DNA from: Acidobacteriota bacterium
Lineage (GTDB): Bacteria; Acidobacteriota; UBA6911; RPQK01; JAJDTT01
Assembly: GCA_965263035.1 (NCBI GenBank)
Contig: OZ253580.1
Location: 480,001 to 544,000, forward strand
Direction of reading: 5' to 3'
Length of the DNA: 64,000 nucleotides
The notes under the pieces: model-generated
Database searches by the model: none
What the model was told of the DNA's origin: nothing
Seen by the model: only the letters and a program-made list of their open reading frames with translations
Shown here: positions 1-64,000 of the stretch, piece by piece
How the letters are laid out: each line of letters opens with the position of its first letter
Numbering within the stretch: the first letter of the stretch is position 1
Position numbers and translations under genes: made by a program

Positions 1-2
1 GG

Positions 3-1871
3 CAGAGCAAGAAGAACCCCGGTTTCCTGACCAGCTGTTTGTCCTGTGGAGCAACGGCTCGGCAGGTGAACGGCCGTTACCGCGAACCCGCGCGGCCCGT
101 GCGGGCGATCAACGTCTCGGATGTCCACGTCCTGACCCAGGACATGGTGCACCACGCACAGCGCCGGCGCCTCTTGGTGTTCTGTGACAACCGCCAGGAC
201 GCGGCGTTCCAGTCGGGTTGGATGAAGGACCATGCCCGTCGCTTCCGGCTGCGGGCATTGATGGCCGAAGGCATCAAGGAACGCCCTCGTTCAGTGGGAG
301 ATCTGGCGGCCTATCTCGACGACCTGTTGGAAAGCGATGAGACACTCTCCCGGGCGCTGATCCCGGAGGTCTGGCAGGTCGCCCGCCGCGAGAGCGCCGG
401 CGGACGCCACGGACAGGAACGCCGGAAGTTCCTTCGCTTTCAGGTCCTGCGCGAAGTCGCTCTGTCGGCTCGGCAAGCGTTCGGGCTGGAACCCTGGGGA
501 CGAATGAAGGTGGAGTACGACGGTCTTGATTCGTTCCTGCCATGGATTCAGGAACGCGCCCACTCCCTGGCCATTTCGCCGGATCGCCTGTGTGAGGGCA
601 TCGCCGGCGTTCTCGACTACCTGAGGCGAAAACGCGCCTTGCACGACCCGGAACACGAGATCTTCACGAAGTACTGGATGGAGGGTGACCGCGAGATCCA
701 GCAGGGCTACCTGCCCAGCTTTCTGAAACCCAACGGCACCAAGCTGCGGCGCGGGTCGACGGAAAAAAAGGAGCAGGTCACGCAATGGCTGAGCGATGCC
801 GGTGACACGACAATGCGTCAAGTCGCCCGGAAATGGGGTGTCGCCCGGAAGGACATCGAGCCGGTCCTGGAGAGCCTGTTCGAGTTTCTGGTCCAACGCC
901 GGCTGCTGGTTCCGGTACGGCTCAAGGGCGCCAGGGGCCGTCCATTGCCCAATCTTCAAGGCGTCTACCAGGTGAACTCCGACCGCCTGCTGTTGAGTCC
1001 CCACCGGGGCGTCAAGCGATGCCGGCATTGCCGGCGTACGACCGTACGAGAACTGCCTTACGACCTATGCCCTGCGTGGCGATGCAAGGGACTTCTCGAA
1101 TGGGTGCCGGAAGACTCAGACAACTACAACCTGCAACTGCTCGACGGCAGGTACTCAATGCTACGGCCCGAAGAGCACACCGCCATGGTCCCGCAGGTGG
1201 AACGGGAGCGCCTGGAGAATCTGTTCAAGGGCGAAACGGACGCAGTCAACTGCCTGGTCTGCACCCCGACGCTGGAACTCGGCATAGACATCGGTCAGCT
1301 CGACTCGGTGCTGATGCGCAACGTGCCGCCGTTGCCGGCCAACTACTGGCAGCGCGCCGGACGGGCGGGAAGACGCCACCGCATGGCCGTCGACATCACC
1401 TATTGCCGATCCGTCTCACACGACCGCGCCTACTTTGCCGAGCCGCTCAAACTGCTCGGCGGCAGGATCGATCCGCCGGCCTTCAACCTTCGCAACGAGA
1501 CTATGGTCGCCAAACATGTCCATGCCACGGTCATCGGCGGCCTCCATCGGTACGGCCGCGCCCCAGACCGGACGCAGGTGGAAAAGGATGAGATACGGGG
1601 CATCCTGGAGCTCTGCCTGCCGCGGGTCGTCTCCCCCTACCTGTTCGACGGCGGCGACGTGCGTCGTGTGCCGTTCGACTTCACTCCATTGCGAGATCTG
1701 GTGGGCCAAAATTCAGAGGATTTGACCACCGTGGTGGAACGGGTGTTCCGGCAGGGCTGGCCCGAGGCGGACGCCGGTGTTACGGAGCCGACAATTCTGC
1801 GGGCCCAAGTCGAGGGGTTCGTCGACAACTTGGAAGCCGTCGTTGCGCGCTTGCGACGCCGCCTGAATTAG
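3..1871 (+). CDS. Large SF2 DEAD/DEAH-box helicase (DUF1998-associated, defence-type), helicase C-terminal part; 5' end lies outside the window; ends at an in-frame TAG
   Basis: Frame is open from the window edge. Motifs LLVFCDNRQDAAFQ, EEHTA, CTPTLELGIDIG (motif V), NYWQRAGRAGR (motif VI) and CxxC pairs. Same frame as 1875..4082. Confidence 0.85.
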   Translation, partial: QSKKNPGFLTSCLSCGATARQVNGRYREPARPVRAINVSDVHVLTQDMVHHAQRRRLLVFCDNRQDAAFQSGWMKDHARRFRLRALMAEGIKERPRSVGDLAAYLDDLLESDETLSRALIPEVWQVARRESAGGRHGQERRKFLRFQVLREVALSARQAFGLEPWGRMKVEYDGLDSFLPWIQERAHSLAISPDRLCEGIAGVLDYLRRKRALHDPEHEIFTKYWMEGDREIQQGYLPSFLKPNGTKLRRGSTEKKEQVTQWLSDAGDTTMRQVARKWGVARKDIEPVLESLFEFLVQRRLLVPVRLKGARGRPLPNLQGVYQVNSDRLLLSPHRGVKRCRHCRRTTVRELPYDLCPAWRCKGLLEWVPEDSDNYNLQLLDGRYSMLRPEEHTAMVPQVERERLENLFKGETDAVNCLVCTPTLELGIDIGQLDSVLMRNVPPLPANYWQRAGRAGRRHRMAVDITYCRSVSHDRAYFAEPLKLLGGRIDPPAFNLRNETMVAKHVHATVIGGLHRYGRAPDRTQVEKDEIRGILELCLPRVVSPYLFDGGDVRRVPFDFTPLRDLVGQNSEDLTTVVERVFRQGWPEADAGVTEPTILRAQVEGFVDNLEAVVARLRRRLN

Positions 1872-1874
1872 GCC

Positions 1875-4082
1875 TTGACCCAGATCCGACGGCTAAACGA
1901 GCGGCGTGTGCGTAAGGGAACACTCGACGCCGAGGACGAGGCACTGTTTCGACGCTGCGACAGGTTGGTCAAGCGGCTCAAAGGAACCGCTGGTTGGTCC
2001 TGGAAGCAGGCGCAGGGACACGACGATTACAACACCTTCAATGTGCTGGCAGCGGAAGGATTTCTACCCGGCTACGGTTTGGAAGTCGGTTCGGTGGTCG
2101 GGTGGGCGGAGATTCCGTTCTGGCGGATGGGGGCCATGGATTTCAGCTTGCCGCGAGCGCCCGCGACCGCCTTGCGCGAATACGTTCCCGGCAACCTCAT
2201 CTACGCCAACGGCCACCGCTTCGTGGCGCGCCGCTTTCACCGTGAGCTCGCCGAAGAGCATGCCGAAACTCCCGTCTACCACGTCTCGCCGGATCGCCAA
2301 GCCGTAAAGGCGGCCACGGGGACCAACGGCTCGTCTTTGACCGGACAACGTCTGCGAACGGTAGCTGTCTGTGACACGGACCTGATTCACACCTCTCATA
2401 TTTCCGATGAGGAGGAATTGCGCTTCCAATTGGGCGTCGCCGTTTATGGGCTCGAGCTCGCCCAGCACAGCGGAGGAAAGGCGTTCCGTTGGGGACTGCA
2501 ACCAACGCACCTGAGGCGTGGCGTGCGCATGCGCCTCGTCAACGTAGGTGCGTCGGGAACCATCAAGAGGTCCGGCGAGTTGGGCTATCCAGTGTGTACG
2601 GTGTGCGGCCAGAGTGTCTCGCCGCTCTCTTCGGAACGCCAGCGCAAGAAGTTTCGTGAGTCCCACGCTGAACGATGCGGCCGTTCACCGAAACCCATGG
2701 GCTTCTACGCAGACGTGACGGCGGATGTATTCTCCCTTCCCGCATGTGACGACGCCGCCACAGCCTACAGCGTGCTGGAGGCTCTGCGGTTCGGCGCCGT
2801 TCGTGTGCTCGACATGCATTTGGACGACTTGCAGATTCTCGTGATCGGACATGTCGATCGCGACGAAGTGGACGCACTGCTCTGGGATCCGATGCCCGGC
2901 GGCTCCGGCTTGCTCGATCAGATCTGCGAGCGCTTTGGGGAAATCGTTAGAGTGGCTCGCGAAGTCGCCGACAACTGTCCCGCCGTATGTGAATCTTCCT
3001 GCATCGACTGCCTGCAGACTTTTCGAAACGCCTACTACCATGCACGACTGAATCGTAGGATCGCGTTCGAGCGGTTGGAAGAGTGGGGAAATCGCTTGGC
3101 CTTCCGTCACGCCATCCCGCCGCTGCAACCGGACCCGAAACCGGATGACACGCAGATGCCTGTCAACGAAATTGAAACCAAGTTGCGGCACTTGTTGCGA
3201 GCTGCTGAGTTCGGAGAGGGTATCCGCGGAGAGCAGATACAACTGGGGCCCCCATTGGGCACCACGACACCGGACGTCATCTACCGGGCCGAGGACGACG
3301 AGCCGGACGAGGGTCTCTGCATCTATCTCGACGGCATGAGTGGCCATCTCCACGGCAATCCGAAAACGGCCGTACGGGACCAGAGAATCCGCACTTGGCT
3401 CCGAAACAACGGATACGAGGTGTTGGAGATCCCTGCCAACGAGTTGGACGACGAAAACGCAATGGTCGGGTATTTTCGCCGGCTGGCAGGCTATTTGGGG
3501 ATGCGCGACATCAGGAAGAAATTGCGCCGCGACCGTTCTTGGTTTCGCGACCCCGAGTCCCAAATTCGCAATAGGGGGACTCGCCTGCGACTGGTCACAC
3601 CGAGCCCCGAGTCATGCTACGTCAACTGCGTGCCGCTGGTTCCCATGGAAGCGGCTGCAGGAGCCTTCGGCGATCCTCACACTCTGCCCGACGAGTCCGC
3701 CTGGGATTGGGTCAGATTCGATACGGCGCACCCGTTGCGGCGAGGCATGTTCGTTGCTCGAGTGGCCGGGCAATCGATGGAGCCAAAAATTCCGGATGGA
3801 TCTTATTGCCTCTTTAGGAACCCAGTCACCGGTACACGTCAGGGACGCACGGTGTTGGTCCAGTTACGCGATGCGATAGATCCCGATACGGGCCAAAGAT
3901 TCACGGTCAAGCGCTACCGGAGCGAGAAGACAGCCGACGAGTACGGTTGGAGACACGTCAGGATCGTCCTCGAACCCGTCAATCCCGAATTTCAGCCGAT
4001 CGAATTGACGACCGAGGACGAATACGCCGTGGCGGTAGTGGCGGAGCTGGTCGAAGTCATCGGCCCGGCACCGCCTGAATGA
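1875..4082 (+). CDS. In-frame continuation of the helicase: DUF1998 Zn-binding domain, DUF559/Vsr-like nuclease domain and C-terminal LexA-like S24 peptidase domain
   Basis: GFLPGYG; LWDPMPGGSGLL...CPAVCESSCIDCL (DUF1998); TPDVIY...IYLDGMSGHLHG...RDQRIRTWLRNNGYEVLEI (nuclease); EAAAGAF, VAGQSMEP and FTVKRY (S24). Confidence 0.8.
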   Translation: MTQIRRLNERRVRKGTLDAEDEALFRRCDRLVKRLKGTAGWSWKQAQGHDDYNTFNVLAAEGFLPGYGLEVGSVVGWAEIPFWRMGAMDFSLPRAPATALREYVPGNLIYANGHRFVARRFHRELAEEHAETPVYHVSPDRQAVKAATGTNGSSLTGQRLRTVAVCDTDLIHTSHISDEEELRFQLGVAVYGLELAQHSGGKAFRWGLQPTHLRRGVRMRLVNVGASGTIKRSGELGYPVCTVCGQSVSPLSSERQRKKFRESHAERCGRSPKPMGFYADVTADVFSLPACDDAATAYSVLEALRFGAVRVLDMHLDDLQILVIGHVDRDEVDALLWDPMPGGSGLLDQICERFGEIVRVAREVADNCPAVCESSCIDCLQTFRNAYYHARLNRRIAFERLEEWGNRLAFRHAIPPLQPDPKPDDTQMPVNEIETKLRHLLRAAEFGEGIRGEQIQLGPPLGTTTPDVIYRAEDDEPDEGLCIYLDGMSGHLHGNPKTAVRDQRIRTWLRNNGYEVLEIPANELDDENAMVGYFRRLAGYLGMRDIRKKLRRDRSWFRDPESQIRNRGTRLRLVTPSPESCYVNCVPLVPMEAAAGAFGDPHTLPDESAWDWVRFDTAHPLRRGMFVARVAGQSMEPKIPDGSYCLFRNPVTGTRQGRTVLVQLRDAIDPDTGQRFTVKRYRSEKTADEYGWRHVRIVLEPVNPEFQPIELTTEDEYAVAVVAELVEVIGPAPPE

Positions 4083-4221
4083 TGACGGGGAACTGGAAAA
4101 ACCCCCATCTGACATCGCACAGCGCCAACGAAGTTTCTCGGCGGTAGATTGAAACCAACGGAAAGGATATTGTCGTTTCGTGGCTTGATCGAAGCTCTCT
4201 CGATAAGTCGGAGACGTTTTG

Positions 4222-4674
4222 ATGAGCAATGTGGAACGGGTGCACGTCGACGGCAAACTTCTCGCGCGGCTCACGAGTGCTTTGAAGGGACGGGAGGAGA
4301 TCCTCGAAGCTTACCTCTTCGGATCTCATGCCCGTGGTCAGGCGCAACCGCACAGCGACATTGACGTCGCCGTCTACATCGATGAGGCGTTGGCCGACGA
4401 CGGCGCGTGGGGTTATCAGGCGCAGCTCACAACAGACCTCATGGTGGTTCTGGGTACGAACCACGTAGACGTCGTCGTGCTCAACCGGGCCTCCATTCTC
4501 TTGTACCATCGGGTTCTGCGCGACGGCGTCCGATTGCTCTCGCGGGACCTCCAGGCGACCACCATCCGTGCGGGTCAAGCGCTGTCGCGCTACTTCGATT
4601 TCCTGCCCCAACTGGACAAGATGGACCGCGCGCGGCGGCACGCCGCCGACGCCGCCACCGAGGACCGGCGGTGA
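4222..4674 (+). CDS. mntA: Minimal nucleotidyltransferase (MNT) antitoxin of a type VII HEPN-MNT system
   Basis: YLFGSHARG...SDIDVAV (GS-x10-DxD) and VDVVVLN; stop overlaps the next start (GTGA). Confidence 0.85.
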   Translation: MSNVERVHVDGKLLARLTSALKGREEILEAYLFGSHARGQAQPHSDIDVAVYIDEALADDGAWGYQAQLTTDLMVVLGTNHVDVVVLNRASILLYHRVLRDGVRLLSRDLQATTIRAGQALSRYFDFLPQLDKMDRARRHAADAATEDRR

Positions 4675-5111
4675 CTCCGGGCCGTGCGGACCGCCGTGCT
4701 GTGGAGAGGCGTCTCATTGCGCTGCGCCGAGCGGTCTGCGTCCTGCGTGGGCACGCCGGCTGTACGCCGCAGCAACTCCGCACCGATATCAACCACCGTT
4801 GGGCCGTAGAACACGGTCTTCAGCTCTCCGCACAAGCCGCCCTCGATGTCGCCACTCATCTGGCTTCGGCTTTGGGTTTCGACCCGATGACATACGGTTC
4901 GTCCATTGACTGTCTGGTAGAAGCGGAGGTCTTGCCCGCGAATTTCGGGGATCGTTTCCGACGGATTGCGGGTTTCCGAAACGTGCTTGTGCACGGCTAC
5001 CTGGATGTTGACCTCGACTTGGTCACCCAGATTCTCTCCGAACGATTGGATGACTTCGAAGAGTTCGCACGCCACGTCGAGAGGTGGTTCTCCGAGTCGG
5101 CGAGTCCATGA
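4671..5111 (+). CDS. hepT: HEPN (DUF86) RNase toxin
   Basis: GFRNVLVHGY carries the R-x4-HxY HEPN motif; GTG start at 4671 is coupled to the MNT stop. Confidence 0.85.
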   Translation: MTPGRADRRAVERRLIALRRAVCVLRGHAGCTPQQLRTDINHRWAVEHGLQLSAQAALDVATHLASALGFDPMTYGSSIDCLVEAEVLPANFGDRFRRIAGFRNVLVHGYLDVDLDLVTQILSERLDDFEEFARHVERWFSESASP

Positions 5112-5218
5112 ATTGGTGCGACCTACGACGGGGACGGTCCTCAGCAATGGTATTCATTGCAACCAGCCGTTCGTTGCGGAAGAAACGTATATCCGAGACA
5201 AAGTAAAGGAGAAGAGGA

Positions 5219-5671
5219 ATGAATTAGAGACTGATCATCATCGGTGGCCTGGTCTTCTGGGTGGTAACCAACATCTTGGGATTCGGGGTCACGAGTCTGA
5301 TCATCCACGGTGCGATTCTCGACCCGTTCTACAGAGCGAACGAATCCCTATGGATCGAGCCCTTGCGGCAGGACCCACCCGATATGGCGGCCGTCATGCC
5401 GCATTGGATCATGGTGTCACTGATCAGCAGTCTGGTCGTAGCCGGTCTTTACAGCTGTTTACGCAAGGCTTTCGAGGGTCCCGGCTGGAAATGCGGGATG
5501 ATCTGGGGGCTCTATCTGGCCATCTTCTCCTTCGTCACTCTGTTGGGCTATGCTGGGGTGATCGCGCTGCCCATGACGATCGTCATCTGGTGGAGTGTCG
5601 ATGGACTGATTCTGTTCGTGTTGGGAGGAGCCGCTATGGGTTGGGCCGGGGAGAGGTTTGCGGGCGACTGA
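5219..5671 (+). CDS. Small multi-pass membrane protein of unknown function; codon 3 is an in-frame TAG
   Basis: AAGGAG RBS precedes ATG AAT TAG AGA CTG ATC ATC (M-N-*-RLIIIGGLVFW), in frame with ORF 5261..5671; about 4 hydrophobic segments. Confidence 0.65.
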
Positions 5672-5705
5672 AAGTCGCCCCGCCGGTCGTCACTCCCGTG
5701 AGGAA

Positions 5706-8700
5706 TCACGGTTGAATTGGAACCACCGGTAGCGTGGTAAAGATCCGGTTTCCGGTGTCCAACTCCACTGCCACTCCCGTGAACATCCCTTCCCCGGGAG
5801 CCGTACATCGGACCGACCCCACGAAGTCCCTCGTGTCCGTTCGCGTGAACAGCTCTTCGATGAACCCGGCATGCTGCCCGTTGCCGCCGAGATTGATGTC
5901 CACCGATTCCAATTCCTTACCGCTGCTCATCAGCCAGCAGCGAACCGTTATCCGTGCCACTTCCAGGTTCCGGATCGCCGCCGCCGTGCGGATCGCTCCC
6001 TGCTTGCGCCGCGCCGGGAACAGCGCGTCTGCCGTGGGTTCGCTCGCACCCACCCCGGCCACGCCGACACCGGGAATGTCAAAGCGCAGGACTCCCCCCA
6101 TGGCCCCTGACGCCACCACCCGGACCGATCCCGTCACCACCTCTCCCCGGCCATGCGTCGAGATCGTCAGCTCGCCCAGTCGAGCCATCGGAGTCCGCAG
6201 GGTCAGACCTCCGTCGTCCCGCACCAACAGATCTTCGCTGATGTCCACCATCGATTCGGGCTCCTGCAATTCTCCGCTCCGATCGTAAAAGTAGATCGCC
6301 GGACGGGCCGTTGACGCGGCCACGTTCACCAGAACCAGATCCGACGTGATCAGGGTTCCGTCACCGGAAGTCCCGTTGGCGAAATGCGCGAAGTTGAGGG
6401 TCGTTTCCCGATCTTCAGAGGCCTCCGGGTGGATTGGCACCACCGGCAGCGTGGTGAAGATCCCATTGCCCGAGTCCAGTTCCACCGCCACTCCGGTGAA
6501 CGACTCGCCGTGCGGGACCGTACAGCGCACCGACCCCACGAAGTCCCTGGTGTCAGTCGCGGTGAACAGTTCCTCGATGAACCGGGCGTTCTGACCGTTG
6601 GCGCCGAGCTCGATCCCCCTCTCTTCCAGTACCACACCGTTTTTCATCAACCGGCACTGCACGTCGACGGCGGCCATCCCCAAGTTGTGGATGGCCGCCG
6701 CCGTGCGGATCTTGCCCTCCTGCCGCCGGGCCGGGAACAGGGCGTCCCCGGTGGGTTCACTGGCGCCCACGCCGGCCACACCGATCCCGGGGATGTCGAA
6801 GCGAACCACTCCGCCCATGGGTCCGTCCGACACCACCCGAACCGATCCCGTCGCCACCTCTCCCCGGCCATGCGTCGAGATCGTCAGTTCGCCCAGCCGA
6901 GGCACCGCAGTGCGTGCGGTCAGGCCCCCGTCGTCATGGATCTCCAAATCGTTCCTGACATCCACCAATGATTCGGCCTCGAGCAGTGCGCCCGCCCGGT
7001 CGAAGAAATAGACGACGGGGCGGATCTCATCCTCACCGACGTTCACCAGCACCAGGTCAGAGGTGATCAGGACGTCATTGCCCGTGTACCCGTTGCCGAA
7101 GTGAGCGAATTCCAGGATCACCTCCTCAGGCACGGGTCGGGCCACGCCCACGGGCGTGGCCTCGGCCGGATCGGAGGAAGGACTCCGGCCGACCTCGTTC
7201 ACCGCCCTCACTTCGAAGACGTAAGCCCGGGCGTTGCTCAGTCCGGTCACCCTATGCGTCAGGTCCGTGGATCCTGTGGAGATCCACTCTCCGGCCCGGT
7301 CGATCCGGACCTCGTAGTCGGTGATGGCCGAGCGGCCGTCGCTTTCAGGCGCCTCCCAGGAGAGGGTCACCTCTCCGTCGCCGGCTTCCGTCTGCAGGTT
7401 CAAGGGCGCCGTGGGCGCCGTGGGCGCCGTTGGAGGCGGCGCGGGTGGCGGAGGTGGAGGTGGAGGGGGTGGCGGTGGAGGTGGAGGGGGCGGCGGTGGT
7501 GGTGGAGGTGGGGGAGCGACTTCGTTGTCCTGGACCGTCACCTGGGCACTCTGGGTCGACGTCGGTCCCAGCCGGTACTCGTCTCCGGACTGCAGCCGGG
7601 CGGTGACTCTTCCCGCGGACTCGGATACGTCGTCATCATCCGTCAACACCGACAGCGTCGCCGTCTCCTGCCGGGCCTGGAACACGACTTCTTCCGGCGG
7701 CTCGTATGACGCCGACGTCTCGATCACCGACCCCCGCTCGGTGACCTCCACGTTCACGGTCAGCGACGCTTCCGTAGGCGGCCCGCGCGTCAGAGTGAAC
7801 TCCACGGTGTCGCCTTCCGTCACCGTCTCCGATCCCTGCCTCGCTTCGATGGTCACCAGCGGTGGCTCGGCCCGCCGGTTCGCCGACGTCTCCGCGGCGT
7901 TGCTGACCTCGTCCTGAATCGGGTTGAATCCCGGCATATAGTCCACCATTACTGTTTCACCGGCCCCCACCGCTGAGGCCAGCGTCAAGATGACGCTGTT
8001 GCCCCTGACCTGGACCTGGGTGACCGTTCGATCGTTCCCGTCCACCGTCACCGCGAAGTCGGAACTCGACGGCACCGAGCCCTCATCCAACTGCTCGTCG
8101 TAGTTCAGCGCCACCCGCGACCCGTGCACCGTCACGTCTTCCAGCTCCGGTTCCGCCCCGTCCACCTTGTGGTCCGCCTGCGCCTCTACCTCTTCGTAGT
8201 TCCGCGCCGCCGCGTTGTCCGCCAGGTCCAGGATCTTCCCTCCGTTGAGCGCGATGCTTCCCCGCGGGATGCTCACTCCATCCTCGTCCTCGTCCCCCTT
8301 CTCCACCGTGTAGACGAACACCACGGCTGGGCGGTCTGGCCCCACGCTGGCGCTGGCCCGCTTCCGCCGGTTCCCTACCAGAAGATCCAGCGTCGGGGTC
8401 CCCCGCACCGTGTCCACCGTCACCGTCTCGTCGTAGCGCACCGTCACCGAGATCATGTCCCCGATGGCGTACGTCTCATCCGTTCCCGGGTCCGAACTGA
8501 TCTCGATCCCTTCGATCGACGGCGCCGTCGTGTCCGGCGTCTGGTTGTCCAAGAACTTGTCTGTAAACCTCTCGGCGTCGTTGCCCACCCGGTCCTGGAT
8601 CGGATTCGATCGCGGCTCGTAGCTCACCCGGATCCCCGTCTCTCCGTGTTCCGCCGCTGGACTCACCGTCAGCCGAACCTCACTCCCGGTCACCTGAACC

Positions 8701-11700
8701 CGGGTCACGGTTCGCGTCTCATTGCCCCCGGCCACGGTGAAGTCGCTCGTGGCCGGTCTTGAGGACGTATTCAGGGGTTCGTTGTAGGTCAGCGTCAGCG
8801 TCGCCCCGTTCACCACTGCCGGATCGGTCAGAGCCGGCGCCACCGCGTCCACCTTGTGGCTCGAACTGGCCACCACGGCCGTATGGTCCAAGGTGGCGTC
8901 ATTGCCTGCCCCGTCCCGGATCGTCCCTCCCGCCCGGGACAACTGGTTCTCCTCGAGACTCACACCGTCCTCGTCGACGTCGTCCGTCACCACCCGATAG
9001 GTGAACTTCACCGCCCGGTTCGAGACACTCCGGTACTCCGCCGTGGGATTCCGGCTCCCCACTATCAATGTCAGTTCGGGAGTCCCCGTCACCACCACCG
9101 TCTCGTTGAACGTCACCGTCACTTCAATGGTGTCGTCCACGCCGTACGTCCGGTCCGACCCTGCACTCGAGGTGATCCGTACCGTCGACACCGTCGGCCC
9201 CGTCGTGTCTCCCGTCCGATTCGTGACGCTCCGGTTGCTCAGCCGGTCCGCGTCGTTGCCGGCCGTGTCCTGGATCGGGTTCGATCCCGGCTCGTAGCTC
9301 ACCCGCAGGCCGCTCTCTCCGTCCGTGACTGCCGAGCTCAGCGTCAGGAAAACGGCACTCCCGTCGACCTGGACTCGCTCGACCGTCCGGGTCTCGCTCC
9401 CTCCCGTCACGGTGAAATCGTCCGTCGACGGCTCCGGAGAGGTGGTATCCAATGGCTCGCCGTAAACCAGCGTCAGCGTGGTCCCGTTCACGACTGCCCC
9501 GTCGGACGTTGCCAGCACCGGCTTGACGCCATCCACCTGGTGCTGGTTATCGGCCGCCACCGGCGCGTGGTTCAGCACTGCGTTGTTCTGGGCCCCGTCG
9601 CGGATCGTGCCGCCTGAAAGGCGGTTCGCATCGATGCTCACCCCGTACGGGGCCGTGTCGCTCGAGACCACCTGGTATGCGAACCTCACGGCGGCGCCCG
9701 TGACATCCTGGTAGTTGGCCGTTCGGCTCCGGCCGCCTACGTTCAACGTCAACCGCGGCGTCCCTGTCACCAGGACAGTTTCGTTAAACGTGACTGTCAC
9801 TTCGATGGTCTCGCCGGCCGCATAAGTCTGATCCGACCCCGCGTTGGAGGTGATCCGCACCGTTTCGACCGTCGGCCCCGTCGTGTCTCCCGTCCGGTTC
9901 GTGACCGGTTCGTTGTTCAACTCGTCCGCCGCGTTGCCCACCACGTCCCGGATCGGATTCGATCCCGGCTGGTAGCTCAAACCGAGGCCGAACTCTGCGT
10001 CTTGCACCGCCGGGCTCAAGGTCAGGAAAACGGCGTTCCCGCTCACCTGGACCCGCGTGACCGTCCGGGTCTCACTGCCCCCGGTCACGGTGAAGAGGCT
10101 CGCCGCCGGTCTCGAGGACGAGTTCAGCGGCTCGCTGTAGGCCAGCGTCAGCATCGTTCCGTTCACCACCGCCCCGTCCGTCGTGGCCAGCATCGGGGGC
10201 ACGCCGTCCACCTTGTGCCGCGAATCGGCCGCCACCCCCGCGTGGGTCAAGGTGGCGTCATTCCGCGCTCCGTCGCGGATTGTCCCGCTCCCTCGCGACA
10301 GGCTGTCCGCGTCGATGCTCACCCCGTCCCGGTCCCGGTCGCCCGAGACGACCATGTACTCGAACTTCACGGCAGCTCCCGAGACGCTCACGTACTCCGC
10401 CGTCCGATTCTGGCCGCCCACGCTCAGCGTCAACCGCGGTGTCCCCGTCACCACCACCGTCTCGTTGAACGTCACCGTCGCCTCGATGGAATCTTCCACG
10501 GCGTAGGTTGAATCCGACCCTGCACTCGAGGTGATTCTCATCGTCTGCACCGCCGGTCCCGTCGTGTCTCCCGTGACGTTGGTGACCGGCCGGTTGCTCA
10601 ACCGGTCCGCATCGTTTCCGGCCGTGTCCTGAATCGGCTTCGCTCCCGTCCCCGTCGGGATCGTGTAGCTCACCCGCAGCCCCGTCTCTCCATGCTCCAC
10701 CGCCGGATCCACGGTCAGCTCCACTGCACTCCCGCTCACCCGGACTCCCGTGACCGACCGCGTCTCGCTCCCTCCCGTCACGGAGAAGGCATCGTTCCCG
10801 GGGACCGAAGACGAATCCAGAGTCTCGCTGTAAGCCAGCGTCAGCATCGTCCCGCTCGCAACGGCGCCGTCGGTCGTCGCCAGTACGGGTTTGATGCCGT
10901 CCACCTTCTGCCCCGTGTCGGCCGCCACCGCCGTATGGGTCCGGACGGCATTGTTCCTCGCCGTGTCCCGGATCGTCCCGCCCGACAGGCTGCCCGCCTC
11001 GATGCTCACCCCGTCCGTGTCGCTGTCGTTGACGGCCACCGTGTAGGCAAACACGACCACCGCCCCCGTGACGCTCTCGTAGGTCGCCGATCGATCCCGT
11101 TCCCCCACCTTCAGCGTCACTCCCGGGTTCCCGGACACCGTGACCGTCTCGCTGAAGGTCACCGTCACCTCGATCTCCTCGCCGATGCCGTAGACATCCC
11201 GGCCGTCCGGCGGATCCGAGGTGATCTCGATGGAAGTGACCGTGGGAGGGATACGGTCCGGCGTCTCGTTTATCACCGGCATGCTGCTCAGTCCGTCCGC
11301 GTCGTTGCCGGCCCGGTCTTGAATCGGCATCGCCCCCATCCCGGTCGGGACCGTGTAGCTCACACGGATCCCCGTCTCCCAATGCGCCACCGCGGAGGAG
11401 AGAGTCATATCCACCGCACTGCCCCTAAACGCGACACCAGAAACGGTGCGCGACGAAGCGCCCCCCGAGACGAAGAACGCGCTGGACGGCGGCATCGATG
11501 TCGAGTCCAGAGGCTCGGTATAGGTCAGCGTCAACGTCGTCCCATTCACCACGGCCCCGCGCGTCGGCGCCAACTCCGGCCTGATCCCGTCCACCTTGTG
11601 CCGCGAATTGTTCCCCAATGCGCGATGATCCAGATCGGCCTCGTTGTCCGATCCGTCCTCGATGGTCCCTCCATTGACCGACAGGCTATTCGCCGCGATG

Positions 11701-14700
11701 CTCACGCCGTTGGTGTCCACGTCGCCGGTGTCCACCCGGTAGCGGAACAGCATCTCCTCGTCGGTAACGCTCTGGTAGTCCGCCGTTCGATCCTCGTCCC
11801 CCACCCTCAGGGTCAACTCCGGCGACCCCGTCACGAAGACGTCCTCGCTGAAGGTCACCGTCACCTCGATCACATCCCGGATCGCGTAGGTTGAATCCGA
11901 TCCCGGGTCCGACGTGATCTCCACCTTGCTGACCGTCGGATCCGTCACATCCGGGATCGGCACGACCACCGAAACCCGCATGCTTCGGCTCGCTTCGCCG
12001 CCATTGATCGCGGCCGCCACCTGATAGACATAGGTGGCGCCGGTGGTCACGTCGGTATCGACGTAGGTGCGGCTTGAAGTGTTCTCAGAGATGATCTCGA
12101 CGGTGCTTCCGGAGGTGCGGTAGAGGTTGTAGGTCACATTCGAAACGGCGGACCAGGTCAGCGTCACCTGGCCCAGCGCGGGGGTCGCCATCAGGGCCGG
12201 GCTGGTTCGAATCTGTTCGCCGAACTCCTGCCACGTCGCCCCCCCGACCCCATTCGTGTCCACTGAAAGGACCGGGTACTGGCTGGACGTTCCGAAGACC
12301 CACGGGTCATCGTTCATGCTGTCGCCGTTCAGGTCCAGGTTCCAGTTTTGATAGATGCCGCTGGTGTCCGTGGGCATCTGTAACGCTGACGTGTTCTGGG
12401 GTTGACCGTAGGATCCCGTGGTGCGCCCCGAGGTATCGCTGTCCCAATAGCTGTCGGTGATCCTGCCGCTACCGCTGTTGCGGCCAACCAGGCCACCGAT
12501 GGTGCTGCGGCCCGACACGAGGCCGGTCGCATAGCTGATGTTGACGTCGCCGGTGTTCCGGCCGATCAATCCTCCGGCCTCGAAATCCCCCACAACTCGG
12601 CCCGTCGCGTAGGCGGCGATCACGTCGCCGCTGTTGGACCCGATTAGCCCGCCGACGCGGTCGTCTCCCGTCACGTGGACGGTGGAGTAACTGACGGTCA
12701 CGGCCCCGTCACTCAGGTTGGCTCCGATGAGGCCCCCGACATCGTCGTCGCCGGACACCTTACCCGTGGCAAAACACCCGCTGACGGCGCCATCGTTGGA
12801 ACCCACCAGACCGCCGACCTGGTCCGTTCCCGTCACCTGGACCGCGACCATCTCCAGGTTCCGGATGACTGCGGACGACGTGGTCTCACCGAACAATCCG
12901 ACGTCGTTTCCACTACCATCGATAAACAGATTGGTGATGGTCCGCGCGTTCCCTTCGAAGATGGCCGCGAAGCTGCTGGATGAGTCACCGATGGGCACCC
13001 ACCCGGCTCCGCCGTTCCAGTAGTCGTCGCCCATGTCGACGGCGCCGCTGTTGTCAGTGTCGAAGTCCAGATCGGCGCGGAGTTCGTACCCCACGCACCC
13101 GAAGAGGCCGCCGCAGGCCAATTCATCGCCGGCGCCGGAGAAGGCCGCGATATACGTGGTATATCCGCTGCTCGGAAGGCCGTCACCGTCCAGGTCGTGA
13201 CGGACCGCATCGAGCTGCTCCAGATTGCTGATCTCGATGAGTCCGTCGTCGTCGGTGTCGTAGTCGGTGGTGGATGTCGAGAGCACCACCACCTTGAACT
13301 CCTGGGTCGAGCTCCGGTTGGACCCGTCGTCGGTGGCCGTCACCGTGATGACGGCATCCCCTTCGCTCAGCGGAGTCATCGTCAACCGCGTCCCCGAACG
13401 GGTGACCAGGACGACGCTCGTGTCGGACGAAGACACGCCGTAGGTAATCATGTCTCCCTCGGGGTCCACGAACGCCCCCGAAAACTCCGTCATGGCCGAG
13501 TCACCGACGAGGAGCGTCCGTTCCGGCAGGTACCCCACTGGCATCGGCGCCCCGTTTCCGCGCGCTTTCACCGTGACCCTCGCACTGCGTGTTGCCTCGC
13601 CGCCGGCGACGACCGCCGCGACCTGGTAGGTGTAGTCTTCATCGACCGTCACGTCGGAGTCGGTGTACGTCCGCACCGAGAGGTCCTCCGCCAGGGTCTC
13701 GACGGTGCCGCCGTCGACGCGGGTCACGGTGTAGCTCACAGTCGGCGCCGGCATCCACTCGCTGCTTACGGACACTTCGGTCCAGGTCACCACCACCTGG
13801 GCCGGATCGGGGGACCGCGTCGTCGAAGTCGCAGTCACGGTCGGACCGGACCGGAGCTGGTAGCCGAACTCCTCCCAGGTCGTATCGTCGTTTCCATCCA
13901 CGTCGACGGAAAGGGCCGGGTACTGGCTGGAGGTGCCGAAGTCCCAGGGGTCGTCCCTATCGTCGTCACCGTCCAGATCCACGTTCCAGGTCCCGTAGAT
14001 GCCGCTGTAGCTTCGGGGCGACTTCAACTGGGAGGTTGTCCTGCCCGAACCGGCCGACCCGGAACTATGGCCCGTCGTGCTCGTATCCCAGTAGCTGGCG
14101 GTGATGGTCCCTCCCTCTTCGTACCCCACCAATCCGCCGACATTGGAATTTCCCGTCGCAGGACCCGTGGCGTAGCTGGCGCTGATCTCGCCAATTGATT
14201 TGTTGTTTCCGACGAGACCACCCACGTCGGTATTCCCCGAGGCGCGGCCGGTGGCGTAGGCGGCGATGATCTCGCCTCGGTTGTCCCCCACCAGCCCGCC
14301 GACGTCGTCGTCCCCCGAAACGAGACTCGTGGAGTAGCTGCCGAGAATCGCGCCGAAGACATAGTTCATCCCCACCAGTCCGCCCACGTTGTCGTCCGAG
14401 GAGATCTGTCCGGTGACATAGGTCCCGCGAATGACACCGTTGTTGAAGCCGACCAACCCACCGGTGAGCCCGTCACCCGTCACATCGACCTCGGACAATC
14501 CGACGTTCCGGATGACGGCAAAGGCGAAGCCGAACAAACCCGATAGGACCAAACTGTCCGAATCGATGAACAGGTTGCTGATGGTATGCCCGTTGCCGTC
14601 GAAGACCGCGATGTACGGATTCCTCGCCGTGAAAAAGAAACCGCTGGATGTGCTGCCGTCCCCGCCGATGGGGACCCAACCGTCACCGCCGTTCCAGTAG

Positions 14701-17700
14701 TCATCGTCCGAGTCGACGTCGCCATCCCCGTCGGTGTCGAAGTCCAGGTCTGACGTCAACTCGTAACCACGGCACCCGTATATCTGGCTGCAGCCCATCC
14801 GTTCCACCGCATCCCCAAACGCCCTCTCATAGGAGGTCTTTCCATCGGCCACGGGCGTCCCGTCCCCGTCCAGATCGTGACGAACGGCATTGAGCCGCTC
14901 CAGCGTCGCAATCTCGATGAGCCCGTCCTCGTCGCTGTCGTAGTCGACCTCGGTGGCCGACCAGACCAAAACGGTGAAGCGCTGCGTGGCGGCGGTGCTG
15001 GAACTGGACGCGTCGGTGGCCGTCATCGTGATCGTCGTGCGGCCCGCGGCCACCGGCGTGACGGTCAACCGGGCAGCCGACCGGGTGACCGTGGCCACGG
15101 ATGTCGCCGACGAGGACGCCCCGTAGGTGAGCGTGTCGTTGTCCGGATCCCGAAACGACCCGGAGACGTCCACCTCCTTCGTGCTCCCACCGACACGTAG
15201 CGTCAGATCCTGCAAGGCTCCCACCGCCACCGGCGGCTGGTTGGCCGCGCCCACGATCACCGAAACCGGCCGGCTGCGAGCCGCTTCACCGCCGTCGAGC
15301 AGGGCCGCCACCCGGTAGGTGTAGGTATTTCCGGTGGTCACGTCCGTGTCGGTGTGCTGGCGCGACGTGGCGCCTTCCTCGACCGTCTCTTTCGTGGTTC
15401 CGTCGTCACGGACGAGGTCGTAGGTGACGTCCGGAGCAGGACTCCAGGGACTCGTCGACACCGCGGACCAGTTGAGGACCACTTGAGCTTGGCCATCGGT
15501 CGTTGTCGCCGTCAGGGTCAAGGCGGGCCGAACCTGGTAGCCGAATTCCTGCCATGTCGCGCTATGGTTCTCATTCAGATCTACGGCCAGAACGGGATAT
15601 TGGCTGGACGTCCCGAGATGCCAGGCGTCGTCGAGCTCCCCGTCCAGGTCAAAGTCCCAGTTCCAGTTCTCATAGATGCCTTCGTAGTCCGTGGGCGACT
15701 GCAGGGCGGCCGTGGTCTGGCCCGCCAAACCCACCATCTGAGATTCCGTTCCGTCGATCACGCCGTTGTTATTCACGTCGTCCTCACCGACGCCGACGCG
15801 TACGCCCGACGACTCGAGGTCCCAGTAGCTCCAGCGAAACGTGACGTCTTCGGAGACGGCGCCCACCAGTCCTCCCACCACCGCGTTGCCGGACACGGTT
15901 CCTGTGGCGTAGCTGGCCAGAATCAGGCTGCAGGCATTTCCAGCCAGCCCGCCGACGCCGCCGAATTCACAATCGTCCACGCCCGTTCTGCGGACCCCTT
16001 GGCCGGACACGTTCCCCGTGGCGTAGCTGGCCCGGATGGGATCGTTGGAGGACCCGACCAACCCGCCGACCGCGTGGTCTCCGGAGACGTTCCCGGTGGC
16101 GAAGCTGCGGATGATCCAGCCGTCGAACTGATTGCCGACCAACCCGCCGACCGCTTCGGTTCCCGATACCCCTACAGCGGCGGTGCTGTCCACGACGAAA
16201 CTGTCCGACCAACCCACGAGGCCGCCCACGTCATCTCCGCCGGAGACCTGACCCGTGGCCCGGCTGCGAACGATCAGTGCGTCTTCGACCTCACCGGCCA
16301 GACTGCCGACAAAATCGTCACCGGTCACGTCCACGTCGACCAGATCGACGTCCCCTAACGCGGCCGTCTCGAACACTCCACCGTCGACGCGGCCGAACAG
16401 GCCGACTCGGTCCTCCGAATCCCGGTCGATGAACAGGCTTGTTATGGCCTGACCGTTGCCTTCGAATATCGCCGTGTACGGATCGCTTGAGTCCCCGATG
16501 GGCTCCCAGCCGTCGCCGCCGTTCCAGTAGGTGTCGTCTGAGTCGACGTCACCATCTCCGTCCGTGTCGAAGTCCAAATCCCCCCTCAGCTCGTATCCGA
16601 TGCACCGGTCGGGGCACCCCATGCTCTCCGCAGCCTCTTCGAAGGCGTCGTAGTACGTTTGCCAGTTGGTGCCATCCACCACGCCATTTCCGTTCAGGTC
16701 GTAGCGGATGGCGTCGAGCTGGGCCAAGGTGTTGACATCGATGAGGTTGTCGTTGTCAGTGTCGTAATCCCGGTTCCCCAAAACGACCGAAACCGAGAAG
16801 TCCAGAAACGCGCTCAGACCGTCCGGATCTGTAGCACGCACTAACACGGTAGCCGAGGTGGGACGCCGCGGGGTCACCGTCAGTTGGGACCGCGGGGAAC
16901 CCGAGACACTGACCTCCAAACGATTGTCGGTGGAAAGCGCCTCATAGGTCAGAGGATTGTTGTCCGGGTCGGTGAACTTGGTCGACAGATCTACGGTTAT
17001 GGGCGCGTCGCCCGGAGTGAAGGTCCGGTCGTCCAGCGTGCCCGTAGCGGTGGGCGCCCCGTTGCGGTCCGCCTCCGCCACATCGACGGCATCCACGGCG
17101 CCCGGCGCCATGACGATGCCGGCACCGGAGTCGTGGTCGACCCCGGTGGCCTCGATATCGAGAGCGGACCCGGTCATGCCCATGAGGAGCTGCGACTGGA
17201 TGACGTTGCCGGGCCCGCCGGCCGCCTCCAGCATCAAAGCTCCGATTGCCGCCGCATGCGGCGCCGCGGAGGACACCCCGCAGAAGATCGAGAAACCGGG
17301 CGTCGCGGTGCGGACGCAGGTCGCCGCGGTGATGTCCGGTTTCTCCAACAGTTCCCCGCCGGTGGAGGAGAAATTTCCTACCGTGATGGGAGTGCCGTCC
17401 GGCTCGAAAAAGATTCGGCGTGGCCCGTCCGAGTTGGAGGTTCGGACCGATTCGGTCCCGTCGAAGACGCCGCCCGTTCCACCGGCGCTCTGGACGGCAA
17501 CCGCCGCGATGCTGATCGCGTTCTCCGCCGCAGAGTGGCCGTAAAGGTTGCCGGCGGTCGCGACGGCCAAACGCCCTCCGACGGTGTCCAGACGGAGGTA
17601 CCGATTCGAACCGGAGGACTTGACGATGACGAGCCGCGCACCCGAATGATCCTCTTCATCCGAATAGACGGCCTCGAACGGATCCTGGGTGCCGTCCTGG

Positions 17701-20441
17701 GTGGCGGTCGACGCGTCCAAAACATTGCCGTTTTCGTCGATCAGGAAGAGGTCGTAGTCGTTACCCGAGGCCTCCAGCGGATCGGCCCACTGGAGAATGT
17801 AGGTCTCGAAATCGCTTTCCTGCGTGATCTCGTTCTGGATGACGCCTCCGCCGAAGTCGTGCGCCACATACGTGGTTCCGTCCAGAGTGATGGACCCCCC
17901 CGCAACGTAGTCGCCCTCCCAGACCCCTGCGGTGCCGTCGTTCAGATTGCCGTTGTTGCCTCCGGCCGAGAAGAAATAGCAGCCGTCGGCGACCGCTGCG
18001 TTCACCCCTTTTGAAACGGTGTCGTCCTGAAACGCAGCTTCGAAGATATAGCCGACGTCGTCGACGATGACGTTGGCCCCGGCCTCGCAGAGCGCCTCGA
18101 TGTTGGCTGCAAACCGGGCTTGCCCACCGAACGCCGTCGCGAAGTAGAGTTCCGCCCCTGGAGCGAGGTCATGGACGATCTCCAGCATCGCCGTACCCTC
18201 ATCCCCTTCTCCCGCCTGTCCCGCCAGCACCGTCACTCGTTCCGGCACGTCGCCCGAGGCTTGGCGCGCCGCCAAGGAACCGACGCCATCCGAGAGGACG
18301 CCGATCCCGATGCCGGTGCCGTCGATCGTGTGGGTGGTCCGCGCCACATCCGCCTGGTGGGCGACGTCGCCCTGCGTGGTGTTGACCTTACGGGTTACTG
18401 GAATGTCTACGGCGCCGGTGCGGATGAACGATGGGAGGCTTTTCGCCAGGCCGCGCGTGACCGCCTTGTCGGCGGTGCGGATCGATTGAACCGCGTCCAG
18501 CTCGGCCAGCGTCTCCACCGCGCCCAAGGGAAGCCGGGCCCGAATCGACCGGTACCGCGGCACGCTGTCGATCACCGTGCCTCCCAGGGTACGGATCCGG
18601 TCCAGGACCTCGGTCGTCACGTCCGCCCGGATGTCCACCGTCACCGGCTCTTTCAAGGGATCTGCGCCCGGATCCGGCCGGCTGCCGGCCTTGTCCGAGA
18701 CAATGACCCCGCCGGCCATCCGCCGCGCGTCCAGAAGCTCCGAGCTCACCTTTTTCTGGGCGGGGGTCCGCTGTGCCTTCGCGGCCAGGATGGCCTGAAT
18801 CTGCTTTACGGTCTTCGCAGACAGTTTCCGGCCGGCCGGCTCCGTTTCCTCTCCGGTACGGTTCGTCACTGACTGGTTGGTGAAGGCCGTGGACTCGTTC
18901 CCGGCCGGGTCCCGGATCGGCTTCGCCGTTCCTGGCGCGGGCGCGGTGTAGCTCACCGTCACCGACTCGCCCTGAACCACCGGCGAGGCCAGCATCAGCG
19001 CCACCTTGCTCCCCGCCACGGCAATCGTGGTGACGTCACGTCCCTCACCCGCGACGGTCACCCTGAAATCCCCGGCCGGAGGCGCCGATGACCGGTCGAG
19101 TGGCTCTTCATACCTCAAGCTCAGTCTGGCCCCGGTCACGGTGGCCTCGTCGCCGGTCACCAGCGACGGTCGGACGCCGTCCACCCTCTGACCAGCCTGA
19201 TCCTCCAATCCCGCATGTTCCAACACCGCGGGATTTTCCGAGCCGTCCTCGATCACTCCGTCACCAAGTGACAGGCTGTCAGCCTCCAGACTCAGCCCGT
19301 CGGTGTCTTCGTCGCCATCGGCCACGGTGTATGAAAAAGTCAGTGCCACTGTTCCCGTGCCGCCGGTGTAGATCGCCTGCCGGGTGACGTTCCCCACGTC
19401 CAGCCCCAGACGGGGAGTCCCGATCACGTTCACCAATTCGCTGAAGGACACCGTGGTTTCGATCGAGTCGCCGACGCCGTAGGCTTCCCGGTCCTCCGGA
19501 GGAATCGAACTCACTTCGATCTTGCTCACCGTTGGTGGTTTCGTGTCCTCAATCGCAGCGGCTGCAGACTCGATCCGAAGGGCCGTGCCGGAGACCGCTG
19601 CCCGGAGTTCTTCCGCCGTGACACTGTGGCGGCCGCCGGCCGCTTCCAGGATCAGAGCCGCCAGCGCCGCCGCTTGGACCGGCGTTGCCTCACTACCGCA
19701 AAGGGTCGAAAAATCCGGAGTCGCGGCGGTCACGCAGGCCTCGGCGGCGGGTTGCGGTTCGGTACCCGGCCGGTCCCCTGCAGCAGAGACGTAGACGCAG
19801 CCGTCTCGCACCGCTCGGGCGATCCCCCGGGCCATGAGGCCGCCCTGATGAATGGTCTTCTGGAAGTCCAAAACGTCGTCGATGATGATGTCGGCGCCCG
19901 CATGGCAGAGTGCCTCGACGTTGGCCGCGAACCGGGCCGGTCCACCCAAACCGGTCGCGAAGTAGAGTTCGGCGCCCGGTGCCAAACCACGGAGGACCCC
20001 GAGGGCCGTCATCCCGGCGTCGCCCTCTCCTGCTTGCCCCGGCAGCACCGTCACCCGGTCCAGAAGGTCTTCGGGCGCGTCACCGGTCGCCAGCGACGCT
20101 GCGCCGCTGGAGATCACGCCGATCCCAATTCCGGTGCCGTCAACACCGTGACTGCGGCGCATCGCAACCACTTGCCGGCGGACGCTGCCTCGGGACCGCC
20201 CGGCTTCCGGGTTCCTCCGAACCTCCCGCACACTCACCCCGGCAGCGGACCGGAACTCCTGCCATACGGCCGGGTCCTCCGGCCCCGCCTTCCTCGGAAA
20301 GGCACCGCCAGCCGCTGCTTGCGGATGCTGGGTCTGAATCGGCTCAACCAGCAGGGAGATAACGGCGAAAGCCCCGAGCAGTCCACGCCATCGGGCGCCG
20401 GAGCGTGACCCGATTCGTAATGGGTGGTCCTGTTTTTTCAT
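5706..20441 (-). CDS. Giant (4911 aa) secreted or surface protein: degenerate and intact S8/S53-like peptidase domains, GLUG-repeat modules, FN3/Ig-like domains, SwmB-like repeats, poly-Pro linker and two conserved C-terminal domains
   Basis: Uninterrupted 14.7-kb ORF with a hydrophobic N-terminus. Peptidase motifs GVLSDG, GDEGTAMLEIVHD, SAGGN and CGVSSAAPH; many VGGLVG repeats; Ca-binding-like DxDxDG motifs; Thr/Val/Asp-rich beta-sandwich repeats. Confidence 0.9.
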   Translation of the reverse strand: MKKQDHPLRIGSRSGARWRGLLGAFAVISLLVEPIQTQHPQAAAGGAFPRKAGPEDPAVWQEFRSAAGVSVREVRRNPEAGRSRGSVRRQVVAMRRSHGVDGTGIGIGVISSGAASLATGDAPEDLLDRVTVLPGQAGEGDAGMTALGVLRGLAPGAELYFATGLGGPARFAANVEALCHAGADIIIDDVLDFQKTIHQGGLMARGIARAVRDGCVYVSAAGDRPGTEPQPAAEACVTAATPDFSTLCGSEATPVQAAALAALILEAAGGRHSVTAEELRAAVSGTALRIESAAAAIEDTKPPTVSKIEVSSIPPEDREAYGVGDSIETTVSFSELVNVIGTPRLGLDVGNVTRQAIYTGGTGTVALTFSYTVADGDEDTDGLSLEADSLSLGDGVIEDGSENPAVLEHAGLEDQAGQRVDGVRPSLVTGDEATVTGARLSLRYEEPLDRSSAPPAGDFRVTVAGEGRDVTTIAVAGSKVALMLASPVVQGESVTVSYTAPAPGTAKPIRDPAGNESTAFTNQSVTNRTGEETEPAGRKLSAKTVKQIQAILAAKAQRTPAQKKVSSELLDARRMAGGVIVSDKAGSRPDPGADPLKEPVTVDIRADVTTEVLDRIRTLGGTVIDSVPRYRSIRARLPLGAVETLAELDAVQSIRTADKAVTRGLAKSLPSFIRTGAVDIPVTRKVNTTQGDVAHQADVARTTHTIDGTGIGIGVLSDGVGSLAARQASGDVPERVTVLAGQAGEGDEGTAMLEIVHDLAPGAELYFATAFGGQARFAANIEALCEAGANVIVDDVGYIFEAAFQDDTVSKGVNAAVADGCYFFSAGGNNGNLNDGTAGVWEGDYVAGGSITLDGTTYVAHDFGGGVIQNEITQESDFETYILQWADPLEASGNDYDLFLIDENGNVLDASTATQDGTQDPFEAVYSDEEDHSGARLVIVKSSGSNRYLRLDTVGGRLAVATAGNLYGHSAAENAISIAAVAVQSAGGTGGVFDGTESVRTSNSDGPRRIFFEPDGTPITVGNFSSTGGELLEKPDITAATCVRTATPGFSIFCGVSSAAPHAAAIGALMLEAAGGPGNVIQSQLLMGMTGSALDIEATGVDHDSGAGIVMAPGAVDAVDVAEADRNGAPTATGTLDDRTFTPGDAPITVDLSTKFTDPDNNPLTYEALSTDNRLEVSVSGSPRSQLTVTPRRPTSATVLVRATDPDGLSAFLDFSVSVVLGNRDYDTDNDNLIDVNTLAQLDAIRYDLNGNGVVDGTNWQTYYDAFEEAAESMGCPDRCIGYELRGDLDFDTDGDGDVDSDDTYWNGGDGWEPIGDSSDPYTAIFEGNGQAITSLFIDRDSEDRVGLFGRVDGGVFETAALGDVDLVDVDVTGDDFVGSLAGEVEDALIVRSRATGQVSGGDDVGGLVGWSDSFVVDSTAAVGVSGTEAVGGLVGNQFDGWIIRSFATGNVSGDHAVGGLVGSSNDPIRASYATGNVSGQGVRRTGVDDCEFGGVGGLAGNACSLILASYATGTVSGNAVVGGLVGAVSEDVTFRWSYWDLESSGVRVGVGEDDVNNNGVIDGTESQMVGLAGQTTAALQSPTDYEGIYENWNWDFDLDGELDDAWHLGTSSQYPVLAVDLNENHSATWQEFGYQVRPALTLTATTTDGQAQVVLNWSAVSTSPWSPAPDVTYDLVRDDGTTKETVEEGATSRQHTDTDVTTGNTYTYRVAALLDGGEAARSRPVSVIVGAANQPPVAVGALQDLTLRVGGSTKEVDVSGSFRDPDNDTLTYGASSSATSVATVTRSAARLTVTPVAAGRTTITMTATDASSSSTAATQRFTVLVWSATEVDYDSDEDGLIEIATLERLNAVRHDLDGDGTPVADGKTSYERAFGDAVERMGCSQIYGCRGYELTSDLDFDTDGDGDVDSDDDYWNGGDGWVPIGGDGSTSSGFFFTARNPYIAVFDGNGHTISNLFIDSDSLVLSGLFGFAFAVIRNVGLSEVDVTGDGLTGGLVGFNNGVIRGTYVTGQISSDDNVGGLVGMNYVFGAILGSYSTSLVSGDDDVGGLVGDNRGEIIAAYATGRASGNTDVGGLVGNNKSIGEISASYATGPATGNSNVGGLVGYEEGGTITASYWDTSTTGHSSGSAGSGRTTSQLKSPRSYSGIYGTWNVDLDGDDDRDDPWDFGTSSQYPALSVDVDGNDDTTWEEFGYQLRSGPTVTATSTTRSPDPAQVVVTWTEVSVSSEWMPAPTVSYTVTRVDGGTVETLAEDLSVRTYTDSDVTVDEDYTYQVAAVVAGGEATRSARVTVKARGNGAPMPVGYLPERTLLVGDSAMTEFSGAFVDPEGDMITYGVSSSDTSVVLVTRSGTRLTMTPLSEGDAVITVTATDDGSNRSSTQEFKVVVLSTSTTDYDTDDDGLIEISNLEQLDAVRHDLDGDGLPSSGYTTYIAAFSGAGDELACGGLFGCVGYELRADLDFDTDNSGAVDMGDDYWNGGAGWVPIGDSSSSFAAIFEGNARTITNLFIDGSGNDVGLFGETTSSAVIRNLEMVAVQVTGTDQVGGLVGSNDGAVSGCFATGKVSGDDDVGGLIGANLSDGAVTVSYSTVHVTGDDRVGGLIGSNSGDVIAAYATGRVVGDFEAGGLIGRNTGDVNISYATGLVSGRSTIGGLVGRNSGSGRITDSYWDSDTSGRTTGSYGQPQNTSALQMPTDTSGIYQNWNLDLNGDSMNDDPWVFGTSSQYPVLSVDTNGVGGATWQEFGEQIRTSPALMATPALGQVTLTWSAVSNVTYNLYRTSGSTVEIISENTSSRTYVDTDVTTGATYVYQVAAAINGGEASRSMRVSVVVPIPDVTDPTVSKVEITSDPGSDSTYAIRDVIEVTVTFSEDVFVTGSPELTLRVGDEDRTADYQSVTDEEMLFRYRVDTGDVDTNGVSIAANSLSVNGGTIEDGSDNEADLDHRALGNNSRHKVDGIRPELAPTRGAVVNGTTLTLTYTEPLDSTSMPPSSAFFVSGGASSRTVSGVAFRGSAVDMTLSSAVAHWETGIRVSYTVPTGMGAMPIQDRAGNDADGLSSMPVINETPDRIPPTVTSIEITSDPPDGRDVYGIGEEIEVTVTFSETVTVSGNPGVTLKVGERDRSATYESVTGAVVVFAYTVAVNDSDTDGVSIEAGSLSGGTIRDTARNNAVRTHTAVAADTGQKVDGIKPVLATTDGAVASGTMLTLAYSETLDSSSVPGNDAFSVTGGSETRSVTGVRVSGSAVELTVDPAVEHGETGLRVSYTIPTGTGAKPIQDTAGNDADRLSNRPVTNVTGDTTGPAVQTMRITSSAGSDSTYAVEDSIEATVTFNETVVVTGTPRLTLSVGGQNRTAEYVSVSGAAVKFEYMVVSGDRDRDGVSIDADSLSRGSGTIRDGARNDATLTHAGVAADSRHKVDGVPPMLATTDGAVVNGTMLTLAYSEPLNSSSRPAASLFTVTGGSETRTVTRVQVSGNAVFLTLSPAVQDAEFGLGLSYQPGSNPIRDVVGNAADELNNEPVTNRTGDTTGPTVETVRITSNAGSDQTYAAGETIEVTVTFNETVLVTGTPRLTLNVGGRSRTANYQDVTGAAVRFAYQVVSSDTAPYGVSIDANRLSGGTIRDGAQNNAVLNHAPVAADNQHQVDGVKPVLATSDGAVVNGTTLTLVYGEPLDTTSPEPSTDDFTVTGGSETRTVERVQVDGSAVFLTLSSAVTDGESGLRVSYEPGSNPIQDTAGNDADRLSNRSVTNRTGDTTGPTVSTVRITSSAGSDRTYGVDDTIEVTVTFNETVVVTGTPELTLIVGSRNPTAEYRSVSNRAVKFTYRVVTDDVDEDGVSLEENQLSRAGGTIRDGAGNDATLDHTAVVASSSHKVDAVAPALTDPAVVNGATLTLTYNEPLNTSSRPATSDFTVAGGNETRTVTRVQVTGSEVRLTVSPAAEHGETGIRVSYEPRSNPIQDRVGNDAERFTDKFLDNQTPDTTAPSIEGIEISSDPGTDETYAIGDMISVTVRYDETVTVDTVRGTPTLDLLVGNRRKRASASVGPDRPAVVFVYTVEKGDEDEDGVSIPRGSIALNGGKILDLADNAAARNYEEVEAQADHKVDGAEPELEDVTVHGSRVALNYDEQLDEGSVPSSSDFAVTVDGNDRTVTQVQVRGNSVILTLASAVGAGETVMVDYMPGFNPIQDEVSNAAETSANRRAEPPLVTIEARQGSETVTEGDTVEFTLTRGPPTEASLTVNVEVTERGSVIETSASYEPPEEVVFQARQETATLSVLTDDDDVSESAGRVTARLQSGDEYRLGPTSTQSAQVTVQDNEVAPPPPPPPPPPPPPPPPPPPPPPPPAPPPTAPTAPTAPLNLQTEAGDGEVTLSWEAPESDGRSAITDYEVRIDRAGEWISTGSTDLTHRVTGLSNARAYVFEVRAVNEVGRSPSSDPAEATPVGVARPVPEEVILEFAHFGNGYTGNDVLITSDLVLVNVGEDEIRPVVYFFDRAGALLEAESLVDVRNDLEIHDDGGLTARTAVPRLGELTISTHGRGEVATGSVRVVSDGPMGGVVRFDIPGIGVAGVGASEPTGDALFPARRQEGKIRTAAAIHNLGMAAVDVQCRLMKNGVVLEERGIELGANGQNARFIEELFTATDTRDFVGSVRCTVPHGESFTGVAVELDSGNGIFTTLPVVPIHPEASEDRETTLNFAHFANGTSGDGTLITSDLVLVNVAASTARPAIYFYDRSGELQEPESMVDISEDLLVRDDGGLTLRTPMARLGELTISTHGRGEVVTGSVRVVASGAMGGVLRFDIPGVGVAGVGASEPTADALFPARRKQGAIRTAAAIRNLEVARITVRCWLMSSGKELESVDINLGGNGQHAGFIEELFTRTDTRDFVGSVRCTAPGEGMFTGVAVELDTGNRIFTTLPVVPIQP
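7405..7515 (-). repeat. Poly-proline and PTA low-complexity linker
   Basis: (GGN)n tract on the + strand encodes more than 25 Pro, followed by PTAPTAPTAP. Confidence 0.9.
7870..11950 (-). repeat. Six tandem ~680-bp intragenic units, each an Ig-like domain plus a SwmB-like domain
   Basis: PTVxxVxITSxxGxDxTY...IEVTVTFxExVxVxGxPxLxLxVG followed by VxGxxLTLxYxExLD recurs six times; a seventh copy lies near 18870-19550. Boundaries approximate. Confidence 0.85.
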
Positions 20442-20575
20442 CTTCCGGCCGTCGGGGACATGCCTCCACGGACCAGCTCAAAAAACATCCGGGAAACGAG
20501 CTGCAACGAGAGCGGGGTGCGAGAAGAAAAGGAGGAAAGAAAACACTTGTTCCGGGTGGTCGCCGGTCGACATTT

Positions 20576-20591
20576 TTGAATGACTATTCAA
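20576..20591. promoter_or_regulatory. Palindrome TTGAAT-N4-ATTCAA, possible operator upstream of the giant gene
   Basis: Perfect 6-bp arms about 135 bp upstream of the start at 20441. Confidence 0.3.
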
Positions 20592-20858
20592 GAGAGAAGC
20601 ATTGAAAGGTGAACGAGGCTTCGGCGCGGACGTAACGGTGACCGGTTCGCGTCCCAACATCATCCAAGGGCAAAAACCCGTCGGGATCCCTCCTCCGTAT
20701 ACTTCACTGAATCCAACGGATTCCGCCTAATGGCGGAAGCTCATTATTCCACCCAAGGGCGACATGGCTGGTGAATCACCCGGCGTCAGCCGGCGGGACA
20801 TCACCCAGTATATTTCAGGGGATACGACCGAAATATCCGGGATGAATCAGGATGGGAT

Positions 20859-20934
20859 TGGTGGAGCTGATGGGATTCGAACCCACGACCCCCTGAATGC
20901 CATTCAGGTACTCTTCCAACTGAGCTACAGCCCC
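20859..20934 (-). tRNA. tRNA-Ala (GGC)
   Basis: Reverse complement GGGGCTGTAGCTCAGTTGGAAGAGTACCTGAATGGCATTCAGGGGGTCGTGGGTTCGAATCCCATCAGCTCCACCA: 76 nt, anticodon GGC, TTCGA loop, encoded CCA. Confidence 0.97.
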
Positions 20935-20997
20935 ACGCTGAAGAGTTTGGAACGGGAACTCTAGCACGTTTGCCGCCTGGGCATAAAGCGGCGGCGG

Positions 20998-21072
20998 AGA
21001 GCGGCGGCTTCCAGCCGCCGAACTCCAGATTAACAGTTCGCCGAGGAGGGAGAGGGCGACCAATAGTTGCCA
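20998..21072. repeat. REP-like hairpins of the GGCG(A/G)C-loop-G(T/C)CGCC family
   Basis: GAGCGGCGGCTTCCAGCCGCCGAAC and GGCGACCAATAGTTGCC match the repeats at 28.8, 43.0 and 51.4 kb. Confidence 0.6.
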
Positions 21073-21085
21073 CACACCCTTGCAA

Positions 21086-21679
21086 TCAGGGATACAAGCG
21101 TTTCACCGACCAACCCTGGCCGGTCTTTTCGTAGAGCACCCGATCGTTGAGGCGGAAGGAGCGCCCGGTCCAGAATTCGATGCGATGAGGGATCACCCGG
21201 AAACCGGACCAGTACTCGGGACGGGGAACGATGGATCCCTGGTATTTGGCTTCGTATACGGCGACCTCGGAGATCAGTTGGTCACGGCTGGCAAGGGGCC
21301 GGGACTGCCGCGAGGCCCAGGCTCCCAACTGGCTGAAGCGGGAACGGGTCGCCCAATAGAGATCGGCCTCCACCGGGCTCACTTCCCGCACCGGACCCTC
21401 CACGACGGCCTGTTCCCAGTAGGGATCCCAGTAGAAACAGAGGGCGGCCCAGGAATTGGCGGCCAGTTGCTCCCCCTTACGGCTCTCCCGGTTGGTGTAG
21501 AAGACAAAACCCTCCCGGTCGAAGTCCTTGAGCAGGACGGTGCGGACCGAGGGTCGACCCCGTGCATCCGCCGTGGCCAGCGTCATTGCCGTGGGTTGGC
21601 GAATGAGCCCTTCGTCCCGCCCCCGGTGGAGCCGACGGCCAAATTCCTCCAAGGCTTCCTGGTACAAATCCTCGCTCAC
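21086..21679 (-). CDS. pdxH: Pyridoxamine 5'-phosphate oxidase
   Basis: AMTLATA...PSVRTVLLK...FYTNRESRKG...SQLGAWASRQS...IEFWTG...RLYP; GTG start with GGAG upstream. Confidence 0.95.
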   Translation of the reverse strand: MSEDLYQEALEEFGRRLHRGRDEGLIRQPTAMTLATADARGRPSVRTVLLKDFDREGFVFYTNRESRKGEQLAANSWAALCFYWDPYWEQAVVEGPVREVSPVEADLYWATRSRFSQLGAWASRQSRPLASRDQLISEVAVYEAKYQGSIVPRPEYWSGFRVIPHRIEFWTGRSFRLNDRVLYEKTGQGWSVKRLYP

Positions 21680-22132
21680 GTTCCGCTCCCGGCGGTCTGC
21701 ACGATAATGTCCGGACTCGGGGGATTCAAGGGGCTGCGTGAACGGAGGGTTCAGGAACGAAGCAGCGGGAAGGCACCGGGGAAAATCCAAGTTACTAGTT
21801 GCATCCCAGGCTCAATTTCGTAATGGAACCCCCGGGACTTCCCGTGACTGCTCGTTCGACCGTTATCTAGCAAGTCCCGTGCCGAAAATTCTCCGGAAGC
21901 CCGTAAACCTTTTGATATCAACCCAAAAAACCGGTCGGGAACAGGGTCTCCGGCTCCTGCCCCGGTTCGAAAATCCAATAATCTGGTTCAAAGAGCGGTC
22001 GTGTTTCTCTTAAACCAATAAAAATTAAGGACTTACACCATACAATAATCTGAATCTCCGAGAGGGGACTTCATGTCGCCTCATGTATGGGCGCACGATT
22101 CCCGTAGAGTGTAGGATGAGATCCGGCAGGAA

Positions 22133-23656
22133 GTGGCGATGTATCTCGGCGTGGATTGCGGTACCCAGAGCCTCAAGGTCATCTCCTGGGAACCGGATTC
22201 AGCATCGCTGGTCTCCAGTTCCCGGAGTTACGACTTGATTTCGGGTCTCTCTCCCGGGCACAAGGAGCAGCATCCCCAAGACTGGATCGACGCCCTGGAC
22301 GCCTGCATGAAACGGCTCGCCGGCCTGGGTGCGGACCTGTCCCGGGTACGAGCCATCGGTGTCTCCGGTCAGCAGCACGGCCTGGTCCTTCTCGACCGTT
22401 CGGACCGGGTCCTGAGACCGGCCAAGCTCTGGAACGACACCAGCACCGGCGCTCAATGCCGCCGGATTCTGGAAGCGGCCGGCGGACTCGACGCCTACCG
22501 CCAGGAGATCGGAAACAGCCTCCCCCCTGGCTTCACCGCCTCCAAGGTCCTCTGGGTCAAGGAGAACGAGCCCGATACCTACCGCCGGGCCGTCACCATG
22601 CTCCTGCCCCACGATTACCTGAACCTGTATCTGACCGGAGAGAAGACGGCCGAAGCGGGCGACGCCTCCGGGACGGGGTATTTCCACGTGGCGCGGAGGA
22701 CCTGGTCGGACCGCGCCCTGCGATGGCTCGATCCCCGGCGCGACCTCCGCGCCTGCCTGCCCCGGCTCATCGGCGCCCGCGAAGCGGCGGGACAGCTGCG
22801 GCCGAGCCTGGCTCGCAAGTGGGGACTTCCCGACGGCGTCTGGGTGAGCTCGGGCGGCGGAGACAACATGATGGGCGCCATCGGCTCCGGAAACGTCTCC
22901 GGCGGCAAGGTCACCGTCAGCCTCGGGACGTCGGGGACCCTGTACGGCTACAGCCCCACTCCGGTGCTGGACCCCCAGGGCGAGATCGCCGCCTTCTGCG
23001 ACAGCACGGGGGGCTGGCTGCCGTTGGCCTGCACCATGAACGTGACGGTGGCCACCGAGATGGTCCGTGCCGGGTTCTCATCCAACGCCCTGGAAGAGTT
23101 CAACCTCCAGATCGAGGCGGTCCCTCCCGGCGCCGAAGGGTTGATTCTGCTTCCCTACCTGGAGGGTGAGCGAATGCCCAACGTCCCGGAGGGGACGGGT
23201 GTGCTGCTCGGTCTTCGGCCCCGGACCGCCCGGCCCGGCCACTTGGCCCGGGCCAGCATGGAGGGCGTCACGCTGGGACTCCGCTACGGTCTGGACCGCC
23301 TCCGGGAGCTGGGCGCCCGGCCCGACGAGATCCGGCTCATCGGAGGGGGTTCCAGGAGCCGGCCCTGGCGGCAGATCGCGGCCGACGTCTTCGGATGTCC
23401 GGTGGTCTCCCTGAGCCAGGAAGAAGGACCGGCCTTCGGAGCCGCGCTCCAGGCGGCCTGGTGCCGCGAAGAGGAAAGTCTAGAAACCTGGGTGGAACGA
23501 TTCGTCCGGCTGGATGAATCCACCCGCCAGATGCCGTCTCATTCCGGACAGGAACTCTACGAGCAGGTCTATTCCGTGTACCGGAAGCTGAGCGATACGC
23601 TCATCGACAGCCCCGTCTTTACCGGGCACCGACAACTGATCAACAGAAAGGACTGA
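22133..23656 (+). CDS. xylB: Xylulokinase (FGGY family)
   Basis: LGVDCGTQS, GVSGQQHG, LWNDT, GGGDNMMGAIG and SLGTSGT; adjacent to xylose isomerase. Confidence 0.93.
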   Translation: MAMYLGVDCGTQSLKVISWEPDSASLVSSSRSYDLISGLSPGHKEQHPQDWIDALDACMKRLAGLGADLSRVRAIGVSGQQHGLVLLDRSDRVLRPAKLWNDTSTGAQCRRILEAAGGLDAYRQEIGNSLPPGFTASKVLWVKENEPDTYRRAVTMLLPHDYLNLYLTGEKTAEAGDASGTGYFHVARRTWSDRALRWLDPRRDLRACLPRLIGAREAAGQLRPSLARKWGLPDGVWVSSGGGDNMMGAIGSGNVSGGKVTVSLGTSGTLYGYSPTPVLDPQGEIAAFCDSTGGWLPLACTMNVTVATEMVRAGFSSNALEEFNLQIEAVPPGAEGLILLPYLEGERMPNVPEGTGVLLGLRPRTARPGHLARASMEGVTLGLRYGLDRLRELGARPDEIRLIGGGSRSRPWRQIAADVFGCPVVSLSQEEGPAFGAALQAAWCREEESLETWVERFVRLDESTRQMPSHSGQELYEQVYSVYRKLSDTLIDSPVFTGHRQLINRKD

Positions 23657-23659
23657 TCC

Positions 23660-24832
23660 ATGAACGGCGACTATCGACCCACCCCGGAGGACAAGTTCAG
23701 CTTCGGTCTCTGGACGGTGGGCAATCCGGGCCGCGACCCCTTCGGTGGTCCCACCCGGTCGTCCATCCCTCCGCACCGGCTGGTTCGTCTGCTGGGAGAA
23801 GAGGGAGCCTACGGCGTCAACTTCCACGACAACGACCTGATCCCGATCGATGCCACGCCGCGGGAAAGAGCCCGGATCCTGAAGGACTTCAGGCAGGCCC
23901 TCGCCGACTACAACGTCTGCGTCCCCATGGCCACCACCAACCTCTTCAGCGAGCCGGTCTTCAAGGACGGAGCCTTCACTTCCCATGACGCGGACGTGCG
24001 GGCCTATGCCCTCCAGAAGACCATGCGGGCCATCGACCTGGGGGTGGGACTGGGAGCCCGGGTCTACGTCTTCTGGGGAGGCCGGGAGGGGGCCGAGGTG
24101 GACGCGGCCAAGGACGCGTCGGAGGCCATCAAGCGTTTCCGCGAGTGCCTCAACTTCCTCATCGGCTACGTCAAGGAAAACGGCTACGACCTCAAGTTCG
24201 CCCTGGAGGCCAAGCCCAACGAGCCGAGGGGAGATATCTACTTCGCCACCACCGGCTCAATGCTGGCGTTCACCTACACCGTGGACGATCCGGACATGGT
24301 GGGCGTGAATCCGGAACTGGCCCACGAGCACATGGCCGGACTGAACTTCTACCACGCCGTGGCCCAGGCCTGGGAAGCCGGCAAGCTGTTTCACATCGAC
24401 CTCAACGACCAGAAGCCGAATCGTTTCGACCAGGATCTCCGGTTCGGGTCGGAGGGCCTGAAGGCGGCCTTCTTCCTGGTCAAGTTCCTGGAAGAGGTGG
24501 GGTATTCCGGGCCGCGGCATTTCGACGCCCACGCCTACCGGACGGAGGACGAAGCAGGAGTCCGGGACTTCGCCGCCGGATGCATGCGCACCTACCTGAT
24601 CCTCAAGGAGAAGGCCCGGCGCTTCGCCGAGGATCCGGAGATCCAGGAGATCCTGGGGGATCTCCGAGAGAATGATTCGCTGGTCCCGGCCGCCGCCATG
24701 CAGAGCTACACGCCCGAGACCGCCCGGACCATCTTGGGCGCCCCGCTGGACCGCCACCAGCTGGCGCGGCGAAAACTCCGCCACGAACGCCTGGACCAAC
24801 TCACCGTGGACCTGCTGCTGGGAGTCCGTTGA
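23660..24832 (+). CDS. xylA: Xylose isomerase (short actinobacterial/Thermus type)
   Basis: [40 protein letters not shown] and FDQDLRFG. Confidence 0.96.
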
Positions 24833-24893
24833 GCCGAAGTCCCGAAGTCTTCCGGCACCGCCGGCGGTCAATGCGGTTGGAACCGAAACCGGA

Positions 24894-26441
24894 TCACTTG
24901 AAGCGGATCGAGTAGAGGTCCGCGTCCTTCATCACGAAGCGGAGGCGCACCGGGTGGCCGGCGAACCGGCGCAGGGGACGATCCGACGTGCCCTTGGCGT
25001 GGGCCCGCACCCACCTCACCTTCCCCTCGATCTCGTCGCCCCAGATCAGTGGAGACTCCTCCAGGGCGAACCCGGCCAGCGGATTTCCCGCCAGGTCCTG
25101 GATCTCCAGGCGAATGCTTCCGGCGGCCGAGGTGGCGTAGTTGAGATACAGATTTTCCCCTTGGAACAGGATGGGCTTCGTCACCAGCTCGCCTCCCGGA
25201 TAGCCGGCGTGGACCGACACGAACCCGTCGGTTCTCAGGACCATCCGTTCCACATGGCAACTGGGCAGGTTGTAGTTGCGAACCACGTAGAGGGAGATCT
25301 CATCGGGAGCCGTGGGGTGCACTCCGACCCCGACCAGATTGTTCCGGTGCGTCCAGTTGCGCTGGTCCCGGCCGGGACGGACGAAGGCTTCCATGAAGCG
25401 CCGGTCCCAGTGCAGACCGTCGCGGCTGGTCAGGAAGACGGCCTCGGAGGCGCCGGGATAGGGAGTCGAGGCAAACCGCTTCCGCCAGGGCTGAAAGCGC
25501 TTGGGGAAGGCCATGTAGATGTGGGGCGCCCGGAAATAGGGCGTCGTCCCGTTGGTGTAGAGGTGCTCGGTGGCGGCTCCTCCAAAATCGACCCAATGGG
25601 GCATGTCCCAGTTGACGAAGTCCTTCGACGTGGAGAACTTGAAGCTGCGGTTGCCGTAGTTGTACGGAGGCCCGGCCGTGTGGTCGAAGGGGAGCGAGTG
25701 CGGGCTGATTCCCCGGTCCGAGTCGCGGAAGAAGATGCTGTAGCGTCCCCGGTACGAGTCCCAGAAGGCCACGTTGAGGGCGTCGAAGGCGTTCCGGTGG
25801 AGCCCCTTCCGAATCAGCGACTTCTGGCCCTGCAACTCGGTCCAGCGAAGCCCGTCGGAAGAGACCAGCGCGATCAACGGATAACTGCTTCCCCCCAACG
25901 CCTTGTAGCGCTGGGAGTCGGGAGCCGCCGGATTGCCGTCCTTGAAGACACTCATGCAGTCGGTGACCGTCTGGTCTCCCGGCTTGTCCAGCCAGACGAT
26001 GGAGTTTTCCCTGGAACCCTGGAACTCGTACAGCCCCAGCGAGGGACGCTCCCAGACGATGCCGTCGCGGCTCTCGGCGTAGCCAATGGTATTGGGATGG
26101 TCTTCGACCTGTTTTTCGCCGGGCTTCAGCAATCCCGGGTCCATGTATTCGGAGTTGTTGCTCCCCCGGAAGTACATGCGCAGCCGGTCGTCATCCTTGA
26201 CGACGCTGACGTAGAAACTGGTATTCCCTTCCCAGGGCCGGTCGAAGATGAGGACCTTGCCTGCCGAGCGTGGGCGGTGGAGCTTCAATTCGACTCCCGA
26301 CGTCCGCTCGATGAGGAAGTCGTCCACGAAAAGTTCGAGCCGTGACCCGATGTCGATGGGCTTGGATTGCTCCGTTCCGCCCCCGACGGCATTTCCCGAC
26401 CACAGACCCAGCCAGACCAGCAAACAGACCTTCTTGAACAT
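24894..26441 (-). CDS. Secreted glycoside hydrolase-like protein (five-bladed beta-propeller plus C-terminal beta-sandwich)
   Basis: Signal peptide MFKKVCLLVWLGLW; repeated S-x-D-G-x-x-W motifs; LRTDGFVS; paralogous to 44535..46058. Only the 3' half of the listed 1000-aa ORF. Confidence 0.75.
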   Translation of the reverse strand: MFKKVCLLVWLGLWSGNAVGGGTEQSKPIDIGSRLELFVDDFLIERTSGVELKLHRPRSAGKVLIFDRPWEGNTSFYVSVVKDDDRLRMYFRGSNNSEYMDPGLLKPGEKQVEDHPNTIGYAESRDGIVWERPSLGLYEFQGSRENSIVWLDKPGDQTVTDCMSVFKDGNPAAPDSQRYKALGGSSYPLIALVSSDGLRWTELQGQKSLIRKGLHRNAFDALNVAFWDSYRGRYSIFFRDSDRGISPHSLPFDHTAGPPYNYGNRSFKFSTSKDFVNWDMPHWVDFGGAATEHLYTNGTTPYFRAPHIYMAFPKRFQPWRKRFASTPYPGASEAVFLTSRDGLHWDRRFMEAFVRPGRDQRNWTHRNNLVGVGVHPTAPDEISLYVVRNYNLPSCHVERMVLRTDGFVSVHAGYPGGELVTKPILFQGENLYLNYATSAAGSIRLEIQDLAGNPLAGFALEESPLIWGDEIEGKVRWVRAHAKGTSDRPLRRFAGHPVRLRFVMKDADLYSIRFK

Positions 26442-26546
26442 GATTGAGACTGTATCAATCCCAGGAAGAAGTCGCCAAGCCGGGGACGGCGTCAGATTCG
26501 TAGACGGGTGATCCAACTGGTAGGATTGCGGGCGAGGAGGACGACC

Positions 26547-27902
26547 ATGAGCCAGCCGGTTTCCGGCCCCCTGTTGCTTCAGGACCCCGCCTACGACTAT
26601 CCGGTGGTGGAAAGAGGCGAGGGAATCTACGTCTACGACGGCGCCGGCAAGCGTTTCATCGACGGCACCGCCGGAGCCGGCAACGTCATTCTGGGCCACG
26701 GACGCCGGCGGATCGCCCGGATCATGGCCCGCCAGGCCGAGACGCTGGCCTTCGTCTTCACTTCTCATTTCACCAATCCGGTGGCCGCCGAGCTGGCCGG
26801 ACGGCTGGCGGAAAAGGCGCCGGGCCAGCTGAATCATGTCTATTTCGTCTCCGGCGGCTCGGAAGGAGTCGAGACCGCGTTGAAACTGGCACGGCTCTAC
26901 CACCTGCGGCGGGGCCAGGGCCAGAAACATCAGGTCATCGCCCGTTGGAGCAGCTATCACGGAGCCACGCTGGGCGCGCTCTCGACCACCGGATCCGGAG
27001 TCCGGCACGCCTTCAGTCCCTGGCTGGCCGGGTTCGAGCACATCGACCCCTGCCTGCCACGGGCGTGTCTCTTCGACGGATGCGGGGAATCCTGCACGCT
27101 GGCCTGCGCGCGCGAGCTGGAACGGGCCATCATCCGGGCCGGACCGGAGAACGTGGCGGCCTTCGTGGCCGAACCCGTCTCCATGGCCGGCGGTGCCCCA
27201 GCCATTCCGCCGGCCGACTACTTCCCTCGGATACGGGAGATCTGCGACCGCTACGGCGTGCTCTGGATCGCCGACGAAGTGGTGACCGGATTCGGCCGGA
27301 CGGGGCGTTTCTTCGCCATCCAGCACTGGGATGCGGTTCCCGATATCGTGGCCTTCGGCAAAGGCGTCAGCAGCGGCTACCTCCCCATGGGGGGCGCACT
27401 GTTCACCGATGAGATCCGGCACGTGTTGGAAGCCAAGAAAGATGCCCTTCCCCACGTCTTCACCTACGTGAACAACCCTCTCGCCGCCCGGGTCGGGCTC
27501 ACCGTCCTGGACCTGATGGAAGAAGAGAGCATCGTGGAGAGATCGGCCGCCATGGGGGACTACCTGCTGGAGCGAGTCCGGACCCTGCGCAGCCATTCCA
27601 TGGTGGGCGACGTCCGGGGCCTGGGAATGCTGGTGGGGTTCGAACTGGTGAGCTCCCGCAAGCCCTACACCTACTTCCCCCCTAATCTGAAGGTCCATGA
27701 GCGATTGCACCGGCATCTGATCCGCCGGGGACTCTCCATCTCCGCGACGGGAGGTCCCGGCGACGGGAGCCCGGGGGACAGCGTCCGCATCTTCCCCCCC
27801 CTGGCCATCACCCGGGCGGAGATCGACGAAATCGTAGAGATGTTGGACGAGGCGCTCACGGCAGTGCGGCGCCAGATCGAGAGGGTAATGAGGCATGCGT
27901 GA
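26547..27902 (+). CDS. Class III PLP-dependent aminotransferase
   Basis: SGGSEGVETALK, SYHGAT, IADEVVTGFGRTG and FGKGVSSGYLP. Confidence 0.93.
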   Translation: MSQPVSGPLLLQDPAYDYPVVERGEGIYVYDGAGKRFIDGTAGAGNVILGHGRRRIARIMARQAETLAFVFTSHFTNPVAAELAGRLAEKAPGQLNHVYFVSGGSEGVETALKLARLYHLRRGQGQKHQVIARWSSYHGATLGALSTTGSGVRHAFSPWLAGFEHIDPCLPRACLFDGCGESCTLACARELERAIIRAGPENVAAFVAEPVSMAGGAPAIPPADYFPRIREICDRYGVLWIADEVVTGFGRTGRFFAIQHWDAVPDIVAFGKGVSSGYLPMGGALFTDEIRHVLEAKKDALPHVFTYVNNPLAARVGLTVLDLMEEESIVERSAAMGDYLLERVRTLRSHSMVGDVRGLGMLVGFELVSSRKPYTYFPPNLKVHERLHRHLIRRGLSISATGGPGDGSPGDSVRIFPPLAITRAEIDEIVEMLDEALTAVRRQIERVMRHA

Positions 27903-28167
27903 GAGAGACTTCTACCGGGAACGGCGTGAGACCAAGACGGCTCGGCTCTCCTGTCCCCACTGCCGGGAACCGGGCGACTTCCAGGTCCGATGGCTGGTGC
28001 GGGAGAAAAAGGGCCGTCTGCCCCATCGCACCAACACCGAGGACCGGCGCCGATTCACCAACCTCCGCTCCTACATGGTCCGGGAAGACGAGTACCTCTT
28101 CTGTCCCAACCCCAGGTGCCGCAGACGCTTCGAAATCCCGAGCCAGCAGTCGGTCGTGCTCCTGTAG
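27895..28167 (+). CDS. Small basic Zn-ribbon-like conserved hypothetical protein
   Basis: CPHC...CPNPRC; overlaps the aminotransferase stop; its own stop abuts the intron 3' end. Confidence 0.7.
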   Translation: MRERDFYRERRETKTARLSCPHCREPGDFQVRWLVREKKGRLPHRTNTEDRRRFTNLRSYMVREDEYLFCPNPRCRRRFEIPSQQSVVLL

Positions 28168-28797
28168 ATCGGGTCGGGCGCAGGGGATTGCGCCCCCGCA
28201 CCCTCCCACACCACCGGACGTACCGTTTTCAGTATCCGGCGGTTGGAGTCACCCGAGGCTCTTTCGAGCCTCGTACAGGGCCTTTCTTTCCGGTTTCCGC
28301 CGCCGCTGAGACTTGATCTCCGCCCTTCCGGCTTGCCGGGCTCCACCCGTGGGCCTTCCATGCCGGGTCCGAGGGGCCTCCCCCCGCCCCGTTTTCGGAG
28401 GTAGTTGCGATCCCGCTGACGAGTCCACCATAGGGCCAGTCCGACTCCTTCGGTCCTTCGCTCCACCGGCATTACCCGGCTTCTTCGCTACTACGACCTC
28501 TGCTGACTTCTCAAGGGCTCTCACCCTTGAGATCTCCCCGAGTAAGGTGCTGCATCTTTCCCCCCGGGCCGCCCGGCTCTACCTGATGCGTCTGGATGGG
28601 GTTCGGGTTTCGCTGTTGCTCGCCAGCTCACCGCCCGCACCCGGCCTCACTGCCGGTTCGTGTTCCTGCGGTCGTGGGTTTGCCTTCCGCTTCCTTCAGC
28701 TTCACCTCGCGGCTACGCCTTGCGGTTCGGCTAGGGTTGGTCCCATCACCTCCCTTGGGATCTTTCATCCCTTAGATACAGCCCATGTCGGGCGCAC
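28168..28797 (-). mobile_element. ORF-less class IIC group II intron (630 nt), likely non-autonomous
   Basis: Starts GTGCGCCCGACATGG and ends CCCGAT; domain V ACCGCCGGATACTGAAAACGGTACGTCCGGTGGT; ribozyme core nearly identical to 49488..51335; RT ORF absent. Confidence 0.92.
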
Positions 28798-28930
28798 GAG
28801 CGGCGACTTTCTTGTCGCCGAACAGGGGGGAAAGGGGGACGGAGTCCCCACTCTACACTTTCCGGCAAGAAGAGCAGGCGGCAAGAAAGCCGCCTGTCCC
28901 AGTGGGCGACAAGAAAGTCGCCCCTCCCAG
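28798..28930 (-). repeat. Composite REP-like element forming the intron 5' exon
   Basis: Three GGCG(A/G)C-N6-G(T/C)CGCC hairpins (loop AAGAAA or its complement) plus a GGGGAC-N3-GTCCCC hairpin. Confidence 0.8.
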
Positions 28931-29013
28931 CCGAAAACACTCTTGCACCGCCAACCCGGAACGAATAGCATCTCCACTGCTTTTCTTCCGGTAAGCGTAC
29001 CGAAAGGATCGAC

Positions 29014-30624
29014 ATGCAACTGCACTTCGCCGATCACATGGTCCTGGTGGCCTACCTGGGAGCCATGATGTTTCTGGGTTGGCGGCTCTCCCGGGGCCAG
29101 ACGACCGGTGAGGAGTACTTCCTGGGTGGGCGGCGGCTTCCCTGGTTCGCCGTGGGCATAAGCATCATCGCCTCCCTGCTCTCCAGCATCAGTTTCCTGG
29201 CCTATCCCGGCGTGGTCTGGCGTTTCGGCTTCGGAAACCTGGTGAGCACCTTCCTCGGTTTTCCCATCCACGTGGCCTTCATCCTGCTGCTGACCATTCC
29301 CTTCTTCGTCCGCTTCCGCTTCACCACCGCTTACGAGTACCTGGAACACCGGTACGGCCTCTCGGCGAGGCTCCTGGGAGCCTCCATGTTCCTGGTGTTC
29401 GTGTCGGTTCTGATGATGGTGATCGTCCTGGTCTCTTCCCGGGCCCTGGCCGTGGCCACAGGCATCCCTCTGATCGTCATCATCCTCACCGTCGGCGTCG
29501 TGGCCACGGTCTACACCATGATGGGCGGGATTCGGGCCGTGGTGTGGACCGACGTGATCCAGGTGGCGCTGCTTCTGGGCGGCGGATTTTTCACCATCGG
29601 CTACGTGGCCTGGGCCACCGGCTCCAACCTTTGGGATTGGATGGAGGTGGTCAACCTCCGAGACAACGAGAGCTTCACCTTCTTCTCGCCCGACCCGACC
29701 CTGCCGGCGACGGTGGTCACCTTCACCTTGACCGACGCGCTCTGGATCGTCGTCGCCCACTGCGCCAACCAGATGACCATGCAGCGTTACTTCAGCACCG
29801 TGGACGTCGCGGCCAGCAAGCGGAGCATGGTGACCGGAGCGGTCACCGGAATCATCATCATCCTGGTCCTCACCATCGTGGGCGCCAGCCTGGTCTACTA
29901 CTTCACCCAGGGACCCGAGCCCCTTCCCGGTCACATCGACCTGGCCAACGGCAAGGACCGGGACAGCATCTTCCCCTTCTTCGTAGCCTCCCGAGTCCCG
30001 CCCGGCCTGGCCGGCGCCATCTTCGCCGCGCTGCTGGCGGCCGCCATGTCCACCATCGACTCGGGGGTGAACTCCTTTGCCACGGTGGCCACCGTGGATT
30101 TCGGACGCCTGCGCAAGAAGAAAAAACCCGTGGACCAGGTCCACCAGGCCCGCATCATCACCCTGGTGGTGGGCTTGGCAGTGACGTTGGGAGCCTTCTT
30201 CCTGGACAACCTCACCGGCGCCGACGACATCCTGACCATCCTGCCCAAGACCTTCAACTCGCTGGTGGGTCCCATGGGCGGGCTCTTTCTGGCCGGGATG
30301 CTCCTGCCCCGCGCCGGCCGGAGAACCGTCTGGCCGGCGGCCATCATCGGCTTCCTGACGGCCCTCGGGGTCGCTTATTCCCAGCCCCTGCTCCAGTCTC
30401 TCAGCCCCGCGGCCCAGCAGACACTGGTGTCGCTGCTGGGAGAGAACTTCGGCCCGCGGCTGATCGAGAAGGGGATGGGTTTCACCTGGATCATGCCCTC
30501 CTCCTTCGCCGCCAGCTTCGGCACGGCCTGGATCCTGAGCCTGATCTTCCCCAACCGGAACCAGGACCGCCTGGCCGGACTGACCTGGAAGACCCGCCAC
30601 GAGAAGACCTGGCTGGCCTCGTGA
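29014..30624 (+). CDS. Sodium:solute symporter (SSS family)
   Basis: EYFLGGRRLPW, TAYEYLEHRYG, GGIRAVVWTDVIQ and AAAMSTIDSG; many transmembrane segments. Confidence 0.92.
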   Translation: MQLHFADHMVLVAYLGAMMFLGWRLSRGQTTGEEYFLGGRRLPWFAVGISIIASLLSSISFLAYPGVVWRFGFGNLVSTFLGFPIHVAFILLLTIPFFVRFRFTTAYEYLEHRYGLSARLLGASMFLVFVSVLMMVIVLVSSRALAVATGIPLIVIILTVGVVATVYTMMGGIRAVVWTDVIQVALLLGGGFFTIGYVAWATGSNLWDWMEVVNLRDNESFTFFSPDPTLPATVVTFTLTDALWIVVAHCANQMTMQRYFSTVDVAASKRSMVTGAVTGIIIILVLTIVGASLVYYFTQGPEPLPGHIDLANGKDRDSIFPFFVASRVPPGLAGAIFAALLAAAMSTIDSGVNSFATVATVDFGRLRKKKKPVDQVHQARIITLVVGLAVTLGAFFLDNLTGADDILTILPKTFNSLVGPMGGLFLAGMLLPRAGRRTVWPAAIIGFLTALGVAYSQPLLQSLSPAAQQTLVSLLGENFGPRLIEKGMGFTWIMPSSFAASFGTAWILSLIFPNRNQDRLAGLTWKTRHEKTWLAS

Positions 30625-30659
30625 GGACGGGTGCTTCTTCTCCAGTTAACTAGTGCACT

Positions 30660-31598
30660 ATGGAATACAGACGCCTTGGAAGAACCGATCTCCAGGTGAG
30701 CGCCATCGGATTTGGAGGCGCCACTTTCGGCCGCGAGATCGATCAGTCTACGGCCTGGATGCTGCTGGACCGGGCCTTGGAACGTGGGATCACCCTCATC
30801 GACACCGCCGAATCCTACAGCAAGCGGGAGTCGGAGCGGATGATCGGCGAGTGGCTCCGGGAGCGAGGCACGCGGCAGCAGATCGTCCTGGCCACCAAGT
30901 GCGGCTTCTCCGGACCGCTGGACGGGCCGAAGGTGACGCAGAAGATCGAGCAGAGCCTCCGAATGCTGCAGACCGACGTCATCGACCTGTTCCAGCTTCA
31001 TCACTGGCCCCTGGAGGGAGACCCGGTGGACGAGATCCTTGAGGCCTTTTCCCGAGCGGTGGAGCAGGGCAAGGTGCGGCACCTGGGACTGAGCAACTCG
31101 GCCGCCTGGCAGCTGTGCAAGGCGCTCTGGACTCAGGACATCAACGGCTGGGCTCGTTTCGACTCCATCCAACCCCAGTACAACCTTTCGGACCGGTCGC
31201 TGGAGGAGGAGATGGCGCCGCTCTGCAGGGACCAGGGCCTGGGCATCCTCTCCTACAGCCCCCTGGGCGGCGGTTTTCTGACCGGCAAATATTCGCCCCA
31301 GGGGCCGCTACCGCCGGGAACCCGTTTCGAGCTGGCCAACGACTGGATGCCCGGCTACTTTCATCGGCGCGGCTTTGCGCTGGTGGAGAGGCTGAAAGTG
31401 GTTTCCCGGGAAGTGGGGCGGTCCATGGTGGATCTGGCCCTGGCCTGGGCGCTGTTCCAACCTCAGATCACCTCGGTGCTGATCGGAGGCAGACGACCCG
31501 GCCATATCGACCAGGCCTTCGACAGCCTGGCCGCCGGCCTGAGCCCTGAACTGCGGGACCGGCTGGACCGAATCTCCGATCCCTCCACTTACGGTTGA
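30660..31598 (+). CDS. Aldo/keto reductase
   Basis: IDTAESYS, LATK, LQTDVIDLFQLH, LGLSN and YSPLGGG. Confidence 0.93.
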   Translation: MEYRRLGRTDLQVSAIGFGGATFGREIDQSTAWMLLDRALERGITLIDTAESYSKRESERMIGEWLRERGTRQQIVLATKCGFSGPLDGPKVTQKIEQSLRMLQTDVIDLFQLHHWPLEGDPVDEILEAFSRAVEQGKVRHLGLSNSAAWQLCKALWTQDINGWARFDSIQPQYNLSDRSLEEEMAPLCRDQGLGILSYSPLGGGFLTGKYSPQGPLPPGTRFELANDWMPGYFHRRGFALVERLKVVSREVGRSMVDLALAWALFQPQITSVLIGGRRPGHIDQAFDSLAAGLSPELRDRLDRISDPSTYG

Positions 31599-32695
31599 CC
31601 TCCCCGGACCAGGAGCGCTCCTCCGTCGTGCGTGTCGCCTTCTACTACCATCAGGACCGGCCCCTTCCTCCCGATCACGAAGGGAGCAACCCGTACGGGG
31701 CGCTGCTCACCGAGGCTCTGGAGCGCCAAGACGTTCGGGTGGAGTACTCCAGGGATTACAGTCCCGAATACCTGCGCCGGAACAGCGGCAGGATCCAGGT
31801 CCTTCATTTCCACTGGCCCCACCATGACTACTTCCACCCGGAACGCCACCTCATGGAGGAACGGATGCGGGGGATGGTGGCCTCATTGGAGCTGGCCCGC
31901 GAGCTGGGCTACAAGATCGTCTGGACCGCCCACAACATCTATCCCCACAACCGGCGTCACCGTTCCATCGACCACGAGTTCCGCCTCGAGATCTGCCGCC
32001 TGGCTGACGCCATCATTGCCCACTGTCCCGTCAACGCCCAAGGGTTGAAGGAACGCTTCGGACGCTCTCGGCGGGTCTTCATCATTCCCCACGGGCATTT
32101 CATCGACGTCTACCGGACCGACTTCTCGCGCCGCCGGGCACGGCGGGAGCTGGAGATCCCGCAAGACGTCTTCGCGTACGGGTTCATCGGCGGCATCCTG
32201 CCCTACAAGGGGATCGAGGAGCTGATTTGCGCGTTCGAGCGGCTCTCGACGCAGGATTCGTGGCTGCTCCTGGCCGGAGGCGGGCCCGGCGACTATCCGG
32301 AGCGGATCCGGCGCCGAATTGCCGGCCGGCCCCGAATCGTCTCCCGGATCGTCGATGGAGACATGCAGGCGACGAACCGGGACCTCCTCCTGTTCCTGGA
32401 AGCCGGCGACGTGGCCGTGCTCCCCTTCCGGGCCACCATGACCTCGGGAAGCGTCATCCTGGCCCTGTCCCGGGCCCGACCGGTGATCGTTCCGGCGCTG
32501 GGCTGCCTCCCGACCGTGGTTTCTCCTCACGCCGGGCTGCTCTACGATCCGGGACAGAAGGAATCCCTCCTGACTGCCATGGAGGAGATTCGAGGCTGGG
32601 GCCGACAGGCCGCCTCGGCAGCCGCTCTGGAAAGCGTCCGGCGCTTCGATTGGGACCGGATCGCGGAGCTGACCCTGGAGGCATATCGCGCATGA
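31595..32695 (+). CDS. GT4-family glycosyltransferase
   Basis: LHFHWP, WTAHNIYPH, IIPHGH, GGILPYKG and TSGSVILALS. Confidence 0.8.
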   Translation: MTSPDQERSSVVRVAFYYHQDRPLPPDHEGSNPYGALLTEALERQDVRVEYSRDYSPEYLRRNSGRIQVLHFHWPHHDYFHPERHLMEERMRGMVASLELARELGYKIVWTAHNIYPHNRRHRSIDHEFRLEICRLADAIIAHCPVNAQGLKERFGRSRRVFIIPHGHFIDVYRTDFSRRRARRELEIPQDVFAYGFIGGILPYKGIEELICAFERLSTQDSWLLLAGGGPGDYPERIRRRIAGRPRIVSRIVDGDMQATNRDLLLFLEAGDVAVLPFRATMTSGSVILALSRARPVIVPALGCLPTVVSPHAGLLYDPGQKESLLTAMEEIRGWGRQAASAAALESVRRFDWDRIAELTLEAYRA

Positions 32696-34728
32696 CCATA
32701 CTGACCCCCGAATGGAGCCGGAGCCTCCGGATTCGGGCGGCTCACCCCAATCTGGCCGCGGCCAGACAAGCCTTGGACCATCAACTGGACACCTACCGTG
32801 ACTCGCTCCCTCCGGTGCCGGACCAACAAGCGGGCTACTACCACGACTTCTTCTGCGCCCAACACGCCACCCAGCTCCGGTTCGACCATCGGAGCCCCCG
32901 GCATCACGTCTGCCCCGTGGACGGCGCCGTCTTCAGCGGCGAGCCCTACGACAGCGCCTGGCTCTGGTCGGTCAACGACATGCTCAGCGACGCGGCCCTC
33001 AAGTTCGCCTTTCGGTCGCACCTGGAAACGGGCACCAGGCGGGCTCGTGCCGACGCCGCCGAGGCGACCCGGATCCTGGAGACCTATGCCCGGCGGTATC
33101 GGAAACTGAAACCGGCGCCGACGGTCTACGAGGAGGAACCGGGAATCGCCACCTGGCAGAATCTGGACGAATCGGTCTGGATCACGCGGCTCTGCTGGGC
33201 GTATGCGCTGCTTTCGGAAACCCTGCCGGCCCCCCTTCGGGAAACCCTGGTCCGGCGGCTCTTCCGGCCGGCCGCCCGGCACATTCGGCGGGTCCGGTGC
33301 CGCGAGATCCACAATGTCAGCAATTGGAACAACGCCGCACTGGTGACGCTGGCTCGAGTCCTGGAGGACGACCAGCTCCTGGAGGAGGCTCTGGAGGGGG
33401 ATCTGGGGCTGGCGGCCCAGTTGGAGCGGGGAGTCACGAAGGAGGGACTCTGGTGGGAAGTATCCCTCAGCTACCACTACTACAGCTTGGACGCCATCGT
33501 CCGGACGCTGCGCATCCTCAAGGCCACCGGCAGGTCCTTCGACGACGGCGGCGTCCTGAGACGCATGTTCCTGGCCACAATTCTGGTCTCCCTTCCCGAT
33601 CTGAAGCTGCCTTCGGTCAACGACTGCTGGCACTTCATCGGTCTGGAAGAAAGAGTGGGCCATGGAATCCCCGACGCCGACGGCTTCTACGAAACTGCGT
33701 ACGCCTGGTTCCGGGACCCAGCCTTCGCCTGGATTCTCCAGCGCAACTACCGGTCCCGCCCCCGCGACTCCTTCGAAGCCCTGTTGGACGGGGCCCGGAC
33801 GATTCCCGACGGTGAACCGCAGGGCCGCGACAGCCGCCTGCTCCCGGATGCGGGGCTGGCCGTTCTTCGCGGGGGCGGGTCCCGGAAGCGTCAGAACTAC
33901 CTTCTCCTGAAGGCGGGCCCCCATGGAGGAGTCCACGGCCATTGGGACCAGCTGCGGATCCAGCTTGCCCGTGCCGGATCGTCACTCATTCCCGACCTGG
34001 GGACGCCCGGGTACGGCATCGATCTCAACCACACCTGGTACCAGCAGACAGCCAGCCATGCGACGGTTCTGGTGGACGGCGAGTCGCAGCCTCCGACCCA
34101 AGGCCGATTCGACCGGTTCGTCGACCAAGACGGTTTCACACGGGTCGATGCTTCCGCCTCCTGGGAGGTGGGCGCCTACGCCGGGGTCCGGATGCGCCGC
34201 ATCATCCTCTGGCGGGATACCCATTTCGTCGACCTCTTTGAGGTCCTCTGCCCTTCGGAACGGGAACTCTGCTGGGTGTGCCACGTTCAAGGCGAACGGG
34301 TCCACGGAGATTCAGGGCTGCAGGCCGCCGAACCGCTTTCCGGTAGCGGCGGGCTCGGCCACGTCCGGCTGGACGGAGAAACCATGGAGCCCCCGGATAC
34401 CCGATTGCGCTGGCGTCATCCCGACGGCCGGCTGGACTTGCACCTGGCCGGTCCCTTTGGACGCCTGCTGGTGGGCGATTCCCCCTCCAACCCCGCCAGC
34501 CAGCGGCTCTCCACCGTCATCCGGCACCGGTGGGCCGCTCGGACGGTCTTCGTCTCCGTCTTCTCCCTTGCCGGCAAGAGTCAGGAGCCGCCGGTCCGGC
34601 ACGTGAAGGGAAGCTGGCAAGAGGAGGATCCATGGCGCCTGGTCCTGGCGACTCCGGAAGGCCGGGAAGAATGGCTGGTGGGCTCCGAATTGGCCGAAAT
34701 CCAGCTCTTGAATCAAACCGATTCCTGA
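32692..34728 (+). CDS. Heparinase II/III-like or oligo-alginate lyase-type polysaccharide lyase
   Basis: HNVSNWNN, GLWWEVSLSYHYY, GPHGGVHGHWD and DLGTPGYG...SHATVLVDG; ATGA overlap with the GT4 gene. Confidence 0.85.
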   Translation: MTILTPEWSRSLRIRAAHPNLAAARQALDHQLDTYRDSLPPVPDQQAGYYHDFFCAQHATQLRFDHRSPRHHVCPVDGAVFSGEPYDSAWLWSVNDMLSDAALKFAFRSHLETGTRRARADAAEATRILETYARRYRKLKPAPTVYEEEPGIATWQNLDESVWITRLCWAYALLSETLPAPLRETLVRRLFRPAARHIRRVRCREIHNVSNWNNAALVTLARVLEDDQLLEEALEGDLGLAAQLERGVTKEGLWWEVSLSYHYYSLDAIVRTLRILKATGRSFDDGGVLRRMFLATILVSLPDLKLPSVNDCWHFIGLEERVGHGIPDADGFYETAYAWFRDPAFAWILQRNYRSRPRDSFEALLDGARTIPDGEPQGRDSRLLPDAGLAVLRGGGSRKRQNYLLLKAGPHGGVHGHWDQLRIQLARAGSSLIPDLGTPGYGIDLNHTWYQQTASHATVLVDGESQPPTQGRFDRFVDQDGFTRVDASASWEVGAYAGVRMRRIILWRDTHFVDLFEVLCPSERELCWVCHVQGERVHGDSGLQAAEPLSGSGGLGHVRLDGETMEPPDTRLRWRHPDGRLDLHLAGPFGRLLVGDSPSNPASQRLSTVIRHRWAARTVFVSVFSLAGKSQEPPVRHVKGSWQEEDPWRLVLATPEGREEWLVGSELAEIQLLNQTDS

Positions 34729-34786
34729 ATTGGAATTCGAGAACGGAAAAGAATCGCTATCGATCTATTTATATTTATCTTGTATA

Positions 34787-34874
34787 ATTATATTTTAATT
34801 TAATATACGTATTTAAATTAAAATATAATAACATTACGATATATTTATATACGATTATAAATATATCGTAATGT
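34787..34874. repeat. Two adjacent AT-rich long palindromes
   Basis: ATTATATTTTAATTTAA-N9-TTAAATTAAAATATAAT (34787-34829) and ACATTACGATATATTTATA-N6-TATAAATATATCGTAATGT (34831-34874). Confidence 0.9.
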
Positions 34875-34907
34875 AAATTGTGGCGCAGTCACTTTGGAGT
34901 ACGATCC

Positions 34908-35936
34908 ATGCAGCAAAAACCGCCGGTACAATGGGGCATCATCGGCGCCGGAGACATTTCCCACCGGGTGATGGCGCCGGCCATGCGCGCCACCCAATGC
35001 AGCGAGCTGGTGGCCGTGATGCGGACCACGCAGGCCGGCGCCGAGGAGTTCGCCCACGAGCATGGGGCCCGGCGAGCCTATGACGACGTGGAGGCGCTGG
35101 TCCGGGACCCGGAGGTGGAGGCCGTCTACGTCTCGACCCCCGTGGATCAGCACTGCCCCAACACCCTGGCGGCCGCCGCTCAGGGGAAACACGTGCTGTG
35201 CGAGAAACCCCTGGCCCTGAGCGTCGTCGAGGGAGAGGCCATGCGGCAGGCCTGCCGGGATGCCGGGATCACCTTCATGACCTGCTACTACCAGCGGTTC
35301 AGCGCCCGGCATCGCAAGATCAAGGAGCTCATCCAAGCCGGTGACATCGGCCGCGTCACCGCCGTCCGCTGGAACTTCTCCGGACGTTATCCCACCGGGC
35401 CGGGAATCTGGCAACACGATCCGGCCCGAGCCGGCGGCGGCCCTTTCACTGACCTGGGCACCCACGGCGTCGACCTCATGCGGTTCCTGGTGGGAGAGAT
35501 CATTGCCGTCACCGCCTTCGTGGACACTCTGGTGGAGAGCTATGCCGTCGAGGATACGGCCAGCGCCATCTTGAAGTTCGGCAACGGAGCCCAAGGGGTG
35601 GCCACGGCCCATTGGAGCACCGGGGATCCGGACGAACATCGGAACTCGTACGTCGAGGTGCTGGGCACCGACGGCGTGATCCTCTCCTCCCCGCTGCACG
35701 ACAAGTTCTCCAGGGGGCGGCTGGTGGTGGCCACCAAGGAGGGTGAAACTTCTTACGAATTCGACCAGAGCACCCATGCCCTGGTCCTGGAGGAGTTCGC
35801 TGCCGCACTCGCCGAGGGTAGAGAGCCTGCCATCACCATCGAAGACGGCATCCGCGCCCAGCAGATCGTAGAAGCCGTCTACGAATCGTCAAGGACGGGC
35901 CGCATGGTGCAGCTTCCCGCTCCGGAAAGGAAATGA
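34908..35936 (+). CDS. Gfo/Idh/MocA family oxidoreductase
   Basis: WGIIGAGDI, HVLCEKPLA and GGGPFTDLGTHGVD. Confidence 0.92.
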   Translation: MQQKPPVQWGIIGAGDISHRVMAPAMRATQCSELVAVMRTTQAGAEEFAHEHGARRAYDDVEALVRDPEVEAVYVSTPVDQHCPNTLAAAAQGKHVLCEKPLALSVVEGEAMRQACRDAGITFMTCYYQRFSARHRKIKELIQAGDIGRVTAVRWNFSGRYPTGPGIWQHDPARAGGGPFTDLGTHGVDLMRFLVGEIIAVTAFVDTLVESYAVEDTASAILKFGNGAQGVATAHWSTGDPDEHRNSYVEVLGTDGVILSSPLHDKFSRGRLVVATKEGETSYEFDQSTHALVLEEFAAALAEGREPAITIEDGIRAQQIVEAVYESSRTGRMVQLPAPERK

Positions 35937-36125
35937 GGAAAGAGGAAAGAGTGAAGAACGGCGCGTAGTTTACGCGTAGCGGCAACCTCAACCGAAAATG
36001 ATGTCGTCAGGAATACCGGAGCCAGATTGGTTCGAAGCCTTGTTTCTCCTATGAATCCGTCGGGGCCCAGCCGGTGAGGGAGCTATTCTCTTTTCTCTTT
36101 TCTCTTTCCTGGTTTTCCTTTCTCC
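35930..36125 (-). repeat. Dispersed ~190-bp intergenic element, copy A (inverted relative to 61388..61577)
   Basis: Reverse complement aligns with 61.4-61.6 kb (CACCGGC...TAGGAGAAACA...GGCTC.GG.AT...GACGA.ATCAT...GCGTA.ACTA...ACTCTTTCCTCT). Confidence 0.7.
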
Positions 36126-36205
36126 CGCGGTTGAATTAGCGGCCTCTTTGGGCCATTCTTGGGGACGGTCATTTCGTTTGCTCACAGTCCATTAGGAGGA
36201 ATCCC

Positions 36206-36868
36206 ATGTCCCTTACCGTCGGAGACACCGCACCTGATTTTTCGGCCGATACCAGCCAGGGGCCCATCAAATTCCATGAGTGGATCGGCGACGGCTGGGC
36301 CATTCTCTTTTCCCACCCCAAGGACTTCACTCCGGTCTGCACGACTGAACTCGGATACATGGCCAGCCTCAAGCCCGAGTTCGACAAGCGCAACTGCCAG
36401 ATCATCGGGTTGAGCGTGGATCCTGCCGACAGTCACCGGGCCTGGGCACAGGACATCCGGGACGCCACCGGCCATGCCCCCAACTACCCCATCATCGCCG
36501 ACACCGAGCTGGCCGTCGCCAAGCTCTTCGGCATGCTGGCGGCGAACGCCGGGAATACGTCCGAGGGCCGGACCCCCATGGACAACGCCACGGTCCGATC
36601 CGTGTTCGTCATCGGACCGGACAAGCTGATCAAGCTGACCCTCACCTACCCCATGAGCACGGGCCGCAACTTCGACGAGGTGTTGCGGGTGCTCGACTCG
36701 GTTCAGTTGACCGCCAAGCACAAGGTGGCCACTCCCGTGAATTGGAACGAGGGGGACAAGGTCATCATCTTGCCTGCGGTCTCGGACGCCGCCGCCCGGG
36801 AAAAGTACCCTCAGGGTTGGGATTCTCCCAAGCCCTACATCCGTTTCGTCGATCAGCCGGCAGATTAG
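36206..36868 (+). CDS. 1-Cys peroxiredoxin (Prx6)
   Basis: LFSHPKDFTPVCTTELG and YPMSTGRNFDE; AGGAGG RBS. Confidence 0.95.
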   Translation: MSLTVGDTAPDFSADTSQGPIKFHEWIGDGWAILFSHPKDFTPVCTTELGYMASLKPEFDKRNCQIIGLSVDPADSHRAWAQDIRDATGHAPNYPIIADTELAVAKLFGMLAANAGNTSEGRTPMDNATVRSVFVIGPDKLIKLTLTYPMSTGRNFDEVLRVLDSVQLTAKHKVATPVNWNEGDKVIILPAVSDAAAREKYPQGWDSPKPYIRFVDQPAD

Positions 36869-37090
36869 GGACGCTCACCCAGGTCAACGGCCGCCCCACA
36901 TCGTTCGCTTGACTCACCATCTCTTTCGACCGGAGCCGAGACGGCCGGAATTGACGAATCCGAGGTCATCGACCGACAAAGTCGAAGTACGGTTTCAACA
37001 ATATTTTTGTTATCTTGACGCTGGTTTAAGGATCCAGGCATTGAAATTTCGTTGCGCCGGCATAGTCGCGTACGATTCGAAAACACGCCC

Positions 37091-38608
37091 ATGGATGGAC
37101 CTGAGGGTATCTTAGAGGCGCCGCAACCCTCTCATCAGAGCGTCGAACGGTCGACTCGCGATGCACGCGGCGAGACACCGGACGGCCTCCGGATGTCCCC
37201 TGAAGCCATGCTCGATCTGGCCCGCCGGGCGGCGGAGCTCATCGTGGAGCGAATCGAGTCCCTCCCGGAAGAGGGTGCCTGGGAAGGGGAGTTCCGCCAG
37301 GAGTTGGTGGACCAGCTCCTGGAAGATCCCCCCGAGTCCGGCCTGCCTGCACTGCAGGTCATCGAACGGGCCGCCCGAGACATTCTGCCGGTGGCGGCGC
37401 GTATCGATCACCCTCGTTTCTTCGGGTTCATCCCGTCTTCGCCCACCTGGCCCGGCGTGGTGGCCGACTTCATGGCCGCCGGGTATCACGTCAACCAATG
37501 CACCTGGCTGACCTCGAGCGGTCCCAGCCAGCTTGAATTGGTGGTCCTCGAATGGTTCCGCCGTTGGGTCGGATATCCCGAGAGTGCGGGAGGGATCCTG
37601 ACCAGCGGTGGCTCCGCAGCCAGCCTGGACGCCTTCGTCGCGGCGCGAGAAGCCGCAGGCCACCCCGGCCGCGCCACGGTCTACATGGGCGACCAGAGTC
37701 ACAGCGCGCAGATCCGGGCGGCCAGGATCATCGGCATCCGGTCTGATTGCATCCGCAGGGTGGCGAGCGATGACCGCTTCCGACTGGACCTGGAGGCACT
37801 CCGGCGCGCCGTGGACGACGACCGCGCCGCCGGATTCAATCCCATCGCGGTGTGCGCCAACGCCGGGGCCGGCAGCACCGGGGCCATCGATCCGCTGGTC
37901 GCGATGGCGGACTACTGCGAAGCGGAAGGCCTCTGGCTCCACGTCGATGCGGCTTACGGCGGTTTCGCGGTGGTCACGGAAAAGGGCAGAGAGTTTTCTT
38001 GCGCGGAATGGAGCGGGCCGACTCCATCGGCCTGGACGCCCACAAATGGTTCTTCCAACCCTACGAGGCGGGCTGCCTCATGGTGAAGGATGCCACGACG
38101 CTCGACACAGCGTTCCGAATCCCCCACGACATGCTGCAGGACACGATCTGGGGGGGGGAGACATCCCAACTTTTCGGACCGCGGCCTGCAGTTGAGCCGG
38201 TCGGTCCGGGCCTTGAAGATCTGGATCTCGGTCCAGACCTTCGGCATGGACGCCTTTCGCCAGGCCGTCTCAAAGGGAATGGAGCTGGCCGCCCGGGCCG
38301 AGAAATACATCAAAGCGAGCCCGGTTCTGGAGGTCATGAACCCGGCGTCCCTGGGGATCGTTTGTTTCCGCGTCAACCCGGCGGACGCAAATCTGGACGC
38401 GGTATCGCTGCAAGAGATCAACCGCACGGTGCTGGTGCGCATTTTTTGGGAAGACCGGGCGTTCATATCGTCGACGCTTCTGCATGGGAAGTTTTCACTC
38501 CGGATGTGCATCATCAACCACACCACGACCTGGGACGATGTCCGGGAGACGCTGGAGGCCGCCGAACTATTTGGGTCGGAAGCGGTGTCCGCAAGGAAGG
38601 ATTCGTGA
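37091..38608 (+). pseudogene. Group II PLP-dependent (aromatic L-amino acid-type) decarboxylase with two frameshifts
   Basis: HPRFFGFIP, SGGSAAS and WLHVDAAYGG in frame A; DAHKWFFQPY in frame B; LSRSVRALKIW back in frame A. Shifts at the T4 run near 37994 and the G9 run near 38150. Confidence 0.85.
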
Positions 38609-38656
38609 GCGGGACCGGACGGACTCGGTGCCGGCGCCGGCGCCGGAGCCGCATTC

Positions 38657-39673
38657 CATGAGGGGTATGTCCTCTTTCACGGGTCTTGACCGGACCAGCA
38701 AGGTCACATTCAGATCGAGCGCCAGGACCGTAACGGATTCAAATTCGTGAAAGCCCTCATCGATGCGGCCACCTCGGGAAAAGGTTACGTCGAATACGAC
38801 TGGGATGATCCCTCGGTAGAAGGGGACGAGGACATTGGTTCCGCCAAGGTCGGCTACACCGAATCGTACACGTTTCCTGATGATTCCTCCGTCTTCGCGG
38901 GCCAGACCGTGGTCATCGGCTCCGGCTTCTACAAGGGAAGCCAGATGGCCTTGGACTTCGCCCACTTCGGCAACGGGGAATCCTTCAGCTCCGACGTGGT
39001 TTTGGTCAATCTGGCCGCCACGCCGATCCGGCCCCTCGTCTACTTCTATGACACGTCGGGTGAGCTCATCGACCCGGGATCGTTGGTGGACGTCATGGGG
39101 AATCTGTATACCACGGACTTCGGCGCTCTGACCCTCCTGTCCGAATTGCCGTCCCTGGGAGAGGTCACCATTTCGACGAACGGTATGGGAGACCTCATGA
39201 CCGGTTCGGTGAAAGTGGTGACCGAAGGTCTCGACAGTCCCATCGGAGGAGTCCTGCGCTTTGACTTTCCGGGCGTCGGCGTGGCCGACGTGGGAGCCAG
39301 CCAGGCGCTCCGCGACGCCATCATCCCCGTGCGCCGCCAAGCCGCTGGCATCAACACGGGAGCGGCACTGCGCAACCTGAGCGAGTCCGAGTTGATGTTG
39401 GCGTGCCGATTGATGATGGGTGGCGAGATGATCGAAATGAAGCCGGTCACTCTGCCGGCCAACGGTCAGGTGGCCATGCTCATCAGCGAGCTGTTCGAGC
39501 ACGACACGTCCGACTTCACCGGGTCGGTCCGTTGTACGGCGCCACCGGGAGAACAGGAGTTCACCGGCGTGGCCGTGGAGATGGACGACATGAACGGTAT
39601 CTTCACCACGCTGCCGATGGTGCCACTGGACGGAGACATGAGCGCGCACGAGGAGATGGCTTCGGAGGAATAA
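38657..39673 (+). pseudogene. 5'-truncated Cache + conserved C-terminal domain paralog
   Basis: HEGYVLFHGS*PDQQG...DRNGFKFVKALIDAA aligns with GNVIFHGSRPDLEG...DRNGFQFVSALIDAA of the next gene; in-frame TGA at 38687; no signal peptide. Confidence 0.75.
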
Positions 39674-39698
39674 ACGAAGGCAGAACTATCATTTGAGT

Positions 39699-39728
39699 CC
39701 GGGCAGGCCGTGGCTTCGGCCTGCCCGG
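39699..39728 (+). terminator. GC-rich hairpin, putative terminator
   Basis: CCGGGCAGGCCG-TGGCTT-CGGCCTGCCCGG just after the stop at 39673; weak U tail. Confidence 0.55.
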
Positions 39729-39889
39729 TTCTACCCGGAGTCAGAGGAATCGGCTCTCGACGCCATGCCGACGCCAGCCTGACCCACTGATTCGACGGAC
39801 GTCCGTGGCAGCTTTTACCACGGACTTTTTGTTGTTATAAAGGTCTTGTCAAGCCCATGGACCACACTATTCGAAACGGAGTGAACGAA

Positions 39890-41662
39890 ATGAACTTTTC
39901 AAGATCGATGATCCTTTGGGGGACTGTGCTGACCTTGTCCGGCTTTTGCGGCGTAATGCCTTCGGTTCTTGCCGACGAGGATGAGCGGACCACGGCCAAA
40001 GATGTGGTGGACTCGAAAACCGACATGGAGTACCAGGACAACCTGAAGGAATTCGTCCGCTCCGCAAGGGATTACTTCCTTGGCCTTCCCCTCAGTGCGC
40101 TACTGTCCACGGTTAAGGATATCCTGCAGGAAGAGGGCGGGGATTGGAACTACAAATCCATGTACCTCGTTGTCCTGTTCCCGGATGGCACTGTGTATTC
40201 GCACGGCGAAGATCCGAGTAAAGACAACACGAACATCAGAGACGCCGTAGACGACAATGGCAAGGAAGTCGTCGAGGGAATACTCGCCGTGGTAGATGCA
40301 GACGAAGAGGGAGGATTCGTCGAGTACACGTGGGACGATCCGGCTACGGACGAGGACATGAATCCCAGGTATTGCTACGCCATCAAGGGCGGTCATCCCG
40401 AATACCCCGTCCAGGAATTCATTCTGGTCGGTGGCTATCACCACAACGTGACGAGGACGGAAGAAGAAACGGAAGAACTCCCTGAATTCCCGGAGGTTTC
40501 AGCCCAGGACGTTCGGGACCGGGAGACTCTGAAAGCCTTCGTTCAAGGGGCGGGTGATTGGGCTCTCAGGGCCCTGCCGACATTGAGCTTCGATCTGCCG
40601 AAATTGTGGACTGAATTCAGGCGGGAAGGGGGGCATTGGAGGCATGGCTCCACCTACATCTTTGCGATGACGCCCGACGGTAATGTGATCTTTCATGGTT
40701 CCCGTCCGGACCTGGAGGGCCAGATCCTGATCGATCTCGAAGACCGCAACGGATTCCAATTCGTAAGCGCTCTCATTGATGCTGCCGTCGACGAAGAAGC
40801 AAGTAGCTATGTCGAGTACTACTGGGACGATCCGGGAGTCACCGGCGACGAGGAATTCGGGTCCGCGAAGGTCGGATACGCCGAAGCCGTCACGCTACCG
40901 AATGACTACGCCATCTTCCCGGGTGCGACCATCGTCATCGGCTCCGGCTTCTATAAGGGGGGACAGGTGGCCCTCGACTTCGCGCACTTCGGCAACGGGG
41001 GAGGCATCACCTCGGACATCGTGGTGGTGAACGCGTCCGCCAACGCGGTCCAACCGGCCATCTACTTCTACGACAAGATGGGTGAACTTATCGACGCGGG
41101 ATCGGTAGTCGACGTCATGGGGCAGGGTTTGGAGGTCACGAGCTACGGAGCTCTGACCGTTCCGAATGAAATACCGTCCCTGGGAGAGCTTACGATCCCG
41201 ACCCACGGTATGGGAGACCTCATGACCGGGTCGGTAAAGGTGGTTTCCGACAGTACCGAGAGCCCCATCGGGGGGGTATTGCGCTTTGACCTGACGGGTG
41301 TCGGCGTGGCCGGTGTCGGGGCCAGCCAGCCGGTCCGAGACGCCATCTTCCCGGCTCGCCGCATGGCTGGCGGGATCAACACCGGGGCGGCGTTCCGCAA
41401 CTTGAGCGAGTCCAAGCAGATGTTGACCTGCCGGCTGATGAAAGACGGCCAGGAACTCGACATGGAGGAGGTTGATCTGCCAGCCAACGGACAGGACGCC
41501 AAGTTCATCCACGAGATGTTCGAATACGACACGTCGGACTTCTCAGGTTCGGTCCGCTGCACGTCACCGGAAGGGGAGCAGGAATTCACTGCCGTCGCCC
41601 TGGAATTGGATACAAACAACGGCATCTTCACCACACTGCCGGTGGTGCCGGTGGCGCAATAG
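39890..41662 (+). CDS. Secreted protein with two Cache_2-like domains and the conserved C-terminal domain
   Basis: Signal peptide ending PSVLA; two copies of LKxFV...W...Y...HG...DxNG...VEYxWDDP...GxGxY; then LDFAHFGNG...FTTLPVVP. Confidence 0.8.
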   Translation: MNFSRSMILWGTVLTLSGFCGVMPSVLADEDERTTAKDVVDSKTDMEYQDNLKEFVRSARDYFLGLPLSALLSTVKDILQEEGGDWNYKSMYLVVLFPDGTVYSHGEDPSKDNTNIRDAVDDNGKEVVEGILAVVDADEEGGFVEYTWDDPATDEDMNPRYCYAIKGGHPEYPVQEFILVGGYHHNVTRTEEETEELPEFPEVSAQDVRDRETLKAFVQGAGDWALRALPTLSFDLPKLWTEFRREGGHWRHGSTYIFAMTPDGNVIFHGSRPDLEGQILIDLEDRNGFQFVSALIDAAVDEEASSYVEYYWDDPGVTGDEEFGSAKVGYAEAVTLPNDYAIFPGATIVIGSGFYKGGQVALDFAHFGNGGGITSDIVVVNASANAVQPAIYFYDKMGELIDAGSVVDVMGQGLEVTSYGALTVPNEIPSLGELTIPTHGMGDLMTGSVKVVSDSTESPIGGVLRFDLTGVGVAGVGASQPVRDAIFPARRMAGGINTGAAFRNLSESKQMLTCRLMKDGQELDMEEVDLPANGQDAKFIHEMFEYDTSDFSGSVRCTSPEGEQEFTAVALELDTNNGIFTTLPVVPVAQ

Positions 41663-41726
41663 AGAGTGACATCGCAGGAATGGATCAGCGAGAGCGTCCG
41701 TTCGTCAGCGAAAAGGAGCAACCAAC

Positions 41727-42989
41727 TTGAAATCTTCAAGAACGCTGTTTCTCATGGGGATCATGGGGCTGGCGGTAGTCCTTTCCGCTCTGCAGCCCGC
41801 CCTCGCCCAGGGCACCGGGATCATGGCCAGCAAAGTCCTGGACCGGGAAACCCTGAAGGCTTTCGTCAGGTCTGCAAAAGCGTACGTGGAAGGCATCACC
41901 GATGCTGCCCAGATCGACGATCTTTTAAACGAGCAATGGAAGTCCGACTCCGTCTACCTCTACATTTCGAATGACGAGGGCATCATCCGCTGGCACGGGG
42001 CCAATACGGCCCTGGTGGACCAGGATCTAAGCGGTCTGGAAGACGAGTTCACCGGAGCCCTGTTCGTCCAGGAACTCGTTGCCACGGCCAAATCGGGGGG
42101 AGGCTATGTCGAGTATCATTTCGACGATCCGGTAGTGATCGGAGACGAAGATCATACTTCGCCCAAGTTGGGATACGTCGAGCCTTTCACTTCGCCCCTC
42201 CCGGACCTCTTTCCCGACCGGAACATGGTCATCGGATCCGGAATCTATCTCGGGCATCAGGTCGCGCTGGACTTCGCCCATTTCGGCAATGGATCCGCCA
42301 TCAGTTCCGATGTCGTGCTGGTGAATCTGGCTGCAACGCCGATCCGGCCTGCGGTCTACTTCTACGACAAGGCTGGCGAACTCCTCGACCCGGAATCGGT
42401 GGTGGACGTCGGCGGAAATCTGGAAACCACGGACTACGGGGCGGTCACGCTCCAGTCCGAATTGGCACCCCTGGGCGAAGTCACGATTTCGACCAACGGT
42501 ATGGGAGAGACCGTGACCGGATCGGTGAAAGTGATCTCCGACGGTCCCCACAGCCCCATCGGCGGGGTCTTGCGCTTTGACGTTCCCGGCGTTGGTGTGG
42601 CCGGCGTCGGAGCCAGCCAGGCGGTTCGCGACGTCATCTTCCCGGCCCGCCGTCAGGTTGGAGGCATCGACACCGGTGCGGCACTCCGCAACCTGAGCGA
42701 GAAAAAGCTGACGTTGACCTGCAGCCTGATGATGGGCGGCGAGGTGCTGGAAGAGAAGGAAGTCCCGCTGGCGGCCAACGGTCAGATTGCCAAGTTCATC
42801 GGCGAGATGTTCGACTACGATACGTCGGACTTCACGGGATCGGTGCGCTGCACGGCGCCGGGAATCGCTCAGAAGTTCACGGGAGTCGCGGTGGAGTTGG
42901 ATTCCATGAACGGAATCTTCACCACGCTGCCGGTGATTCCTCTGGAGGGCGGGATGCCTTCCGGGGATGAAATGGCGTCCGAGGAATAG
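41727..42989 (+). CDS. Secreted protein with one Cache_2-like domain and the conserved C-terminal domain
   Basis: AAGGAG plus TTG start; signal peptide ending QPALA; TLKAFV...WHGAN...GGYVEYHFDDP...VIGSGIY; then LDFAHFGNG...FTTLPVIP. Confidence 0.8.
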   Translation: MKSSRTLFLMGIMGLAVVLSALQPALAQGTGIMASKVLDRETLKAFVRSAKAYVEGITDAAQIDDLLNEQWKSDSVYLYISNDEGIIRWHGANTALVDQDLSGLEDEFTGALFVQELVATAKSGGGYVEYHFDDPVVIGDEDHTSPKLGYVEPFTSPLPDLFPDRNMVIGSGIYLGHQVALDFAHFGNGSAISSDVVLVNLAATPIRPAVYFYDKAGELLDPESVVDVGGNLETTDYGAVTLQSELAPLGEVTISTNGMGETVTGSVKVISDGPHSPIGGVLRFDVPGVGVAGVGASQAVRDVIFPARRQVGGIDTGAALRNLSEKKLTLTCSLMMGGEVLEEKEVPLAANGQIAKFIGEMFDYDTSDFTGSVRCTAPGIAQKFTGVAVELDSMNGIFTTLPVIPLEGGMPSGDEMASEE

Positions 42990-42998
42990 GAGGGGGGA

Positions 42999-43133
42999 CC
43001 GGGCGGGCGACTTCCCAGTCGCCCGCCCGGAAGGGCGATTTCTAATCGCCCAGTCTTCGCCCATCCGGAAAGTGTGAAGTGGGGACTCCGTCCCCCCTAC
43101 CCCCCTAATCGGCGACTGGGAAGTCGCCGCTCC
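42999..43133 (+). repeat. Composite REP-like element, intron-free copy, between convergent genes
   Basis: CCGGAAAGTGTGAAGTGGGGACTCCGTCCCCCCTACCCCCCTAATCGGCGACTGGGAAGTCGCCGCTC matches the reverse complements of 28798-28865 and 51336-51390. Confidence 0.85.
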
Positions 43134-43146
43134 ACCGCCGCTCCGG

Positions 43147-44529
43147 TCAATTCTTCAGGAACGCGTAGGTCACTCCCAGGGCCAGATAGAGACAACCCAT
43201 CAGCAGGATGCTCGCCCACCAGGCCTTGCCGTAGCGGTACTCGGCCGGCAGATAGCGCCGTCCCAGGAAGGCGTAGGCCACCATCATGATGCCGATCATG
43301 GGGGTATCGATGGCACCCATGATCAGGACCAGCGTGACCGGTTTGGGGAAGAAGGCGTAGACGACCCAGGAGCCGACCATCATCAGGCTCAGGATCAGCT
43401 TCTGCCAGATCTGCGGGGTCATCTTTCCGAACAGGCCCGGCGCCTTCATCCGCAGGGGCTGCATAAACATGCGCGAGGAGCCGTCGAAGATGGAGATGGC
43501 GGTGCTGATGATGGCGGCCCACGCCCCCAGGTAGAAGACGTTCCGGGACCAGGGCCCCAGCACCTCCGTCATCATCAGGCTCAACTCCCGGGCCAGACCG
43601 GGACCCGCAAGCGTGATCCCGGCCGGGTGCAGAATCCCAACGCCCAGGATGAAGGTGGACAGGCAGACGATCAGTCCCAGCGCATAGGTCAGGACGATGT
43701 TGGTCCGGTTGATCCGCAGCCAGCCCAGCATCCGGCTCACCTCCTCCGGCGAGTTGGGCTGAAACTGCTCCCGCGTCAATCGGCCCTGGTCCCGGGCGTG
43801 GCCCAGAAGGCCCATCCCCCGCTCCTCGGCCCAGGCGCTGTACTTGATGGTGCCCGAACCGGCCATGACGATGCCGGCCAGGGACATCATGATCAGCAGC
43901 TGATCGAAGTCGGTGGCCATTCGCGGCACCAGGCCCCGGCCCAGCTCCCCGGTCACGTCCGGAACCACGAAACTGGCGCAGATCAGGAGGCTGAGGGTGA
44001 AGAGGAGGCACATGACCGTGTTGAAGGTCTCCACCGGCCGGTAGCCGCCGACGATGAGGATCACCCAGACCAGCAGGAAGTTCAGGAAGGTCCAGAAGAT
44101 CTGCTGCTGGACCTCTCCCGCCCCCGGCAGCAGGCCGCCGAAGATGTCGTGGCAGATGAGCCCGGCGATGGCCACGATCCCGCCTCGCAGCAGGAAGTCC
44201 TTGATCAGGTTGACGCAGAACCAGATCCAGGGCACCCAGGAGACGGGCGCTCCCATCCCGGAGCACGCCTCCAGGAAGTTCTGACCGGTGACGATGCAGA
44301 CCCGGCCGATGGCCTCGTTCCAGAAGGCCTTGGTGACGATGGTCAGGAGGATCAGCCACAGCAGGGCTCCTCCGTAGCGGGCCCCGGCGACCGGCTCGGT
44401 GAGGATCTCGCCGCTGCCGATGGCCTCCGCCAGGAGCATCAGCATGGGCCCGATCCAGGCCAGGGCCGTGATGGTCTCTCCCGAGACCCGCATCACCCGC
44501 GGTTGTGCCGATTTCTGATCCGTCACCAC
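43147..44529 (-). CDS. Nramp-like (APC superfamily) membrane transporter
   Basis: IGPMLMLLAEAIGSGE...GARYGGALLW; about 11 hydrophobic segments. Confidence 0.8.
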   Translation of the reverse strand: MVTDQKSAQPRVMRVSGETITALAWIGPMLMLLAEAIGSGEILTEPVAGARYGGALLWLILLTIVTKAFWNEAIGRVCIVTGQNFLEACSGMGAPVSWVPWIWFCVNLIKDFLLRGGIVAIAGLICHDIFGGLLPGAGEVQQQIFWTFLNFLLVWVILIVGGYRPVETFNTVMCLLFTLSLLICASFVVPDVTGELGRGLVPRMATDFDQLLIMMSLAGIVMAGSGTIKYSAWAEERGMGLLGHARDQGRLTREQFQPNSPEEVSRMLGWLRINRTNIVLTYALGLIVCLSTFILGVGILHPAGITLAGPGLARELSLMMTEVLGPWSRNVFYLGAWAAIISTAISIFDGSSRMFMQPLRMKAPGLFGKMTPQIWQKLILSLMMVGSWVVYAFFPKPVTLVLIMGAIDTPMIGIMMVAYAFLGRRYLPAEYRYGKAWWASILLMGCLYLALGVTYAFLKN

Positions 44530-44534
44530 TCAGC

Positions 44535-46058
44535 CTATTCCATCCAGAATGCGAAGAGACTGGCCTGGCTCAGGTGGAAGCGAATCCGGACCTGCTTCCC
44601 TTCCAGTGCGGCCCAGTCGGGAGTCCCCTTCCACTTGAGTTCCGCCTTCAGATGATCGCCCTGGATGGGTACGCTCTTGTCCAACGAGAAGGTGTCGGTC
44701 GGGCCCAGGATCTCGGCCCGGATCTGGCCGCCGGAGGCGTCGGCGTTCACGAACATCCGCTTGCCTTCCAGATGCAGGCGAACCGTCAGGAGGGTCCCCT
44801 CCTGGTGGCCGGCATCCATGGAGACGAACCCGTCCAGACGCAACTTGGCCAGCAGGATGGCCCCATTGTCCGGGACCGAGACGTAGCGCCGTCGTCCGTC
44901 CACGAGAGGGCCGATGTTGTCCGGCTGAAAGCGGCGCCGCATTCCGCTGTAGTAGAACCAGAGCTCACCGTCCCTCACGATGGGACGCGTCGGCGGAACG
45001 ATGGTGCCGGTGTCGTAGCGGCCCAACCCGTCGTAGGAGAGGGGTATGAAGATGGCCCGTCCCGCCACTCGTTGCCATTCCATCAGGTCCCGGGTGGAAA
45101 CCATCTCCACCATGTGGAACCCGTCCTGGTTGCCGATGGGCGTGGGACCGGTCTGATGAAACTTCATGGGAAGACCCAGGTACATGCCCTCGTAGGGGAA
45201 GACCGGCATGTTGTAGATGTCCACGTTGTAGTGCGAGGGCTGGTTGATGGTCATCGGAACCCAACGGGGATCGGACATGCGATTGGCGATGCGTTGCCGG
45301 CCCAGGACCTGGTCCTCGCCGTCGGCATGGAAGATGAGCCTGGGCTCGGTCCAGGTCACGAAGTCGGGGCTCAACGTGAGGTAGACCGACCGGCCGTAGG
45401 GCGCGGCATGTTTGACGGTGGCCAGGAACTGCTTCCCCAGCTCGTCGTAGATCAGTTGCGACTCGTCGGCGCTGGGGACGGCGGAAACTTCCAGAGGCGT
45501 CCAACGGAGACCGTCGGGTGAGACGGCCGGCTGCCGAATCCCGAGCCCGAACATCCCCTTGTAGCGCCTTTCCGGCACGTCGTGGGGGTCATAGACGACA
45601 TGATAGAGAAACTGGTCGCCGCGATCATGGTGGGCCACCAGGTTGTTGGCCTTGGAACCGTTCCACTCGATCAGGTTCAGCACCGGTTTGTCCCAGCGAA
45701 GGCCGTCCTTGGAGATAGCATATGCCGAGGTGTGCTGCTCCTTCGTCCCCTTCCCCTTCTTCGCAAAGGCCATGTAGAAGAACTTCCACACCTTCTCTTC
45801 CGGGTCCCAGATCGGGGCCGTACGTGTCTGTACCACGAAGTTTTCCCAGGGATGGACGGGCCGGACCATAGGCTTCGGGTATTTTGTGGGTTGATGCAGC
45901 GTTCGCTTGACGTTGACCAGCTTCCCGATGAGGCGGTCGTCGATGAACAGCTGCTTGTGCTCGGGAGTCACCCGAGGGATCCGCTGGGCCGATAGAAGAC
46001 CCCATCCCCCTTGAACGACTACGAAAACGGCCAGGGCAACGGTTACGATCCGGTTCAT
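44535..46058 (-). CDS. Secreted glycoside hydrolase-like beta-propeller protein, paralog of 24894..26441
   Basis: Signal peptide MNRIVTVALAVFVVV; QLFIDD, SKDGLRW, SPDGLRW and LRLDGFVS. Confidence 0.75.
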   Translation of the reverse strand: MNRIVTVALAVFVVVQGGWGLLSAQRIPRVTPEHKQLFIDDRLIGKLVNVKRTLHQPTKYPKPMVRPVHPWENFVVQTRTAPIWDPEEKVWKFFYMAFAKKGKGTKEQHTSAYAISKDGLRWDKPVLNLIEWNGSKANNLVAHHDRGDQFLYHVVYDPHDVPERRYKGMFGLGIRQPAVSPDGLRWTPLEVSAVPSADESQLIYDELGKQFLATVKHAAPYGRSVYLTLSPDFVTWTEPRLIFHADGEDQVLGRQRIANRMSDPRWVPMTINQPSHYNVDIYNMPVFPYEGMYLGLPMKFHQTGPTPIGNQDGFHMVEMVSTRDLMEWQRVAGRAIFIPLSYDGLGRYDTGTIVPPTRPIVRDGELWFYYSGMRRRFQPDNIGPLVDGRRRYVSVPDNGAILLAKLRLDGFVSMDAGHQEGTLLTVRLHLEGKRMFVNADASGGQIRAEILGPTDTFSLDKSVPIQGDHLKAELKWKGTPDWAALEGKQVRIRFHLSQASLFAFWME

Positions 46059-46219
46059 GTGTCTTCCTTCCGCTACAGGTGTCTCTGATTCAACGGTCTG
46101 ACGAGCGCGGCGGCGACCCGGGCACCCGGACCCGTCCGCAGGCCGCCGCAAGGGTACGCTTGCGTCGCTCGTCGCTGCAACCTTAGACAGGCCCGACCGG
46201 AAGGCGTAATGAGGTGGGC

Positions 46220-47167
46220 TCAGACCAGGACGTATTTCCCTCCCGGCTTGAGGATCACGACGTCGGTGGCTGGCAGATTGTAGTTGCGCGCCGCCAGGGC
46301 GGTGACGAACTCCGCCGGGTGCCCTCCCTGGGAACGTACCGGCGGCGACCAGAATCCATAGTGGCAGGGAATGACCACCTTGGGCTGCAGGATCCGGGTC
46401 AGCAGGGCCGCGAATCCCACGCCCAGGTTGGTGTCGTTGATGGGAAGCAGCAGGTAGTCCACCTGCAGGCCGCAGTTCTCGGCCTTGTGGGGGTGGTCGA
46501 AACGGCCGTCGCCCGGATGGTAGATGTTGCCGTAGCGGGTCTCCAGAAGGAATCCGCAGGCGCCCTCCGAATTTCCATGATGAGCGTATTGGATCTGGAC
46601 GGTGAAGCCTTCCCCGCGGATGCGATCCCCATGCGCGACCGGCTGCAACTGCTCTTGGGGAACTCCCGCTTCAATCAACATGGCGTGGCAGGACGGCGGA
46701 GCCAGAATCCTGGGATTGTGGCGGGAGAGAGCCTTGACCGACCTGGGCTCGCAGTGGTCGGTGTGGTCGTGGGTCACGAGGACGTAGTCGGCCCGCTTCA
46801 CGTCGGAGCCGGAGAGCGGGTAATGCTCGGTCTCCAGGTAGAGATTGTCGGGATCGTAGAACCGAACCTCCGGCGGCAGCCGGTCCGCCCGCTGATGGCG
46901 CCGGCGCAACTCGGCATATTCGGGATTGCCGCTCTGGAGGATCGGGTCCAGGAAGATGCAGACCTCTCCCAGGCGGACCACGAATCCCACGTTCACCAGG
47001 TACCAGATGGCATCGTAGCCGCCGGCGCCGAACACCTCCTGCGCGATCTTGCGCGGCTGCGGGAGCGCGAGCCGAGCCGTTTTCTTCCCTTGCGCCTGGG
47101 GGATGCCGGTCGAGGCGGCCGCCACGCCGGCCGTCAGGCCGGTCTCGATAAAACTTCTTCGATTCAT
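46220..47167 (-). CDS. Tat-exported metallo-beta-lactamase-fold hydrolase (UlaG-like)
   Basis: MNRRSFI twin-arginine signal; THDHTDH, YHPGD and IPCHYG. Confidence 0.85.
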   Translation of the reverse strand: MNRRSFIETGLTAGVAAASTGIPQAQGKKTARLALPQPRKIAQEVFGAGGYDAIWYLVNVGFVVRLGEVCIFLDPILQSGNPEYAELRRRHQRADRLPPEVRFYDPDNLYLETEHYPLSGSDVKRADYVLVTHDHTDHCEPRSVKALSRHNPRILAPPSCHAMLIEAGVPQEQLQPVAHGDRIRGEGFTVQIQYAHHGNSEGACGFLLETRYGNIYHPGDGRFDHPHKAENCGLQVDYLLLPINDTNLGVGFAALLTRILQPKVVIPCHYGFWSPPVRSQGGHPAEFVTALAARNYNLPATDVVILKPGGKYVLV

Positions 47168-47252
47168 GGGAACAACTCCTGGAAGACTTGTACGGTGAAC
47201 GGAATGACCCTAGACTTTTCCGTTGAGGAATAGAGAACGAGGGAGCTTTTCC

Positions 47253-48728
47253 GTGAAAGTTGCAATCGCTGCATTATTGCAGGAGACGAACACTTTTTCC
47301 CCTCAAGCCACGGTCCGCGGCCACTTCCTGATGACTCCCGGTCACGAGTTGATCGAAGGCCACAAAACGGAAAATAGCGAGATTCACGGATTTGTGGATG
47401 CCCTGACCGAGGGAGGAGCGCAGATTGCGCCCATTCTGGGTGGGTGGGCCGTAAGTTACGGCAGGATCAAGCTTTACGATTTCCAAACCCTGCTTGATGA
47501 CCTCAAGGAGGAGATCAGGAAGGCCGGACCCCTGGACGGATTGCTCCTGGCGCTGCACGGCGCCTGGGCCGGCGAGGGAATCGACAGTTGCGACGGCACC
47601 ATCCTGCGGGAGCTGAGAGCACTGTTGGGACCCTCGGTTCCCATCGTCGCAACCTTGGATCTCCACGCCAACCTGACCCGCACCATGTGGGAAAATGCCG
47701 ACGCCCTGGCGGGCTATCAGACCTGTCCTCACGTGGATCTCTACGACACCGGACGGCGAGGGGGTGACTTGATGGTCTCCCTCCTCCGGCGTGAGGTCCG
47801 CCCCACCATGCACGCCGTAAAGATCCCGATGGTGGTCCAAGCGGAAAACATGCTCACCGACCGGGGCGAATTCCGCCGGATCTACGACCGTGTCCGGTCC
47901 TTGGAGGGCCAGGGAACAACCATCTCCGCTTCGGTGTTTGCAGTCCAACCCTGGATGGACGTGGAGGAGTTGGGTTGGGCCTCGCTGGTCATCACGAACA
48001 ACGATCCCGCTCGAGCCAAATCGCAGGCCAATGAACTGGCCCGTTTCATCTGGTCCGTCAGGAAGTCTTTTGTCATTTCCCTTCCCTCGGTGGACGAGGC
48101 CTTGGAACAGGCTCTGAAAACACGTGGGGGTCCGGTGGTGCTTGGGGAGGGTGCGGACGGCACCATGGGGGGTGCGCCCGGAGATGGAACCAGTATTCTG
48201 GCCGGCATTCTGCAACATGGAATCGACGTGTCGGTGGCGGCCGTTGTCGTCGATCCTGGAGCAGTCGAGGAGGCGATTCGGGCGGGTGTCGGGAATACCG
48301 TCAACCTGCGAGTCGGGGGGAAATTGGATCCTGCCTACGCCACATCAGTTCGTGTCACGGGTAGGGTCAAGCTCATTTCCGACGGCGAGTTCCGGTACAA
48401 GGGCCGCGTCTACACCGGCCGGTTGGTCAAGATGGGGAGGGCCGTCGTGTTGTCGATCGGACGCATCCGCTTGCTGATTTCCGAGCGTCCCGTTCCCACA
48501 ACCGATCCGGAGCTGTATCGAAGCCACGGAATCGAACCGCGGGACATGAAGCTGGTGTTGGTCAAGTCGCCCCTGGGATTGCGTACCGAGTACGAGCCCG
48601 TAGCTCGTTCCATCATCATCGTGAACAGCCCCGGGTGCTGCAGTCCCGACCTGACCTCCCTCCCGTTCGTGAGGATGCCCCGGCCCATGTTCCCTTTCGA
48701 CGAGTTCGACTATTCACCTCCCCAATAG
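47253..48728 (+). CDS. M81 family metallopeptidase (MlrC-like)
   Basis: QETNTFS, LALHGA, TLDLHAN, PHVD, GGAPGDGT and LVKS. Confidence 0.9.
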   Translation: MKVAIAALLQETNTFSPQATVRGHFLMTPGHELIEGHKTENSEIHGFVDALTEGGAQIAPILGGWAVSYGRIKLYDFQTLLDDLKEEIRKAGPLDGLLLALHGAWAGEGIDSCDGTILRELRALLGPSVPIVATLDLHANLTRTMWENADALAGYQTCPHVDLYDTGRRGGDLMVSLLRREVRPTMHAVKIPMVVQAENMLTDRGEFRRIYDRVRSLEGQGTTISASVFAVQPWMDVEELGWASLVITNNDPARAKSQANELARFIWSVRKSFVISLPSVDEALEQALKTRGGPVVLGEGADGTMGGAPGDGTSILAGILQHGIDVSVAAVVVDPGAVEEAIRAGVGNTVNLRVGGKLDPAYATSVRVTGRVKLISDGEFRYKGRVYTGRLVKMGRAVVLSIGRIRLLISERPVPTTDPELYRSHGIEPRDMKLVLVKSPLGLRTEYEPVARSIIIVNSPGCCSPDLTSLPFVRMPRPMFPFDEFDYSPPQ

Positions 48729-48748
48729 AAAGCGGAGAGTGCCCGATC

Positions 48749-49435
48749 ATGTGCGGACGTTTCACTCAGATGATGTCCTGGAGTGAGGTCCACGACCTGT
48801 ACCACTATCAGGAACCCGCCGCGCCGCAGAGTCTGACGCCCCGACACAACGGTGCACCGACCCAGAACTTCGCGGCCTGCCGGCTCGACGAGGCCGGCCG
48901 GCGCACGGTGGCCAAACTTCGTTGGGGGTTGGTGCCGTCTTGGGCCAAGGATGTCCGGATGGGCTTCCGATTGATCAACGCGCGGGCGGAGACGGTGCAC
49001 TCCAAGCCGTCGTTCGGGGCCGCCTTCCGCTCACGCCGTTGTCTGGTGCCGGCGAACGGATGGTTCGAGTGGCGGCGGGACGGCCGCAACCAGCAACCCT
49101 ACTTTCTGGCCCTGGCCGACGGTTCTCTCCTGTCGTTCGCCGGGCTGTGGGAGCGCTGGAGCGGACCGAAGGAAACCCGCGAGACGTTTACCATCATCAC
49201 CACGGCGGCCGCTCCCGGACTTGCCGACATCCATCACCGTCAACCCGCCATCGTCGATCCCGCCCGATTCGGCGGCTGGCTCGATCCGTCATCGTCGGTG
49301 ACCCAGCTCCTCGACCTGGTTCGGGAGCCTTACGCCGGCCCCTACGAGAAGCGCCCCGTCAGCACCAAGGTGAACAGCGTCAGGAACAACCATCCGGACA
49401 TCCTGGCCCCGGCGCCCGAGCGGAGCTTGTTCTGA
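48749..49435 (+). CDS. SRAP family protein (abasic-site processing, YedK/HMCES-like)
   Basis: N-terminal MCGRF; WGLVPSW, INARAET, RCLVPANGWFEW and IHHRQP. Confidence 0.93.
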   Translation: MCGRFTQMMSWSEVHDLYHYQEPAAPQSLTPRHNGAPTQNFAACRLDEAGRRTVAKLRWGLVPSWAKDVRMGFRLINARAETVHSKPSFGAAFRSRRCLVPANGWFEWRRDGRNQQPYFLALADGSLLSFAGLWERWSGPKETRETFTIITTAAAPGLADIHHRQPAIVDPARFGGWLDPSSSVTQLLDLVREPYAGPYEKRPVSTKVNSVRNNHPDILAPAPERSLF

Positions 49436-49487
49436 AATCCATGGCGAAACCCCAGGGCCGGCTCCGTCGCCCCTGGCGACGGCATGG

Positions 49488-51335
49488 ATCGGGTCGGGCG
49501 CAGGGGATTGCGCCCCTGCACCCTCCCACACCACCGGACGTACCGTTTTCAGTATCCGGCGGTTGGAGTCACCCGAGGTCCGATGGAATGAGGAACCCAT
49601 AGCGGCGCAGACGGCGGTTGCTCAGGGCCGTGTGCAGCGCTGAGTGCCGGGCGATTCGCCAGCTTCCTCGACTGCTGTGGGCCACTCGAAGCAGCGGCTC
49701 ACGCACCCCCAGAGACCGCAGTCGCCGGAGACGCCCTCGCCAACCATGCCAGCGCAACCAGAAGCATTTGCGCATGTGGCGCCGGATCCAGCCTTCCAAC
49801 CTCCAGACCGGACGCCGCCATTCCGCCAGCCGGTAGTATCCCCACCAGCCTCGGATGTGCTGCCGCCATTGGTCTCTCAGTCCCAGGCTGCTGAGGTTCT
49901 GTCGGGCGTCCCAGAGTTGGCGCACCCGTAACTTCAGCCGCTTCAGGCTCTCCGGGGCCACTTCGATCTGCCCCTTCCGGGTGATCCGGAACCCCAGGAG
50001 CTTCCGCTCCCAGGGCCGGCCCACTCCAGTCTTGCGCGCGTTCACCTTCAACCGCAGATGCTTCGCGATCCACTGCGGCAGGTTCCGGACCACTCGATCC
50101 GCCGCGGTCGCTCCCCCTACGTAGACGTTACAGTCGTCCGCGTAGCGTACGAAGCAGTACCCGCGTCTCTCCAGTTCTTTGTCCAGCGGGTCCAGGTAGA
50201 GGTTCGCCAGCAGCGGGGAGAGCGGTCCGCCTTGCGGCGTCCCCTCCCGGGCTCCCACCACCACGCCTTCCACCAGAACCCCGCTGCGCAGGTACCGGCC
50301 AATCAGTTTCAGCACCCGTTTGTCCCGGATGACGGCCCCGATTCGCCGCATCATGATGTCGTGATGCACCCGGTCAAAGAACTTCTCGATGTCCAGATCG
50401 ACGACCCAGTCCCGGCCTCCCCGGACCACGTACTCCCGTGCCGCTCTCACGGCATCGTGAGTGCTGCGTCCCGGTCGGAACCCGTAGCTGTGCTCGCTGA
50501 ACCCCGGTTCGAAGATCCGCCCCAGCTCCTGCAACAGCAGTTGCTGGATGAATCGATCCAGCACCGTGGGGATCCCCAGGCAGCGGACCCCACCGTTCGG
50601 TTTCGGGATTTCCACCCGCCTCACTGGGGTCACCGCGTAGGTCCCGTCCAGCAACTTGCCACGGATTCGCGGCCAGTGCTTCTGAAGGTGTCCCTCCAGT
50701 TCGGTGGTCTTCATGCCGTCCATCCCCGGCGCCCCCCGGTTGCGGAGTACCGCTCCCAAGGCCGCCCCGTAGTTGTCCGCCGAGACCACCTGTTCCATCA
50801 GCGACTCGTACCTCTCCCTTCTTTCCGGGTCTTCGCCGCCACCGAGACTCGATCTCCGCCCTTCCGGCTTGACGGGTTCCACCCTTGGGCCTTCCGGACC
50901 AGGGCCAGAGGATCTCTCCCCGGCTCCCGTCTTCGGAGTTCTTGGCGCCTCCATTGGCGAGTCCTCCATAAGGTCGGTACGACTCCTTCGGTCCTTCGCT
51001 CCACCGGCTCTACCCGGCTTCTTCGCTACTACGACCTCTGCTGACTTCTCAAGGGCTCTCACCCTTGAGATCTCCCCGAGTAAGGTGCTGCATCTTTCCC
51101 CCCGGGCCGCCCGGCTCTACCTGATGCGTCTGGATGGGGTTCGGGTTTCGCTGTTGCTCGCCAGCTCACCGCCCGCACCCGGCCTCACTGCCGGTTCGTG
51201 TTCCTGCGGTCGTGGGTTTGCCTTCCGCTTCCTTCAGCTTCACCTCGCGGCTACGCCTTGCGGTTCGGCTAGGGTTGGTCCCATCACCTCCCTTGGGATC
51301 TTTCATCCCTTAGATACAGCCCATGTCGGGCGCAC
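49488..51335 (-). mobile_element. Full-length class IIC group II intron (1848 nt)
   Basis: 5' GTGCGCCCGACATGG; short domain V with CGC triad; domain VI ending GACCCGAT; inserted 4 nt after a hairpin; encodes an RT with no endonuclease domain. Confidence 0.93.
49569..50969 (-). CDS. ltrA: Group II intron reverse transcriptase/maturase
   Basis: NRGAPGMDG, IPKPNGGVRCLGIPTVLDR, SYGFRPGRS, GTPQGGPLSPLLAN, RYADD and GWWGYY; start codon uncertain. Confidence 0.95.
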   Translation of the reverse strand: MEDSPMEAPRTPKTGAGERSSGPGPEGPRVEPVKPEGRRSSLGGGEDPERRERYESLMEQVVSADNYGAALGAVLRNRGAPGMDGMKTTELEGHLQKHWPRIRGKLLDGTYAVTPVRRVEIPKPNGGVRCLGIPTVLDRFIQQLLLQELGRIFEPGFSEHSYGFRPGRSTHDAVRAAREYVVRGGRDWVVDLDIEKFFDRVHHDIMMRRIGAVIRDKRVLKLIGRYLRSGVLVEGVVVGAREGTPQGGPLSPLLANLYLDPLDKELERRGYCFVRYADDCNVYVGGATAADRVVRNLPQWIAKHLRLKVNARKTGVGRPWERKLLGFRITRKGQIEVAPESLKRLKLRVRQLWDARQNLSSLGLRDQWRQHIRGWWGYYRLAEWRRPVWRLEGWIRRHMRKCFWLRWHGWRGRLRRLRSLGVREPLLRVAHSSRGSWRIARHSALHTALSNRRLRRYGFLIPSDLG

Positions 51336-51500
51336 GAGCGGCGGCTTTCTTGCCGCCGATTAGGGGGGGTAGGGGGGACGATTAGTCCCCCCTCCTCATT
51401 CTTCTTCCTCAGTGCGGAGCCGGCGACAAGAAAGTCGCCTGTCCCAGTGGGCGACAGGAAAGTCGCCTGTCCCAATGGGCAACAAGAGAGTTGCCCCTCC
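51336..51500 (-). repeat. Composite REP-like element forming the intron 5' exon
   Basis: GGCGGCTTTCTTGCCGCC, GGGGAC...GTCCCC and three GGC(G/A)AC-N6-GT(C/T)GCC hairpins. Confidence 0.8.
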
Positions 51501-51747
51501 CATCCGGCGACGGGATCGTCGCCTCTCCTCTGCGGTGGTCTTCCAGTCTTTGCCAAATATTTGCCATAGTTAGTAAATTTCGGCTTAGTTTTTACTATCA
51601 GTAGACAATATTCGCCCCTTTAAGGAAAATATTGGAGCGGCGGCCTCAAATCTATCCGCAGGGCCGATCAAGGACCGCTTCTAATCATTGCCCACCGGTG
51701 GTTAAATCGCTTCCAACCATTTCTTGAGCTGGCGGGAGGCCGCATCC

Positions 51748-54700
51748 ATGAAATCCGGATATCTTCGCTCTTCCCTCTTCTGCGGGCTGGTCCTGCTGGC
51801 CGTTTCCGCACTGATTTACCAACTCCTCCAGGTCCGGGTATCGCCAACCGAACCCGCGCTGACGGTCGCGGAAGGATTTGAGGTGGAGCTCGTCGCCGGG
51901 CCGCCGCTGGTGGAACGCCCCATTTCCGCCGACTTCGACGAGCAGGGCCGGCTCTACGTGACCGAATCCTCCGGTTCCAACGACCCGGTGAAGCAACAGC
52001 TGGAGCAGAAACCTCACCGCGTCAAGCGCCTGGAAGACACGGACGGTGACGGCCGCTATGACCGGAGCACTCCGTTTGCCGACGGCATGATGATCCCCCA
52101 GGGCGCCCTCTGGTTCGACGGCTCACTCTACGTGGCGGCGCCCCCCAGCATCTGGAAGCTGACCGATACCGACGATGATGGAATCGCCGACCAGCGGGAG
52201 GAATGGTTCGCCGGCAAGACCCTCACCGGTTGCGCCAACGATCTGCACGGCCCCTACCTGGGACTGGACGGATGGATCTACTGGACCAAGGGAGCCTTCG
52301 CCGAGCAGACCTACGAACGGCCCGACGGTCCTCCCCTGGTGACCCGCGCCGCCCACATCTTCCGGCGACGGCCCGGAGATCCGTGGATCGAGCCGGTCCT
52401 GACGGGGGGCATGGACAACCCCGTGGATGTCGTCTTCACGCCCCGGGGAGAACGGCTGCTGGCGTCCACTTTCGTTCAGCACCCGAAACTGGGCCGCCGG
52501 GACGGCATCATCCACGCCGTCCATGGCAGCGTCTACGGAAAAACGCACGGCGTCCTTGACGGCCACGCCAGGACCGGGGATCTGCTGCCGGCCATGCTGC
52601 ACCTGGGCCCGGCCGCTCCCTGCGCCCAGACCATCTATGCCTCCGGGGTCTTCGGCGGCGAGTATCAGGGCAACCTGTTTGCCTGTCTCTTCAACCTGAA
52701 CAAGGTGACCCGCCACGTCCTGGAGCCCAGCGGAGCCACCTTCACGACCCGGGACGCCGACTTTCTGGCCTCCACCGATCGCGACTTTCATCCCACCGAC
52801 GTGGTGGAGGACGCCGACGGCAGCCTGTTGGTGGTCGATACGGGAGGGTGGTACAAGCTCTGCTGTCCCACTTCCCAGCTTCACAAACCGGACGTCCTGG
52901 GCGGGATCTATCGAATCCGTCGCAAGGGTGCGTCCGGCCCCGAGGATCCCAGGGGCCTGCGCATCGACTGGGCCAGCGCCGACGGCGGCCGACTGACGGA
53001 ACTCCTGGACGACCCGAGACCGGCCGTCCGCAGCCGAGCCATCGGAGAGCTGGCCAAGAAAGGGAGTCCGGAGGTGCCGGTGCTGATCCGGACGCTTTCG
53101 AGGTCCAACTCAGTGGAAGCGCGCCGCAACGCCGTCTGGACGCTCACCCGCATCGATCACGAGGAGGCCCGCGCGGCCGTTCGACAGGCGCTCTCCGACG
53201 GTGACGAGAGCGTGCGGCAGGCCGCCCTCCATTCGGTCAGCGTCTGGCGTGACGCCGGCAGCGGCCCCAGCGTGCTGGAACTTCTGGAGCAGGGCGCCGC
53301 GTCCATTCAGCGGGTGGCCGCCGAGGCGCTGGGACGCATCGGAGACCGCCGCGCCGTCCCCGGGTTGCTGGCTCGGGCCGGCGCGAACAACGGCCGGATC
53401 CTGGAGCACTCCCTGATCTACGCGCTGATCGAGATTGCCGACCCGGAGGGCACCGCCGCCGGACTGGGGGCTTCTTCTCCCCACACGCGGCGGGCCGCCC
53501 TCATTGCCCTGGACCAGATGCCGGGCGGTGGACTGACGCCCGAGACCGTCACTCCCCTTCTCGCGGACGACGAGCCGATCCTGAAACAGACGGCCTCCTG
53601 GATCGCCGGCCAACATCCGGAGTGGGGTGAAGCGTTGGCCCATTATTTTCGCCGGCGCCTGGCCCGTCGCGAACAGGGACCTGAAGAGCAGGCTGATTTG
53701 GTGCGGCAACTGGCCAAATTCGGAGAAAACGTCACCATTCAGAGGTTGCTTGCCACGACGGTCTCCGGCACCGGCTCGACCGAGTCCCGCCTGACCGCGT
53801 TGCGGGCCATGGCCGGCAGCGCCCTCAAGGAGACACCCTCCGTTTGGGTCGACGGACTCGCCGCGGTCATGTCCGGAGGGGACGCGATCCTGATCCGGGA
53901 GGCGGTCGCAAGTCTACGCGCCCTGCCAGACCCGGGGGAGGAAGACGCCGGGCGCCTGAAGGAGGTCCTGCTTGGCGTCGGCCGCGACTCGACCCGGGAC
54001 GCCGAGCTGCGCGTGAATGCGTTGGCAGCCGTTCCGGGAGAATTGGACGGACTCGATCCCGATCTCTTCGAATTGTTGCAGGCCGCCCTCGGGCCTGCGG
54101 CAACGGTGAATGCCCGCACCGGCGCCGCCGGCGTCCTGGGCAGATCCCGGCTGACCCGCGATCAGTTGCTGGACTTGACCGAGTCGGTGCGGACCGCGGG
54201 ACCCCTGGTCCTCTCGCCGTTGCTTGGGGCCTATCGGAACGGAGGAGACGAAGATCTGGGGCTGCGGCTGATGGCGGCCGTACGGGATTCGAGAGGGCTG
54301 AACGGACTGCGGGCCGACGTCATGAACCAGGCGCTGGCCAACTTTCCCCCTCCGGTTCAACGCCAAGGGGAGCAACTCCTGGCGTCCCTGGAAATGGATC
54401 CGGTCGAGCAGCTGGCACGTCTGGAGGAATTGTTGGCGACTCTGGACGAAGGGGACATTCGCCAGGGTCAGGCCGTATTCAACAGCAACAGCGCCGCCTG
54501 TTCCTCGTGCCATGCCATCGGCTACCAGGGAGGCCGTTCCGGCCCCGACCTCACGCGGATCGGCGACGTGCGAAACCGGCGCGATCTGCTGGAGTCCATC
54601 CTCTTTCCCAGCGCCAGCTTCGTGCGCGGCTACGAGCCCATGGTGGTGGTGACCGAATCGGGAGAGCTGCACCAAGGGGTCATCACCCAGGACGGGCAAG

Positions 54701-54879
54701 AGGAGGTCCAGCTCGTGACCGGCCCGGACACCGAGGTGAGGGTGGCCCGGTCGGAGATCCGGGAGATCCGCCCCGGCAACGTCTCGGTGATGCCCTCGGG
54801 CCTGGAGGAGCAGGTGAGCCGGGAGGACCTAGCCAGCCTGCTGGCCTTCCTGAGCAACGCCCGCCGGCGCCCTCGGTGA
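51748..54879 (+). CDS. PVC-type heme-binding CxxCH protein (sorbosone dehydrogenase-like propeller, HEAT repeats, cytochrome c)
   Basis: GFEVELVA...LEDTDGDG; HEAT-like helical repeats; CSSCH, GPDLT and SVMPSGL. Confidence 0.88.
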   Translation: MKSGYLRSSLFCGLVLLAVSALIYQLLQVRVSPTEPALTVAEGFEVELVAGPPLVERPISADFDEQGRLYVTESSGSNDPVKQQLEQKPHRVKRLEDTDGDGRYDRSTPFADGMMIPQGALWFDGSLYVAAPPSIWKLTDTDDDGIADQREEWFAGKTLTGCANDLHGPYLGLDGWIYWTKGAFAEQTYERPDGPPLVTRAAHIFRRRPGDPWIEPVLTGGMDNPVDVVFTPRGERLLASTFVQHPKLGRRDGIIHAVHGSVYGKTHGVLDGHARTGDLLPAMLHLGPAAPCAQTIYASGVFGGEYQGNLFACLFNLNKVTRHVLEPSGATFTTRDADFLASTDRDFHPTDVVEDADGSLLVVDTGGWYKLCCPTSQLHKPDVLGGIYRIRRKGASGPEDPRGLRIDWASADGGRLTELLDDPRPAVRSRAIGELAKKGSPEVPVLIRTLSRSNSVEARRNAVWTLTRIDHEEARAAVRQALSDGDESVRQAALHSVSVWRDAGSGPSVLELLEQGAASIQRVAAEALGRIGDRRAVPGLLARAGANNGRILEHSLIYALIEIADPEGTAAGLGASSPHTRRAALIALDQMPGGGLTPETVTPLLADDEPILKQTASWIAGQHPEWGEALAHYFRRRLARREQGPEEQADLVRQLAKFGENVTIQRLLATTVSGTGSTESRLTALRAMAGSALKETPSVWVDGLAAVMSGGDAILIREAVASLRALPDPGEEDAGRLKEVLLGVGRDSTRDAELRVNALAAVPGELDGLDPDLFELLQAALGPAATVNARTGAAGVLGRSRLTRDQLLDLTESVRTAGPLVLSPLLGAYRNGGDEDLGLRLMAAVRDSRGLNGLRADVMNQALANFPPPVQRQGEQLLASLEMDPVEQLARLEELLATLDEGDIRQGQAVFNSNSAACSSCHAIGYQGGRSGPDLTRIGDVRNRRDLLESILFPSASFVRGYEPMVVVTESGELHQGVITQDGQEEVQLVTGPDTEVRVARSEIREIRPGNVSVMPSGLEEQVSREDLASLLAFLSNARRRPR

Positions 54880-54924
54880 GGTGACGATCGGTACTCCGAA
54901 GACGGGGGCCGAAAGCCCCCGCTC

Positions 54925-56394
54925 CTATCCGGCCGTCAGCCACTGTTCGATCTGGTTTCCGACCTCGTCGATGACCGTTTCCAGAGAGCCCTTGGCCAGG
55001 ACGGCGATGGTGTCGGGATAGCGGCCCGACCCGTAGGCCCCGGCCGGGATCAGATAGTTCGCCCGGGCGCCGTTGGCCAGGGAAGCCACCATGATGGGTA
55101 CTCCGGGAAAACGCTCCCGCAACGACCGCTGCAGAATCTGATAGGGCTCCCCTTCCACAGCCAGCCAGAAGGCGTTCCCGATGCTCCAGAGCCAGATCGA
55201 AAAGGGGATGCTCTCTCCCGCCGGAAGGAATTTCAGACGCTGCAACCGGCGGCCCTGCTGTTCGGCCAGGGCTCGGAAATCGCGGGCCCGGGCTTCGTCT
55301 CCGGCAGCGCGCGCCCGCTCCTCTCCGGCACGGCACCGTTGGAGCTCGGATTCGACCCGCTCCCGGGTGAGCGGCGTCCGGCGACAGGGGAGATCGACGG
55401 CCCAGCTCCGCAGCTTCCAACGGCTGGATCGTCTCTCGTCATCGCCGGAGAACCGGGTCCAGGACCAGGTTCCCAGGGTGGCGCCGGACTCCCGGGGACC
55501 GGTGTACTGAAAGCGCCGGTTGGGCGCCGGCAGTTCGCACAGGGCCGAAAGAGCGGCGTAGCCGAGCTGACGCCCGTTTCGGTCCGCCACTTCCAGGTCC
55601 CCCACGAACCCCTCCTTGGGCCCCAGGTCCCCGGACGCGCCCTGAAGGAAGAGGCAGGGCGCCCCGGTTTCCCGTTCGACGACCTCCCGCATGGCGCCCG
55701 GAAAGTCGGGGCTGATGAGCGTGTTCTGCCAGGCCAGGGTCGTGGGATGGCAGGCGTAGTTGACGATGGTGGCAATCGGCTCATCCCGTTCGCCGGTGAC
55801 CCGCGCGGCCAGGAGCGTGTCGTCCGACGGTCCGTCCGGGTTGTACCCGCACACGTATTGCTGCAATTGGCCGTCCCACAGATCCCGATTTCGGGCCAGC
55901 GAGCAGCGGCCGAAGCCGTAGGTGATGGTGGCCGTCTGCGACCGGGATCTGGCAGTCGTAATCAGATCGCCCACAGAGGCCGCAACCCTTTTCAGATAGC
56001 CGCGGATCAACTCTCCCCCGGGCAAGGACTCTCGTTCCAAGCCCATCAGGCCCGCGGCGTGGGTATGGGAGAACACCACCAGGAGGGAGTCACGGCCGAC
56101 CCCGGAGAGCCGGCCGGCCCTCTCCAACAGCAGGTCCATCTCAGCGGGCCACAGCAGGACGTGGTCCAACAGGATCAGAATCTGCTCGCATCCTGAAACC
56201 GGTCCGGTCTCCTCAAGATCCCCAAAAGCAACGGCCGCCGCCGTCAAGGGACGATGGACGCCCGTGGAGCGGTCGTGGCTGGCCGCACCCCACATCCGGT
56301 GATAGATGCCGACAGGAGGGGTGATATCCGCCTGCGCCAAGCCGAACCGGCAGCGGCTCTGAAACGTCTCGACAAACCGCACGTCTTCCTTCAT
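54925..56394 (-). CDS. Neutral/alkaline ceramidase-like hydrolase
   Basis: DITPPVG, SHTHAA, NYACHPT, ISPDFPG and FLQGASGD. Confidence 0.8.
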   Translation of the reverse strand: MKEDVRFVETFQSRCRFGLAQADITPPVGIYHRMWGAASHDRSTGVHRPLTAAAVAFGDLEETGPVSGCEQILILLDHVLLWPAEMDLLLERAGRLSGVGRDSLLVVFSHTHAAGLMGLERESLPGGELIRGYLKRVAASVGDLITTARSRSQTATITYGFGRCSLARNRDLWDGQLQQYVCGYNPDGPSDDTLLAARVTGERDEPIATIVNYACHPTTLAWQNTLISPDFPGAMREVVERETGAPCLFLQGASGDLGPKEGFVGDLEVADRNGRQLGYAALSALCELPAPNRRFQYTGPRESGATLGTWSWTRFSGDDERRSSRWKLRSWAVDLPCRRTPLTRERVESELQRCRAGEERARAAGDEARARDFRALAEQQGRRLQRLKFLPAGESIPFSIWLWSIGNAFWLAVEGEPYQILQRSLRERFPGVPIMVASLANGARANYLIPAGAYGSGRYPDTIAVLAKGSLETVIDEVGNQIEQWLTAG

Positions 56395-56480
56395 GCCCTT
56401 CTTCTCGACAATTCTCTACCCCAACTTCGCTCCGATTGGCTGAGTGAATTTGGTTCCGCGATGACTCTCGCTGCGGGCTG

Positions 56481-57692
56481 TCAAGTTGCCGGGTCGAACT
56501 GGGGAACCTCCATCTGCTCTCCGTTGCGGAGGGCGGACTGCTGGGAAACGATTCCCGGCACGGTCATGGCCAGCGACTCGTAGACGTTGATGGCCGGCTC
56601 CCGGTCCTCGACCAATGCGTTGACGAACTCCGCGGTGAGGAAGGTGTGGCTGCTGCCATGACCGCTGGTGTGACGCATCCGTTCCGGCAGCCGGCTGGTG
56701 TTCCAGTACTCGGGGAGAGTCACCTCCCGGGGCTTGCTTCTCCGCCCGTCCCAGATGACGCGATGGATGCCCTCCCGGGTCATGTAGAAGGTTCCCTTCT
56801 CTCCGAACCAATTGGCCCGCTCGCCCCCCGCCGCGATCTGCCACATGACGTTGCAACGCACCATGTGGCCCTGATCCGTCTGCATCCAGGCGCCCATGTT
56901 CGAGAACGGGTTCTGGTAGGGATTGGCCTTGAACGTCGCCATACCCTCCGGATCCCCCCAACCCAGAGCCGAGGTCCTGACGATGCGCTCGCCGGTGACT
57001 CCTACGATGTAGCCCAGGGAATGGGTCGGATAATGCATGGGAGGAAATGCCTGGCGCCAACTCACGGAACCGTCGGGATGGTAGTAAATGGACTTCGGAT
57101 CGTTGATCCTGCTCTTGAGATAGACGTCGTGGTAGTACTCGACCTCGCTGTAGAAGAGCTCTCCGAAACCACCCTCCTGAAACAGCTCTCGCGCGTAAAT
57201 GCAGGCGGTGTTGTAGTAGCTGGTCTCGGCCATCATGTATCGGAGACCCGTCTTTTCCTTCCGCTCCTTCAGCTCGTACGCCTCTTCCATGGTGAAGCAC
57301 GCGGGTACGGCGGAGATCACGTGCAGCCCCCGTTCGAAACACATTTTGGTGTGTTTCACATGATCGAGAGCCCCGCTGAAGACCGCCACGGCGTCCAGGT
57401 CGTTCGCCTTCTCCTTCAGCATCTCCTCCATGGAGTCGTAGACATTGTCGCAACCGTAGACTTTCCGGAGTCTCTCCCGGCGCTTCGGGTAAAGGTCCGT
57501 CACGGCTTCGACGACACACTGCGGATGCTCGTGCCAGTAGAAGGCACAGCCGAACCCGCCTCCGACGATCCCGATACGGATCTTCCTGTCCGATGTGGTC
57601 GACCCGTACCCCACGTATTTCGGACTCGCCGAAACGGCCTTGGCGGCTACGCCCATGGCAGCCGCGGTCAGGAACTCACGTCTGGATGACAT
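56481..57692 (-). CDS. Tat-signal Gfo/Idh/MocA oxidoreductase
   Basis: MSSRREFL; IGIVGGGFG, HVISAVP, YMMAETS and HYPTH. Confidence 0.85.
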   Translation of the reverse strand: MSSRREFLTAAAMGVAAKAVSASPKYVGYGSTTSDRKIRIGIVGGGFGCAFYWHEHPQCVVEAVTDLYPKRRERLRKVYGCDNVYDSMEEMLKEKANDLDAVAVFSGALDHVKHTKMCFERGLHVISAVPACFTMEEAYELKERKEKTGLRYMMAETSYYNTACIYARELFQEGGFGELFYSEVEYYHDVYLKSRINDPKSIYYHPDGSVSWRQAFPPMHYPTHSLGYIVGVTGERIVRTSALGWGDPEGMATFKANPYQNPFSNMGAWMQTDQGHMVRCNVMWQIAAGGERANWFGEKGTFYMTREGIHRVIWDGRRSKPREVTLPEYWNTSRLPERMRHTSGHGSSHTFLTAEFVNALVEDREPAINVYESLAMTVPGIVSQQSALRNGEQMEVPQFDPAT

Positions 57693-57762
57693 ATTCTCTT
57701 CCTCGTTGACCTGATGGTTATGGCAGGACAAGACCCGCGGCGGCAGCGGCCCCTGATTCTCT

Positions 57763-58650
57763 TCACTCCCCATCCCCGGTTCCTCCTCCTGGATGAGTCT
57801 CTCTCGGCGCAGACCGGAGAATCCACCGGGCCCGCTTGACGACGGGCAGATCCACCATCCGTCCATCGACGGCCATCGTCCCTTCCCCGGGGGCCGCTTC
57901 GAAGGCCTCTACCACCCGGCGTGCCGACTCGACCTCCTCGTCCGTCGGACGGAAGACGCGGTGGACGGTTTCGATCTGAGCCGGATGGATCAGGGTCTTT
58001 CCGGAGAAACCGAGCTCCCTTGCCGCCCGGGTCTCCCGGGCCAAACCGTCCGGATCCCGAAAATCGAGGTAGACCTTGTCCACCGCCTCCAGCCGGGCGC
58101 TCCCCGCCGCCACCACCAGCGCGGAGCGTGCGTAGGACATCAGGCCTCCTTCGTGAAACGAGAAGAGGCCCAGGTCGACTGCAAAATCTTCCGCGCCGAA
58201 CATGAGGGCCACGAGCCGGGGAGAAGACGCGGCGATGGCCGGCGCCTGAACCAGGCCCGCGGCGCTCTCGATCATCGCCGCCAGCCGAACACTTCCGGAC
58301 GGCACGCCGGACCCGGCCTCCTGCTCTGTGAGGGACCGATCGACGGCCGTCACGTCCTCCGGGCGGTCCACCTTGGGGAGCACCAGCCCCCGCAACCCCG
58401 GCCGGACCACCGCTCGAAGGTCGGCCTCCATGGCGGCATGCCGGGCGCCGTGAATCCGAACGAATCGGTGAGCCCCCCCCTTGGCCGCATCCAAGGCCGC
58501 GCCCACCTTCATCCGGGCCGCGTCCATCTCGTCCGGAGGGACGGCGTCCTCAAGATCGTATATCAATGCATCGGAACCCCGGCCAGGTGACTTATCGATC
58601 ATTTTCTGCCGGTGACCAGGGACAAAGAGCCAGGACCGTATCATCACCAT
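57763..58650 (-). CDS. CitE-like CoA ester lyase (HpcH/HpaI aldolase/citrate lyase family)
   Basis: RSWLFVPG, DLEDAV, LPKV, IESAAG, FGAEDF and GKTLIHPAQ. Confidence 0.9.
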   Translation of the reverse strand: MVMIRSWLFVPGHRQKMIDKSPGRGSDALIYDLEDAVPPDEMDAARMKVGAALDAAKGGAHRFVRIHGARHAAMEADLRAVVRPGLRGLVLPKVDRPEDVTAVDRSLTEQEAGSGVPSGSVRLAAMIESAAGLVQAPAIAASSPRLVALMFGAEDFAVDLGLFSFHEGGLMSYARSALVVAAGSARLEAVDKVYLDFRDPDGLARETRAARELGFSGKTLIHPAQIETVHRVFRPTDEEVESARRVVEAFEAAPGEGTMAVDGRMVDLPVVKRARWILRSAPRETHPGGGTGDGE

Positions 58651-58932
58651 CGGTTAGTTGATCTCCTCGAATTCGGGAACAGGGCCTGCCGAGGGCGCCT
58701 CATCCCCTTTTAGACCATGGTATTGTGCACAGGTTCGATTAAGACCTTGTCATCCTGTATTGATCCCGCGGTGATCGTCTGAATCCGCATCGGAACGGAC
58801 GATAACACAAACTGCCAAACATCATTTTTAATGACGGAACGGAGTTCGAGACGCACGGAGTCCGACATGACCGATCAAGGGCATGAGAGCGGCTTGATTT
58901 GCCGCCGGGAAGGCCGGAAGATAGGCGCCGAC

Positions 58933-60087
58933 ATGGGGACAAGCGGTGGTCATGGGGTTCGCCGATCGCTGGCTGGGGCGGTCCGCATCGTGATCAAGGT
59001 GGGATCCGGCGTCCTGGTGGATTCGGATCAACGTCTGGATACGAATCGGATCGGCCGACTCGTGGAGAGCATGGCCCAGCTCTTGGCGGAGGGGCGTCAG
59101 CTGGTGCTGGTGACGTCGGGGGCGGTGGCGGCCGGGGCTCCGGTCATGGGTCTGACCGGTTCGGCCAAGACCATCCCCCAGCTGCAGGCTTGCGCTGCCG
59201 TCGGTCAGAACCTCCTCATGTCCGTCTACGAACGATTCTTCTCGCGGCTCGGCCGGCACACGGCGCAGATCCTCCTGACCCGGGACGACATGCATAACCG
59301 GGAACGCTATCTCAATTCCAGGAACGCGCTGGAGACCCTGCTCGCTTCCGGAATACTTCCCGTGGTCAACGAGAACGACACGGTGGCGGTCAACGAGATC
59401 AAGTTCGGCGACAACGACCACCTCTCGGCCCAGGTGGCGGTCCTGGTTCAAGCCGACCTGCTGCTCATCCTCTCCACCGTGGGCGGATTCTACGAGCAGA
59501 TCCATGACGGCGTCCCCGAGGAAGGCCGTCTGATTCCCACCGTGGAGCGAATCACCGATTGGCATTTCCGGCATACGCGCGACACCCGCGATTCGGTGTC
59601 CATCAACCGGGGAGGAATGCGTTCCAAGCTGCAGGCCATCCGCAAGGCGGCCGATTCGGGAATTCCCTCGTTGCTGGTCAGCGGCATGGACGACGGGATC
59701 CTGGAGACGGTCCTGGAAGGCCGGGAGGTGGGGACCCTCTTCCTGCCTTTCAAGGAGCGGCTTTCGGCGCGGAAGCACTGGATCCTGCATTCGCTCCAGC
59801 CACAGGGGCGCTTGATGGTGGACCGGGGCGCGGCGCGAGCACTGACCCAACAGGGTAAGAGTCTTCTCTCCATCGGGATCACCGCGGTGGAGGGTAAGTT
59901 TCACTCCGGAAACCCGGTCCAGGTCATGGGACCCGACGGCCGGGAGATCGCCCGGGGACTGAGCTACTACAGTTCCAGGGAGGTCAAGGCGATTCGGGGT
60001 TGCAAGAGCGAAGAGATCCGGGCGCAACTCGGCTACAGCTACTACGATGAGGTGATCCACCGAGACAACTTGGTGCTGGTAAAATGA
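58933..60087 (+). CDS. proB: Glutamate 5-kinase
   Basis: VIKVGSG, VTSGAV, NENDTV, FGDND, GGMRSK and a PUA domain; start codon uncertain. Confidence 0.95.
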   Translation: MGTSGGHGVRRSLAGAVRIVIKVGSGVLVDSDQRLDTNRIGRLVESMAQLLAEGRQLVLVTSGAVAAGAPVMGLTGSAKTIPQLQACAAVGQNLLMSVYERFFSRLGRHTAQILLTRDDMHNRERYLNSRNALETLLASGILPVVNENDTVAVNEIKFGDNDHLSAQVAVLVQADLLLILSTVGGFYEQIHDGVPEEGRLIPTVERITDWHFRHTRDTRDSVSINRGGMRSKLQAIRKAADSGIPSLLVSGMDDGILETVLEGREVGTLFLPFKERLSARKHWILHSLQPQGRLMVDRGAARALTQQGKSLLSIGITAVEGKFHSGNPVQVMGPDGREIARGLSYYSSREVKAIRGCKSEEIRAQLGYSYYDEVIHRDNLVLVK

Positions 60088-60111
60088 CCTGCCGCTCTTC
60101 GTGGGAGAAAT

Positions 60112-61389
60112 ATGATGACGACTACCGTAACCTCACTTGAAAACGAGATCGTCCATCTCTCCAGGCGGGCCAAGGGGGCTTCCCGCCGGTTGGCCGGGCT
60201 CTCCACGGAGGCCAAGAACTCGCTGTTGGAGAATCTGGCCGATCGGCTGTCGCAGCCGGACACTCGTGAGAAGCTGCTGGCGACCAACGCCCGGGACCTG
60301 GAAGCCGGAGTTCGAAAGGGGCTCACCGGCGCCCTGCTGGATCGCCTGAAACTGGATCCCAAACGCATGGACTCCATGATTCAGGGCCTGCGGGAAGTGG
60401 CTCGGCTGCCGGACCCCGTGGGTGTCGACCGCCAGAGCTGGACCCGGCCCAACGGGCTCCAGGTCGCCAAGCGGACCATCCCCCTGGGAGTGATCGGCAT
60501 CATCTACGAGGCCCGGCCCAACGTCACCATCGACGCCTTCTCCCTCTGCTTCAAGGCCGGCAACGCCACCGTCCTCAAGGGGGGCTCCGAGGCCATCCAC
60601 TCCAACCGGGCCCTGGTGGACCTGGTGGGCAAGACACTGGCCCCGGCCGGACTCTCGGACGCCTGCCGGCTGGTGGACACCACGGACCGGAAGGCCATCT
60701 CCATATTGGTCCGCCAGGAGGAGTTCATCGACCTCATCATCCCCCGGGGTGGCGAAGGATTGATCCGCCTGGTGGCGGAAACGAGCCGCATCCCCGTCAT
60801 CAAGCACTACAAGGGCGTGTGCAACATCTACGTGGACGAGGAAGCCGATCTGGAGAAGGCTCTGACCATCGCCGAGAACGCCAAGATCTCGCGTCCGGCA
60901 GTATGCAACGCCGTGGAGAACCTCCTGATCCACGAGCAGGCAGCCGGCCGGTTCCTGCCCCGTTTCGCCCGGCGGATGGAGGAAGCCGGAGTCGAGTTGC
61001 GGGGAGACGACCGGACCCGCGAGATTCTACCCGGCGTCACGCCGGCCACGGACGAGGATTACCACGAGGAGTTCCTGGATCTGATCCTGGCGGTGCGGGT
61101 GGTCTCAGATATGGACGAGGCCGTCGCCCACATCGAAACCTATGGTTCGGACCATACCGAGGCCATCGTCACCGAGAACCCTTCCACGGGCCAAGCCTTT
61201 CTGAACCGGGTCAACTCCTCCGTGGTCCTGGTCAATGCCTCCACTCGCTTTTCGGACGGGGGCGAGCTGGGGCTGGGCGCCGAGATCGGAATCAGCACCA
61301 CCCGCCTGCACGCCTACGGCCCCATGGGGCTGGAGAGCCTGGTGACGGAGAAGTTCGTCATCGTCGGCGACGGGCAGATCCGGGAGTGA
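60112..61389 (+). CDS. proA: Gamma-glutamyl phosphate reductase
   Basis: GIIYEARPNVT, LKGGSEA, IPRGG, CNAVE and NASTRFSDGGELGLGAEIGIST. Confidence 0.97.
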   Translation: MMTTTVTSLENEIVHLSRRAKGASRRLAGLSTEAKNSLLENLADRLSQPDTREKLLATNARDLEAGVRKGLTGALLDRLKLDPKRMDSMIQGLREVARLPDPVGVDRQSWTRPNGLQVAKRTIPLGVIGIIYEARPNVTIDAFSLCFKAGNATVLKGGSEAIHSNRALVDLVGKTLAPAGLSDACRLVDTTDRKAISILVRQEEFIDLIIPRGGEGLIRLVAETSRIPVIKHYKGVCNIYVDEEADLEKALTIAENAKISRPAVCNAVENLLIHEQAAGRFLPRFARRMEEAGVELRGDDRTREILPGVTPATDEDYHEEFLDLILAVRVVSDMDEAVAHIETYGSDHTEAIVTENPSTGQAFLNRVNSSVVLVNASTRFSDGGELGLGAEIGISTTRLHAYGPMGLESLVTEKFVIVGDGQIRE

Positions 61390-61577
61390 GGAAAGTAGGA
61401 AAGCAGGAAAGAGAGAAGAACTCCCCCACCGGCCCGGTCCGGCGGACGTGAGACGAGTAGGAGAAACAGGTATCGAGTTCATCCGGCTCAGGCATCCTCG
61501 ACGAAATCATCTCCCCTGCAGCGCCCGCCAAGCGTAGACTATTCGCCTGTCTTAACTCTTTCCTCTCTCCTTTCTTC
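61388..61577 (+). repeat. Dispersed ~190-bp intergenic element, copy B
   Basis: Fills the gap between convergent genes; homologous to the reverse complement of 35930..36125; purine-rich left arm and pyrimidine-rich right arm. Confidence 0.7.
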
Positions 61578-62569
61578 TATTCCGACGGCAGCCGTACCTT
61601 CGCCAGGTAGATATTGCTCTTCCCCTCGTGGGAGGAGTAGTAGCTGACCCAGAGCAGGCCCTGGTGCCAGACCATTCCGGGATAGCTGGTGTCCCCGCCG
61701 CTGGGCAGGGTGAGGACCGGTTCGAAGCTGGTCCGGGTCATGCGGGCCAGAATCGTCGTGGGATCCTCGGTATAGGCGCGGCTTCCCGCCCAGAGCCGGC
61801 CGTCGGGCAGTCGAATGAAATTGGGTCCGCCCAACCGGTGCCCCGTGTCGGTCCACGTCCATTTCCGATAGGGAGGGTGGCTGGTGCCGATCCAGCCGGT
61901 GGCGTTGCGCCGCAAGAGAATCATCATCTCGTCCCCGGGCAGGAAGCGGATGGTGGCCTCGTTGGGCCAGGGAGGAATGTTCTTGAATACGGTGACCCGG
62001 TTCCACTCGATGCCGTCCCGGCTCGAGTAGAGGATGACTCGGCGGGTATTCTTCCCGTCTCCCATTTTGGAGACGCTGTAGGCGGTGCCTTGGTGCCAGG
62101 TGATGCGCCAGAGCCAGTGCTCTTCGGCCAGGACACGCTGTGGAGAGGTCCACTCGTAGCCGTCCGGGGAGAAAGCCACGCGAGGCACCCGAGTCTGGAA
62201 CACATCATCGATGTAAACGCTGCCGCCGGCCACGAGCAGGAGGCGATTGTCGGGCGTCCGGGAGAGCTTGGGATCCCTCAGGTCCACCCCTTCCGTCGTC
62301 ACGAGGGCCGCCGATTCCCAGCTCTTACCATCAGATGAGGTGATGACCCGGATCCGTCCATCCTGTCCGGCGGCATGTCGTTCACCCTCTCGAAAGGTGC
62401 AGAACCATCTCTCACGAAAGCGGATCAGGTCGGTGAAAGCGCTGTGGGGAGCCTGGTCCCAGATCTTCTCCACCGACACGATCCGCGGTTCTTCCGCTCG
62501 GACCGCCGAGAGACAGAGGACCGTCAACACCGCCGAAAGCCAGTAACATCTTCCCTGGAGAGACTGCAT
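61577..62569 (-). CDS. Secreted sialidase-like (BNR/Asp-box) propeller protein
   Basis: Signal peptide ending AVRA; HSAFTDL, SSDGKSW, DLRDPKL, SPDGYEW, SRDGIEW and GGDTSYPG. Confidence 0.8.
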   Translation of the reverse strand: MQSLQGRCYWLSAVLTVLCLSAVRAEEPRIVSVEKIWDQAPHSAFTDLIRFRERWFCTFREGERHAAGQDGRIRVITSSDGKSWESAALVTTEGVDLRDPKLSRTPDNRLLLVAGGSVYIDDVFQTRVPRVAFSPDGYEWTSPQRVLAEEHWLWRITWHQGTAYSVSKMGDGKNTRRVILYSSRDGIEWNRVTVFKNIPPWPNEATIRFLPGDEMMILLRRNATGWIGTSHPPYRKWTWTDTGHRLGGPNFIRLPDGRLWAGSRAYTEDPTTILARMTRTSFEPVLTLPSGGDTSYPGMVWHQGLLWVSYYSSHEGKSNIYLAKVRLPSE

Positions 62570-62590
62570 CGTTCGTGTCCTCACGAGTCG

Positions 62591-63778
62591 TCAAAGCGCG
62601 GCGATCTTCTCCACCAGCGGCCAGAATCCCAGTTGCTCCACGGCGTGGCTGCGGTAGATCCCCGCCGCTTCGGCTCCGCTGCCATAGGCGCGGCGAGCGG
62701 CTTCCAGCAAGAGGTCGGGATCCTGGAAGCTCCCCACGTGGTAACAGGAGAACTCGGCCACTACGGGACACCGGCCCGCGACTCTCTTGACCGCCGCCGC
62801 CACTTGGCGCTCCACCTGCAGGACGTCGGAGGTGGTGCGGAACCAGAGATGGAGCTCATCCACCAGATTCTGGTCGACCCAGGTCGGCCAATCCTGAAAC
62901 ACCTTCACATATTCGTCCATCTCCCGCGCCACGAAGGCCACGGTCAGGGGCGCCGACGGGTCCTTCTCCCTCAAGGCTTCCCTCAGCTCACGGATGGCGA
63001 CCGTGGTGTAGTCGGCCCGGAACCGGACCCAGGAGGGGTCGTCGTTGGGCAGGTCCATGGGATCCCGGCGGAATTTCCGCTGGTAGGCCCGGGTCATCGG
63101 TTCTTCGTAGCCGTCGGTTCCGACGCCGTTCTCGTCCTGGTTCAGACTGACGAACTCCACCTGGAATCCGTGGCCGCCGGTGCGCTCCAGCATGGCCATG
63201 TAGTTGCCCTTCTCGTGCTCCCGGGCCTCGGGTGCGGCCAAGCTCAGCGTGCGCCTCTGTCCCGGCTGAATCTCGTCGCTTCGACTCCGGTCCCGAGCCC
63301 AGTACTCGGGGTGCGCCTGGGCGAAATCGCTCAGGCTGGGGGACGACCTGGGATGGGACCAGATGGGCTGGTGGCGCTCCAGCTTCGCCTTCATCTCCGG
63401 AGAACCGGGTGGTGCACTCAGGTAGTGAATGGACCAGGCGTAGTTGACTCGGCGGGAGCCGTGGGAATTGAAGGCCAGGTACGGATGCACCTGTATACCT
63501 TCCTTCCTCCCCTCCTCCACCAGAACGCGGGTCCCGCTCCAAGGGATCAGATCGGTCACCCCGTGATCCGAGCACTTCCGTACGAATTCGGCCACTTTCG
63601 GATCATCGGCGGGGCCGGCCGAATTGATCAGACCCCCCTTGTCACACCAGAGGAGAAACCGGCGCCGCTTCCCTTCCTCCCGAACCGCCCGCGGCCCGGC
63701 TCCGGCGGAAGCGAAGACGGACGGAGAGACCGCCAAGGCGCCTCCCAGGAAATGACGCCGGTTCAATCTGCTAATCAT
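62591..63778 (-). CDS. Tat-exported putative glycoside hydrolase (GHL10/DUF187-like TIM barrel)
   Basis: NRRHFL twin-arginine signal; GIQVHPYL, HPEYW, WVRFRAD and QDWPTWV. Confidence 0.6.
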   Translation of the reverse strand: MISRLNRRHFLGGALAVSPSVFASAGAGPRAVREEGKRRRFLLWCDKGGLINSAGPADDPKVAEFVRKCSDHGVTDLIPWSGTRVLVEEGRKEGIQVHPYLAFNSHGSRRVNYAWSIHYLSAPPGSPEMKAKLERHQPIWSHPRSSPSLSDFAQAHPEYWARDRSRSDEIQPGQRRTLSLAAPEAREHEKGNYMAMLERTGGHGFQVEFVSLNQDENGVGTDGYEEPMTRAYQRKFRRDPMDLPNDDPSWVRFRADYTTVAIRELREALREKDPSAPLTVAFVAREMDEYVKVFQDWPTWVDQNLVDELHLWFRTTSDVLQVERQVAAAVKRVAGRCPVVAEFSCYHVGSFQDPDLLLEAARRAYGSGAEAAGIYRSHAVEQLGFWPLVEKIAAL

Positions 63779-64000
63779 GCGCTTAATCCTCCCTCACAGC
63801 CTACCATTGATTCCGGGAAACATGAATTTCAATGCATGTTTGGATGATCGTATGGGACGCCGGAACATCCTTGCCGTCCGGGGAAAACCGCTTCAGCAGC
63901 GGGCCGAACGCGGTTCCGGTTTGTTATCATACAAAATCTCTGCCGAAGCTCCGACACAGAAATCACCGGCGCATTCTCACAATTGTTTTAGAGCATAAGG

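Follow-up and report, generated by a model that had tools for sequence, protein, structure and literature searches.

The 64,000-nt window analysed here carries four open reading frames that share one C-terminal module of 230 aa. One encodes a giant secreted protein on the reverse strand; the others, on the forward strand, are two intact Cache genes and a 5'-truncated Cache remnant. The genes and their module copies are as follows.

5706..20441, reverse strand: giant-protein gene, secreted product of 4911 aa
5709..6404, reverse strand: module copy B of the giant protein (aa 4680-4911, up to the stop codon; HMM 389 bits)
6426..7121, reverse strand: module copy A of the giant protein (aa 4441-4672; HMM 391 bits)
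38690..39673, forward strand: 5'-truncated Cache-module gene remnant (first possible start, GTG, at 38747)
38945..39634, forward strand: module copy of the truncated Cache remnant (HMM 418 bits)
39857..41662, forward strand: Cache gene of 601 aa, with a signal peptide, two Cache stretches and the module
40967..41659, forward strand: module copy of the 601-aa Cache protein (HMM 418 bits)
41727..42989, forward strand: Cache gene of 420 aa; a signal peptide and one Cache domain precede the module, which is followed by an acidic tail of 13 aa
42261..42950, forward strand: module copy of the 420-aa Cache protein, used for the structure model

A sequence-only reading of the same DNA had described five copies of one C-terminal domain and proposed that an HMM be built from them. 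When this HMM was searched against all six frames of the window, it recovered the five copies and nothing else at E ≤ 10, with per-copy scores of 389-421 bits, domain E-values of 1e-120 to 1e-130, and positions within a few bases of those first reported. The matched intervals are 6426-7121 and 5709-6401 on the reverse strand, and 38945-39631, 40967-41656 and 42261-42947 on the forward strand. The giant protein contains SWM repeats, GLUG and Ig-like domains, a poly-Pro tract and an fn3 domain (aa 4345-4428), followed by modules A and B as a tandem pair at the protein end. The truncated remnant is without a signal peptide and retains the final ~85 aa of a Cache domain and an intact module; the same arrangement of a truncated Cache remnant is seen at another locus of the family, L030. 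In all four ORFs the distance from module to stop codon is 0-13 residues; after TTLPVVP the carriers have 0-13 further residues, most of them acidic. Identity to copy A of the giant protein is 56-70% for the remaining four copies, and column identity averages 73%. Signal peptides were judged by eye from the translations (basic N-region, hydrophobic core, A-x-A-like site), and all three intact carriers possess one, as had been claimed.

At the sequence level, the module is unnamed. No Pfam or NCBIfam family covered it in the four window carriers (E ≤ 0.01), and the five modules alone gave no Pfam family at E ≤ 10, the scores for CC_PcsB (E 0.13) and tRNA_anti-codon (E 0.19) being at chance level. 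Likewise, no Pfam family was found on the module in 40 representatives at 1e-5, nor in 26 more at 0.1. A sequence profile search of the PDB with the module gave 0 matches at E ≤ 10. The nearest named Atlas clusters were DUF5719 and ASRT, whether the whole module or its first half alone was taken, and neither family (PF18986 and PF07100, respectively) was matched by the five modules in hmmscan at E ≤ 10. A profile of the second half produced 1106 matches to short proteins at E ≤ 1; no remote named relative was present among the 120 matches listed, all of which are close relatives that lack Pfam domains and are probably fragments. The absence of known sorting motifs, as perceived from the sequence, agrees with these searches: the T9SS CTD models (Por_Secre_tail and type B CTD) gave no match in Pfam/NCBIfam at E ≤ 0.01, the PEP-CTERM/exosortase features (PEP motif, C-terminal transmembrane helix, basic tail) were not seen in the window carriers, and no model of SLH, autotransporter barrel, dockerin or known CBM families matched the module, whose structural model consists of sandwiches and not of a barrel. 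In open-access papers and preprints we found no published description of the module, and one relevant paper alone (PMC2739507).

The module family comprises 2130 clusters at 50% identity, 150 of which are among the matches listed, and at least 2534 clusters at 90% identity within the 407-2000 aa range alone. Locus counts refer to the 70 loci kept, 233 of the 313 confirmed genome stretches having been left out. All 70 originate from Acidobacteriota assemblies, in agreement with the suggested lineage restriction, and a single assembly supplies nine of them. Two modules are present in 107 of the 148 representatives and one in 38; of the 96 closed ORFs from the loci, 51 carry two modules and 43 carry one. 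No more than 15 residues lie between the module and the C-terminus in 126 of the 148 representatives and in 86 of the 96 closed ORFs (about 90%), a bias that a plain binding module would leave unexplained. The generalization that the module is always C-terminal holds in the window. Family-wide, it is internal or N-terminal in seven of the 96 closed ORFs, where it is followed by >50 aa (e.g., CARDB repeats or Sod_Cu), and in two of these, at loci L028 and L034, it stands directly after the signal peptide. Non-C-terminal homologs thus exist as a minority; because of them, we consider the module to be more than a terminal tag.

The proteins that carry the module are highly diverse and include proteases, LRR, NHL, cadherin, fn3 and Cache proteins, a sulfatase and Cu/Zn-SOD. 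The partner domains are of extracytoplasmic types, Cu/Zn-SOD among them, which substantiates the earlier claim of unrelated secreted cargo, and an fn3 domain often lies immediately N-terminal of the module. Neighbour families were defined by clustering the crude gene predictions of the 70 loci, 537 in all. No recurrent neighbour gene emerged, the largest non-module family being present in nine of the 70 loci, all of them syntenic orthologues. Neither a glycan-synthesis gene nor a receptor gene was found to recur beside the module genes of the 70 loci, which is a point against a docking function, and no secretion genes, including those for PorU, PorV and SprA, are located within the window.

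Across 571 unique instances of the module, conservation reaches 97% or more in 43 columns, many of them polar or charged (H7, N22, R105, R130, N144, Q175, E212 and D214). The Cys pair, which had been called invariant and is complete in all five window copies, is conserved at 99.5-99.6% in this larger set. Strand 1 reads L-D-F-A-H-F in the first half of the module and I-F-P-A-R-R in the second, with F5 and F8 conserved at 99.1%. With strands taken from the structural model, N22 (98.9%) closes strand E15-22, and N144 (98.2%) closes strand E136-144. Since this very high conservation extends across paralogs with unrelated cargo, it suggests one shared target. A FastTree phylogeny of 249 modules (103 first-position, 103 second-position and 43 single) did not form two position-specific clades. 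Second-position modules are over-represented in a single clade (48 of its 57 leaves, support 0.90), which contains only 48 of the 103 present in the tree. The two copies of the giant protein (A and B) are near neighbours, as are copies A and B of another carrier, P0124. The tree indicates more than one origin of the tandem pair.

Structure prediction and Foldseek, both proposed in the sequence-only reading, gave fold matches for the second half of the module and poor matches for the whole. The AlphaFold model of the entire module from the 420-aa protein (pLDDT 93.2, pTM 0.88) has two all-beta halves, which are predicted to form two eight-stranded beta-sandwiches, the N-terminal one at ~aa 1-118 and the C-terminal one at ~aa 119-230 (nt 42615-42950). 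Matches to the whole module (transglutaminase, WxLIP, arrestins, pilins, RbmA) were discounted, with TMq of 0.12-0.28 and rmsd of 14-24. Because the two-sandwich model gave only such poor global matches, a fold search with one half alone was needed. For the second half modelled by itself (pLDDT 95.2), the best PDB match was TM1070 (1nc7; TMq 0.75-0.77, prob 1.00, Foldseek E-values of 2.4e-3 to 5e-3), and ASRT was also matched (2ii7, 2ii8 and 2ii9; TMq 0.63-0.67, TMt 0.69-0.74, prob 1.00). The remaining fold matches listed have TMq ≤ 0.47, among them the C-terminal domain of the subtilase Tk-SP (3afg; TMq 0.43) and generic sandwiches. In the model, the first half has the same strand count and order as the second. 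The comparison of half 1 with half 2 by hhalign was not significant (probability 0.5%, E 0.12, 10 columns near a shared T-G-S-V-K/R); from the parallel strand patterns in the model, we infer that the two halves may be homologous.

Proteins of the ASRAH superfamily are eight-stranded sandwiches with a nearly invariant Asn closing strand 2, according to De Souza, Iyer and Aravind (2009; PMC2739507). In that paper, ASRT and TM1070 are described as homotetramers; extracellular members are always dyads or tetrads, such as an actinobacterial cell-surface lipoprotein with two domains and a Chloroflexi amidase with four; and ASRAH domains are predicted, and only predicted, to bind sugars. By its second-half fold match the module shares the eight-stranded topology of TM1070/ASRT, it has the Asn closing strand 2 in both halves (N22 and N144), and it is a dyad in that one module equals two sandwiches, tandem modules making four. 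Where ASRAH domains begin strand 1 with a conserved Trp, the module has a conserved Phe, and profile matches to PF07100 or PF18986 are lacking. We take DUF5719/PF18986 to be today's name for the actinobacterial two-ASRAH lipoprotein family.

ASRT and TM1070 (PF07100; 2II7, 1NC7), the founding ASRAH members, resemble the module in the fold of its second half, in the strand-2 Asn of both halves, and in bringing four sandwiches together, although they do so as a homotetramer and the module as a covalent dyad or tetrad. They are single-domain, cytoplasmic, stand-alone proteins, whereas the module is fused to secreted cargo and has a conserved Cys pair; it lacks both the strand-2 His/Cys signature of their pocket and their strand-1 Trp, and there is no detectable sequence similarity. 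The extracellular ASRAH families, as presented in the 2009 paper, are likewise secreted dyads or tetrads, with cell-surface polysaccharide or peptidoglycan as the predicted ligand, but each has one fixed architecture and occurs in other phyla, whereas the module is a mobile cassette with many cargos in Acidobacteriota. The resemblance approaches a confident match to a carbohydrate-binding or catalytic family, but it lies at the level of the fold, and sugar binding by the superfamily is itself a prediction. The missing sequence-level link to ASRT or DUF5719, the modest E-values for TM1070, the substitution of Phe for Trp and the undetected similarity between the halves all weigh against assigning the module an ASRAH-like docking function.

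With a probability of about 0.5, we propose that the module is a new extracytoplasmic ASRAH-like docking or anchoring module, composed of two ASRT/TM1070-like sandwiches and probably glycan-binding. On this proposal, the carriers would be exported by their N-terminal Sec signal peptides, and the module would fold outside the cytoplasm, a disulfide probably locking the second sandwich. The first sandwich would be an ASRAH homologue as well. The two sandwiches of one module would constitute a covalent dyad and tandem modules a covalent tetrad, while single modules may assemble into tetrads. The module would bind one common, conserved ligand, most probably a glycan belonging to the cell envelope or to the polysaccharide matrix around it, and binding would hold proteases, adhesin-like LRR/NHL/cadherin/fn3 proteins, Cache ligand-binding proteins, sulfatase and Cu/Zn-SOD at the same place. 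The module's features fit a binding or anchoring role better than that of an export signal. Of the original suggestion of a lineage-specific export signal or S-layer-like anchor, the anchor half is plausible, and the export half is weakened by the tandem arrangement, the length, the conservation, the non-terminal cases and the ASRT/TM1070 fold.

It seems unlikely that the module is instead a sorting tag for a dedicated Acidobacteriota outer-membrane translocation or attachment system, perhaps being cleaved or covalently attached. Such a tag would fit the strong C-terminal bias, the signal peptides of the carriers, their restriction to one lineage among the loci kept and the many carriers with unrelated cargo in a genome (as in the assembly that supplied nine loci), and machinery encoded elsewhere would account for the absent conserved neighbour. 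The T9SS CTD of Bacteroidota offers a parallel as a C-terminal beta-sandwich on many unrelated Sec-signal proteins of one lineage. It is one small sandwich of about 70-100 aa. The T9SS CTD is strictly terminal, cleaved and poorly conserved, whereas the module is double, usually tandem, sometimes non-terminal and highly conserved. Tandem duplication in 107 of 148 representatives would be unexpected for a secretion signal, and the 230-aa length and the conservation far exceed those of known sorting domains. Seven of the 96 ORFs continue past the module, which is N-terminal at L028 and L034; moreover, no T9SS CTD, PEP-CTERM or other sorting model matches, and no machinery is encoded in the window.

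We are also doubtful that the module serves, in the manner of a dockerin, in protein-protein docking to a cohesin-like surface receptor or scaffold, or simply in the dimerisation of single-module carriers into ASRT-like tetramers that could, for example, pair Cache domains. Dockerins are conserved, mostly C-terminal and sometimes internal, and occur on very many unrelated proteins, which is the distribution pattern of the module. Together with SLH and CWB2 repeats, the dockerins of cellulosomes resemble it in being conserved, repeated and mostly terminal, and they hold diverse secreted proteins on a common receptor or polymer, but their folds and sequences are unrelated to the module, and none of their models matches. 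The ASRT/TM1070 homotetramers and the dyads or tetrads of other ASRAH families (PMC2739507) would be consistent with docking, as would the repeated origin of the tandem pair in the module tree. A WxL-interacting protein and pilins are among the top whole-module Foldseek matches, but at TM ≤ 0.28 these are too weak to count; no candidate receptor was found, and oligomerisation alone leaves the association with every kind of secreted cargo unexplained. Very improbable, in our view, is a passive spacer or stabilising beta-sandwich without a specific partner, spread by domain shuffling and comparable to the C-terminal beta-jelly-roll of some subtilases. The Tk-SP domain and the generic sandwiches in the second-half fold list point in this direction, as does the fn3 domain that often directly precedes the module. 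However, spacers are not confined to one protein end, the 43 highly conserved columns with their many polar or charged residues are extreme for such a role, and the truncated Cache remnant has a lower dN/dS in its module (0.26) than in its cargo part (0.38).

Little is known of how Acidobacteriota, which are abundant and difficult to grow in culture, display or retain surface proteins. We speculate, while regarding it as unlikely, that the docking or anchoring module is the address tag of an as yet undescribed, Acidobacteriota-wide surface-display system in which a dedicated receptor, scaffold or translocon recognises the ASRAH-like dyad or tetrad. If so, hundreds of different secreted proteins per lineage, including proteases, eukaryote-like LRR/NHL/cadherin proteins and detached Cache sensors, would be assembled on the cell surface, and Acidobacteriota would have a functional equivalent of the cohesin-dockerin or T9SS-CTD systems. 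The ASRT-like fold, for which a biochemical function is so far only predicted, would have in the module its first large extracellular expansion. Should the module bind a defined glycan or receptor, it would be of use in localisation studies, as a basis for affinity reagents and in explaining how eukaryote-like repeat proteins and enzymes are positioned on the cells. The module marks a very large secreted set, so it could already serve as a genomic marker of the surface or secreted proteome.

An HMM built from the five module copies and searched against the six-frame translation of the whole window matched exactly those five, at 389-421 bits, with no further match at E<=10. The five copies picked out in the sequence-only reading are confirmed, with their coordinates, and stand far beyond chance. 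The copies and their carriers, in a window of ~61-68% G+C, are the following.

5706-20441, (-): giant-protein ORF, 4911 aa, ending in two adjacent ~232-aa repeats
aa 4441-4672 and aa 4680-4911 of the giant protein (translation): module copies A and B
38690-39673 from stop to stop, first start GTG at 38747, (+): truncated Cache-module ORF, only the end of a Cache domain and one module
39857-41662, (+): Cache ORF, 601 aa, one module at its end
41727-42989, (+): Cache ORF, 420 aa, one module at its end

Relative to copy A of the giant protein, the remaining four show 56-70% identity, and the mean column identity is 73%. Signal peptides had been claimed for the three intact carriers, and these look Sec-like by eye: basic residues come first, then a hydrophobic core, then VLA|D or ALA|Q. 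Both residues of the reported Cys pair are invariant in all five window copies. Pfam at E<=0.01 assigned Cache domains to both intact Cache proteins, and SWM_repeat, fn3, GLUG and Ig-like domains to the giant protein. In the latter, subtilase-like G-T-G-I-G-I-G-V motifs occur in two N-terminal regions left uncalled by Pfam at that threshold (its relative P0149, a cluster representative from the profile search, matches Peptidase_S8), and at ~aa 4290-4340 there are about 25 uninterrupted prolines followed by (P)TAP repeats, directly before the last fn3 domain and the modules.

No Pfam or NCBIfam family covered the module in its carriers at E<=0.01, and the five modules alone, searched against Pfam at E<=10, gave two matches, both at chance level. 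The T9SS CTD, PEP-CTERM, SLH, autotransporter, dockerin and CBM models are all contained in the Pfam and NCBIfam libraries searched and none matched the module, in agreement with the earlier remark that it seems to show none of the motifs of the T9SS CTD, PEP-CTERM, SLH or autotransporter barrels. A profile search of all PDB sequences produced 0 matches to it at E<=10, module-only proteins in a large protein collection were without any precomputed Pfam domain, and a literature search found no description. The module family is real and very large; it has no name in the libraries searched and is undescribed in the literature searched. Among 1.84 billion cluster representatives at 50% identity, the module HMM retrieved 2130 proteins at E<=1e-3, 1177 at 1e-10 and 473 at 1e-30; a word-indexed search gave 686 relatives of 126-403 aa and at least 2534 of 407-2000 aa (best 7999 candidates scored). 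A scan of species-representative genomes matched 379 stretches, 313 of which were confirmed, and the best 80 of these were reduced to 70 loci (L001-L070) from 21 assemblies by our count, with up to 9 loci from one assembly. Every assembly has Acidobacteriota, Terriglobia, Candidatus Aminicenantes or Candidatus Acidiferrales in its title. The loci contain 98 module ORFs, every one on the matched strand, and 21 of the 70 hold at least two module genes. They have no recurrent neighbour: the largest non-module family occurs in 9/70 loci, which are syntenic. The window encodes no secretion or anchoring machinery.

The 230-aa module of the 420-aa Cache protein was modelled with AlphaFold2 (44-sequence alignment; pLDDT 93.2, pTM 0.88) as an all-beta structure with strand blocks at ~1-118 and ~121-230, two predicted beta-sandwiches termed here half 1 and half 2. 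Foldseek of the PDB with the whole model gave only poor global matches to other two-sandwich proteins (TMq <= 0.28). Half 2 modelled alone (pLDDT 95.2) matched the Thermotoga protein TM1070 (1nc7; TMq 0.75-0.77, TMt 0.73-0.74, rmsd 3.0-3.4, prob 1.00, E 2.4e-3 to 5e-3) and ASRT, the transducer of Anabaena sensory rhodopsin (2ii7, 2ii8, 2ii9; TMq 0.63-0.67, TMt 0.69-0.74, prob 1.00), while the other matches listed, to FlgD, the RetS sensor domain, cellulosomal CBMs and the Tk-SP C-terminal domain, had TMq <= 0.47. In a protein-language-model Atlas, the nearest named cluster for the whole module and for half 1 alone was DUF5719 (PF18986); both queries also listed an Acidobacteriota cluster with DUF5719 in 39% and ASRT (PF07100) in 13% of its members. 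These clusters are leads rather than tests, and they agree with the fold search. Halves 1 and 2 show parallel patterns, including a common T-G-S-V-K/R strand, and hhalign of one against the other detected no significant similarity.

De Souza, Iyer and Aravind (PMC2739507) showed that a superfamily of eight-stranded sandwiches, ASRAH, is defined by ASRT and TM1070. They describe a nearly invariant Asn that ends strand 2 and stabilises the next turn, a conserved Trp that starts strand 1, and a predicted ligand site in a cleft that strand 2 lines and that arises in part at a dimer interface; sugar binding is a prediction from gene context (PMC2739507). The module, as modelled, shares the fold at least in half 2. 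Its strand 2 also ends with the Asn in each half, within ...S-D-x-V-x-V-N in half 1 (N22, 98.9% conserved over 571 unique module instances) and ...T-x-A-A-x-x-N in half 2 (N144, 98.2%), but strand 1 has Phe in place of Trp. The secreted ASRAH families, namely a surface lipoprotein of actinobacteria and an amidase of Chloroflexi, are without exception dyads or tetrads (PMC2739507); likewise, one module comprises two sandwiches and the common tandem pair four. No sequence-profile match of PF07100 or PF18986 to the module was obtained. We therefore file the module as ASRAH-like at the level of modelled fold and motif, with homology probable, not proven. The predicted fold ties it to a known but poorly understood superfamily, for which a mobile, mostly C-terminal cassette on a great many kinds of secreted cargo in one phylum is new.

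Module architecture was counted in 148 of the best 150 of the 2130 representatives and in the 96 of 98 locus ORFs not cut by a locus end. The last module lies within 15 residues of the C-terminus in 126/148 representatives, with tails of 16-50 residues in 8 and >50 in 14; the corresponding numbers for the 96 ORFs are 86, 3 and 7. Two full tandem modules are present in 107 representatives, one in 38 and only partial modules in 3, and the ORFs carry two in 51 cases and one in 43. A hydrophobic N-terminus was found in 71/148 representatives by a crude hydropathy test; among the rest are many apparently truncated gene calls. A Pfam search of 40 representatives at 1e-5 and 26 more at 0.1 identified Cache, LRR, proteases (trypsin-like peptidase with PPC, astacin, M64, reprolysin, subtilase), NHL/teneurin-like propellers, glucose/sorbosone dehydrogenase, Spondin_N, cadherin, Calx-beta, CARDB/DUF11, SWM repeats and sulfatase as cargo, very often with fn3 immediately N-terminal to the module; no family's best-matching stretch fell within a module. 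Precomputed Pfam lists of the 407-2000 aa relatives add WD40, matrixin and PPDK_N.

The module had been described as always C-terminal, which holds in the window and in ~90% of the carriers counted, but fails for the 7/96 ORFs with long tails, L028 and L034 among them. In these two and in representative P0133 the tandem pair directly follows a clear signal peptide and is N-terminal. In L069 a signal peptide likewise leads almost at once into the module. The tail of L007 (1028-1486) contains a complete Cu/Zn superoxide dismutase domain, an architecture of a surface-tethered SOD; CARDB/DUF11 repeats follow the module in L025 and L058, CARDB repeats in P0138, and cadherin and fn3 domains in P0221. 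The tails of L028 and L034 (343-416 residues) matched no family above threshold. Every identifiable partner domain of these exceptions is of extracytoplasmic type. Since the module sits before other domains or right after a signal peptide, it is able to stand at either protein end and needs no free C-terminus, as would be expected of a binding module more than of a terminal signal for secretion. Many second-position modules (e.g., P0014) bear a ~14-residue Pro-rich insertion that separates strands 2 and 3 of the first sandwich. Second-position modules average 236 aa, vs 227 aa for those in first position, and they make up one clade (48 of 57 leaves); the giant protein of the window lacks the insertion.

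Across the 571 instances, from unrelated carriers and many genomes, 43 columns are >=97% conserved, many of them polar or charged (H7, N22, R105, R130, N144, Q175, E212 and D214). The two Cys (99.5-99.6%) belong to the second sandwich, in its strands 3 and 6, which share a sheet by the ASRAH topology given in PMC2739507, and we infer a disulfide between them. Compared with syntenic L030, the module has a dN/dS of 0.26 and the cargo part of the same gene 0.38; judged from these sequences, purifying selection is stronger on the module. Taken with the fold family, the occurrence as dyads and tetrads and the acceptance of internal positions, this conservation and selection point to a docking module with one common ligand. 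Carriers would be exported via Sec, as their signal peptides, judged by eye, suggest, and the module would fold outside the cytoplasm, consistent with the conserved Cys pair. It would then bind one common partner, as conservation across unrelated carriers suggests, which would keep a wide variety of secreted proteins in the same location. The other extracellular ASRAH families point, by analogy, to a glycan as the most probable ligand, from the envelope or the surrounding matrix, whether the cell's own or foreign.

The earlier proposal of a sorting or anchoring module survives in spirit as an anchor, whereas its export-signal part is weakened. The 90% C-terminal bias, the many carriers per genome and the lineage restriction among the loci kept would suit a true sorting tag, whose machinery need not be linked. 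However, tandem doubling, the size and conservation of the module, the non-terminal cases and the lack of any match to Pfam or NCBIfam sorting-signal models make this reading doubtful. We regard as equally doubtful a dockerin-like unit for protein-protein docking or oligomerisation: ASRT and TM1070 form tetramers, and from the module tree tandem pairs seem to have originated repeatedly, with copies A and B of the giant protein near neighbours, likewise those of P0124, and only 48/103 second-position modules in one clade of 57 leaves, but no receptor was found. The conserved polar residues make a passive spacer unlikely.

Returning to the gene family itself, same-strand paralog arrays are common, and L061-L065 and L070 form one 58-kb stretch of one Terriglobia assembly. 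The three Cache-module genes of the window are such an array, syntenic with L001-L005, L013, L017 and L030. Their truncated member (38690-39673, +) lacks a signal peptide and ~285 N-terminal residues, ~880 bp present in L002 being absent here. The same form occurs in L030 (4702-5622) at ~85% nt identity, the frame is still open, and the module dN/dS of 0.26 equals that of the intact neighbour; this ORF may not be a dead remnant. Short ORFs with a partial module, or a module without cargo, gave 1106 matches of 59-202 aa at E<=1, several of them on megabase contigs, and 5'-truncated copies occur at several loci (this set includes L011, L013, L017, L018, L029 and L030). Their abundance suggests frequent breakage or recombination in the family, or frameshifted assemblies.

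Among the other genes of the window, ORFs at 24894-27896 (-) (1000 aa), 44535-46151 (-) (538 aa) and 54925-56394 (-) (489 aa) have coding-like GC3 and no Pfam match at 1e-5. A PLP-dependent decarboxylase (Pyridoxal_deC, 37052-38608, +) is read in pieces, with profile positions 10-248 in one frame, 305-374 in an ORF past a TGA at 38084-38086, and the conserved DAHKW...YEAGC stretch that falls between these two pieces in a third ORF, read in a different frame; it is either a pseudogene or the product of assembly frameshift errors. A group II intron-type reverse transcriptase/maturase (RVT_1 and GIIM) lies at 49569-51062 (-). At 39-4082 (+), a protein with a helicase C-terminal domain precedes one that combines an MrfA Zn-binding domain with an S24 peptidase domain at its C-terminus, an unusual pairing that is possibly linked to DNA repair or defence.

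Follow-up and report, generated by a model that had tools for sequence, protein, structure and literature searches.

RESULTS

An ORF-less class C intron in the window

The 64,000-nt stretch of DNA that we analyzed, here called the window, carries a short class C (IIC) group II intron that lacks an open reading frame (ORF), together with a full-length intron of the same class that is the presumed donor of its reverse transcriptase (RT). The features referred to below are the following, in window coordinates.

28168..28797, minus strand: ORF-less class C (IIC) group II intron, 630 nt (Rfam matches and sequence)
28549..28716, minus strand: domain I core (Rfam group-II-D1D4-3; 85.5 bits, E = 1.1e-15, full model length)
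28453..28546, minus strand: distal domain I to domain II junction region (group-II-D1D4-1; 45.3 bits)
28612..28627, minus strand: domain I hairpin with EBS1 (GAGC) as its loop, intron nt 171-186 (predicted stem, helix 15, and covariation)
28254..28273, minus strand: domain IV, 8-bp stem with GAAA loop, the ORF-deletion junction (predicted -12.7 kcal/mol; invariant in 22 copies)
28210..28243, minus strand: domain V, 34 nt (within RF00029; helix 33)
28171..28207, minus strand: domain VI (consensus fold, helix 34)
28798..28801, minus strand: IBS1 GCTC, last four bases of the 5' exon (19/19 uninterrupted copies)
28802..28819, minus strand: target stem-loop GGCGAC-AAGAAA-GTCGCC, a REP-like repeat in the 5' exon (sequence)
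28167, minus strand: first base of the 3' exon, presumed IBS3 (C in 18/19 copies, T in 1/19)
49488..51335, minus strand: full-length class C intron, 1,848 nt, presumed RT donor (sequence and genome BLAST)
49572..50798, minus strand: RT/maturase ORF, 409 aa, without an endonuclease domain (RVT_1 and GIIM)
20862-20934, minus strand: tRNA gene (Rfam RF00005, 65.2 bits)

Read on the minus strand, the short intron begins with GTGCG at 28797 and ends with ...GACCCGAT at 28168. The corresponding RNA ends, 5' GUGCG and 3' ...GACCCGAU (ending in CCCGAU), agree with the group II boundary consensus (5' GUGYG, 3' AY type), and the uninterrupted copies elsewhere in the genome start in the same way (GTGCG in 18/19, GTACG in 1/19). 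Within 28168-28797, also on the minus strand, the domain I architecture was matched by group-II-D1D4-3 (RF02001, 85.5 bits) and group-II-D1D4-1 (RF01998, 45.3 bits; cut-off 35 bits), while domains V and VI were matched by Intron_gpII (RF00029) at 40.3 bits. The last match is borderline, in that the cut-off of this model is 40 bits, 7 of its 35 matches in the genome lie above it, and most short copies score 38.1 to 39.4 bits. All 14 predicted pairs of domain V are invariant among 17 sequences, and five pairs of domain VI vary on one side only, between G-C or A-U and G-U. In the predicted fold, the A at window position 28174 (intron nt 624, the seventh base from the 3' end) is unpaired and presumably serves as the branch point. 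The original prediction that the splice boundaries and group II domains are preserved was thus borne out by the sequence ends, the Rfam matches, and the predicted domains V and VI. In its anatomy, the short element is a complete ribozyme: domains I to III, V, and VI are all there, and domain IV is a minimal hairpin.

Both neighboring genes run antisense to the window copy, and base 28167 is, on the plus strand, the last base of the TAG stop codon of one of them. A promoter scan of 27800-29300 found no promoter-like site upstream of the intron.

The full-length relative and its RT

The full-length intron was present as originally described, although its extent had to be mended to 1,848 nt (window 49488-51335). 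It is matched, at about 51 kb, by the same two domain I models as the short intron, and it has a twin at genome positions 2572796-2574643; the two full copies are 99.8% identical. The 409-aa ORF matches TIGR04416 with 363 bits. Among solved structures, its best relative is the GsI-IIC RT (6ar1; E = 1.6e-133), followed by a second IIC protein, that of 7uim (E = 2.6e-101). Lower matches are LtrA (8.5e-35) and the protein of 6me0 (1.2e-30), which we take to be non-IIC proteins. By sequence similarity, the resident protein is best classified as a class C RT/maturase without an endonuclease domain.

In a family search of the genome, just two RT genes were of class C, and the frames of both are open. 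We infer, in line with the original prediction, that the short element borrows the RT at 49.6-51.0 kb; this RT and its twin are the only class C RTs of the genome. A congener (G001; single contig, 99% complete) carries one ORF-less IIC copy; a search of that genome with the query RT recovered no class C RT, its sole match being an RT of 36% identity. The contrast between this genome and G001 in RT supply is suggestive only, with one genome on each side. The G001 copy itself (648 nt, C1:4991714-4992361, locus L002) may be an orphan intron without a helper.

Other group II introns in the genome

The genome contains a second RT-coding group II family, with open frames at 983769-984869, 5537513-5538613, and 5842098-5843198 and a split member at 5053504-5056830. 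Its protein matches TIGR04416 with 317 bits, and its domain V/VI region reaches only 31 bits on RF00029. Another group II family without an ORF, the second of its kind in the genome, has seven copies of about 660 nt that are 91 to 99% identical and are recognized by group-II-D1D4-6 at 165 bits (example, locus L114). These copies lie at 2436403-2437067, 3066863-3067527, 6114876-6115539, 2482147-2482813, 3351617-3352274, 3743271-3743965, and 680748-681405 (G000:C1). Most of them are flanked as GGCGAC-T, intron, TTCTT-GTCGCC, and they therefore sit inside the loop of the same hairpin that precedes the IIC copies, on the opposite strand to the IIC family. No RT match was found near them, and BLAST recovered no full-length partner in this genome. 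Finally, the best RF00029 match of the genome (52 bits) is at 340877-340952 (locus L115, 178-253). No RT match was reported near it, so this may be another ORF-less or fragmentary intron.

It is possible in principle that the element is mobile and that its RT comes from the second RT-coding family (genome 983769, 5537513, 5842098) or from outside the genome, since three further open group II RT genes are present, and the second ORF-less family also lacks an obvious partner, so that cross-service may be common. We regard this as improbable. The alternative RT type is only 36 to 37% identical to the class C RT (congeners where aligned), and the nucleotide similarity of its introns to the short element is confined to a 41-nt motif. 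Group II RTs co-evolve with their own ribozymes, as described in the literature (PMC12584367, PMC10190682), and domains I, V, and VI are common to the short element and the class C copies. The class C RT in trans is our preferred source.

Copies of the short element

A BLAST search of the 6.2-Mb genome recovered 19 uninterrupted short copies of 630 to 632 nt (96.9 to 100% identity), three further short copies split by insertion sequences or other elements, and the two full copies. The 19 copies represent 14 distinct sequences, one of which is common to five loci and another to two, and the short copies fall into two main subfamilies that differ at about 3% of positions. It had been proposed that mobility would gain support if the same junction turned up in several copies at separate loci. 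This is what we found: the 20-mer at the junction occurs 22 times in the genome, all 22 times within copies of the element and without variation, at 22 loci whose 3' flanks are unrelated.

The junction was also sought elsewhere. A 31-nt junction pattern had no match in JGI metagenome contigs. A 21-nt match to the hairpin in one such contig was set aside as chance because those 21 nt are the only letters that it has in common with the element.

Some copies lie in unusual surroundings. The one at genome 436206-436835 (locus L117, 1507-2136), which differs from the window copy by 1 nt, lies in antisense orientation within the 3' part of a gene for a zinc-type alcohol dehydrogenase (ADH_N, ADH_zinc_N) and cuts it near codon 294; the hairpin at this site differs from the usual repeat, yet GCTC follows it. 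Two of the split copies (3067891-3069672 and 3923464-3925242) are interrupted by the same 1.78-kb insertion sequence, which has nine full-length genome matches (at other sites or these same ones) and one more across contig ends. The third split copy (5180577-5185272) is interrupted by a 4.7-kb element with weak DnaA/IstB-like similarity.

Target rule and EBS1-IBS1 pairing

All 19 uninterrupted copies lie directly 3' of a stem-loop followed by GCTC. Insertion directly 3' of a DNA stem-loop with a short IBS1, as opposed to a long homing site, is a class C trait, and it holds in 19/19 copies. In the window, the element directly follows the hairpin GGCGACAAGAAAGTCGCC and GCTC, as the full copy also does, which upholds the view that it sits precisely in its own target site. 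The stem-loop is mostly GGCGRC-AAGAAA-GYCGCC; seven copies have a variant or another hairpin, including the one inside the zinc-dehydrogenase gene. The genome contains 170 hairpins of the form GGCGRC-AAGAAA-GYCGCC, followed by GCTC in 92 cases, by CCTC in 33, and by TGTC in 15. Seventeen of the 92 hairpins with GCTC carry an intron 5' end, and the remaining 75 are empty. A further class C feature is a stem-loop that is an intrinsic transcription terminator or an attC site; the target hairpin here belongs to the 170-repeat family and has neither a T-run nor a terminator-like call. REP-like hairpins often occur within a longer common unit (...GTGTAGAGTGGGGACTCCGTCCCC...), and several stand in tandem upstream of both window introns (28802-28950, genome-wide family).

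The loop of one domain I hairpin, GAGC (intron nt 171-186), is complementary to GCUC. Across related elements, this loop and the exon tetranucleotide covary in 9/9 cases. GAGC goes with GCTC in 4/4 (the short copy, both full copies, and a full copy in congener G004), and GAGG goes with CCTC in 5/5 (two full copies in G003 and the ORF-less copies of G001, G003, and G008). The loop and the tetranucleotide are therefore EBS1 and IBS1. These pairings show that the short element follows the recognition rule of the autonomous elements.

Empty sites and replication orientation

The orthologous site of the window copy was empty in all five congeners examined (G001-G005), where hairpin repeats, free of any intron, come after the end of the left gene's orthologue. 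The stop or last codons abut GAGC and the hairpin in G002 and G003, a sequence equal to that of the window minus the 630 nt. We also compared four public runs, as assembled contigs, over window 27900-29100. One contig from run X1 (library kind unrecorded) skips exactly 28168-28797 at a depth of 11, equal to the flank depth, and agrees with the window at every one of the 268 listed bases of the gene-side flank. An RNA run (X17) has the same skip at a depth of 3, with 24 letters on the shorter side, and in run X3 (library kind unrecorded) the skip has 13 other letters in between. Contig depth was higher over the intron than over the flanks in RNA and DNA runs alike. Because the skip may stand in DNA, we take it to reflect nearly identical strains that differ in the presence of the intron, and not to prove splicing; the X17 joint, too, may represent a site that is empty in the DNA and not a ligation of exons. 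The empty congener sites and the X1 contig show the insertion to be precise, and we regard it as recent. Taken together, the 22 loci with the same junction, the five empty congener sites, and the exact skip in X1 give good support to the original view that the element is not a decaying fragment. Open frames across insertion sites were considered and rejected as uninformative at 62% G+C: the window copy shows a 603-codon frame, although orthologues place its site between genes.

Insertions are oriented with respect to replication. The dnaA gene, at 2.87 Mb, coincides with the minimum of cumulative GC skew, whose maximum is near 5.8 Mb; for orientation counts, the terminus was placed half a chromosome from dnaA. 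The sense strand runs in the leading direction in 16 of 19 short copies (3/19 opposite; binomial P = 0.0044), as it does in both full copies and in 2/3 broken copies. Among the 92 consensus targets, the leading-to-lagging ratio is 14:3 for occupied sites and 19:56 for empty ones (Fisher P = 2e-5). The target motif overall mostly faces the opposite way to the occupied sites, and occupancy therefore depends on orientation to the fork. The finer strand logic of RNA entry and nascent-strand priming comes from older work. Such a bias would follow from entry of the RNA into whichever strand is single-stranded in lagging-strand synthesis, with the nascent strand priming the cDNA. IIC proteins that lack an endonuclease are described as using lagging strands as primers (PMC10190682).

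These data bear on whether the copies could be immobile relics that were multiplied by events at the DNA level, such as segmental duplication, recombination between hairpin repeats, or a MITE-like transposase. The 5' flank is itself repeated, which makes repeat-mediated events conceivable. However, the boundaries are the exact ribozyme splice sites in 19/19 copies, the flanks listed for the 19 copies show no target-site duplication, and the ends GTGCG and CCCGAT do not form an inverted repeat. The 3' flanks are unrelated, neither the genome BLAST nor the listed flanks placed the copies in larger duplicated blocks, orthologous sites have the hairpin without the intron, EBS1 covaries with the exon, and occupancy is tied to replication orientation. 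We consider multiplication by DNA events very improbable, and close to refuted.

The domain IV junction and the origin of the short form

The junction CGAGGCTCGAAAGAGCCTCG occupies 28273-28254 (intron nt 525-544), and domain IV reads CGAGGCTC-GAAA-GAGCCTCG. At the corresponding place, the full copy reads CGAGTCGCTGATGG...CCATCGGACCTCG. Both sequences agree with the description of an 8-bp stem with a GAAA loop at 28254-28273 that is lacking in the full copy, and with the loss of about 1.2 kb of RT sequence: 1,226 nt of the full copy (window 49579-50804), lying between CGAG and CCTCG, are replaced by 11 nt. An assembly artifact does not account for the junction, which is spanned by contigs of all four independent public runs.

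Outside the junction, similarity to the resident full copy is uneven. The short copy is 100% identical over nt 1-150 and 98.9% identical over nt 151-335, falls to 70% over nt 336-430 and 82% over nt 431-529, and returns to 98.8% over the last 86 nt. The one difference in that last stretch (85/86 the same) is the sole domain VI change that had been noted, in which an A-U pair becomes G-U (alignment columns 648:663). Because domains II and III are only 70 to 82% identical, simple deletion from the resident full copy does not explain the short copy, contrary to what the original description implied. For the same reason, the fit of the short RNA to the resident RT, as judged from sequence, is not guaranteed.

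The 648-nt ORF-less copy of G001 points to another source for the middle part. It is 91 to 93% identical to the short element there, and its 5' part is 93 to 96% identical, which is below the resident full copy. Its domain IV, CGAGGCTCTG...CAGAGCCTTG, forms a longer stem that contains both arms of the window hairpin, and these arms therefore pre-existed the deletion. Hence the suggestion that the hairpin was newly made by ORF loss in the resident full copy did not hold: the arms are already present in G001, and domains II and III come from another sub-lineage. The simplest reading of the sequences is that co-resident lineages may have exchanged segments via recombination or template switching.

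ORF-less copies in other congeners have other junctions. The junction in G003 is 43 nt long and retains the ORF's first codons, and the copy that bears it matches the full copies of G003 itself; that of G008 is 18 nt. Since these junctions differ, the ORF has been lost at least three times in the genus, with a closed domain IV hairpin left every time. Domain IV arms in the related species are about 18-19, 36, and 43 nt (one more with the closing G). In the full copy, domain IV starts with the pairings CGAG/CUCG, UC/GA, and CUGAUGG/CCAUCGG, and the start codon pairs with the ORF end; more distant relatives keep this arm with its bases changed. The short element retains the first four of these pairs and has four others, and the distal helix CUGAUGG/CCAUCGG is gone. 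Across 69 relatives, a consensus fold of the ORF's first 160 nt found no conserved hairpin (D4a) there (-5 kcal/mol, with an unfavorable covariation term). In the solved IIC particle, a long D4a hairpin is described as anchoring the maturase with high affinity and as lining the cleft for the DNA stem (PMC10190682). Judged from its sequence, the short family seems to spread without most of this anchor arm, and the loss of the D4 anchor is potentially a new feature of the family.

A more specific version of the history is possible, and we hold it only tentatively. The lineage would be a long-lived class C intron parasite that was freed from the D4a anchor, that recruits the RT by the ribozyme core alone, and that stays compatible with the autonomous intron and target motif of its host by exchanging modules. 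The element of this genome would then consist of domains I, V, and VI of the resident intron (with EBS1 GAGC in domain I, which fits the 92 GCTC sites) placed around the lineage's own domains II to IV. The same II-IV lineage would, in a congener, be combined with EBS1 GAGG and a CCTC site.

Selection on the RNA

When 17 distinct ORF-less sequences were folded together, the consensus contained 190 pairs, with 98.9% of cells paired. Seven pairs were changed on both sides, compared with 1.8 ± 1.2 in shuffles and 0 to 4 in slid controls; the structure was derived from the same alignment, which overstates this support. A more telling comparison is that of common and private variants within this genome. 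Variants common to at least two copies kept rather than broke predicted pairs by 13:1, and private variants did so by 4:8 (P = 0.003). When the structure was predicted from three other genomes only, the ratios were 11:2 and 5:7 (P = 0.04). With single-sequence folds, the contrast held for two of five references and failed for three, and it was not significant in three of seven structure models overall. Variants found in at least two copies must have passed through a transposing source, and private ones must have arisen after insertion. Some copies have private changes by which helices are broken, and these are probably dead.

Such decay could mean that the insertions were real but that the family is now a fossil, which expanded while it had a full-length parent of its own with matching domains II to IV, since lost, and which the resident RT does not help. 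No full-length intron with the short family's domains II and III was seen in the genome or among 40 relatives that were searched, the D4 arm has been cut short, and 8 of the 12 private variants at paired positions disrupt a predicted helix, all of which would suit a fossil. On the other hand, five loci carry one identical sequence, and the window copy is 1 nt from another copy. Likewise, the window site is empty in X1, whose flank contigs match without mismatch over the bases listed, and the 5' 335 nt and 3' 86 nt are 99 to 100% identical to the resident full copy, which argues for recent exchange. We therefore consider a fossil family unlikely. The short intron family has very probably been active recently, and it would depend on an RT made elsewhere.

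DISCUSSION

The reading that we favor, and consider likely, is that the short element is a non-autonomous class C group II intron retroelement that uses the RT of its full-length relatives in trans. We infer the steps of transcription, RT binding in trans, splicing, and cDNA synthesis as follows. The 630-nt element would be transcribed, and the RT/maturase of one of the two full-length relatives would bind the RNA in trans, after which the RNA would splice out. The resulting RNA-protein particle would reverse-splice into single-stranded DNA at replication forks, right after a stem-loop and GCTC, with GCTC recognized by pairing with the intron's EBS1 (GAGC). A primer from the nascent strand would then allow the DNA copy to be made.

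Bacterial introns that lack an ORF have been described as rare, mostly immobile, and usually accompanied by a related RT-coding intron (PMC4424553, PMC3245105), and a large survey reported that they are increased in certain genomes (Miura et al. 2022, PMC8919778). A close precedent is TeI3 of Thermosynechococcus elongatus, for which 17 ORF-less copies with one break-point retain DIVa and were mobilized in trans (Mohr et al. 2010, PMC2882425). Our family resembles TeI3 in having many ORF-less copies with a single deletion break-point (22/22 here) and related introns with intact RTs in the same genome (two here). In contrast, TeI3 is not a hairpin-targeting class C intron, and its proteins have an endonuclease domain and are closest to EcI5, according to the account of that system (PMC2882425). 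The family described here is IIC, targets a stem-loop plus 4 nt, is paired with an RT that lacks an endonuclease domain, has a domain IV of 8 bp and GAAA, and stands at 22 short to 2 full copies; its mobilization in trans is what we propose, whereas that of TeI3 was reported.

A second precedent is B.c.I7 of Bacillus cereus E33L, which has four copies; in three of them, all that is left of the RT ORF is its first 13 and its last 28 bp (Tourasse and Kolsto 2008, PMC2504315). As in the present genome, the ORF-less copies are nearly identical and occur beside a complete copy that could act in trans (PMC2504315). Unlike the present family, B.c.I7 is a small family on one plasmid, and the description of these copies does not report target covariation, empty sites, or a replication bias (PMC2504315). 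Non-autonomous ORF-less intron families are thus already known from TeI3 and B.c.I7, and in the literature we found no report of a IIC case. Nor did that literature yield a natural proliferating ORF-less IIC family, although the supplementary genome lists of the large survey (PMC8919778) could hold this genome or a IIC case.

Other systems touch on individual parts of the element. ORF-deleted IIC ribozymes made in the laboratory, A.v.I2 (6-bp domain IV base with a UUCG cap) and O.i.I1, are described as self-splicing in vitro (Monachello et al. 2016, PMC4748821). The short element resembles these constructs in that the domain IV base helix is closed by a stable tetraloop; the constructs were engineered and measure 474 to 486 nt, whereas the element described here is natural, 630 nt long, and multiplied in its genome. 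The resident RT best matches those of GsI-IIC (6ar1) and of the 7uim particle (Chung et al. 2022, PMC10190682), for which the IIC target is described as a DNA stem-loop, a spacer, IBS1, and IBS3 (PMC10190682). Unlike full introns of the 7uim type, the short element has neither the ORF nor most of the protein-anchoring D4 arm. In Trichodesmium erythraeum, ORF-less introns in dnaN are reported to be spliced by the RT of a related intron (PMC12584367). Those introns likewise rely on one related RT as a general maturase (PMC12584367), as we propose for the present family. They differ in residing in a housekeeping gene that depends on their splicing, whereas the copies found here are mostly intergenic and behave as transposing elements.

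The family would represent a second natural system of spread in trans beside that of T. elongatus, and it belongs to IIC, the class for which a cryo-EM particle on a DNA hairpin is available. With 22 non-autonomous and 2 autonomous copies, it has a clear target rule and 75 consensus sites that are still empty. For TeI3, smaller size has been proposed to help spread (PMC2882425). The deletions in domain IV form a natural series with which one can ask directly what length of the D4 arm a IIC RT requires for splicing and mobilizing an RNA in trans. More broadly, the family offers a small model of how introns without a protein of their own come to depend on a common factor.
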